Source: Mobula birostris (taxonomy: Eukaryota). From it: a stretch of 64,000 bases of DNA. The stretch is taken from assembly GCF_030028105.1 (NCBI RefSeq), contig NC_092382.1, positions 39,402,246-39,466,245 on the forward strand, in the 5' to 3' direction. Within the stretch, counting starts at the first letter, position 1. The number at the start of each line of letters is the position of its first letter. Under the pieces are notes generated by a model that saw only the letters and a list, made by a program, of their open reading frames with translations, was not told the DNA's origin and did no database searches. A program made the translations under genes and the position numbers. Below are positions 1 to 64,000 of the stretch, piece after piece.

Positions 1-2220
1 CACAGCCTCTAGGCACATCTTCCCACCTTTATCTTTAATCGGTCCTACCTTCACTCCTGTCATCCTTTTTTTCTTCACATAATTGAAGAATGCCTTGGGG
101 CTTTCCATTACCCTAGTCGTCAAGGCCTTCTCATGAGCCCTTCTTGCTCTTCTCTGCCCCTTCTTAAGCTCCTTTCTTGCTACCCTATATTCCTCAATAG
201 ACCCATCCGATCCTTGATTCCTAACCCTCATGTATGCTGCCTTCTTCCACCTGACTAGATTTTCCACTTCACTTGTCACCCATGGTTTCTTCACCCTACA
301 ATTCTTTACCTTCCTCACCGGGACAAATTTATCCCTAACATCCTGCCAGAGATACCTAAACATCGACCACATGCTCATAGTATATTTCCCTGCAAAAACA
401 TCATCCCAATTCACACCCGCAAATTCTAGTCTTATAGCCTCATAATTTGCCCTTCCCCAATCAAACATTTCCTGTCCTCTCTGATTCTATCCTTTTCTAT
501 GATAAAGTTAAAGGCCAGGGAGCCCGTGGTCACTATCTCCCAGATGCTCATCCACTGAGAGATCTGTGACCTGACCCGGTTATTTACCTAATACTAGATC
601 TAGAATGGCTTTCCCCCGAGTCGGCCTGTCAACATACTGTGACAGGAATCTGTCCTGGACACACTTAACAAACTGTGCCCCATCTAAACCATTGGAACTA
701 ATCCGGTGCCAATCAATATTAGCAAAGTTAAAGTCACCTATGATAACAACCCTGTTATTTATGCACCTTTCCAAAACCTGCCTCCCAATCTGCTCCTCGG
801 TATCTCTGCTGCTACCAGGGGGCCTATAGAGTACTCCAAATAGAGAAACTGTTCCCTTCCTGTTCCTGCCTCCGACCTTTACTGACTCACAAGAGGATCC
901 TGCTACATTATGCACCCTTTCTGTAGCTGTAATAGTATCCCTGACCAGTAATGCCACCCCTCCTCCCCTTTTTCCCCACTCTCTATCCCTTTCAAAGCAC
1001 TGAAATCTAGGAATATTGAGAGTCCATTCCTGCTCCGGTGCCAGCCAAGTCTCTGTAATGACCACTGCATCATACTTCCATGTATGTATCCAAACTCTCA
1101 GTTCATCACCTTTGTTCCTGATGCTTCTTGCATTGAAGTACATGCACTTTCTCTTTCCTCAAATCCTCTTTATATGTTAGATCTGGCTTTACTCCATGAT
1201 CTATACTTGCAGTTCTCGCATGACTTTTATCCTCCCCCAGCTCATTATCTGCTCTATCACTCTGGTACCCCTCCCCCTGCAAACCTAGTTTAAACCCCCC
1301 GGAACAGCATTATCAAACCTTCCTGCAAGGATGTTAGTCCCCCTCCAGTTCAGGTACAACCCGTTCCGTCGGAACAGGTCCCATCTTCCCTAGAACAAGG
1401 CCCAATTGTCCAGAAACATGAAGCCTTCCCTCCTGCACCAACTCCTTAGCCACGTATTTGCATTATCGTCCTATTTCTAGCCTAACTAGCACGTGGCACA
1501 GGTAACAATCCTGAGATTGCAACCCTCGAGGTCCTGTCCTTCAACTTTGAACCTAACTCCCTAAATTTACTTCGCAGGACCTCCTCCTTCTTCCTACCCA
1601 CATCATTGGTCCCTACATGGATCAGGACATCTGGCTGCTCACCCTCCCTCTTGAGAATACTGACAACCCGATCCAACATATCGCGGGCCCTGGCACCAGG
1701 GAGTCAACAGACCACTCGGGATTCTCGATCTCTCCCACAGAATCTCTTGTCTCTCCCTCTAACTATCGAATCCCCTATTACTACTGCTCTCCTCTTTTCC
1801 CTCCTTCCCTTCTGAGCCTCGGTGTCAGAGACGAAACCACTGCAACTTGTCCCTGGTAGGTCGTCCCCACCAACAGCATCCAAAACGGTATACTTATTAT
1901 TGATGGGACCGGTCACAGGGGTGCTCTGCTCATTCTGTCTATTTCCCCCCCCCCTCCCTCCTGACAGTCACCCAGCTACCAGCCTCCTGACTTTTAGAGG
2001 TTACTATCTGCCTGTAACTCCTGTCTATTTCTGCCTCTGCCTCACGAATGATCCGAAGTTCATCCAGCTCCAGCTCCAGTTCCCTAACTCGGTTTGTCAG
2101 GAGCTGCAGCTGGATGCACCTATTACCGGTGTAGTCATCAGCGATAATTGTTCCCGCCCTGACTTCCCACATACTGCAAACGGAGTACTCGACTGCCCTA
2201 ACTGCTGCTTCCATTATCTT
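1..2220 (-). mobile_element. CR1-clade LINE, 5' part (ORF1 zinc finger/leucine zipper + SGNH esterase; ORF2 APE endonuclease), degraded
   Basis: ORF 580-1143 has YFNARSI, ITETWL, YRPP, IIGDFNF and LDLVL (APE). 1482-1916 has AVVIGDSIVRG and IHVGTND (esterase). 1939-2214 has CSMW...C and RVRELELELDEL. The probable 5' UTR continues at ~3023-3290. Confidence 0.9.
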
Positions 2221-2225
2221 CTAGG

Positions 2226-3022
2226 CAGCACGGCACGGGCAGCAGCGGCCTTTCGGATCTGGTGTTACTATAATTTAGTTTTTAAATTTAATTTTAAGGC
2301 ACAATTTTTCTATTAGGGTACATGGATAACAGAGCGAATATCTACCATCGCAGATACTGCTACAATACAGAGATCGCCCAAAAACAAACCTTCATGAAGA
2401 CCTGCTGGTTAAATTGCGCGACCTCGGCTTGCTGAGGGGTTGGGGCCTGCAGTCCTCGGAGTCGCCTGATGACGGTGGCCGAAGGTGTGGACGCCGTAAG
2501 CGGTGTGCAAGGAAGCGGAAGCGAGGCGAGCGGGAAGGAGTACGTGCTGGGCGAAATTAAAGCCCTAACCGGTCAGTTCTCCCGTCCATTCTGCTCTCCA
2601 GTGTCCGCAAACCTGGACAATAAATTGGACTACATCCGATTCTAACGAAATACTCGGCGGGAGCACAGTAAGCAACGGAATCCCGGACGCCGCCTTTCGG
2701 CTGTTTATTTATGTAGCAGTTTCTCTGCCGAGCTATCGGACTCAATGCCCAGAGCCTGGACTGACACCACCCTGCTGCCCTCTGCTGTGCCCATTGTCTT
2801 GTTTATTATTTATTTCAATGCTTGCAGTGTTTTTTTTTTGTACTTTATGCAGTCCTGGGTAGGTCTGTAGTCTAGTGTAGTTTTTGTGTTGTTTTACGTA
2901 GTTCAGTGTAGTTTTTGTATTGCTTCATGTAGCACCATGGTCCTGAAAATCGTTGTCTTGTTTTTACTGCGTACTGTACCAGCATTTATGTCGAAATGAC
3001 AATAAAAAATAACTTGACTTGA
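2226..3022 (+). mobile_element. Internally deleted non-autonomous Rex1/Babar-type element inserted in the CR1
   Basis: Contains an LPSILLSSVR..LDNKLDYIR endonuclease N-terminus remnant (~2580-2640) and ends with AATAAA plus an (ACTTG)n-like tail at ~3000-3022. Confidence 0.6.
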
Positions 3023-3654
3023 CTACTCCTAAGTTAATTAGAGTTATTGGAGGAACCTACCCGGCCTTACCTCACTGGGAGCAAGCTCGTCCTCAGCCTC
3101 TGCCTGCCGAAGCCCCGTTAAGCCCAAGGCTTCCTACTCTGTCTCCCACTACTCCTCCACCCGCTCCTACGACGCCCGCTTCGTTAATCTGCTCGCTTTT
3201 TAAACTCTTCCGCTGTCTCACGGGCCGACTTTCAAGCACTTGCGCAGTCGTGCCCCCTTCAAACTGCCGAACTTTAAAAGTCCCCACTCACTGATGCTTC
3301 ATTATATGGTCTTTCGTTGACGTTTATGCAGTCGTTAACTGCCCTTGTAAGCCACAGGTGCCTACTCCTGCCATTTGAGACCTACTTCTGAGGGACAGTC
3401 CTGCGCCTTGTGACCTATTCCCAGAAGCTTCAGCTAGCACTGCTGTCCTGTCAACCTCACCAGTATCTCCCTCCAATCCATCTTCTCTCATGCTTCTGTA
3501 GTTCCCTTCATTCCATTGCCATTCTGATACATCTGACTTGCGCTTCTCAGATTGCAGTCTGCATTCAATCATATTATCATCACTGTATCCTACGGGTTCC
3601 TTTATGTTAAACACCCTAATAAGATCTAGTTTATTACACAGCCCTCTTTCAACA

Positions 3655-4275
3655 GGAGAAGATGGCGGCGCGCCTGCGTGTGCGCAGCCCTCTGGTGAAA
3701 AATGATATCGTATCTGTTAAATAGGGGCCGTGGACATTTCTGATTTGATGGCGAATGGACATGAAAGCACAGAGGAACATCTGGAGAATTTTCTGAAACT
3801 CCCGTTCGCTGCTGTCGTTACTGTGTGGTCGGGATCTTTCGGAGGGTAGGCCTCAAAATCCCCGGCCTTGCCTGCTTTTGGAGAACAAGAAGGAGGTCGA
3901 ATCGTTCGGACAGAGATGGCTCTCAGTACTCGGTGTCGGAGAGCTGATTAGAGCTCAACGTTTTCGGATGACTCAGAGTCAGATTGTGGTCAGCATGGCA
4001 GGGAGAGTTTTTCTTCCTTCTCCCGTCTGCGTGAGAAGTGGGGCATTTGAGAAACTTTGAACTTTACTGTGCTCATGGACTTCTTCATCAAGTTATGGTA
4101 TTTTTGCACTGTTTGTAACTATATGTTATCATTATGTGGTTTTGTCAGTTTTTTCAGTCTTGGTCTGTCCTGTGTTTTGTGATATCACACCGGAGGAAAT
4201 AATGTATCATTTCTTAATGCATGCATTACTAAATGACAATAAAAGAGGACTACATATCTTCATAATCTAATCTAA
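3655..4275 (+). mobile_element. SINE-like non-autonomous retroposon
   Basis: Starts AAGATGGCGGCGCG and ends AATAAA...(TAATC)n. Its 3' ~190 bp recur at ~6205-6390. Confidence 0.6.
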
Positions 4276-4390
4276 GATGGCCCATCCCGACTAGGCTCAA
4301 GCACAAATTGCTCTAAAAAGCTATCTCGCAGGCATTCAACAAATTCCCTCTCAGGCAATACGTCGCCAACCTGATTTTCTCAATTCTCCT

Positions 4391-4646
4391 ACAGGAGGAA
4401 ATCTGCAGATGCTGCAATTTCAAGCAACACACATCAAACTTGCTGGTGAACGCAGCAGGCCAAGCAGCATCTCTAGGAAGAGGTACAGTCGACGTTTCGG
4501 GCCGAGACCCTTCGTCCTGACTCGTCCAACAGGTTAGATTGCACGGAATCCAGAGGACGAGAGCTGATTGGATTCACATTTACCTGAATGGTAAGAGGCC
4601 GAGGGTGATACTTGAAGTTTGTTACCAGCAACGTTGATGTGTGTTG
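4391..4646 (-). mobile_element. Penelope-like terminal repeat insertion with captured inverted flanking DNA
   Basis: 4391-4518 is the reverse complement of the PLE end seen at 51760-51890. 4519-4621 is the reverse complement of 5101-5203. The insert is flanked by TTCTCAATTCTCYT direct repeats (4377-4390, 4647-4660). Confidence 0.75.
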
Positions 4647-6204
4647 TTCTCAATTCTCTTGTTGATTAAAGTCCCCATTGCAATTGTGACATTACCCACA
4701 ATATGTGCATTTTCTAGTTCCCTTTGCAATCAGCACTCTACATCCCGGCTAGAACTTGGAGAGCTATATTCATTCAAATGTGTGTTTTTTCCCCCCTTGC
4801 GGTTTCTTAACTTCCACCAGAAAGATTCGACATTCTCCAACCTTATGCCCCCCTTTCTAAAGATATAATTCCATCTCTTACCAACACTTTCCATGTCTTG
4901 CCAATCCAAATCTCTCATTCCAAGATGATCCTCTTGATGTTTTTCTTGGCCATCTACACTATCTGCAACACCACCTGTTTCAGTATCATTTGCAAACTGG
5001 GTACATTCACATCCAGATCATTCATATAAAGTTTAAGAAACAAATGCCCCGGACTGACCCTTGTGAGACATCAGTAAATATGTGACTCCTGTCCGAGAAA
5101 CAAACTTCAAGTATCACCCTCTGCCTCTTACCATTCAGGTAAATGTGAATCCAATCAGCTCTCGTTCTCTGGATTCCGTGCAATCTAACCTGTTGGACGA
5201 GTCTGCCATGACAGACTTCGGCAAAGGCCTTGCTAAAATCCACGCAGAGAACATGTACTATGTTCTCTTCATTTACAATCCTAGCTGCTTCCTTGTAATA
5301 ATCTGAAACATTTGTCTGGCATGACATTCCACGGTGTCATAATGACGGTTCCGTATCAGACTCTGTCTCCTGAAATGCTGCTGCATGCTGGCCCTCAGTA
5401 TCCTCTCCGGCGACTTCCCCACTATCGACGTCTGGTTGTTTATATTCCGACTTGTTTTTGCGACCCATTTTAGAAATGGTAACAGTTTGTCTACCCTCTT
5501 GTTGTCCAAAATCTCACCAGAGGACAAATATGAAGCAACAAACAAATCTAAGGGTTTCTGTAAGGTGTTTCCTCATTTTCCACTAAGGCCCTGGGGTTGT
5601 ATCTATCTTCCTGGACTGTAAGGATCTAACACCCCTGCTTGCTGATTAACTTACGGAAAAAGAAACATCATTGATGAATTCACGTTTTTGCTTCACTTCT
5701 GCTAGTTCCTACACCGTCAAAACGTAGAGACATGTTTATTAAAATATTTATATGTCTTTTGTAACACACACAGATGGTGATATTGATTTTTAGCAGAACA
5801 TATTTTCTCCCTAATGTCCGTTTGACTCGTCATATATGTACAATCTTGGGAATTCGTCTCATCTTGACTTCCAGGTCCTTCCCATAGCCACCTTTACCCT
5901 GCTAACCTTAATAACATGTGTAATTATCAAGAAATTAACTAGTTCAAAATTGCTTATGTGCAGAATATACTTCCCCCTTTCCACAGACTCAGTTTCTCTC
6001 ATTAGCCAGCTGCCCAGAGACCTGCCAGTCTTATCTTTCACCCGAACAGGAACATGCAGGCCCTGAACTCCTGACCTCACGCTCTTCTTATCACTATAAC
6101 ATTCCCACTTGTGAGATGCTACTTTCCTGTAAGCATTAACCACTGCAAGATCCAACGTTATTGCTCAAACCTCATTCAGTTTCTGTTCAGGAAATTCACT
6201 GTTC

Positions 6205-6390
6205 TGTGTCAAGTTACGGTATTGCTTTGCACAGTTATAACTATATGTTATAATTATGTGTTTTTGTCAGTTTTTTAGTCTTGTTCTGTCTTGTGTTTCT
6301 GTAATATCATACTGGAGGAACATTGTATCATTTCTTAATGCATGCATGGCTAAATGACAATAAATGAGGACTGTCTGTCCTCATAATTTA
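6205..6390 (+). mobile_element. 5'-truncated copy of the SINE-like element at 3655-4275
   Basis: Aligns to ~4090-4265 (TCAAGTTAYGGTATT...ATGCATGC...TAAATGACAATAAA). Confidence 0.7.
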
Positions 6391-6917
6391 ACTTGTGAGC
6401 AGATCACGTGCTTTTCCAGAATCACTTAAAATTTATTAGTATTCTGTTCATTGGAGGCAATGTGCTCACCGGCAAGCACATCCGCCATTTACCCTACCTA
6501 ATTTCTCAGGAGCAGATCCAGTACTTTACCCTGTCAAGCACTCCGCCGTTATATTGAGGAAAGAAGCTTTCTTGGGCACATTTCACAAATTCAACACCAT
6601 GTTTTTACACTATGATAGGCCAAATCAATTTAAGAGAAACGAAACTATCTTACTACTACTACTACCTTAGTAGTAAACTGCACACATTTTCTGTGTTTAA
6701 AAAATGAACCTAAGACTCCCTCTATTCTTTCGGACAATCACCTTAAAATTATGTTCTCTTGTTTTCGCCACTTCCAAAATCCTCTTGCTGTCTATTCGAA
6801 TTATGCCTCTTATAATCTTGCATAGCTCTTTGAAGTCACCTCCCATCCTTCGTCACTCCAAAGAAAAACATCCTAATCTTACTCAACTGTTCCCCACAAG
6901 ACATGCTTTGTAAAGTT

Positions 6918-7590
6918 CAATGTTTAAAATAAATGTATTGTTCTTTTACTACCCTGAGTGTCACTTTTGCGCAATACACCGCATTTACAAGAAAGCACAA
7001 TGAAATCAATGAAAAACTGCAGACAACAACGGCGGCCAAAAAACCAATACACAAAGACAACAAAGACGATAAATTGCGCAAATAATGAAAAAAAAAGAAT
7101 GACAATAAATATGAAACAAATATGGAGAACATGTGTTTTAGAGTACTCGAATGTCATCTCCTCGTTGGGGTGTGTGAAATTATCTTCTGTGCTTCAAGAG
7201 CCTGAACCTTGTGTTCCGTGAACTGACTTTCCTGTAACTCGTTCATGATGAGAATATCTTGAAGCAAGAATCACCTGGACGATGGGGGGCGGGGTGCGGG
7301 TGGTGGTTGGTCCTTAATGATGAAAGCTACTTTCCTGTAAATTCCCTCCTTGTAGATGGCCTCAGTGGAGGGGAGTGGTTTACTGTGAAGGGCTGGCGGT
7401 ATCCGCAACTTCCCATTGGCTGTTCCATTCAAGGACATTGGCGTTTCCATAGAAGACCAGATGCAGCCAGTCAAAATATCCTTACTGTACATCTATATAA
7501 GCTTGTCAAAGTATAGATGGCATGCTAAATTTGCACAAACTTATATATTATAAGCTGTGAATACCGGAGACGCTTTCTAGGATGCTGCCA
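6918..7590 (-). mobile_element. Rex1/Babar-type LINE 3' end, degraded
   Basis: ORF 7271-7492 reads SKDILTGCI...IIKDQ, matching the C-terminus of the other Rex-like copies. AATAAA-like signal and tail near 6920-6940 on the minus strand. Confidence 0.55.
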
Positions 7591-10500
7591 ACGAATTCTG
7601 CTCCTCTAAGCCTCCACACTATGCATCCCAGTCAGAAATGGAGAAACTAGTCACACAACACTCTGTTGCTTTAACAACTTTCCATTACCTGCCTACATTT
7701 CTGCTCCGCTTTCTGCTGACGGCATTTCAGGAACCTTTGGAAACTGAAGCGCACAGCATTTCAAGCTTATCATTTATCAACAGCCTGAAAAATGCCCAAT
7801 GGGAGGGAAGTAATTAATATTGCCCATGAATTACATTCCAGTGTCAGGGTTGTACATGTCTCTGTCTTTGTAGAGCTGGGGATACACTAGTGTTTAACGG
7901 TGGAGTACAATGCTGGGTGCGTACAGTTCTGTGTGCTCACGGCAGGTTGCTGAGAGTTTTATAGGTCTGCGTCCAAGTAATGAATGTCTGTATATTGTAA
8001 TTTAAATGGTCCCTCTAGTCCACTGCTGACTGTTCCTCTAGGATCTCATATGCAGAGCACCCTGCACTTTCTCTCCATGTTAATCTATAGCAAATGGTGT
8101 CTCTGCAGTACACTGCTTGGTTAATACGTGTCTACCTCCCTGCTGTGCAGTGCTGGAGCTATGCTGGGCAGTATGGTTTTAGAGGTCTGCATACCTCCAG
8201 TTTTGCTGAAGTCTGGTACACAGCGGGCTGAATATTGTTTGCTTTGGCATGTGTCTTCATACTGCAAGGTGTTTTTTTTTTCAAGTCTTTCTATTTACGG
8301 CAAATGTCTGTACTGGAAATCTGCGTCATCACAGAGCAGTGTTGGTTCTGTTGGGGTTTGTATTTCTCGAGTTTGGTTCTGTGTAAGTCAGCTCTATGGG
8401 TTTGTCATGGAGTGCAGAATATAATGATGCTTGTATGACTGTTAAATTTCTGTTCGTTGCAGCTATTATACAGATCTCTGTTCACACCATGCAAAGTGTC
8501 CGTGTATAATAATAAGTTTTGCCCCTCCACTGCTGTTCCAGTATGACCAGATGTTGTAAAGGCCTGTGTGCTTACACCATGCCGCTAACAGTTGTAAAGA
8601 TTGGTGGCCTTGACGTATGGGGCGATTTGTTGTGTCGATATGTATCAACACAGTACCATAACAGCTGTGTTTAAGGTCTATGTCCGTACAGCATGATGCT
8701 AACTACTGCAAACTTCATTGTCCTTTGCCTGGAGCGAGCTGTTGTAATGGTCCGCGTCCTTACAGTGCGGTATTGTAAGGGCCAGCGTCCCTTTTTATGC
8801 AGTGTTGGTGTTTATATGTCTGCGTAACAGTGCAAAACTGGGATTGTCCAGCTCTGGGTCATCAGTGTCATGTTTCGAGAAATCTCTGTCCATGTGTTAG
8901 AATCTTGTACTAGTCACTGCCTTTATTGGCCTTTGCTGTGCTTTGGCAGATCAGAGTTCTCGGAATACAGTACCAGCATTTTTACAGAAGTGAGTCCTTA
9001 TTACACAAGCTGGCCGTGTACTCCGAGGTAAGTTTCAAATCTCGGGGAGACCAGACTGAGTTTTTGATATCATTAGTGGGCACGAGATCATTGCGGGATG
9101 GAGTAAACCAATCAAAAAGTCAAATCCAATCGAACTGCTGGTGTAACATTCTCACTGTTCCGTTTTCCACTCTCTTGCTGCAAGCCGGACGGTTAATGAT
9201 CCTGAATTACCTGTCCAGTTTCTCTTTGAACACTCTGTCTGTTTGTTCACATCACCTCTGTAGGCAGTCTGTCTCAGATGAGAACCACAGTCAGTGTGGA
9301 AATAAGAAATTTGTCACATGGCCGTGTGATTCTTTCCTCATTGGGCGTCAAATTATTGACCAACCATCAGTGAAGAGTACGGAACAGAAAAGTCCCCTAA
9401 CTGTATGTGTGCTGGCCATGACAACAAAATTAAACTGCATGTTTCCCGATATGTTGTCTGACTCCCTCAGTCGGGAAAATCGATCAAAGGATTTACTCAC
9501 CTTTGTACCCTTTGACCCAACACCACCTCCTTCTTAGTATCAACACGTCTGTCAATATCAACATACATCCTTCCTGACCCGCTTCATCGATGTCCTTCTC
9601 CTTAGTGAACAGCAATTGATTCAAAATATTCACTTTGTTCCTCACATATTAACTTTGCCTCCAGGGATAAACTTCTTTCTTTGCCCGTCAGTGGCGCTGT
9701 GCTCTCCCCAGTATAGTGTTGTTTTCAGTGTATGCAGTGTATGATTCTTGTTAATCCTCTCACTGAGGATATGTGTTGGTCATTTTTTACTCTCCTGATT
9801 CACAATATGACTTGTTTCTTCGTGTCTAAATGTTCTTCCAGGATCTTATTATATTTCCGCTTCCTAAATCTCACATATCATTCCTCTTAATTTGTTAAAA
9901 TAACTGCAATATCTCTGATCATCCCAAGTTCCTTAATGTCCCCATCTTCTGTACTCTCCTCCCAAAGAATTTTGACCAACAGGACGGTAAGTGACATTCA
10001 TATACTTTACTTAACTAATAGTATCGGCACAATGACAACTCTCTAAAATTCCAGCACATTTCTACTGCCATTAACCTTCTCCGAATCTGCATTTATCCTC
10101 CTGCAGGTCCACTCTTACTCTTATCAATAACCGTTTGAAAAACCTCCAGAATTATACTCCGTAAATATTTCCCAATGGAAATCCAATTATGTTATTTCCC
10201 TATGCTAAGTCAAGAATATCTCTTTCCCTGGTCTTCCAACTACATGTTGATTATGGAAACCTTCTTGAACACACCGAAACCATAAACCCCATCCAAACCT
10301 AATGCTATAAGAGAATCACAGTCACGCTGGGGAGATTATTCACCCACTTTCGCTGCCCTATTGTTTTTTACATTAGCCCATAAGCTCCCGGCACATATCT
10401 CTTACAGGTTACAGATACAATCCCATTACGGTGATTCCACATGTCTAGTTCTTGAGCTCGCTCCGCATTGTCTGATTAGTTGAGCATCTGGGATGACTTT

Positions 10501-10904
10501 ACCTCTGTGACATTTTGCATCATCAGCAGCACAGCTCCTCATCCTCTTTGTCCTTCGTCTGGTCTGCGTGAGTCATCTGGAATGTTTAGCTACTAATCCT
10601 GCCCTTCTCTCAAGCAAACATGTGTAATGGCTGAGTCACTGCGTCGCCCAGTAATCTGTGTTCTAGTCCGCTGAATGATAATCTTCCAGTTTGTGCTTGT
10701 TCAGAGTGACTGTCCAACTTTCCGCTTCCGTGATTTCAAAAATAACGGAACCTTGGTTCAATCAATTATCATGTGTCTATTTCTGCTTTCTCCAATCTAT
10801 TAGACGGTCGTTTTCATTCATTATTCGCTTCATGTTTGTCTTGGGTCGGTTTCGTGTTGGCACCGTCCAATATCACTCTGATATTGACCAGGATTAGACG
10901 AATC

Positions 10905-11130
10905 ACAAACAAGTAAAAGTCTGGAGATGTCAGAAATCCAGGTAGCACGCACAAAGTGCTGCAGAAATTCCGCAGGCCAGGAAGCATCTATGGAAGAGAG
11001 TAAGCAGTCATTGTAATGAGCTGAGAACCTTAAGCAGAGCTGGATCTTTTTTTTAAATTCCCAAACCTGTTGAAGAGCCTTAGACCTAAACGGCGAGTGC
11101 ACAATTTCCAATAGTTGCTGCCTGACATCG
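10905..11130. mobile_element. Old Penelope-like terminal repeats in inverted arrangement
   Basis: Degenerate match to the PLE end motif (TCTGxAGATG..GAAAT..AAGTGCTG..GCAGGCCAGGAAGCATCTATGGA), followed by a reverse-oriented decayed copy. Confidence 0.5.
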
Positions 11131-11209
11131 ATTCCTCCTACACTTTGCATATGAGTAGACCATATCTGGTCCTATTTCGCGTCAGTCGCTCCCGTTCTTC
11201 TTCTGCTAT

Positions 11210-11960
11210 TCTCTCTCTCTCTACCTCTCCTCTCTCTCCCACACTCGTTCTCTTTCTCTCTCTCTCATCCTATCTCTCTCTCTACCTCTGCCACATTCTC
11301 TCTCCCCCACTCGTTCTATCTCTGTTTCTCTTGCCCTCCCTCTCCCGCTATCTGTCCCACTTTCTCTACCACGCTCTCCCACTCTTACGCTCTCTATCTC
11401 TCTCACTCACCCTCTCCCTCTAGCTCACGCTCTTCCTCAGTCTTTCTCTCCCTTTCGCTTTCCCTGTCTCCGAAAATCCCTCCCTCTCTGTCTCCCTCTC
11501 GCTCTCTCTCCATCACATCTATCATTCTCTCCCTGTCTCTCTCTGTCTTTCACGCTCTGCACACTCACTATCGCTCTCGCGCTCCCTCGATCTCCCTCTC
11601 CCCACTTGTTCCCTCTCTCTATCTCTCTACCTCTTCCACACTCTCTCTATCCCCCACTCGTTCTATCTCTGTTTCTCTTGCCCCTCCGTCTCCCGCTATC
11701 AGTCCCACTTTCTCCCTTACGCTCTCCCACTCTTGCGCTCACCATCTCTCTCTCTCTCTCCATCTCTCTCAATCCATCTCTCTCTCTCACTCTCTCTCTC
11801 TAGCTCATGCTCTTCCGCAGTCTTTCTCTCCCTTTTACTCCCCCTTTCTCCGAATCTCCCTCCCTCTCCGTCTCCCTCTCGCTTTTATTCTCTCCCTGTC
11901 TCTCTTTGACTTTCGCGCTCTCCACACTCACTATCGCTCTCGCTCTCCCTCGCTCTACCA
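11210..11960. repeat. CT-rich low-complexity tract with an internal ~350-bp tandem duplication
   Basis: Almost pure pyrimidine strand. The block CTCTCTACCTCT..CCCCCACTCGTTCTATCTCTGTTTCTCTTGCCC occurs at ~11275 and ~11621. Confidence 0.85.
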
Positions 11961-12289
11961 CTCAGTCTTGCTTCCTTGTCGTAAGTTTTAAAATCGCAAA
12001 ATCTGCTACCGGAAGATAGTTCATGGTGGCAGAGAGAGGCTGCAGGTACAGAAAGAGGAAAATAAAAGAGGTTTAACGAAGAGATGGGTTATATCGGAAG
12101 CAAGAGCTGTTGATAAAAAGGAAAACATGCTGCAACATCAGGAAGCATTGTCAGAACAGAGAAACCAGAGTAACAGATTCACTGCAAGCTTTACTCGGGG
12201 CCGGAGGTGATGTGCAAGGGGGAGTTTTCCGGCGCGCTGAGGCCGGAAACGCCGTGGTGTAAAGCTGCAAACAGCGCTTTTGTAACTCT

Positions 12290-12450
12290 GCTGCAATGCA
12301 CACAACATGCTGAAGGGTCTCAGCAGACCAGGCAGCAATTCTGGAAAAGAGTAAACAGTCAACGTTTCTGGCCGACACTATTCGTCAGGAAGCTGATTTT
12401 GTGTGTGTTGTTTTGAATTTCAAGCATCAGCTGATTTTCCCGTGTTTGTG
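12290..12450. mobile_element. Old inverted Penelope-like terminal remnant downstream of GPCR copy 1 (homologues after all four genes)
   Basis: The minus strand reads CTGACGA-atagtgtcggcca-GAAA-CGTTGAC (decayed hammerhead). Homologous sequence lies at ~21590-21650/22545-22590, ~51900-52010 and ~59190-59310. Confidence 0.55.
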
Positions 12451-12551
12451 TTGTAACTCTGTTCATCACGTTGCTTACATTTACCCACAAGTGTGAGTAC
12501 AGAATGTGAGGATGAAGGCAGCTGAAATACGAAACTTTACAGCATATATTT

Positions 12552-13456
12552 CTAACGCTTAATGAGTTTCACAATCTGGTTCAGTGGGTATTTCACCGCA
12601 TTCCTGAGTTCCTCTCGGAATTTGCTCTGAGTCAGGGCATAAATACACGTGTTGGTGCAGGAACTGAGAATCTGAAGCATTCCTGATGTCTCCTCTGTGA
12701 TGAAACGCGGATCAGAAACAGAATAAAAAACAAAACTCATCGAAATCCGTCTGTAGACATAAAATACCACCTGTGTTCCCCACAACAATATGAAACTACC
12801 AGTTATGCTGAACAGCAAAATGATGGATTTCCGTCGGTTCTCCATCTCGCGGTCCTTGTCATTCTGTACACTCTTTTGTCCCCGGAGACTCCTGCGGGTT
12901 CGACTGGCCACTAAAATCCGTCTGACAGTCAGAATATTGAACAGCAAGATCAGAAAGAATGGAACACAAGGGGCTAAAATGCGGTGCAATATGTCAAATG
13001 CCGCCCATGAGGGAGAGTTTTTGTAGCTCGGTGTATGAACACAATACCAGGGAACACCATCAACTATTACCAAAGGCTGGTATATGAAGCCCGAAGGGAC
13101 ACTCTCCAAACAGGCCAGCACACTCACTGTCCCGATAACCACCGCCGCCGTTCTCTCGGTGCAATATTTTGTTTTCAGCTTCTCACAGCAAATAGCCACA
13201 AATCGATCGACGGTGAAAGCGACAGTCAGCCAGATAGAGTTTGTAGTGCTCGCAAAAATTAACCATGCACCGAGTCTGCACACAGGAGTGATGAACAGGA
13301 AAGACTGGGGAAAATAAATCCAAGCAGTCCACGTCAACAGCGGTTGCGAGATAACGACCAGGAGATCGGCCGCTGCCATTCCCACCAGGTAGCGAGTAAC
13401 ACATTTGGAGAGACCGCACTTTCCACGGGAGAGGATCACAATCGCCACCAGGTTCG
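12552..13456 (-). CDS. Orphan class A GPCR (GPR139/142-like family) copy 1, exon 2
   Basis: 905-nt exon after a TCTCTCTTCCAG acceptor. Encodes the TM1 end (ANLVAIV), MAAADLL, C3.25, FTVDRF, ECL2 WYC, NTCIY and helix 8 SKFREE, ending in TAG. Confidence 0.92.
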
Positions 13457-14824
13457 CTGGAAGAGAGACACAGAAACTCAAGTTCGGAAAATACTAAGCA
13501 GAAACCAGTGCAGTAATTTGAGGGAATTTCGTAGCATTCCACTTCATTATTACACGTGAGCGTGGAAGGGCGACGAAATGGTGCAGATCTGGACGAGGCA
13601 GAGAACGACACAGTAAAATAAAATCAATGTGATCTAAACACGGATTCCTTACTGATGACCGAAATATCAGGTAGGAGCGGAAGCTAAAACTGGGTAAATA
13701 CCCCACCAGAGTGAGTACTGGATGGAACATTTTCCAGCGGCGCCTCCACGTCTTGTGTGAAGCAAATGAGTAAATCCAGACGCTGATAGCAGGGCTCTTC
13801 CATTAGACAATCTTTAAATTGCATGGTGATCCCTGTCAGCGACAGAACAGCCGAAGGGCAAAACAAAATCAGAAAATGCTGGAAACACTCATCGAGACAA
13901 AACAGAACCTGTGTGGAAAAGCATTAAAAGTGTATCTTCTCAAACCTGTTCTCACAGAGGGCCCTGACACGCGTGTTAACTGGATTCTCTTTCCATACAC
14001 GCTGTCTCGGTCTCAATGCCTGCAGAACTGTCCGTGTTTGTTTCCTATTCCTCACTGACTTTACAACAGAACATTGACTGATTCCAACAGATACAGCGCA
14101 GTTTGACACAACCTGATAGACAGACGTGTCGCCTCCCACTGAATCCAACACCGGGAAATCGGGGAGAGGAATTGAACGTCCAGCAGCAAACTAGGTACCG
14201 CAGTCTGATGTCTGTAACGGTGTCAGATGTGAATAGAATAGAGTGCATTTCAGAGTATTTGTAACTGTAAAACAACACATCAGTTAATTTGCTCAGAAAC
14301 AGCTTCATTTTGCTGCTCCTCAGCTGCTTCACATTCAGTCAGAGTACACGCATTTTTTTTTAAAGTCCCCAATCTCCGTGCTACCACATGGAATTCCTCA
14401 CATTAGCTGAAGAGTTACCACAAGTCGATGGTTTGATTATTACACGTCACACAACCGCTCACGTACAAATACAATCAGTCGGTATAATCTCCCTGAGTGT
14501 TTAATCACAATATTTGCAATTGCTGTGCCGCTGCTACCAGACTAACAGCACAGAGACACGAGCATCACAGTATTGAACAGAAACAGCTGAAAGAACGCTG
14601 CTTAACATGTTGACTTCCACAGCTGTTGGCCGATTCGCTAAATTTCTGCAGCGGTGTGTTTTTATATCCAAATCCAAGACCCACAGTCCGAGTGTTTCCA
14701 TCCAATTCCTGAAATGCGGAATACTGGGACTGGATATGTGGCAGTGGAAACCAGCGACAGAAACAATCACATCATTGGAATTAAACTTAAGTTCGCATCA
14801 ACGGCAGCTGACTCTGCGACTTAC

Positions 14825-14894
14825 CGGGAATTCCAAAGGCTGAAATAAATGGGTAGTAAACTTTCCCTATCCGCACGATGACTGGATACTCCAT
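14825..14894 (-). CDS. GPCR copy 1, exon 1 (MEYPVIVRIGKVYYPFISAFGIP)
   Basis: ATG at 14894-14892, 70 nt, donor G|GTAAGT. The phase-1 join restores GIPAN in TM1. Same structure in all four copies. Confidence 0.85.
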
Positions 14895-14976
14895 TTCAGT
14901 GAGAATCTGACATTCGTTGCTCCTGAATTCACAGCTGCGGCAGAAGCTCTGAGCGTATTAATGCAAAATGGCCATG

Positions 14977-14983
14977 ATTTATA
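14977..14983 (-). promoter_or_regulatory. TATA box of GPCR copy 1
   Basis: TATAAAT ~83 nt upstream of the ATG, positionally conserved in all four paralogues. Confidence 0.65.
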
Positions 14984-15082
14984 CAGAGGATCGGTCTCCA
15001 GAGATTCAGTTAAACCCTTGACTAACTTTCCTAGTTGCAATTACTTCAACGGAAACTATGATTTAACATCATTGACTCTGAT

Positions 15083-16203
15083 CAGAATCAGAATCCTTTA
15101 TTATCGCCAAGTATGTAGACAAATACAGGGAATTTGATGCCGGTTTCCCTGAGATCTCGCTCTACAGAATCAGAAAGCAAACAGAACAATAGTGCAAATA
15201 ATCGTGAGCTATATACAATGAGGTATTCCTGTGTATGTCCAGGTGGGCTTGGTTTATAATAGACGAAAATTCAAGTGTTCATAAGACTGATGGTATACGG
15301 AAATAAATTGTTCTTGTACCTATTTGTCCTGGCACACAGTGATCTAACGCGCCTACCAGAAGGAAGGAGTTGGAACAGGTGATGTCCAGGGTGTGGTGGG
15401 TCTACAATGATGCTGCTTGCTCGCTTCCTGACTCTAGATGCATCCAAGTCCTGGATCGAGGGCAGCTTCACACAAATAATCCTTTCCGCAGCCCTAACGG
15501 TTCTTTGGAGTATATTCTAATCTTGTTTGGTAGCTGATCCAAGCCAGACAGTGACGGACGAACAGAGAACAGACTGAATTGTTCCTGAATATAATTGAAT
15601 CGGCAGCTCCTGAGGCAGGTTGTACTTCCTGAGTTGACGTAGGACATACAACCTCTGCTGAGCCTTTTTGATAAGAGTGTCCGCGTTGGGTGTCCACTTC
15701 AGGGCCTGGGAGATCGTGACACCCAGAAACCTGAAGATCTCCACAGCAGACACAATACTGTTAAGTATAGTGAGTGGGGGGTGTATTGGGGCGGGGGGCT
15801 CCTCCTGAAGTCCACTGTCATCTCCACAGTCTTGAGCGTATTTAGCTCTAGATTGTTCTGACCACACCAGAGGGCCAGCGGTTCCACCACACGTCTGTAT
15901 ACAGACTCATCACCGTCTCGGATAAGGTCAAAGACATTTGTGTCGTCTGCAAACTTCAGGAGTTTAACAGATGGTTCCTGTGAGGTGCAGTCATTAGTGT
16001 AAGGACAGAAGAGCAGTGGGGAAAGCACACGTCCCTGAGGGCCACCGGTTCTGATTGTCCGGGTGCTAGAAATGACGCTCCCCAGCCTCACTTGTTCACC
16101 CTGTCAGTCAGGAAGTTTGTGATCCACTGACAGATGGCGGGGGAGACAGTAAGCTGGGTGAGTTTGGAGTGGAGGTTTTCTGGGTGATGATGTTGAACGC
16201 CGA
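15083..16203 (-). mobile_element. 5'-truncated Rex1/Babar-type LINE (RT) inserted in the GPCR copy 1 promoter
   Basis: GGPQGRVLSPLLF, KLLKFADDT, FRFLGVTIS and LPSGRR motifs, with an (ATTCTG)n tail. The flanks rejoin as GACTCTGAT|GTAAATATT as in the other copies. Confidence 0.88.
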
Positions 16204-16399
16204 GATGTAAATATTGTTCCGATTGCGGAAATAAATATATCAACATTCTTCGGAATTACCTGAGCACTGATTCATCTGGTGGAATCAACGCCGCAGCTCT
16301 AATGACAAAACTGAACTTTGTCACTAAGCAGCCACACTTACAGATTGAATGTTTTTGTTGTCTAATTGTTCATCTATAAACAGAGTTCACCATCGCCGT

Positions 16400-19170
16400 T
16401 CGGCCCCAAACTACAGAGGGAAGTGATGTCGAGCCCAAAGCTGGAGTTAGTGAAGAAAAAAAAGTTATAGTAGAGTGCATAATAGCAAAAAACAAAAAAA
16501 TCGCATAGGTCACTAGATTGTAAAAGGACAATGGGTGGAACGGCTCTTTATCTAAATGCCCCTAGTATTAGAAAAAAAAAAGGTTACTGAACTTGTGGCA
16601 CAGATCAGTACAAAGGCATATGATTTAGTGGCCATCACAGAAACGGGGTTTCAAGGTGTGATGACTGGGAATCATATATCCAAGGCTATCAGGTAATACG
16701 GATAGGCAGGAAGGCAGAGGAGGTGGGGTTGAACTCTTGATTAGGGATGAGATCAGGGCAATTGTGAGAGACGATATAAGATCTACGGAGCAGAATGTTC
16801 AGTCCATATGGGTAGAGATTAAGAATAGTAAAGGGGAAAAAAAATCAGTGGTGGGTGTTTTCTATAAGCCACCTAATAAAAATATTGCAGCGGCACAGGC
16901 GATTAAACAAAAACGGAACAACAGTTGTCATGGGGGATTTTAACATCCACATAGATTGGGTGAATCAGGTTGGTCAAGGAAGTCTCGAGGAGGACTCCAT
17001 ATAATGCATAAAGAGAAAATACTGTCTTGGATCTAGTCCTGTGAAATGAGACAGATAAGATTAACGATCTTGTACTCGGGGATCCTCTTGGGAAGAGTTG
17101 CCGTAGTATGATTGAACTTCTTATTCAGATGGATGATGAAATAGTTAGATCTGAAACTAGTGTATTGTGCTTGAACAAGGGAGACTACAACAGGATGAGG
17201 GAGTAATTGGCTAATGTGGATTGGGAGTACAGGCTATTTGGTAGGACAGTTGAGGAACAGTGGAATACTTTCAAAGAGCTCAGTGCTCAACAAAAAATCT
17301 ATTTCAGTCAAAAGTAAGGACAGTAAGTGTGGGGAGAGCCAGCCTTGTATAAATAAGGAAATAAAAAAAAAATAAAATAGTATCAAATCAAAAGCTCGTT
17401 TGTGCAAAGTCTTAAAGAGTAATGAGAGACTGGAGGATTAGGAAAACTTTAAAAGGCAACAAAGACCAACTAAACAAGAAATAAGGGAAGGGAAGATAGA
17501 GTATGACAGTAAATTAGCACAAAATATAAAAACAGATCGCAAACGATTTTATAAATATATAAAACGGAAGTGGATAGCTAAGGTCAAAGTAGTCCCTTCA
17601 AAGACGAGAAGAGAAATTGATATTGATCGATAAGGAAATGGCTGAGGCATTGAACGACTATATTGTGTCGGTATTCCGGGTGGAGGACACGTCTAATATG
17701 CCAAAGAAGGATGCTATGCACGAAATGGGTGTGGGAGGACCTCGATAAAATCACTGTCACTAAAGAGATAGTGATGAGTAAATTAGAGGATCTGAAGGTA
17801 GATAAGTCCCCTGCTCCTGATGGGATTCATCCCAGGGTGCTGAAGGAATTGACGGAGATTATAGTAGACGCGTTGCTAAGCATTTATCAAGACTCTTTAC
17901 AGTCCCGGCGGATTGGAGGACCGCAAATATCATACCACATTAAAAAAAAAAGGATGTAGGAAAAAGTCAGCAACTATAGGCCAGTTAGCTTAACATTTGT
18001 AGTTGGGAAAATGCTTGAAGCTGTCACTAAGGAAGAAATAGCAAACTATTTAGAACAGAGTGGTTCCATTAGACAGACGCAGCATGGATTCAGAAAGGGC
18101 AAGTACCATGCATCCGTATCTTATTCATAAGTCCCTTATGCGGCACCTTATCAAACGCCTTCTGGAAATACAAGTATACAACATTCACCTGTTCCCTCTA
18201 TCCATTGCACTCATTATGTCCTCAATTGGCATGGATAGTGGATTGGTTAACCAACAGAAGGCAGAGAGTTGGTGTAAATGTGTCTTTCTTCGGTTGGCAG
18301 TCTGTGGTGAGTGGGGTGCCGCAGGGGTCGATGCTGGGCCCGCAGCTGTTCACTATTTACAGTGATGATTTGGAAGAGAGGACTGAGTGCAACGTAGCAA
18401 AATTTGCTGATGACACTGAACTGAGTGGAAAAGCAATTGTACAGAGTATCTGGAGAGTCTACAGGGGGATATAGATAGGCTAGGTGACTGGGCGATCAGG
18501 TACAGCAGCTTATCAAGAAGGCAAACGGAATGTTGGCCTTCATTGCTAGAGGGATTGAATTTAAGAGCAGGGAGGTCATGCTGCAGCTATATAGGGTACT
18601 GGTGAGGCCGCGCCTGGAGTACTGTGTGCAATTCAGTCTCTATGCTTGAGGAAGGATATACTGCCTTTGGAGGCAGTGCAGAGGAGGTTCACCAGTTTGA
18701 TTCCAGGAATGAAGGGGTTAACTTATCAGACCAGGTTGAGGCACCTGGGACTATACACTCTGGAGTTCAGAAGAATGAGAGGGGATCAGATAGAATTATA
18801 AAAAAAAAAGAAAGGGATAGATAAGATAAAAATAGGAACGTTGCTCCCATTGGTAGATGAGACCAGAACTAGAAGACATTGCCTGGAGATTCAGGAGAGA
18901 AGATTTAGGGCCGAGATGAGGAGAAACTATTTTTCCCAAGAGTAGTGAATCTGAGGAATTATCTGCCCAGGGAAGCAGTTGAGGCTTCTTCAGTAAATAT
19001 ATTTAAGAAACAATTTAATAGGTTTTCACATAGTAAGGGAATTAAGAGTTATGGGAAAGAGGCAGGGAGATGGAGCTGAGTTTACGGACAGATGAAACAT
19101 GATCTTATTGAATGGTCGCGCAGGTTCAATGGGCCGGATGGCCTACTCCTGCTCTGATGTTCTTATGTAC
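16400..19170 (+). mobile_element. CR1 LINE ORF2 (endonuclease + RT + 3' end), degraded, with an internal inversion
   Basis: [41 protein letters not shown] and KFADDT motifs, plus a CR1-type 3' UTR ending TTCTTATG. Confidence 0.9.
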
Positions 19171-19198
19171 TGCCCCTGCGGTTACCCATTCTGACCAC

Positions 19199-19344
19199 NN
19201 NNNNNNNNNNNNNNNNNNNNNNNNNNNNNNNNNNNNNNNNNNNNNNNNNNNNNNNNNNNNNNNNNNNNNNNNNNNNNNNNNNNNNNNNNNNNNNNNNNNN
19301 NNNNNNNNNNNNNNNNNNNNNNNNNNNNNNNNNNNNNNNNNNNN
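19199..19344. other. Assembly gap
   Basis: Run of N. Confidence 1.
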
Positions 19345-21174
19345 GATGGCAACGGTCAACTGACCACGTTGCTGATGTAGAAAATATGAGAAATTCTGCT
19401 GATGCTAGAAATAATCTGCAACTTCTGTATTCAAAATTCTATCCTGATTGTTACAGAATGTTAAATTTTGACAGGCCTCCCCTTTTCTGCGGTGCTTTCG
19501 CATATTGGGTCAAAAAAAAAACAATAACTCAATGAATTCACTTCCCTGCAATCCATTAGTCGCTGGGTGCTCCCATTCAATGTTTTTGAAAACAAGTTCT
19601 CGATAACTATAGATCACACTCAAATCTGCCTTTTTTAAGCACTCTGATGGTTAAGTAGGTAACGTGGAATTGTCCTCAATGTGGAGACATCTCTGGTCAT
19701 GGTGGTATGAAGGAAAATTTAAAAAATCTGTGATAAATATTTGGAGGATTGCTCACGAGACTTCGTAAGCCAATAAATTTAAACGTAGCCAATTCAAAAG
19801 AATGCTTAATTGGGGAATTGGGTGGGATAGAGGCAGCAAGCCAAGTGACAGAAGGACTAATTAGAAGTAGCAATTTTGATTTATGACCCGTCTTGAAGAT
19901 AAGCTGACCACCTTAATAAGAAGGCAACATATTTGTGGGGAGGGCAGCTGCGAGGGGCATTTCCGTGATATACTTCTATCAGTTTTAGAAGGTTTGTGAA
20001 ATAAAAGAGTGATAAGAAGTACTTTAGCTAGTAGCAAAGTGGAAGGAATGCGTAAAATATACACTGATTTAAACGCATTTTGAATGTAATGCCGAAATCA
20101 TTATCAGAGAAGAAACGTAACAGTGGAGATCAAACGCAGTGTCTAAAGCAGATAGAAAAAACTGCTGGGCCAACAACTCCATTCAGAGAGAAATAATAAA
20201 CAGGGTCTGGATTTCAAATAGGACGTTGGTGCTGGACGTAGTGACGCAGCCTGATATAGTTATCCTGCCAGAATACAACCAAACAACCCAATACTATTGT
20301 CACTACTCCTTCCCCTTCTCCATCTCCTCAACAACCTCTTTCAGAACCCTAGTGTGTCGTCGATCTTGTCCAGGTGACTTATCAACCATCAAACCTTCCA
20401 GCATCCCAAGTACCGACTCATTAGCAAGAGAAACTGCACCCACTCCTCTGACAGTCTGCACTTTTAAGTACACTGCTGGTGTGTTTCACAGTGAAGGCTG
20501 AGGCATAATAGACATTGAGTTCATACGACATTTCTTTAAACTGCATTACACACTCAGCAGTGTCATTGTACAGCGCGCCAATATCCATTTTGCCTCTCTT
20601 ATACTGAATATTTGAGAAAGACTTTTGGCTTATTCCTGTATGTAACTGTTTGGATTACCCTGATATTTCACCTTTTCTATCCGTACCTCGTTTTATTTTG
20701 TTGCATTCCGGATTAACATGGCTGAGAAAATATGGAAGCGGAAGGGCCCTGGACTGAAAGCGAAGAATGATCGGACATTTGGACAATTTGACTGCCGTGT
20801 CAGATTGAACCCGTCATGGTGTCGGGGCTGGGAGCGAGGGAAGGGCTGGTTCATCTCACTGCTCCGTCAGGTTTACTGGTATTGGCGCTGGCCTACATCC
20901 AATGGACTCCTGTATCAGCTGCCGTGATGACTGGCTTCGTGGCTGTGGGCTCACTTTCAAGAGCTTCAGTTCTGAACTCTATTTGCTTACTTTTATTGTC
21001 TGCACATTCTGCTTTTTTTCCTGCACTTTGGGTGATTGACGGTGCTCACTATTCGATTTTTTATCTGTCCTGAGGCAGATCCGTGTTGACAGCGCCGTAT
21101 TGATACTGAACAGGATTTGAATACATGAGTTCTCATCCCCTCCTTCTTTCTATAGTTCACAACAGTCAACAACT

Positions 21175-21177
<3 letters not shown>

Positions 21178-21245
<68 letters not shown>
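21178..21245. repeat. (CT)n(CA)n microsatellite downstream of GPCR copy 2
   Basis: Directly visible. Positional homologue of the CT tracts at 11210-11960 and 58790-58840. Confidence 0.95.
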
Positions 21246-21247
<2 letters not shown>

Positions 21248-21649
21248 AACTATAAGTAAAAATATTGGTACTCTGTCGCCATTTGTAAAACGGTTAAAAT
21301 CTGTTACTGGAATATAATTCAAATTGGCAGAAAAAAAGGAGAACCAGATGAAAATGAGAAAAAAGAGGGTGAAAAGACAGACAGGTTATATCGGTAGCAG
21401 GAGTGTTTGATCGAGACGAATATACACTCCATGATCATGCAGTTTTTTTGCTTTCAGAATCGGAAAGCAGGGGAAAGAAAAGTTTCGTCCCAGGCTTCAA
21501 TTTGAGAGGAGCGGCATCTGAGATGCAAAAGGGACGCTGAGGCCAGTGATGCGGTTGGGATCAGCTGTAAACAGCTGCTTTGTAACTCTAACACAACGCA
21601 CACAAAATGCTGCAGGAACGCAGCATACCAGGCAGCGACAATGGAAAAG

Positions 21650-22490
21650 AGATGGAAGCGGAGTTAAGGAGGCTTTAAACAGCGACTCAGTTGCTTGTAT
21701 CTTCGGAAACAACTTTATTCCCATCATTAACATCTTTAATTTTCCCTTTCAAGGTTCGTTTGAAGACCCTGACCTGGAGTTAAACACAGACGTTCTTGTG
21801 GGAATGGGACCGGTTCTGCAGATTTCAAGACCGGCCAAGGGTTCGGCCTTGTTGGTAACACAGGTCGTATCGACCCACAGATCGAGAGTCGATGTCACGG
21901 CAGGAGACACGTGTGTCGTCCGGGAGGTCGGAAAATATTTCGCTCTGGGTCCGAAGACTCGAGATCTTTGCGATATAGAGGCACAGGACTGGTAAAAAAG
22001 CGAAGAAACGGATTTTTTAACATTGCAAACCAGCGGGTCGCTGTTATGTTGTCCGCTTGCTCTGAAAATGGGGGAAAACTCTCTCTCCCTTATTGGGGAG
22101 AGAAAGAAACTGTGGTTTGTCGAATACCGGATGAAATGCGATAGTCTTTCGGAGTAATTGCAAGGCTGTGTCTTTGTTGTCGCCTTGCTCACACTTGTTC
22201 TCGGTAGCGGCTGCGCTTTTTTGCTGGGGGGAGAGAACATTTTTGCTGGCCGCCGATTACGCGCGGGAGGAGGGAGCTGGTCGGGAGGGGACTTTGGGGT
22301 TGTAACATTTTACTGTCGTTCATTCTTTGTGACACTTCTCTGTTTTCCTGCATGTTTGCGAAGAAAAAAAACATTTCAGAATGTATATTTGACGTGTGTT
22401 GCTTGAATTTCCAACATCTGCAGAATTCCTGTTGTCAGGATGTATATTGTATACATTCCTCTGACATTAAACTGGTCCTTTGCCGCGTTG
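21650..22490 (+). mobile_element. SINE-like insertion specific to the copy-2 flank, containing a 45-bp Penelope end with TSD
   Basis: Absent from the homologous flanks of copies 1, 3 and 4. Starts AGATGGAAGCGG. The inner PLE piece 22390-22434 is flanked by TCAGRATGTATATT repeats (22376-22389, 22435-22448). Confidence 0.6.
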
Positions 22491-22695
22491 AACCTTGGAG
22501 CAAACTACCGACTTTCCGGATCGACAGCCTGCAATGTGATTATGTGTGTGTTGTTTTGTATTTCGAGAACCTGCAGATTTTCTCGTCTTCGTTTGGTAAC
22601 TCTGCTCATCACATTATTTCCTTTTACCCTAGAGTGGGGGTATGGAAAAGGAAGAAGGAAGGCAGCTAAATTGTAATACATTTCAACATTCATTT

Positions 22696-23600
22696 CTAAC
22701 GTTCCATGAGTTTCAAAATCCGATTCAGTGGGTATTTCAACGCATTCTTTAGTTCTTCTCGGAATTTGCTCTGAGTCAGGGCATAAATACGCGTATTGGT
22801 GCAGGAACTGAGAACCTGCAGCATTCCCGATGTGTATTCTGTGATGAAACGGGGATCCGTGACGGAGTAATGAACAGCACTCTTTGAAATCCGTTGATAG
22901 ATATAAAATACCACCTGCGTTACCCACAACAGTATGAAACTACCGGTTATGCTGAAGAGCAAAGCGATGGATTTGCGTCGGTTCTCCATCTCCCGGTCCC
23001 TGTCACTCTCTGGGCTCTTTTGTCCCCGGAGCCCCCTGCGGGCTCGACTGGCCGCTAGAATCCGCCTGACAGTCTGGATATTGAGCAGCAAAATCAGAAA
23101 GAATGGGAAACAAGGGGTTAAAATGCGGTGAAACATCGTAAATGCCGCCCATGAGGGGGAGTTCCTGTAGCTCGGTGTATAAACACAATACCAGGGAACA
23201 CCATCAATTATTACCCTAGGCTCCGATACAAACCCCCAGGGGACACTTTCCAAACAGGTCAGCACACTCACTGTCCCAATAACCACAGCCGCCGTTCTCT
23301 CGGTGCAATATTTTGTTTTCAGCTTCTCACAGCAAATAGCCACAAATCGATCGACGGTGAAAGCGACAGTCAGCCAGACAGAGGCCGCCGTGCTCGCAAA
23401 TATCAACCAAGAACGGGGTCTGCACACAGCAGTGATGGACAGGAATGATCGCTGAAAATAAAGCCAAGCAGTCCAGCTCAGTAGCGGATCGAAGATAACG
23501 ACCAGGAGATCAGCCGCTGCCATTCCCACCATGTAGCGAGTAACACATTTGGAAAGACCGCACTTTCCCCGGGACAGGATCACAATCGCCACCAGGTTCG
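22696..23600 (-). CDS. Orphan class A GPCR copy 2, exon 2
   Basis: 905-nt open exon with a TCTCTTCAAG acceptor and MAAADLL, DRF, WYC, NTRIY and SKFREE motifs. Confidence 0.9.
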
Positions 23601-24995
23601 CTTGAAGAGAGACAGAGAACAGCAAGTTGAGAAAATACAGAGCAGAAACGAATCAGGCTGTTTGAAGGGATTCTGTAATATTTCCATATTATTCTTGCAT
23701 TTAGAAGTGGAAGGCTCGAGAGGGGGTGCACAGGAGTCGTGAAAAGTGAGTTTACACAGTAAACTGAAGTCAATATGATCTGAATACGGACTCCATACTG
23801 ATTACCGAAAGGTGAAGTGGGAACGAAAAGCTATAGCTGGGTAACTACCTCCTCGGAGTCAATACTGAGTAAGAATATTTTCTACTAGCTCCATCCCCGT
23901 CACGTGCAGCCGAAATTAATAAATCCGGACGGTGATGGCGGGATTCTTCCATTAGACAATCATTAGCTGCCACGGTGCTCCCTCTCAGTGACAGAACACC
24001 GAAGGACAGAACAAAAACACGAAATGCTGGAAACACTCATCCAGGAGAAACAGAATATGTGGGAAAAAAGCAGTTAAAGTGTCTCCTCTCAGAACTGTTC
24101 TCAAAGATGCCCCTGACACGAGTGTTGACTGGTTTCTCCATCCATACAAGCTGCCTGAGGCTAAGTACTTCTAGCATTCCCCGTGTCCGATTCCTAATCC
24201 AACATTTGCCACTTCACTGACTTTATAACAGAACATTGACAGATTCCGACAGATACAGCGTAATCTGACACAACCACTCAGACAGACGTGACGCCTCCAC
24301 TAAATTCACTGCAGGGAAAGGTGGCAGAGGAATTCTACGGCCAGCGGCAAGCTTGGTGCCGCAGACAGGTGTCTGTAACGGCATCAGATGTGGATGTAAT
24401 GTAATACGTTCAACATTATTGATAATTAGGAAGCAACATGTCGGTTGTGTTAATTGTCTCAGCAACGACTTCATGGTGCTGTCCATCAACTGCTTCACAT
24501 TCAGTCACAGCGCACACATTTATTAAAAGTCCGTAGGTTTTACGCTGCAACGTGGAACTCCTGACATTTGCTAAATTGTTACTGCCAGCTGATGGTTTGA
24601 TCGTTACACCTAACTCAGACAACCGCTCAAATGCAAATGCAGACAATCAATGCGTGTAATCTCAGCGGGCTGTGTAACACAATGCTGCTCAAACCAGGGC
24701 AGCTGCTACAAGACCAAAAACACAGAAAGCCGAACATCAGGTTATTGAACACAACAGCTGGAAGAACCCTGCCTAACCCGTTGAATTCCACAGATGTTAA
24801 CCGATTCGCTGAACTTCTGCAGCAGTGCGTTTTCGATCCAGGTCCCAGAATCCACTCTCACGGTGCTTCCATTTCATTCCTGAAATGCGGAACACCGGGA
24901 CTGGACAGGTGACAGTGGATAGCAGCGACAGAAACAATCACAACATTGGAATTAATCTTCTGTCTCCAGCAAGAGCAGCAGACACTGCGGCTTAC

Positions 24996-25065
24996 CGAGA
25001 ATTCCAAAGGCTGTAATAAAAGGATAGTAAATTTCTCGTATTCGCAGGAAGACTGCATATCCCAT
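24996..25065 (-). CDS. GPCR copy 2, exon 1 (MGYAVFLRIREIYYPFITAFGIL)
   Basis: ATG at 25065-25063, 70 nt, donor G|GTAAGC. Confidence 0.85.
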
Positions 25066-25148
25066 TTCAGTGAGAATCTGTGACTTCTGTTGCTCCCAAA
25101 TTCACAGCTCTGGAAGAACTGTGACCTGATGCATTCCAAACACCCCTG

Positions 25149-25330
25149 ATTTATACATAGGATCGGTCTCCCGAGATATGGTTATACCCCTGACTAACTT
25201 TCTTAGTTACCGTTACTGAAACAAACACTTTAATTCAACACCATTGTCTCTGACGTAAATATTTGGCCGATTCAGCCAAACATATCAAAATTCTTGGGCA
25301 TTAACTCAGCAGTGACTCATCAGGTGGAAA
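25149..25330 (-). promoter_or_regulatory. GPCR copy 2 proximal promoter (TATA, AP-1-like and forkhead-like motifs)
   Basis: TATAAAT at 25149-25155, TGACTAA ~25191, GTAAATA ~25255, TGACTCA 25313-25319 followed by GGTGGAAA. Confidence 0.55.
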
Positions 25331-25519
25331 TAATGCCAGGGTGCTAATGACAAAACAAAAAACTGAGCTTTGTTACAGAGCAGCTGCATTTACAGATTTC
25401 ACGTTTTTGTTGACCCCAACAAAAACACCGACCCCGAACTTCTGTTCTGCGCTTTCCCTTTTAGAACTGTCCGTCAGTCCTTTAGTACCCCCACCCACCT
25501 CCCCCAACCCCCGACCCAT

Positions 25520-25973
25520 TACACACACACACAAACAAACAGAGAAACACACAAGCCCACACAAATACACACATACACACAGGCATACATAGGCACACGC
25601 ACAGGCGGATAAAGCACCAGCATACAGATACATACCCACACAAAAGAATTGATGCTCACATACACAGACACAAAGCCCGTGCTTTCTCATAGAGCAACCA
25701 CATTTACTAAACTCCTCCAGCATTTTGTGATGTTACTGAAGTAATAGTCTACTATGATCATTTCAAATCTGGCAGGGGCCAAACGAAAATTCAGAAGAAA
25801 CGTTTTAATCTGCAAAGGAAGGGGAAGACCGGTACAAACAGTACTATCAATTGGGAGATGAACAGATGCAGGATGGCTGGATGTGAATGAAAAGGGTCAG
25901 ATACAATTTCAGATATGTATGTATATCTCTGTGGGGTATGAGAAAGAGAGAGAGAGGTGGAGGGGGAGGAAGG

Positions 25974-26013
<40 letters not shown>

Positions 26014-26050
26014 CAGACATACAGACGACAGACAGACAGAGAGACAGACA
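25520..26050. repeat. CA-rich tract (~25520-25680) and (GA)n/(GACA)n microsatellite (~25940-26050)
   Basis: Directly visible. Confidence 0.85.
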
Positions 26051-26359
26051 GACTGGTACTGGCTTCACACAGCCGTCTGACATTTACTTCTCCCTCACTG
26101 ACCCAGTTTCGTTCTCCTGCACACAGGCAAAGACTTCATTCAAATCCGATACCCTCCTATGGTGTGACAAGGTACAGAGCAGCGCTTCTGCCTTACACAC
26201 AGGGTGTGTTACAGAGCACAGAGACACTGACAGATATTTCCAAATCAACTGCTGCACTGAACCACGGACAGTCAAATTTTCCATTGTATATACACAGTTT
26301 CCTAAAGGCAGACAAACAGACCCAGAACTCACATACCCACCCACATAGATCGGATAACA

Positions 26360-28110
26360 GCAACAACAGCGTTGGAAAAGTCAGTGTGAGTCGAAGAAAG
26401 GACAAACAGATGTAAAACAGGGAACTGATGAATGTGGTGTAGATGGATTTGAAGAAAGTTTCTGATTAGCGCATGGGATTGTGGATAATATGCTTGTGTG
26501 GACTCAGATGCAATGAGCGTGTCAAAGGCAGAGAGAGGGGATAAATGGGCCATTTTCCATTTCGGAAGCAGTGACCAGTTGGGTGACACCGGGATTGGTC
26601 CGAGACCCCCACAGCTGTTCACAATCTATTGTATCCATGTCTGCTGCTGTTATAAGCTTGGTGGCAGGTTCAGGAGAGAGCGGGGTTCGGAGAGAGTTTG
26701 AGGATGTCAAATGAACTGAATGAGTGAGGATGTGGCAGATGGACCAAGTGTGGGGAAATTTGAGACCATTCTTTCCAAGAGATACAAACTAGAAATGCCA
26801 TATTACCGTGGTGGCACAGTGAAATGTTCAGAGGGACCTGGGGGGTCTTGAAAATAAATTATTGTGAGTTAAAATTCAGGTACATGGTATGGTAAACGGT
26901 ATTTTCTCCTGTAATACAGGAGTATTGGAGAAGCGGGGCAGAGAGGTGTTACTGCGAGTTGGCTCATGGGGTTCTGGTGAAAAAGCGCCTTTAATATCAT
27001 TTCCAGGTCTGGTCACAGTTCCTCAGCAAAGATATCCCTGCAACAGAGCGAGTGGAGGGACTATTCTTACACTAACCGGACTGGTACAACAGATGGCAAT
27101 CTGTTTGTGTGAGGGGACAGTGGGTGAGCTGTGCCTGTATTCTCTGCAATTGTCAGGAAAATGTTGGATTCTTTCAGATATTTGGACCGGATCGATTTCA
27201 GGGAGGATGTTTCTCCTGAATGAGAATTCTATTACCATGGGTCACAGACTCAGAATGAAGGACCTGATGTTCAGGGCAGAGCGGAAACGAAATTCCCTTC
27301 ATCAGTGATTATTTCTCCGTTTCTCCATATAACTGCGGGACAGGAAATGAAAATGTGGTCTGTGATGTTGGGCTAATGTGATTAAGCTGGTCATGCCGGA
27401 ATAAACTAATCCATCTGCCAGCATGTTGCCCATGTCGCTTCCTTCTCTGTGTATTTGTTTGTATAATCCAGAACCTCGTCAATAGCATTGTTTTACCTGC
27501 CTCCGACACCACCCCAGAAACACATTACAGACACCCGGAACTCTGCTTTGTTTTATTTTAAACATTCCCCCGCACATCTCCTTTGAACGTTTTCCCCTCT
27601 CACCTTCATTGCATGTCCTCTGATATTCGGTGTTTTGATGCTGTGAGAAGGATTACAGTTGTCTACTGTATTTATGACTCTTATAAGCCTCGCTGCCTCC
27701 CTTTGGCGACCGCCATTCTGGAAAAAAAAATAACACAAGTTCGTGAAAATCCTCCTTGTTGATCTCCTCCCTATAAACCTCTGCTAAACCCTTTCCAGAG
27801 CCTTGGCATCCTTCCTGTAATGGGGCGACCGGAACTAAATACAAACTCCAGGTGGAACCTAAGCAGAGATTGATAAATCACTTCCTTTTATGACAATAGT
27901 GATCGTCTCAGCTCTCCCCTTGGTTTCTGCCACTCCGGAAGGAGCAACCCAAGTTTGTACAACTCCACCTTCTAGATCTCTTCCTAAAGGTCCTTCTTAT
28001 AACCTCTTCTATAGCCTTTCCAAATCCTCAGCATCATTCGTAATCCGGGCGAAGGAAGCTGAATGCAATAGTCCACATGCAACCTGACCAGCGCTCTATA
28101 GAAAACCAGA
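26360..28110. mobile_element. Old CR1 RT/3' remnants in both orientations
   Basis: PQLFTIY, ELCLYSL and MGHRLRM on the plus strand; LVRLHVDYCIQL and CR1 3' UTR pieces on the minus strand. Confidence 0.65.
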
Positions 28111-28119
28111 GTTTTCTGG

Positions 28120-28680
28120 TCAAGGAGGAACCCACGGGAGTGGGCTGGGTCTGCGATGTCCCGATAAGCAGTAGGTGTGAGACCTGCTGGAGGACGACCA
28201 GCTGTTTGCTGGACACAGTGATCAGCAGGAGTGAAGGGCCACGGCACTTCCTCTATCAAGCACAAAGAACTGCAGTCACATCAGAGACTGAGCGGTCCTT
28301 TCCCTAATCAATACACAGAGACGGATGCAAGGCCATCATCACCTGCCCCCTCTACGACAATGGAGACAATCTGTGGGACCAGCATCACCATCACCCCCCC
28401 CCCACCACCACCACCACCACCTTCCTCATACAGGGAAACATGGCAGCACACACTCCTGTAGCCACGTCCACACTGACCTTTGCAGAAAGTGTCCTGACCG
28501 GATTCATCACGGCTTGGCACAGCAAACTGCTCCTCCTGTGGTTGTAAGAAACTGTCGAGGGTTACGAATACAGCTCAGCTCGTCACGGAAACCAGCCTCC
28601 TCTCCATGTACTCTGACTTCACTTTCGACTCACTTGGAAAAGCAGCCGGTATAATTAAGGGGCCAACCCATCACAGACAG
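28120..28680 (+). mobile_element. Rex1/Babar-type LINE fragment
   Basis: SVLTGFITAW-like and IIKGPTH motifs shared with the other Rex copies. Confidence 0.45.
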
Positions 28681-28779
28681 CACGGTCTATGTCGTCCATC
28701 TACCCTATTCGATTGGTCTTCATCCAATCAGGTCGTTGCTGCTCCACCCTGTTTGCAATTCAATTCCAGATTTACCACT

Positions 28780-29620
28780 CCACTAAGCATCTAACGGCTA
28801 TGCTGTCTCCCTTTGTTTGGAGTATGAGCATTGCTTCATGAATTCGACCGACTTCGTAAAAGCGATTAAAATACATCCAGCTGACCCCGGAAGACACGTC
28901 GTTTCCACTTTTCCACGTGGTGTCCCTGCTCACATGAGTTCGCAGTAAGGACAGCTTGGTTCTCCTGCGGCCAAGCGTTGAGAGAGTCCCAGTGGTCTTT
29001 TTGAACACACCCTTACGTCAACGTACTTACTCTGGAAGTGAAACTATAATGAACAAATTGACGGAATGACCACGGGATCGCCTTTGACACCGGCGTTTGC
29101 TAATTTCTACATGGGGAACATTAAGGAGAGTGTTCTGGCTTAATCGCCCCAAATGGTTCTTCAGATACGTCAATTACACTTCTAAGTGAGGCCTTATAGA
29201 CCCCAGACACTCCAGCCGTTCCAGAGACATCTGAACAGTTATATATCCGAACATTCAACTTCCGATGGAGATGGAGGAGAGTGGTTACCTCTTATTCCTG
29301 GAGATTCTAACATGACGGAAACCGGTCTGTAGCCTCGGACACAGCGTCCATCGGAAAACCAGTCGCACGGACTTATACCTCAACAATATCTGCCAGCATC
29401 ACGCCTCCAAACGTACAGTGTTTCATTATACTTTGATTAATTGTGTGAGAAGTATTTCGGACCACAGAGTCCCCATGGGGAAATAAGACGATTATGCACA
29501 ACGTTCGAGCAGAATGGTTATAAAATGAAGCAAATCAATTGGCCCGTAGAAAGAAGCCGACTGAAAATCCAGGAGACCTAACCGTGAGGAGGCAGCCGTC
29601 GTCACCACCTGCATTCGCGT
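28780..29620 (+). mobile_element. Penelope-like element reverse transcriptase remnant
   Basis: Frameshifted motifs F(H)VVSLLT, EQIDGMTTGSPLTPAFANFYM, WFFRYV(N/D), HLNS..PNIQ..MEME and VHRK..RTDLYL are typical of PLE RT. Confidence 0.75.
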
Positions 29621-30212
29621 TGTGGTGCAGCCAACCTGGCGGCCTCTCTCCCAGACGAGCTCCATCGCTTTTCTGCTAGGATCGATTTCGCTCACTCAGA
29701 GCCTCCGAAGAAAGTTACCGGATATAACGTACGTGCAGCCAGATGAGGCTCCAAACAAAATTGGATAATGCATTTTGGCAAAAGGAACAATAGTGAACTA
29801 TTATCTGATTGGGCAGAAGGTTCAAACAACAGAAGTACAGAAGGAAATATGAATCCTCGGGCAAGATTCCCAGAAGGTTAATTTACAGGTTGAGTCTGTG
29901 GGAAAGAAGGCAAATGCAATGCTGGCATTTATTTAAAGTGAATTAGAATACATAAGCAAGGAGATAATGCTGGTACTTTATAAGACACGACTTAGGCCGC
30001 ACTTAAGAGTATTTGGACCCATATCTCGGAAAAGGTGTGTTATCGTTGGACAGTCCAGAGGACGTTCAAGAAGATGATTCTGGGGATGAAGGGGTTAAGA
30101 TATGATGAGCGTTTGCCAGCCGTGGGCCTGTACTCCTGCACTGACACGTTTAATAAATGCGGGTGGGGCATGTTAAATCTCACTGAAACCCACCGAATGT
30201 GGGATGGTCTAG

Positions 30213-32716
30213 ATAGAAACATAGAAAATAGGTGCAGGAGTAGGCCATTCGGCCCTTCGAGCCGGCACCGCCATTTACTATGATCATGGCTGATCATCCG
30301 ACTCAGAACCCTGCACCAGCCTTCCCTCCATACCCCCTGACCCCCGTAGCCACTAGGGCCATATCTAACTCCCTCTTAAATATAGCCAATGAACTGGCCT
30401 CAACTGTTTCCTGTGGCAGAGAATTCCACAGATCCACCACTCTCTGTGTGAAGAAGTTTTTCCTAATCTCAGTCCTAAAAGGCTTCCCCTCTATCCTCAA
30501 ACTGTGACCCCTCGTTCTGGACTTCCCCAACATCGGGAACAATCTTCCTGCACCTAGCCTGTCCAATCCCTTTAGGATCTTATACGTTTCAATCAGATCT
30601 CCCCTCAATCTTCTAAATTCCAACGAGTACAAGCCCAGTTCATCCATTCTTTCTTCATATGAAAGTCCTGCCATCCCAGGAATCAATCTGGTGAACCTTC
30701 TCTGTACTCCCTCTATGGCAAGGATGTCTTTCCTCAGATTAGGGGACCAAAACTGCACACAATACTCCAAGTGTGGTCTCACCAAGGCCTTGTACAACTG
30801 CAGTAGTACCTCCCTGCTCCTGTACTCAAATCCTCTCGCTATAAATGCCAGCATACCATTCGCCTTTTTCACCGCCTGCTGTACCTGTATGCCCACTTTC
30901 AATGACTGGTGTATTATGACACCCAGGTCTCGTTGCACCTCCCCTTTTCCTAATCGGCCACCATTCAGATAATAACCTGTTTTCCTATTTTTGCCACCAA
31001 AGTGGATAACTTCACATTTATCCACATTAAATTGCATCTGCCATGAATTTGCCCACTCACCCAACCTATCCAAGTCACCCTGCATCCTCTTAGCATCCTC
31101 CTCACAGCTAACACTGCCACCCAGCTTCGTGTCATCTGCAAACTTGGAGATGCTGCATTTAATTCCCTCATCCAAGTCATTAATATATATTGTAAACAAC
31201 TGGGGTCCCAGCACTGAGCCTTGCGGTACCCCACTAGTCACCGCCTGCCATTCTGAAAAGGTCCCGTTTATTCCCACTTTTTGCTTCCTGTCTGCTAACT
31301 AACTCTCCACCCACACCAATACCTTACCCCCAATACCGTGTGCTTTAAGTTTGCACACTAATCTCCTGTGTGGGACCTTGTCAAAAGCCTTCTGAAAATC
31401 CAGATATACCACATCCACTGGTTCTCCCCTATCCACTCTACTAGTTACATCCTCAAAAAATTCTATGAGATTCGTCAGACATGATTTTCCTTTCACAAAT
31501 CCATGCTGACTTTGTCCGATCATTTCACCATTTTCCAAATGTGCTGTTATCACATCCTTGATAACTGACTCCAGCAGTTTCCCCACCACCGACGTTAGGC
31601 TAACCGGTCTATAATTCCCCGGTTTCTCTCTCCCTCCTTTTTTAAAAAGTGGAGTTACATTAGCCACTCTCCAATCCTCAGGAACTAGTCCAGAATCTAA
31701 CGAGTTTTGAAAAATTATCACTAATGCATCCACTATTTCTTAGGCTACTTCCTTAAGCACCCTGGGATGCAGACCATCTGGCCCTGGGGATTTATCTGCC
31801 TTCAATCTCTTCAATTTACCTAACACCACTTCCCTACTAACATGTATTTCGCTCAGTTCCTCCATCTCACTGGACCCTCTGTCCCCTACTATTTCTGGAA
31901 GATTATTTATGTCCTCCTTAGTGAAGACAGAACCAAAGTAATTATTCAATTGGTCTGCCATGTCCTTGTTCCCCATAATCAATTCACCTGTTTCTGTCTG
32001 CAGGGGACCTACATTTGTCTTTACCAGTCTTTTCCTTTTCACATATCTATAAAAGCTTTTACAGTCCGTTTTTATGTTGCCTGCCAGTTTTCTCTCATAA
32101 TCTTTTTTTCCCCTTCCTAATTAAGCCCTTTGTCCTACTCTGCTGAACTCTGAATTTCTCCCAGTCCTCAGGTGAGCCACTTTCTCTGGCTAATTTGTAT
32201 GCTGCTTCTTTGGAATTGATACTATCCCTAATTTCTCTTGTCAGCCACGGGTGCACTACCTTCCTTGATTTATTCTTTTGCCAAACAGGGATGAACATTT
32301 GTTGCAGTTCATCCATGCAACCTTTAAATGCTTGCCATTGCATATCCACCCTCAATCCTTTAAGTGTCATTTGCCAGTCTATCTTAGCTAATTCACGTCT
32401 CATACCTTCAAAGTTACCCCTCTTTAAGTTCAGAACCTTTGTTTCTGAATTAACTATGTCACTCTCCATCTTAATGAAGAATTCTACCATATTATGGTCA
32501 CTCTTACCCAAGGGGCCTCTCACGACAAGATTGCTAATTAACCCTTCCTCATTGCTCAAAACCCAGTCCAGAATAGCCTGCTCTCTAGTCGGTTCCTCGA
32601 CATGTTGGTTCAAAAAACCATCCCGCATACATTCCAAGAAATCCTCTTCCTCAGCACCTTTACCAATTTGGTTCACCCAATCTACATGTAGATTGAAGTC
32701 ACCCATTATAACTGCT
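30213..32716 (-). mobile_element. Young 5'-truncated CR1 ORF2 (endonuclease C-half, RT, 3' tail)
   Basis: Near-continuous ORF2: MGDFN, KSPGPDG, YRPVSLTS, DFQKAFD, GVPQGSVLGP, KFADDT. It has one frameshift (~32100) and two in-frame stops (31740, 31299), with a (TTTCTATG)-type tail at ~30213-30230. Confidence 0.95.
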
Positions 32717-33021
32717 GTGAGAGGCGCACCGCTTCCAGGGTCTCCTTACTTCGAGTGTCGTGTGTGTCCTGCCTTAGCGAACCTGTCCCTTTTTATCCCC
32801 CTGCTGGGGTATCGCCTGTCCATCACTTCAAACAGTTCAGGGTTCAAAGGGGGAGCCGCTTTAGACAGCTCTCTCTCCCGTCCCTTCATTAACATCTCCA
32901 GATGCTGCTTCATTGTTCCTTATCTCTCCTTCACCTGAGGACAGGTGGCAGACCAACTGCTGATGCCACTGATGCTAACCCAGGCCAGCAAACATCTTAA
33001 TTTATGTGTATTCTCGTCACA
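32716..33021 (-). mobile_element. LTR-like fragment
   Basis: 306 bp bounded by TGTGA...TCACA with an internal GATAAAAGG. No TSD is visible. Confidence 0.35.
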
Positions 33022-33054
33022 ACACTCAAACACATTTAGATTAATGCCACTGAG

Positions 33055-33960
33055 ATCATAGTCATAGTCATAGTCATACTTTATTGATCCCGAGGGAAAT
33101 TGATTTTCGTTACAGTTGCCCAACCAAGAATAGAGTATAAATATAGCAATATAAAACTGCAAATAATTAAATAGTAATATTTAAATTATGCCAGGAAATA
33201 AGTCCAGGACCAGCCTATTGGCTTAGGGTGTCTGACACTCCAAGGGAGGAGTTGTAAAGTTTGATGAACACAGGCAGGAATGACTTCCTATGGAGCTCTG
33301 TGCTGCATCTCGGTGGAATGAGTCTCTGGCTGAATGTACTCCTGTGACCACCCAGTACATTATGTAGTGGATGGGAGACGTTGACCAAGATGAAATGCAA
33401 CTTGCACAGCATCCTCCTTTCAGACACCACCGTGAGAGAGTCCAGTTCCATCCCCACAACATCACTCGCCTTACGAATGAGTTTGTTGATTCTGTTGGTG
33501 TCTGCTACCCTCAGCCTGCTGCCCCAGCTCACAACAGCAACCATGATAGCACTGGCCACCACAGACTCGTAGAACATCCTCAGCATTGTCCGGCAGATGT
33601 TAAAGGACCTCAGTCTCCTCAGGAAATAGAGACGGGTCTGACCCTACTTGTAGACAGCCTCAGTGTTCTTTCACCAGTGCAGTTTATTGTCAATTCGTAT
33701 CCCCAGGTATTTGCAATCCTCCACCATGTCCACACATACCTGGATGGAAACAGGGGTCACCGGTGCCTTATCCCTCCTCAAGTCCACCACCAGCTCCTTA
33801 GTGTTCTTCACATTAAGCTGCAGATAATTCTGCTCACACCATGTGACAAAGCTTTCTACCGTAGCCCTGTACTCAGTCTCATCTCCCTTGCTGTTGCATC
33901 CACCTATGGCAGAGTCATCAGAAAACTTCTGAAGATGGCAAGAGTCTGTACAGTAGTAGA
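33055..33960 (-). mobile_element. Rex1/Babar-type LINE 3' portion
   Basis: MFYESVVASAI..SWG and RKSFLP..IKLYNSS motifs, with AATAAA and a (GACTAT)n tail at 33055-33085. Confidence 0.85.
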
Positions 33961-35010
33961 TCAGAAGGAGGAAGAGCTATAACAGACATTTAAAAAAAAT
34001 CAACCAACTACCTGATAATATTTCTAAAGTATATATTTTCATACAAAATAAAAAGGATTCAGCACTCCATGCAGGTATATGCAATTCTGATAAGAAATAC
34101 AGACCAGAAAACTTAAATGAGAGGCCAACTCAGAGAAATGAATCATCACTATGGAAGAAAACATTAACCGGTGGAATGAGTATAACCCTCCATGGGAGGC
34201 ATCTCAATGATCTCAGCAGACTAGCTGGTGACAAGGAAGTATAGAGAGCCCGACTCAGAGTTGGAGACCTCTTCCCAGAAACAGGGTTTCCTTGGGGAAA
34301 TACAGGTCAAGGTGGTTAACATTCTCAAACATTAAAAAAAAAAATCTTCGGCTGTCCATCAATTTTCGATGATGACTGCTGCATGGGCAAGGTTGTATGG
34401 AAGACCGGCAGTTGCCCATGCTGCAAGTCTCCCCTCTCCACGCCCCTGATGTTGTCTAAGGGAAGGGCACTAGGACTCATACAGCTTGGCACCAATGTCG
34501 CCGCAGAGCAATGTGTGGTTAAGTGCCCTGCTCAAGGACACAACACGCTGCCCATATGAGGCTCGAACTAGCCACCTTCAGATCACTGGACCGATGCCTT
34601 AACCACCATGCCATGTACCACACATATATCAAAACTACATAAAAGACAAACAGACAAGGCAATAAATGCAGAAAATGCCAAGAGAAACCAGACACAATCC
34701 GACACATTCCAGAATCCTGCAGCAGCTTAACTCAATCTGATTACTTACAAAGGTAAAATCAAGTGGCAAACATCATTCACCAAAGTCTTGCTTTAAAATA
34801 CAAACTCATGAATGACCACCTAAACTTCATTAAGGTACCATAAATTCAAGCCTGGTTCAGCTTTAGAGTCAAAATCTTACAAATTTTATGATAATAAATA
34901 CAGTGTTACATATAGGACAATCCATAATAACCATCCGGATATAATATTACAGGATAAACAAGCAGGAACAACTCCCTCAATAGATATAACCATCCCAACT
35001 CACACATGTT
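33960..35010 (+). mobile_element. R4/Dong-clade (RLE) non-LTR retrotransposon remnant
   Basis: Frameshifted LHGRH, LRVGDLFPET.GF, CRKCQEKPDTIRHI..SC (CCHC knuckle), NQVANIIHQ and PDIILQDK (RLE) motifs. Interrupted by a SINE. Confidence 0.7.
34340..34625 (-). mobile_element. tRNA-derived SINE
   Basis: The minus-strand 5' end has Pol III box A (TGGCATGGTGG) and box B (GTTCGAGCC) at tRNA spacing, then a body and a T-run end. Confidence 0.75.
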
Positions 35011-35919
35011 CCTCGAACAAAGGAGCACCTCACAACAGGCATTGCTTGTGTCATCAGTCAGACAACCAAATTGTTTTCTCTGTCAATCAGCTTCCAAATG
35101 TTGCTACGCTCTCATTCGTTACCACGCCCCGCTGCTGATTCCCTTCTCCTCATCATACGTTCTTACCCCGACCATCGTCTAGAGCCCCAAACTCTGCCCT
35201 GTGCAGACCTGCCTCTGGTTTCTGACCCTGCTTTGTTGAACATCCAACTAATGGTTTCCCATTCTGCTTTCAGACTTTAGAGGACAGTGGTGTTTTCTAA
35301 CAGCCCTTTAGAAGCAGGGAAAATGACCCATGATGTGGAAATGAGCCGTGATTAAGGAGGTTAACTACCAATGTTATTCTTCCTCAGCAGAGAGATTAGA
35401 GGGACGAACAACATCTCAGACAGAACTGCAGTCAGATCGACTTCTTCAGTCTGCAGAAAATTCAAGGGAAACCTCTTCACCCACAGAGTGGTGACTGTTT
35501 GGAGCCCATCACCACAGGAAGAGTGAGAGGGGAACAACTAGGGAGGATTTAAAAGGACCGTTGTGGAACAGAATCACTGGCAGGGTCCAGCCGGCCTGAA
35601 TTGACTCTCTATTGTACACTAGGTGTGTTATAAATTCACTAGTACCAAAGACAGTGTTTAAAATAGAACTGATTTGTTTGTCTGAGATCCAGAATATTAA
35701 ACTCCAGTCTCATTAAAGGTGAATATGCAGCAGAAGAAACTCCTCCCATGCCCAGTGACCAGGGTGCAGAACTGGGTGTGGTGAGCAGCAGCAATAATTG
35801 CAGAGTTCAGCTCCAACAGTCACTCTCGAAATTGCATTAAGCAACGGTGATGGACAAATATCCAGCATGCAGCTTATTGAAACTTTCTCCCCGGTGTGAA
35901 CCCGGTAGTGTGTCACAGG

Positions 35920-36310
35920 TGTAACACGCTGTAGGGTTTCACTGCTGAAGTAACGGCCTCTCAGCAATGTTTCACTGCTGAGGTAATGGTTTCTCTGTAG
36001 CAGCAATGCTTAGGTTATGACTAGAGATAACAGGGTTTTGGAGTTCGGTCTTTTGCCAGGGGTAGATAAAAAGATGCGAACAGAGAGCCTTTTGCTTTTT
36101 TTTTGTTGTTTTATTTTCTTTACAAACCCTATAGTCAAAGTAAGAATTATAAGGCTCAATCGTTTAATCACATATTGTGTACTGTTTGTTATTTCGGGGT
36201 ACTGATTTGTAACAGGGGACACATCACGCAGCATACACCCAAACGAGATTTCTTAAGTCTGGCTGGGCTGGGGGGCAATTACCCCCTATATTAACCTGCT
36301 AGCCAACCGA
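35920..36310 (+). mobile_element. LTR-like insertion in the decayed 3' fingers of the ZNF gene
   Basis: Starts TGTAAC and splits a finger remnant (…FIQLS | THYRVHTG on the minus strand). The 3' terminal CA is not evident. Confidence 0.45.
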
Positions 36311-36374
36311 TAGATAACTGAATGAATCCCTTCCCACATTCACAGCAGGTGAACGGCCTCTCCTCAGTGTGAAC

Positions 36375-37649
36375 TTAATGATGCACATTTGGTTGATTTG
36401 GTTGAGAGAATCTCTTCCCAATGTCTGAGCAGGTGATCGGCCTCTCTCCAGTGTGATTTCTCTGGTGTCTCAGTAGATGAGATGACTGAATGAATGCTTT
36501 CCCGCAGACTGAGCAGGTGAAAGGCTTTTCACCAGTGTGAACTCGATGATGTAGCTTCAGATTAAATGACCTAATGAATCCCTTCCCACAGAATGAGCAG
36601 GCGAACGGCCTCTCCCCTGTGTGAACTCGCTGATGTACCATCAGTTGAGATGACTGAGTGAATCCCTTACCACAGTCTGAGCAGGTGAATGGCCTCTCTC
36701 CGGTGTGAACTCGTTGATGCAGCTTCAGATTAAATGACCTAATAAATCCCTTCCTACAGACTGAGCAGGTGAACGGCCTCTCCCCTGTGTGAACTCGCTG
36801 ATGTACCTTCAGTTGAGATGATGAAGTGAATCCCTTCCCACAGTCTGAGCAGGTGAAAGGCTTTTCTCCAGTGTGAACTCGTTGATATAACTTCAGTTGA
36901 GATGACCAAGTGAATCCTTTCGCACAGTCTGAGCAGATGAACGGCCTCTCCCCAGTGTGAACTGACTGGTGTGCTTGTAGGCCAGATAACTGTGCAAATC
37001 CCTTCCCACAGTCTGGGCAGGAGAATGGCCTCTCTCCAGTGTGAACTCGCTGATGTACCTTCAGTTGAGATGATTCAGCAAATCCCTTCCCACAGTCTGA
37101 GCAGGTGAATGGCGTCTCCCCTGTGTGAACTCGCTGATGTACCTTCAGTTGAGATGACCGAGTGAATCCCTTCCCACAGTCTGAGCAGGTGAACGACCTG
37201 TCCCCAGTGTGAACTGACTGGTGTCTCAGTAACTGAGATGACAAAGTGAATCCCTTCCCACAGTCTGAGCAGGTGAACGGCCTGTCCCCAGTGTGAACTG
37301 ACTGGTGTGCTTGTAGGCTAGCTAACTGTGTGAATCCCTTCCCACACAATGAGCAGGAGAATGGCCTCTCTCCAGTGTGAATTCGCTGATGTAACTTCAG
37401 TTTGGTTGAGCAAGTGAATCCCTTCCCACAGTCTGAGCAGGTGAATAGCCTCTCTCCGGTGTGAACTGACTGGTGTCTCAGTAACTGAGATGACTGAGTG
37501 AATCCCTTCCCACAGTCTGAGCAGGTGAATGGCCTCTCTCCGGTGTGAACTGACTAGTGTCTCAGTAACTGAGATGACGAAGTGAATCCCTTCCCACAGT
37601 CTGAGCAGGTGAATGGCCTCTGTCCAGTGTGAACGCGCTGGTGAGCCAT
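36375..37649 (-). pseudogene. Tandem C2H2 zinc-finger gene (~14 fingers, TGERPF linkers) with a premature stop
   Basis: ATG at 37649 (MAHQRVHTG…) is in frame with ORF 36375-37349. There is a CAG>TAG at 37556-37554 (codon 32). A splice acceptor TTTTTACAG lies at ~38034, and upstream decayed fingers contain stops. Confidence 0.75.
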
Positions 37650-38379
37650 TAGGTCAGATGACCAAGTGAATCCTTCACCACAAATTCAGCAGACAACCAG
37701 CCTCTACCCACTGTGAACTGACTGGTGTGTCCACAGGTGGGAAGACTGACTGAATCCCTTCTCACACACAGAACAGGTGAATGGTCTTGTCCCAGAGTGA
37801 ACTTGCTGATTGAATCTATTCCCAATGTCTGAACAGATGAATGAGTCCCCCGCTGTGTCAAATGACAGGCATGCCAGTCGGTCAGATGATTGATTGAATC
37901 CCTCCGCACAGTCTGAGCAGGAAGGATGATCGAGTGAATCCCTTGCTCCACTTCTTGAATATCTGGACAGAGACAGCAAAACTGGTGTGTTTTGTTCGAG
38001 GTTCCCGTAGACAAATTTCTTGTCATTTTTAACCTGTAAAAAAGATTTACAAAATCCATCAATGTTTGTAGGACAATATATCAGATGCGATCACTTGAGT
38101 TGCCAAGGTCTGATCTGGCATCACATTGTTACAGTGAAGTTTAACCCAAGTTGGAGAGAGATATCATCTTATAACTGGGCACAGTGCTGATTTCTGGAAT
38201 GGCCATCAAATTCTCTGATGCTGTTACTGTCTCTATAAGAATGGGGCATTTCTGCCATCTCCAATCTGTGACCTGGCTCAGTTTGACTCTCTCCATTGGT
38301 ATTATTCCCTGTTCCCACTGAGCTGCATGGGTTCCTGGCCACACAGTAACTGAAACACTCTCACACGAACAGCCAGCAG

Positions 38380-51342: not shown

Positions 51343-51892
51343 AATCCACGGCCTCCTCTACTGTAAAGATGAAGCCACACTCAGGTTGGAGGAACAACAC
51401 CTTATATTCCGTCTGGGTAGCCTACAACCTGATGGCATGAATATTGACTTCTCTAACTTCCGCTAATGCCCCACCTCCCCCTCGTACCCCATCTGTTACT
51501 TATTTTTATACACACATTCTTTCTCTCACTCTCCCTTTTCTCCCTCTGTCCCTCTGAATATACCCCTTGCCCATCCTTTGGGTCCCCCCCCTTGTCTTTC
51601 TTCCCAGACTTCCTGTCCCATGATCCTCTCGTATCCCTTTTGCCTATCACCTGTCCAGCTCTTGGCTCCATCTCTCCCCCTCCTGTCTTCTCCTATCATT
51701 TTGGATCTCTCCCTCCCCCTCCAACTTTCAAATCCCTTACTCACTCTTCCTTCAGTTAGTCCTGACGAAGGGTCTCGGCCTGAAACGTCGACTGCACCTC
51801 TTACTAGAGATGCTGCCTGGCCTGCTGCGTTCACCAGCAACTTTGATGTGTGTTGCTTGAATTTCCAGCATCTGCAGAATTCCTGTTGCTTG
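51343..51892 (+). mobile_element. Young 5'-truncated Penelope-like element (GIY-YIG C-terminus + terminal repeat)
   Basis: Encodes HGLLYCKDEATLRLEEQHLIFRLGSLQPDGMNIDFSNFR*. The TSD is CGAGAGRAAATC (51331-51342, 51893-51904). Absent from the copy-4 flank. Confidence 0.85.
51758..51793 (+). ncRNA. Minimal type I hammerhead ribozyme motif (PLE-associated)
   Basis: AGTC-CTGACGA-A-GGGTCTCGGCCT-GAAA-CGTC-GACT gives stem I AGTC/GACT, a CUGANGA core, a stem II hairpin, GAAA, palindromic ACGU and a GUC cleavage triplet. Confidence 0.75.
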
Positions 51893-52218
51893 CGAGAGGA
51901 AATCTGCTGACGCTCGAAATAGAAAACAACACCCATTATCATAATTTACTCTTTTCTATAGCTGCTGTCTGGTCTGCTGAGTTCCATCATATTTTGTGTG
52001 TGTTGCCTTAGAGTAACAAACCAGCTGTTTACAGCTGAGTCTGACGGCATCACTGGCTTCAGCATCCCAGTGAAATCCACTTTGCACCTTACCTCACGTC
52101 CCGATTACATTGAATGTTGTGGTGAATCATTTGCCCCTGCTTCCCGGTTCTAACAGAACTGCCTGATCACGGGGTATACTTTCGTCAGTACTAACCACTC
52201 TTGCTCCCGTCATAACCC

Positions 52219-55200
52219 CAGGCAGCGAATTCCGCCGTATGCAACAAATACATGATTAGCAGTATTCTTCGACCTCCGTCCTCGTTAGGGGCCAGTAAAA
52301 CCGGTCCTTGGGCAATCCTTAGGTCTTTTCCACCCCCAGATGTCCAGAGCCATCATGGAGGGACTACAAGACAACCTTCCGATTCTTGTCAGGCAGGACC
52401 AGCTGCCAAAACCGAAGTCGGTCCGGGAGTGACGTTACCCGTTATAACATTCTGTTCTTCAAACTCAACTGTAGTCATTCGCTCAATAACAGAGACACTG
52501 AAACGTCTGTTCACATCTCCCTCTTCCACGGTGTGCCAGACAGGGCCAGTGCCCGGGTCATCTCGCTGAGCAGCGGCCACTTCCCCAGGGTTTAACTCCG
52601 GCAGCTGCGTGGTCTTCAGAGCAGTCAGATCACTGTAAACTAGGGGCACGGCGTCACTGGACGCCCCGAATGAGACCACTGCTCGATCTGGCCTCTCCTT
52701 CTCCTCAGCCTGCATAGTGACAGCAAACTGGCACATCTCCTTCACCCCGGATGCAGGAAGACGCTCCCACTCCTCGTACTTCTTCAGTTCCTCATGGCCC
52801 CGACGGGACAGAGCATCTGTATCGACATTCCGGCTCCCGGGGCGGTACTTCAGGCTGAAATCATATACAGACAAGGCTGCCAGCCACCGATGGTCTGTTT
52901 ATCCACCACCGCCCATTTCAACGCCAGGAACTCCAACTTTTGAGTGGGATAGTTCCTCTCCAAAGGTGACAAACTCTGGCTGACAAGTGCCACAGGGCTC
53001 AGGCCAGCGCCCTGATCCTGATATAGAACGGCCCCTAACACCTTTTGACTGGCATCAGTGTGTAGCACGTAGGGCAATCGAGGGTCTGCAAAAGCCAGCA
53101 CCAGCGCCTGAGTCAGCATCTCCTTTTGTGACTGGAAAGCCGCTTCACATTTGTCATCCCATCTCTGTCCGAAGGGCTCTGACGGGTTCAAATATTCTCC
53201 CATCTTCCGTCCTTCCCCCACCCCCCTCTGTCCCAGGGGAGGGTAGCCACGCAGAAGCTGGTTCAGGGGATAACTCGCCTGGGCGTAGCTCTTCACGAAT
53301 CTCCGATAGTACCCACAGAACCCTAGGCACGAGCGCAGAGCACTCACGGTCTGGGGCCTTGGCCAGGTGGTCACTGCTTCCATCCTAGCCGGGCGGGTGC
53401 TACACCAATCCGCGAGACAATGTGTCCAACATAGCTAACAGATCTGGCATTTGTCCAGGGAAAGCTTCAACCCTTCCTGCTTCAGCCGGTTGAGCACCTT
53501 CATTACTCTCGCTTCGTGTTCTTCCAAGATTGATCCGAATACTGTGAGTCAACCAAATATACTGACATTTCGAGCAGGTTCCTATCCCCCACTGTCTTCT
53601 CCATGACCCTCTAGTAGGTGCCAGGGGCCCTCGATATGCCCTGGGGCATCCTTTCGAACTGGTAAAATCCCAGAGGGCACATGAAGGCCGTCTTATCCTT
53701 ATCGGCCTCACTCATTGGGATCTGGTAATATCCACTTCTCAAATCCAACACGCCAAACCACTCCACCCCACTCAGATAGGCCAGCGCGTCTTCGACCCGG
53801 GGAAATGTGTACTGATCAGGGACCGTGCACTTGTTCAGTGTTCTATAGTCCACACACATACGAACCTTCCCATTCTTCTTCCGGGCCACTACGATAGGAG
53901 ATACATAAGGGCTTCAGGACTGTGTAATAATCCCAGCCTCCTTCAACTTGCCCAAATGCTGCCGCACGTCTTCCACATCTGCAGGAGCCAGTCGCCACGA
54001 TCTTTCACTAAACGGAGTATCCTCAGTTACCCGTATGGTGTGGTGAATGCTCTTGGATCAACCCACATCAAACTCGTCAGTGGAAAAAACACCTGTCAGC
54101 GTCAACATCTTCTGCACCAGCCTCCGCTTCCAACCTTCCTGGACAAGTGATGCCTCAAAGTTAAAAGCTTCAGCGGTCAACTTAGGCCCTTTTCTCAACA
54201 GCAATCCTCCAACTGGCCTCACGGTGGCGCGATGCATCACCGTCACGGGGAACAAATGTTCCAGAGGCATCTCTCGCTTAAAGGTGACATCCCGTTTCGT
54301 AGTGTTCCTGACGAACACCACCAGCCTGCGTGCCTGCACCACCGAGAGCTTCTGCAACTCGGGTCGCATCAGCACCCCAGCCGGGAATCTTAACTCCTCC
54401 TTGAGATCTTCACCCTCAGGCACTCCCGGAAATCTAGGGATCCCCTTCATTCTCGCTACTTCACCTGGCCGTACCACCCTGGGCTTCGACTGGGCACACC
54501 ACACAGTGCATCGTTCACACACCGCGTCCAGCCCAGGGCGACGCAACACTTCCTCAAAAGCAGCTCGGAACACTGGGTCTCCAAAAAGTCTTCACCTGCC
54601 TTCTCCTTACAGGCTCCCAGGAGTCTCCGCACAATAGGGTTGTTGATCCCCACCAGAACTAACGCACCCCCAGTCTCACCGGGGTCTGAGCAAACCAGCC
54701 GCAGGGTGTCATGAGCCTCAGACACCCCCAACTCAGCTTCCAGGAACTCCAGTTACACGGACAAATAACCATCGTACGGGTAATCACCAACATTGATACC
54801 CCACATTTCCAGTGCACTGAAAGGAGTCAAGGGTAAATGCGCCACATACTGATCGTAGAACGACTGGTACAGTAATGTGACCTGAGACCCGGTGTCAAGT
54901 ATGCCTTTTGCATCTATCACCTCTATCCGGATCGGGGTCCCACCAATCCTTCTGGGATAGGGTCTTTTCCTGTCGAGGGTCCCGCCGCACATTGCTGGGA
55001 ACGTATTTTTCCAGAGACTCCCGTCCGTTCCCTCACTGAGTCTCTTCTAACTTTCCCGACACCCCCTTCCTGCTGGGACACCTGTGGGCTCTCCCTCCGA
55101 GGGGCTCCCTGCCGTTCACATTCCCGCCTGAAGTGCCCCTGTTCCCCGCAGTTATAGCATACGCCTCGTGTCGCGAGACGCCGGATTCCGCTTGGCCTCA

Positions 55201-57016
55201 GTACCGTCCGTCCCTTCAGAGAGGGGCCTTCTCCACTAGTTCCCTCCTGCGACCCCTTTATATGTCTCCCGGGTGGAGCTGGCCCCGGTCATTTCACCAC
55301 TAGGAGCTACTAATGGGGACTGCACAGTAGTAACGGAGCCCTCTTCCGCTCCCAGTGCGTCCTCCTCCTCCCTTACCTCTCTGAGCATCTGAACAAAAGT
55401 TGGAGGCGGGGAAAGGACACGCTCTACGGGATTGCCAGTGGCTCGTAGCGATCACATCATGTCTCTGTGCGCCCCTGGGTACCTGGTCGACCCTTATCCG
55501 ATCCATCTCATTCCTTTGAATGACCACCCCCGCCCCCGGGGCCTCAAGCAATTTAACCTTCGCTCCAGCCGGAAAGGATACTCAGAAAACTTTTCCCCTT
55601 TCTCCTGACGCAGATTCTGAATCCCCCCTAAAAGCTCCACCGTGCCCCCCGTTAGCCCAAAACCCTCCTCTAATGCTTCCAGACACTGCATCCAAGAAGC
55701 CAAAGGCTGGTTAACTTCGACGCCTTTTACCACCTCAGCTGCCGCCCCTCTCAAACTTTCTCCCAATCTGTGTCGCTTCTCCTCCTCAGGACACTGCCAC
55801 TCGCCGAGCAGCTGAGAGGTATGTCCTATCCAGGTCTCATCATCATCTTCCCCTTCAGAGATGTGGGTCCTGGGGAAATTCTTAACTGGTGACGCGGACC
55901 CACCGCCCTGTTCACCGGGGAGTTAATAGCTGAGGCCAACTCAGAGCCTTCCCCCTTCCGTGGGGAATGAGAACTAATTACATTCTCCAAATCTGACCAC
56001 TCCCTTCCTTCATCCTTCAGAAACGATTGGACCCGCTCGCTAAAATCCCCGCCCCGGCTTCGGGCAACTCCTCTGGTGTCCCATCTAACCCTTCCCCCGT
56101 GACAGTGTGCACGTCCCATGGCCCCGCCTCACCCACGTCACCGACACACGGCTGCAGTCCCACCTCCTTGACGTCATCACCCGTCTGTACCAGCACAAAC
56201 GCTGAATCCCCTGTTTAACCAACCTTTCTGCTTACAATCTCAACCTTACCGATAGCTCTGACCGTACTCAAACATCGAATTAACTCATCGTCCGGCGTAC
56301 GCATATCCACCCCACTTAATAAGCAGGCATGATTAACCGGTACTTCCTCGATCTCACACCAAAGTTCAATCTTATCCGAGTCTATCTGACAGAATTCAAA
56401 CCGCAGACGAGCAACTGGCAATGTAACGCCTCCGACCCCAACTGAGTCCCGTTGCCTAGGGTGAATAGCCGTCGAATTCGCCAAAAAGTGCAAATGCTTT
56501 ATTGCAGATACGGTGTGAGGCACCCAATAATCAGCCACGACACAAATATCAAACAATATACAAAGTGCCAGTAAATAAATATACTTTACAGTAATTTTTG
56601 GTGTTGCGCTTGTAGAAACAACTAAAAGAAAAGGCCCACGTAGGTAAACTTAACAGTCTTGTGCACATAATATTTTAATACGTTGCAGCTCACGCCTGCG
56701 ATTCCATCCACAACTTCCTTCCGAAACTCCGGCCACCATCCAAACGGCCGAGGCCCGGTATCCGCCGCCCTGGGACCGCTGTCCGTTCCCCGCACGTCCG
56801 TCCTCTCCGCTCGCCTCCCGAGAAACCCCGCGAGTCCCAGCTCAACACATACATACAAGATAGCATAACATAGCTTCCATTGGTTAGTTCCTCCGTTATC
56901 TATAACTCTAACCTACACATTTCAGCTACGGAGAACATGACTTCATAGTTAGCAGTACAAAGAAGTCATTTAGTTATAAAACTTCAGAGAAGACGTTTTA
57001 TAATAAGCGGTTAACA
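52219..57016 (-). mobile_element. Gypsy/Ty3 LTR retrotransposon with PNMA-like gag, degraded and 3'-truncated
   Basis: Gag ELWCEIEEVPVNHACLLSG plus a CCHC knuckle (~55120-55160), protease ILDTGSQVT, RT RMCVDYRTLN/LDLRSGYYQ, RNase H HTDAS/LEFLALKWA and IN HHCC (LHDGSGHLG…FYWP…C). 5' LTR ~56422-57016 (TG…CA). Confidence 0.92.
56422..57016 (-). repeat. Gypsy 5' LTR
   Basis: Minus strand begins TGTTAAC and ends GTTACA just upstream of the gag start. Confidence 0.6.
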
Positions 57017-57959
57017 GTTAAGTGTCCAGTTAATATTACTCAGAACCCTATACTCATCTACGAATTTAATTAATTCGTGAAGCACATTGAAGTTTCCAGG
57101 AATTTGATTATTGACAGCGCTGACCATATCTGAGAGAACGCAATAAACTGAGTTCTCTGCTACATGTACCGGATGTTTGCTCGCCATGATTGGCACAATG
57201 ATATTACAACTTGTTGCACATCAAGTAACAATTTGGGTATCAAATTAAGCAGTCTTGTGTAATATTAGAAATCTTACACTAATGAACAGAGTACTGGCTA
57301 CATGTGATGATAGTAAAGGAAGGTTTTATGTCGTATGGTATTTTATTTTCCCCAACATGGAAATAATTGAGCCTACAATTTGAGAAGAGTTTGCATTGCG
57401 GGCAAATATCATGAAGAGACTTGTATTCTAAACTAACCCACCAACAGACGTTATTTTTATGAATGTTACCAACTAAGAAATAGATTCACGCAGAAGTCAT
57501 AAAAGGAGAAAAACACCAGGCTTCTCCAGAAGTGATATGAAGACATAGACTTCTGGATTATGCTTTCAGTGCTTATGAGAATTGTTTATTGTCTGTTCTG
57601 CTGATAACTAGTGAGTTCTTCTTACGATGTCCTCTGGTGGAATAGTCATATCATAGCCACAGCAAAGTCGAGTTACACCAACGGGTGGAAAGAGCGTCCT
57701 TTGGAAAGTTACAAAGTTGTAATATGGAGCATGACTTCAGAATTGGGGATAGGAGGACGAGACTTGCCTCATCCAGCAGGAAACAGAGTAATGAAGGGGG
57801 AGCTTCAAGTTCCAACGCAATTAGACACTAATACAGCCGATATTTCTGGGGCAAGGTTCTTCCAGAGTTGCCACCGATTACATTTTTGATTGCAGATTGG
57901 GCACAAGTTGTGGAGGAGGCAAAGGAGATAATCCACCAGTGGACTAAGCACAGTAACAT

Positions 57960-58460
57960 AATTAATTTTTAGTGATTATTAATAAGCAAATATCAAGAAC
58001 ATGATTTGTGGAGTCCTCTCGTGTGAGTTCATTGTTGGGGTAAGTTAAATTACCCGCTCTACTGCAGGAGCCTGATCATTTACGAGTAGAGGTATTGCTG
58101 AACCTGTTGCTATGGGACCTGACGCTCCTGTCACTCCTTCCGGACAGCAGCATGGAGAAGTGAGCATCACCTGGGTGACGGGCGTCCCTGGTGATGAATG
58201 CTGCTTTCCGGTGATTTCACTCCTTGTCGATGTTTTCAGCGGCGGGGAGGGATGTACATCCGATGGACTGGCTGCATCCACAACTTCTCGTTGTTCATTC
58301 TACTCAAGGAACTTGGTGTTTCCATACCAGACAATGAAGCAACGAGGCAGGGTACTCTCCACTGCACTACTCTAGAATTTGGCCTAAGATTCAGATGACA
58401 TGCTAAATCTTCACAGACTGACGTAGTACAGACGTTGAACATCGCTGTCTTTCCAGAATT
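57960..58460 (-). mobile_element. Old Rex1/Babar-type 3' remnant
   Basis: Decayed ESTLPRCFIVWYG-like and HPGDAHF motifs. Confidence 0.45.
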
Positions 58461-58784
58461 ACGGCGAACTAATTCGTCTCCTCTGAATCTCCACACTAAG
58501 GATCCCAGTTAATTTGAGGGATATTATAGTTACAGATGAAAACATACTCCAAGATCAGGCCTTTTTGTCAGAACCGGGAAGCAGGGGTAACAGATTCACC
58601 CCAAGCTTCAATTTAATCGTGGTGTGTTTACAATGTTTACAATGTATAAAATGCCTCGGGATTCCCGTTAATACTCTTCACTCTAGTCATTTCCTCGTAA
58701 CTATTCACAATTTGACTTGCCTGTTGATTCCTCATTTTCCTCCGAGACCCAGTACAATTTCAGCATCCCAAACTTTACATTGTC

Positions 58785-58789
<5 letters not shown>

Positions 58790-58833
<44 letters not shown>

Positions 58834-58842
58834 GTCTCTCAC
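58790..58842. repeat. (CT)n microsatellite
   Basis: Directly visible. Confidence 0.95.
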
Positions 58843-59417
58843 TCTGCAGTAAAGACAATGACATTTTGTTGTCATATGTAAAACTGTTACAATTGTACTA
58901 CTGGAAGATAGTTCATGACGTCAGAGAGAAAGAGAACCTACAGGTTGAGAAAGAGGAGAAAACGAGGGTGAATGAAAGGACAGGTTATGACGGGATCAGG
59001 AGTGGTTGTTACCGACGAAAGTATACCACATGATCAGGCAGTTGTGTTAGAACCGGGAAACAGGGGCAAATGATTCGCCACAACATTCAATATAATCGGG
59101 GCGTGAGGTAAGGTGGAAGGTGGAATTCACTGGGACGCCGAAGCCAGTGATGCCGTCGGAAGCAGCTGTAAACAGCTGGTTTGTTACTCTAAGGCAACAC
59201 ACACAAAATATGATGGAACTCAGCAGACCAGACAGCAATTATAGAAAAGAGTAAATTATGATAATGTGTGTTGTTCTCTATTTCCAGCATCAGCAGATTT
59301 TCTCACGTTTTAGTTCTATAAGTCTGTTCATCACATTGTTTCCATTTATACACAAGTGAGTTTACATAATAGGGATCATGAAGGCAGCTTGATTGTAATA
59401 ATTTACAGTGTTTATTT

Positions 59418-60322
59418 CTAACGTTTAGTGAGTTTCAAAATCCGATTCAATGGGTATTTCAGCATATTTTTGATTTCTTCTCGGAATTTGCTCTGGGTCA
59501 GGGCGTAAATAAAAGTGTTGGAGCAGGAACTGAGAATCTGCAGCATTCCCGATATTTCTTCAGTGAGGTAGCGGGGATCTGTTACAGAATAATAAACAAA
59601 ACTCATTGAAATCCGTTGATAGATATAAAATGCCTGCCGTGTTATCCAGCACAGTATGAAACTACCGGTTATGCTGAAGAGCAAAACGATGGATTTGCGT
59701 CGGTTCTCCATCTCCCGGTCCTTGTCATTCTCTCCATTCCTTCGTCCCCGGAGCCCCCGGCGGGCTCGGTTGGCTGCGAGAATCTTCCTAACGGTTCGAA
59801 TATTGAGCAGCAAAATCAGAAAGAGTGGAACACAGGGGGTTAAAATGCGGTGAAACATTGCAAACGCCGCCCATGAGGGAGAACTTCTGAAGCTCCATGT
59901 ATAAACACAATACCAGGGAACACCATCCATTATTACTAAGGGCTCGTATACAAAGCCCCAGGGAACACACTCCAAACAGGCCAGCACACTCACTGTCCCG
60001 ATAACCACAGCGGCCGTCCTCTCGGTGCAATATTTTGTTTTCAGCTTCTCGCAGCAAATAGCCACAAATCGATCGAAGGTGAAAGCGACAGTCAGCCAGA
60101 CTGAGGTTGCAGTGCTCGCAAAAATTAACCATGCACCGAGTCTGCACACAGGCGTGATGAACAGGAATGATCGGGGAAAATAAATCCAAGCAGTCCACGT
60201 CAGCAGCGGATAGGAGATAACCAGCAAGAGATCGGCGGCGGCCATTCCCACCATGTAACGATTGACGCATTTGGACAGAACGCACTTTCCCCGGGACACA
60301 ATCACAATCGCCAGCAGGTTCG
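59418..60322 (-). CDS. Orphan class A GPCR copy 4, exon 2
   Basis: 905-nt open exon with a CTCTCTTTCAG acceptor and DRF, WYC and NTFIY motifs. Closest to copy 3. Confidence 0.92.
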
Positions 60323-61705
60323 CTGAAAGAGAGACGGGGAACAGCAACTTGAAGAAAAAAACACTGACTGGGGCCAATGCAGCACTGTGAGGGGATTCTC
60401 TAATAACTCAATGATATTGTTGAGCCTAGTCGTGGAAGGGTCCAAAGAGGGCGCAGATCTGGACGAGAGAGAGAAGGATTTTACACTGTAAAATAAAATC
60501 AATATAATTTGTATACGGATTTATTACTGATGAGCGAAATGTGCAGTGGCAGGGGAAAGTGAAAACTTGGTAATTCCCTCCTCAGAGTCCATACTGGATG
60601 GAACATTTTCTAACGGTGCCTCCGCGTTTCGTGTGCATAAACTGAATAAATCCGCACCCTGACTGCGGGATACTTCCGTGAGACAATCATCAACTTCCAT
60701 GGCGCTCCCTGTCAGGACAACCGAAGGACGGTACAAAAAAAAACAGGAAATGCGGAAACACGCAATCAGACAAAACAGAATATGTGGGATAAACTGTTAA
60801 ATTGTATCTCCTCATAAACGTTCTCAGAGGGGCCCCTGAAAAACCTCAAAAAATTTCTCTTTCCATTCAAGCTGATTGGGGTTTAGTGTTTAAAGTATTT
60901 CCCAGTCTCTTTCTTAATCCAGCATTTGCCACCTCAGTGACTTTACAATAGAATATTGACTATTACCACAATTACAACGCAATCTGACACAACGTGAGAG
61001 AGAGATATGAATATGACACCTCCCATTGAAACCATCACAGGGAAGCAGGGGAGAGGAATTCATCGTCCAGTAGCCAACTCCGTGTCGCTTTTAGATAACT
61101 GGATCGGTGTCAGATGCAGATATAATATAATACATTTCATAGTGTTGATAACTATGAAGCCACACGTCTGTTGTGATATTTGGCTCAACAACGGCTTCAT
61201 TGAGTTGTCCATCAACTGCTTCACAGTCAGTCACAGCGCACACATTTATTAAAAATCCACAAGTTTCAAGCTACAACGTGGAACTCCTCACATTTACTAA
61301 AGTGTTACTACCAGTGGAAGCTTTGATTGTTGCACCTCACACGACCGCTGACATACAAATGCAGACAGTCAATTGGCATAAACACCGGGAGGAGTGTAAA
61401 CACAATATTTGCGATTTCAGTGCAGCCACTACCGGACCAAAAGCACAGAAACCCGAACATCACACTGTTGAACCGAAGCAGCTGAGAGAACTCTGCCTGA
61501 TCCATGAATTCCAGCATCGCTGAATTCCAGCATCGGTTTGTTTTTAGATCTAGATCCCCAAATACACATTCCCGGTGTTCATTGCATTCCTGAAATGTGG
61601 AAGACTGGGAAAAGACATGCGGCAGTGGAATCCAGCGACAGAAACAATCACAACATTGGAATTCAACTTGAGGTCCCACCTACAGAGGCTGAAACGGCGG
61701 CTTAC

Positions 61706-61775
61706 CGGGAATTCCAACGGCTGAAATAAAAGGATAGTAAACTTCCCCTATTCTCAAGATGACTGGATAACCCAT
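61706..61775 (-). CDS. GPCR copy 4, exon 1 (MGYPVILRIGEVYYPFISAVGIP)
   Basis: ATG at 61775-61773, donor G|GTAAGC. Confidence 0.87.
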
Positions 61776-61855
61776 TTCAGTGAGAATCTGACCTGTCGCT
61801 CCTGAATTCACAGCTCCGGCCGAAACTCTACGCTGATGCATTCAAGACGTCCCTG

Positions 61856-62030
61856 ATTTATACAAAGCATCAGTCTCCAGAGATACCTCTGACTAACTTC
61901 ATTAGTTAAAATTACTTGAACAAACACTTTAAATCAACACCAATGACTCTGATGTAAATATTGGGCAGTTTGAAGAGAAATATATCAAAATTCTTGGGTG
62001 TTACGTCAGCTGTGACTCATTTGGTGGAAA
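61856..62030 (-). promoter_or_regulatory. GPCR copy 4 proximal promoter
   Basis: TATAAAT 61856-61862, TTACGTCA 62001-62008 and TGACTCA 62013-62019. Confidence 0.6.
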
Positions 62031-62175
62031 TAATGTCGTTGTCTGAGTTTTCTCTCAGAGCAGCCAATTTACAGCGTTCATGCTTTTGTTCATCAGCAAA
62101 CAGATTTCACCGACACCGTGCTTCTGTCCCTTCGATTTCCATTTTCAACTGTCCTATTGTGCCTCAATTCCCTCC

Positions 62176-62319
62176 NNNNNNNNNNNNNNNNNNNNNNNNN
62201 NNNNNNNNNNNNNNNNNNNNNNNNNNNNNNNNNNNNNNNNNNNNNNNNNNNNNNNNNNNNNNNNNNNNNNNNNNNNNNNNNNNNNNNNNNNNNNNNNNNN
62301 NNNNNNNNNNNNNNNNNNN
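62176..62319. other. Assembly gap
   Basis: Run of N. Confidence 1.
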
Positions 62320-63217
62320 GTTCCACTGTGTCGAACAGAAGGCATTCAGTTTCACACTGAGCATAAGCCACTGCAATAAGCATAATACACATTCCACTGT
62401 TACACTGAACCACACACGTTCGTTATTCTTATTGCATTCTGTACCAGTGTGTCGTACAGGTAGAGAGACTGAACCAGATCCGAAATCTCCACAAAACTAA
62501 TCCATCCACCTGCATGTTGTCTATATCCCTTCGTTCCCTGTGTGTTTTTTTGCCGGTCTAAGAGCCTCATGAACGCCACTGTTTTACCTACCCCCAGCAC
62601 CACCCCAGAAATGGGTTCCAGACACACATAACTCTTTGTTTGCTTTCTTTTAACTACATGTCCTTTGAACGTTTGCCCCTCTCACCTCACTGCATGCCTC
62701 CTGGTATTCGGTATTTTAATGCTCTGAGAAAGATACCAGCTTCCTATTTACGAATCGTATAAACTTTTCAGTCTCCGTTTCTCTTCTGGCACTCTGCGAA
62801 GAAAAATACAAAATTGTGCAACTCCTCCTTTCCAAAGTTTCGGCATCCTTCCTATAACGGGGCGACCGAAACTAAATGCAATATTACAGATGTAACCTGA
62901 CCAATGTTTTATAAAGCTGCAATATTAATTCCTGACTCTTGAACTGAAACCCTTTATTAAAAAGGCAAAAATGTCACACATCTGGGCAATGGAGGAGAGT
63001 GACGTATCAGTGTGATGCGGCAGAACTGGAAATGAGGAAAGAGAAAAGATAACAGGGATCATGGAGATGGCAGATGAACCAAGTGAATATTTCTTCACTG
63101 TGGAAAGCCAGATGTTAAAGGCTGTGAGGGGGACAGACGTGAGTGCAGTGACTATAACAAGGAAAGTGTACACAAAAGGCTCAAAGATCTGAGGGTGCAT
63201 AAGTCAGCTGGATCAGA

Positions 63218-64000
63218 TACTTTATACTTTATACTTTATTGTCGCCAGACTATTGATACCAGAACGTACAATCATCACAGAGATATTTGATTCTGCACTT
63301 CCTGCTCCCTGGAGTACAAATCGATAGTAAATATTAAAAATTTAAATTATAAACCATAAATAGAAAATAGAAAATGATAAGTAAGGTAGTGCAAAAAAAA
63401 AGAAAAAAAAAACAAGAGGCAGGTCCAGATATTTGGAGGGTCCGGCCCAGATCCGGGTCAGGATCCGTTCAGCAGTCTTATCACAGTTGGAAAGAAGCTG
63501 TTCCCAAATCTGGCCAGACGAGTCTTCAAGCTCCTGAGCCTTCTCCCGGAGGGAAGAGAGACGAAAAGCGTGCGGTGTAAAGTGAGTCCACGGACGGAAG
63601 ATTGGTTTGTGTGATGTGCTGTGCCGTGTTCCCGATCTTCTGCAGCTTCTTTCGGTTTTGGACAGGACAACTTCCATACCAGGTTGTGATGCACCCTAGG
63701 AGAATACTTTCTACCGTCATCTATAAAAAAAAATGAAGATTTTAGGGGACAGGCCAAATTTCTTTAGCTTTTTCAGGAAGTAAAGGCACTGGTGGGGCTT
63801 CTTGGCAGTGGACTCTGCTTGGCTGGACCAAGTCAGGTCATTTGTGATATTGACCCCGAGGAACTTAAAGCTTTTGACCTGTTCCACTTGCACACTACCA
63901 ATGTAAATTGGGTCGTGCGGTCCGCTACTCCTTCTGAAGTCAACAACCAATTCCTTCGTCTTGCTGACGTTGAGGGATAGATTATTGTCTTCGCACCATG
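63218..64000 (-). mobile_element. Rex1/Babar-type LINE 3' portion (part of the inverted duplicated block)
   Basis: Reverse complement of ~46485-47326. Motifs FKFLGVNIT and ESILLGCITTWYG. Confidence 0.88.

What the first reader, a model, noticed from the sequence alone, without database searches (positions are those of the whole stretch)
12552..61775. Cluster of four intact orphan GPCR paralogues resembling an uncharacterised, diversifying receptor repertoire
Seen: four 324-aa 7TM genes with identical architecture (70-nt exon 1, 1.37-1.40-kb phase-1 intron, 905-nt exon 2), all open despite a heavily decayed surrounding. ICL2 (DRFVAICCEKLKTKYCTERTAAVVIGTV) is invariant. Predicted pocket-facing sites vary: TM2 Q/D/Y/Y, top of TM3 LGA/PRS/ICA/LGA, post-ECL2-Cys HTP/YTP/YRS/YTW, TM5 D/T/S/A, TM6 QVV/QVV/RQA/RQA and TM7 EET/EYT/EEI/EEI. 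The N-terminus is only ~10 residues with no N-glycosylation sequon. Established: GPR139/GPR142 are single-copy aromatic amino-acid/peptide sensors in mammals, and short N-termini, clustering and pocket variability typify chemosensory or immune-sensing families. Inference: this is a lineage-expanded receptor family with shared signalling and diversified ligand specificity.
Basis: partly seen in the sequence, partly recalled or inferred. Interest (0 to 1): 0.8.

Follow-up and report, generated by a model that had tools for sequence, protein, structure and literature searches.

The report
Huge overlooked receptor family in rays
The four receptor genes in this window belong to a family of well over a thousand related genes in this ray's genome, which look like a large set of chemical sensors in an animal group thought to have only a few dozen smell receptors.

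Summary
In detail: four open, two-exon, 324-aa class A GPCR genes. They are a small sample of a far larger family. A family motif occurs 1,644 times in G000 (control 0). All 20 sampled matches were family members, and 114 of 160 sampled loci have an intact exon 2, so roughly 1,200 copies have an intact main exon; many are near-identical.

The family is not GPR139 or GPR142. Both exist separately as single genes, as do two further conserved paralogues, and all share the same TM1 intron. The family is a long-branched clade whose named close relatives are all sharks and rays.

The intracellular face is constrained (omega 0.38) and the extracellular half varies more (0.67). Positive selection is significant, but only site 3.29 survives a rate-variation control. 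Promoters carry a TATA box and an EBF/OE-like element, as mouse odorant-receptor promoters do, but a strict blind test was not significant.

Best reading: a birth-and-death chemosensory repertoire, most likely olfactory (about 50%). Expression and ligands are unshown. No paper describing the family was found.

The parts
14825..14894 (-). W1 exon 1 (70 nt; short N-terminus and first half of TM1)
   Evidence: same 70-nt exon in most paralogues
13457..14824 (-). W1 phase-1 GT-AG intron (1368 nt), just before Asn1.50
12552..13456 (-). W1 exon 2 (905 nt; rest of 7TM, helix 8, stop)
14978..15004 (-). W1 promoter: EBF/OE-like palindrome (14995-15004) and TATA box (14978-14983)
   Evidence: function inferred
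24996..25065 (-). W2 exon 1
23601..24995 (-). W2 intron (1395 nt)
22696..23600 (-). W2 exon 2
25150..25261 (-). W2 promoter: TATA (25150-25155), EBF/OE-like (25167-25176), forkhead/Sox-like sites (25221-25227, 25255-25261)
   Evidence: function inferred
48856..48925 (+). W3 exon 1
48926..50315 (+). W3 intron (1390 nt)
50316..51220 (+). W3 exon 2; AlphaFold2 model gives a class A 7TM fold with an ECL2 beta-hairpin and helix 8
48671..48774 (+). W3 promoter: forkhead/Sox-like (48671-48677, 48705-48711), homeodomain-like (48726-48731), EBF/OE-like (48748-48757), TATA (48769-48774)
   Evidence: function inferred
61706..61775 (-). W4 exon 1
60323..61705 (-). W4 intron (1383 nt)
59418..60322 (-). W4 exon 2
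61857..61960 (-). W4 promoter: TATA (61857-61862), EBF/OE-like (61874-61883), homeodomain-like (61900-61905), forkhead/Sox-like (61920-61926, 61954-61960)
   Evidence: function inferred
48455..62174 (.). W3/W4 inverted duplicate (48455-51342 against 59296-62174, 94%). The whole block recurs twice elsewhere on C17 at about 98-99% identity.

Best explanation
The four genes are working members of a very large elasmobranch family of class A GPCRs. It comes from the branch that also gave GPR139, GPR142 and two unnamed conserved paralogues, and it evolves by tandem and segmental duplication and loss. Shown: gene structure, family size, separate identity, purifying selection on the cytoplasmic face, greater variation on the extracellular face, and a shared promoter layout. 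Inferred: each receptor binds a different water-soluble ligand (amino-acid derivatives or small peptides) in the usual TM3-TM5-TM6-TM7 pocket under a disulphide-tied ECL2 hairpin, and all signal through one common G-protein pathway. Most likely they are expressed in chemosensory neurons of the olfactory organ, one or a few per cell, under EBF/OE plus homeodomain control, and feed the Go/TRPC2 machinery reported for catshark olfactory neurons. The confidence given is for this chemosensory-neuron reading; the family description itself is about 0.95.
For: Size: 1,644 motif sites, control 0; 20 of 20 sampled are family, 14 of 20 intact; 100 of 140 intact; 64 of 128 intact copies still distinct at 90% identity. 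Spread: 1,895 and 1,927 homologues; all named rows of both top-120 lists are sharks or rays. Selection on 46 paralogues: omega 0.38 intracellular against 0.67 extracellular, ICL2 0.29; M2a vs M1a LRT 66.7; M8 vs M8a 68.7, and 15 of 16 candidate sites lie in the extracellular 139 of 294 codons, p 1e-4; still LRT 65.7 on 208 CpG-poor codons and 19.6 with codon-rate variation. Across 41 divergent members, entropy is 2.0 bits outside and 1.1 inside; pocket positions 3.29, 3.32, 3.36, 5.42, 6.51, 7.39 vary freely while D2.50, DR3.50, N7.49, Y7.53 are fixed. Promoters: the top de novo motif in 28 mutually unalignable promoters is EBF/OE-like, LL 64 against 33-39 in 4 shuffles; 6 of 7 and 10 of 14 carry it at -150..-70 (not blind); 9 of 15 in the blind set. 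Mouse OR promoters carry O/E-like and homeodomain sites (PMC3247230, PMC5608512, passages). Cartilaginous fishes have only 20-62 known olfactory receptor genes despite many olfactory neurons (PMC10869828). Catshark neurons form a near-continuous layer, yet the tested receptor probes label only 0.45-5.9 cells per mm (PMC10116579); that this leaves most neurons unassigned is my inference.
Against: No expression, tissue or ligand data support it. The pre-set blind promoter test on the 8 strictly unalignable new promoters was not significant for the EBF-like site (3 of 8; 43 of 300 shuffles) or the homeodomain site (3 of 8; 31 of 300). A strict O/E pattern matched only 0-1 of 25 promoters. EBF factors also act in B cells and other tissues (recalled). 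Synonymous rates are also higher in the extracellular half (2.9 against 2.2), no partition has omega above 1 (31 pocket positions 0.73), only site 63 (3.29) survives rate variation, and the TM6-TM7 third shows no signal on its own tree (LRT 1.8). Many copies are 98-99% identical segmental duplicates, which may partly be assembly duplicates. Published catshark olfactory work explains the nose by V2Rs and does not mention these genes. GPR139 is a brain receptor and GPR142 a gut/pancreas receptor, not olfactory (PMC7318219).
Confidence: 0.5

Rival explanations
1. Immune or barrier-tissue sensing repertoire: leukocyte or B-cell receptors for microbial or damage peptides, like the expanded FPR and MRGPR families (recalled).
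For: Clustering, birth-and-death and extracellular variation fit equally. EBF-like sites fit B-lineage expression (recalled). Foldseek's nearest structures are peptide and chemoattractant receptors such as GPR15, APJ and CXCR2, though with about 20% identity and near-equal scores.
Against: No enrichment of ISRE, NF-kB, ETS or RUNX motifs over introns in 25 promoters. About a thousand members is the scale of OR and V2R repertoires, beyond known immune GPCR families (recalled).
Confidence: 0.17
2. Chemosensing outside the nose: taste buds, solitary chemosensory cells of skin and gill, or enteroendocrine nutrient sensing, extending the GPR142 role.
For: Kinship with the Trp/Phe sensors; W1-W4 keep F3.33, H5.42 and W6.48, and W3/W4 keep R6.51 (residues from PMC5430874). 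A forkhead/Sox-like element is the second de novo motif and passed the blind test (3 of 8; 0 of 300 shuffles). GPR142 acts in gut and pancreas.
Against: Only 7 of 41 divergent members keep the F/H/W trio. Nutrient or taste sensing rarely uses more than tens to a few hundred receptors.
Confidence: 0.15
3. Largely non-adaptive copy-number drift: a small functional set multiplied by riding on segmental duplications in repeat- and zinc-finger-rich regions; most copies are redundant or silent.
For: The W3/W4 block recurs at 98-99% identity. About 29% of sampled loci are broken. dS rises with dN outside and the selection signal shrinks with rate variation. W3/W4 exon and intron are equally diverged.
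Against: Divergent subfamilies (down to 38% identity) sit on many contigs and have counterparts in several shark orders. Omega is 0.54 overall. Exons are more conserved than introns between older paralogues (0.85-0.88 against 0.77). Promoter elements persist in unalignable flanks.
Confidence: 0.15
4. They are simply copies of GPR139 or GPR142 with the same Trp/Phe pharmacology, as the automatic annotation implies.
For: Databases name nearly all homologues 'probable G-protein coupled receptor 139'. The intron position is shared. The AU test does not reject a clade of family plus GPR139/142 (p 0.19).
Against: True orthologues are separate single hits (L141 E 6e-161 to the solved GPR139), against E 1e-9 for W3. 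Identity is 22-24%. N7.39 is replaced, and the Cys3.25-ECL2 pair is present in the family but lacking at 3.25 in GPR139/142.
Confidence: 0.03

Closest known systems
GPR139 and GPR142 (class A orphans activated by L-Trp and L-Phe)
   Same: Two-exon gene with a phase-1 intron immediately before Asn1.50; Asn at 5.58, no Pro at 7.50, Met at 7.40; one branch against 20 other receptors (99/96); W1-W4 keep F3.33, H5.42, W6.48.
   Different: Single-copy and highly conserved against more than a thousand fast-evolving copies; 22-24% identity; the family has Cys3.25 and the ECL2 Cys, a longer ECL2 and ICL3, mostly lacks Pro6.50, and its pocket is hypervariable.
Two unnamed conserved paralogues also annotated 'probable GPR139' (likeA: L143, coelacanth P0240; likeB: L144, reedfish P0272)
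   Same: Same intron, Cys pair, similar ICL1, ICL3-TM6 and helix-8 motifs; group with the family at 97/82; likeA has the highest median identity, 28.5%.
   Different: One copy each in G000. likeA is found in sharks, fishes, amphibians, turtles and squamates. The family sits on a long stem (1.43 changes per site), and its exact sister is unresolved (84/53).
Vertebrate chemoreceptor repertoires (OR, TAAR, V1R/ORA, V2R, T2R)
   Same: Hundreds to over a thousand clustered genes, birth-and-death turnover, very short N-terminus, variable pocket, O/E-like promoter element.
   Different: Different ancestry within class A; coding region split by an intron; the only Pfam hit at E 0.001 is 7tm_1; expression in sensory neurons untested.

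Membership tests
Class A (rhodopsin-like) GPCR | 7TM fold, 7tm_1 domain, N1.50, D2.50, DRx3.50, W6.48, NxxxY7.53, C3.25-ECL2 Cys | tested here: met
GPR139 orthologue | High identity and one clade with GPR139 | tested here: not met
   24% median identity; the true orthologue is L141; separate clades
GPR142 orthologue | One clade with GPR142 | tested here: not met
   L142 groups with named GPR142 proteins at 100/96; family 22%
GPR139/GPR142 wider branch | Phase-1 intron directly before Asn1.50 | tested here: met
   not checked in outgroup receptors
GPR139/GPR142 wider branch | One branch against invertebrate FMRFamide-receptor-like and other hits | tested here: met
   99/96; the outgroup was limited to 20 of the 150 hits, so other receptor families were not sampled
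GPR139/GPR142 wider branch | Family closer to likeA/likeB than to GPR139/142 | tested here: inconclusive
   97/82 and 99/96 in the tree, but AU p 0.19 for the alternative
GPR139-type Trp/Phe sensor | Pocket F3.33, H5.42 (5x43), W6.48, N7.39 (7x38), R6.51 (PMC5430874) | tested here: not met
   W1-W4 keep 3 of 5 (W3/W4 4 of 5), N is replaced by G; 7 of 41 divergent members keep F/H/W
GPR139-type Trp/Phe sensor | Activation by L-Trp or L-Phe | not testable with these tools
   needs a heterologous assay
Known olfactory receptor families (OR, TAAR, V1R, V2R) | Homology to those families | tested here: not met
   only 7tm_1 hit at E 0.001; no olfactory receptor among the 60 sequence hits or the ranks shown to 50 for fold hits; these families were not put in the tree
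Chemoreceptor-type repertoire (works-like claim) | Large clustered family with birth-and-death turnover | tested here: met
Chemoreceptor-type repertoire (works-like claim) | Positive selection on ligand-facing sites | tested here: inconclusive
   significant in all whole-gene tests, but one site left under rate variation and none in the last third
Chemoreceptor-type repertoire (works-like claim) | O/E-like plus homeodomain promoter sites | tested here: inconclusive
   top de novo motif; blind strict set 3 of 8, not significant
Chemoreceptor-type repertoire (works-like claim) | Sparse expression in sensory neurons and response to external chemicals | not testable with these tools
   no tissue-labelled RNA available

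The most novel reading that the evidence does not exclude
This is the main, so far unrecognised olfactory receptor family of sharks and rays: a fifth large vertebrate olfactory GPCR family, recruited independently from the GPR139/142 branch, expressed one receptor per neuron under EBF/homeodomain control, and outnumbering the known shark olfactory genes some twenty-fold.
Probability: 0.4. Interest if true: 0.95.

Novelty: new variant of a known kind. Interest (0 to 1): 0.8.

Why it matters
Cartilaginous fishes are reported to have the smallest olfactory repertoire of any vertebrate group (mean 44 genes; PMC10869828) and a relative paucity of GPCRs (PMC8455134), despite large noses. A family of about a thousand intact-looking receptors hidden under the automatic label 'probable GPR139' contradicts the second statement and could overturn the first. 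One cross-reacting in situ probe on olfactory epithelium would test it. Even if the family is immune or gut-expressed, it would be among the largest vertebrate GPCR expansions without a published description that I could find. It also exposes two conserved, unnamed relatives of the drug targets GPR139 and GPR142.

Tried and rejected
RNA: no RNA holder listed on record. Laying contigs of 4 of the 23 listed runs (guessed RNA) on W3 showed no exon 1-exon 2 joint and partial intron cover; this says nothing either way.

First pattern search used the wrong codon and missed the window's genes, but found 71 other members.

Sequence and fold searches against solved structures do not single out a relative. 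The ESM Atlas returned only 'probable GPR139' and FMRFamide-receptor-like clusters.

Promoter motifs: strict O/E, octamer, ISRE, NF-kB, ETS, E-box and RUNX motifs were not enriched in 25 promoters. The wider forkhead motif was strong in 13 related promoters (20 against 8.4) but marginal in 12 new ones (14 against 8.5; 10 of 200 shuffles).

Weak tblastn hits at 17.9 kb and 31.5 kb were LINE read-through of one query, not receptor remnants.

Literature: nine searches for the family found no description: GPR139+cartilaginous+expansion, 'G-protein coupled receptor 139'+shark, GPR139+elasmobranch, GPR139/142 evolution, shark+GPCR+tandem+orphan, GPR139-like, 'coupled receptor 139'+taxa, novel chemoreceptor family (81), elasmobranch tandem duplication. 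Subscription journals are not covered. The white shark genome paper was not held. The catshark sensory-organ paper's supplement, which holds tissue expression tables and could bear on expression, could not be read.

Not established: presence in chimaeras, lampreys or bony vertebrates (only the top 120 rows of about 1,900 were shown). No complex prediction was run, since no partner is known.
Full report
1. Observation. The window holds four two-exon genes, W1-W4, with a 70-nt exon 1, a phase-1 GT-AG intron of 1368-1395 nt and a 905-nt exon 2, each giving 324 residues. All hit Pfam 7tm_1. An AlphaFold2 model of W3 exon 2 (pLDDT 77.8, pTM 0.73; TM1 only partly covered) shows the helical bundle, an ECL2 hairpin and helix 8. 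W3 and W4 are a 94% inverted duplicate. No other copy lies in the window. The genome is that of a ray: the best named homologues are from Mobula and Hemitrygon, at 77-85% identity.

2. Scale. A protein search of G000 scored 150 of 4,113 candidates, all at least 83% identical over 121 residues. Exact patterns over the TM3 motif gave 71, 530 and, with a broader pattern, 1,644 sites; each control was 0. I fetched 140 loci (96 of the first 100 listed, 44 of the 71): 100 of 140 have an acceptor and an open exon 2 through helix 8. Twenty more, picked across clusters from the first 100 listed, were all family members, 14 intact. The broad pattern catches 120 of the 140. So there are about 1,600-1,900 loci and roughly 1,150-1,350 intact main exons. 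These are extrapolations from non-random samples, and an intact exon 2 is not proof of an intact gene: exon 1 was not found within the fetched flank for some loci. Redundancy is high. The W3/W4 block recurs twice on C17 at 98-99%, and 128 intact copies reduce to 96, 80, 64 and 41 at 98, 95, 90 and 80% identity. Some near-identical copies may be assembly duplicates. Two protein searches found 1,895 and 1,927 homologues; all named rows of the 120 shown in each are sharks or rays. The rows not shown leave chimaeras and bony vertebrates open.

3. Identity. A short recalled motif found exactly two sites. L141 is GPR139 (E 6e-161 to the solved receptor). L142 is GPR142 (it groups with named GPR142 proteins). 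W3 matches the solved GPR139 at only E 1e-9, no better than neuromedin B, AT2 or GPR15 receptors, and Foldseek returns generic peptide receptors. A search of 1.84 billion representatives with L141 exposed a coelacanth protein closer to the family than to GPR139. It defines a conserved paralogue, likeA, found in sharks, fishes, amphibians, turtles and squamates, with no mammal or bird among the named rows. G000 has one likeA (L143) and a second single gene, likeB (L144), which pairs with a reedfish protein. All four single-copy genes have the family's intron, directly before Asn1.50. In a 68-row tree the 30 family rows form one clade (100/100) on a long stem. It joins likeA and likeB (97/82) and an unnamed protein, P0149 (99/96), with GPR139 plus GPR142 as sister. 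The AU test does not reject placing the family with GPR139/142 instead (p 0.19). The safe statement is: same wider branch, not the same genes.

4. Selection. I used the 65-member subfamily containing W1-W4, cut to 46 sequences under 99% nucleotide identity, over 294 codons. My codon code reproduces IQ-TREE's M0 likelihood. Omega is 0.54 overall; M2a beats M1a (LRT 66.7; 6% of sites at omega 2.9) and M8 beats M8a (68.7). Omega is 0.38 inside, 0.67 outside and 0.29 around ICL2. Against this: no partition exceeds 1, dS is also higher outside, and allowing codon-rate variation cuts the LRT to 19.6 with only 3.29 left. CpG-poor codons keep the signal (65.7). Thirds analysed on their own trees give 42.8, 22.6 and 1.8. 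Posteriors are naive empirical Bayes with fixed relative branch lengths, and generic numbers were counted from motifs. Across 41 divergent members, the signalling motifs are fixed and the pocket is hypervariable. W1-W4 keep three of the residues needed for Trp/Phe activation of GPR139 (PMC5430874; abstract and passages), but only 7 of 41 members do.

5. Promoters. All four genes have a TATA box 87-90 nt before the ATG and an EBF/OE-like palindrome about 20 nt further up. A strict O/E pattern first found almost nothing. I then saw a looser element by eye and counted it in 6 of 7 and 10 of 14 mutually unalignable promoters (not blind). With motif and window fixed beforehand, 20 new loci were fetched; 15 had a findable exon 1 and 8 were unalignable to anything seen. 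In those 8 the EBF-like site (3 of 8) and homeodomain site (3 of 8) were not significant, while TATA (6 of 8) and a forkhead/Sox-like element (3 of 8) were. In all 15 the EBF-like site was in 9 (0 of 300 shuffles). Unsupervised motif finding on 28 unalignable promoters, which include those already seen, returned the EBF-like motif first, the forkhead/Sox-like second and TATA third. The EBF consensus and factor names are recalled. O/E-like and homeodomain sites mark most mouse OR promoters (PMC3247230, abstract and passages; PMC5608512, passages). This is a hint towards olfactory neurons, no more.

6. Mechanism. Shown: a very large, mostly intact, purifying-selected family with a fixed cytoplasmic face and variable extracellular face, growing by tandem and block duplication. 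Inferred: distinct ligands per receptor and a common G-protein output. For the tissue I put about 0.5 on chemosensory neurons, mainly olfactory. Cartilaginous fishes have 20-62 known olfactory genes yet many neurons (PMC10869828, passages). In catshark, neurons form a near-continuous Go- and TRPC2-positive layer while tested probes label 0.45-5.9 cells per mm (PMC10116579, passages and one section part); the gap is my reading and could reflect probe sensitivity or coverage. Rivals are immune sensing (0.17), gut, taste or skin sensing (0.15), drift (0.15) and plain GPR139 copies (0.03). Expression data obtained here were uninformative.

7. Novelty. The genes are in public databases under automatic names. 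Nine literature searches found no description. Word searches within five papers found no mention of the family: PMC12294341, PMC8455134, which speaks of a paucity of GPCRs in cartilaginous fishes, PMC11979771 (supplement unreadable), bioRxiv 2022.10.17.512540 and PMC10116579; I saw passages only. PMC7318219 was read as passages for GPR139/142 biology. Subscription journals were not searchable. Verdict: a real, large and apparently undescribed receptor family; function inferred, not shown. Interest 0.8.

Noticed in passing
L143 (G000:C18:55205991-55206920) and L144 (G000:C3:115344286-115345161): Two conserved single-copy relatives of GPR139/GPR142, both auto-named 'probable GPR139'. likeA occurs from sharks to reptiles, with no mammal or bird among the named hits. 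Two database entries label likeA as a TMEM183A isoform, suggesting it lies in or beside that gene.
   Followed up: partly
window 36312-37810 (-): C2H2 zinc-finger array of about 18 units with a 392-residue open stretch (36378-37553) and in-frame stops on both sides; probably a decaying or truncated ZNF gene among the receptor cluster.
   Followed up: partly
window 43535-63418 against L175-L178: The block holding W3, the intervening LTR-retrotransposon remnant and W4 is copied at C17 about 43.4 Mb and 57.3 Mb at 98-99.7% identity: recent segmental duplications, or assembly duplicates.
   Followed up: partly
window 44410-48226 and 62320-64000: Three copies of a 1.3-1.7 kb repeat (88-93% alike) flank the W3/W4 block, two tandem and one inverted; they may have mediated the inversion.
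   Followed up: no
window about 52400-55900 (-) and 30306-32745 (-): Broken retroelements: an RT/RNase H-type remnant between W3 and W4 and a LINE reverse-transcriptase remnant.
   Followed up: no
window exon 2 codons 75-100 of W1-W4: The TM3-ICL2 stretch is almost identical at synonymous positions too, though dS over 46 paralogues is only modestly low there (1.7); possible gene conversion.
   Followed up: partly
L008 and L206 upstream regions: The promoter region contains what looks like a degenerate second copy of exon 1 about 200 nt upstream of the ATG.
   Followed up: no
L001 (G000:C5): A family member whose frame runs about 80 residues past the usual stop into LINE sequence.
   Followed up: no
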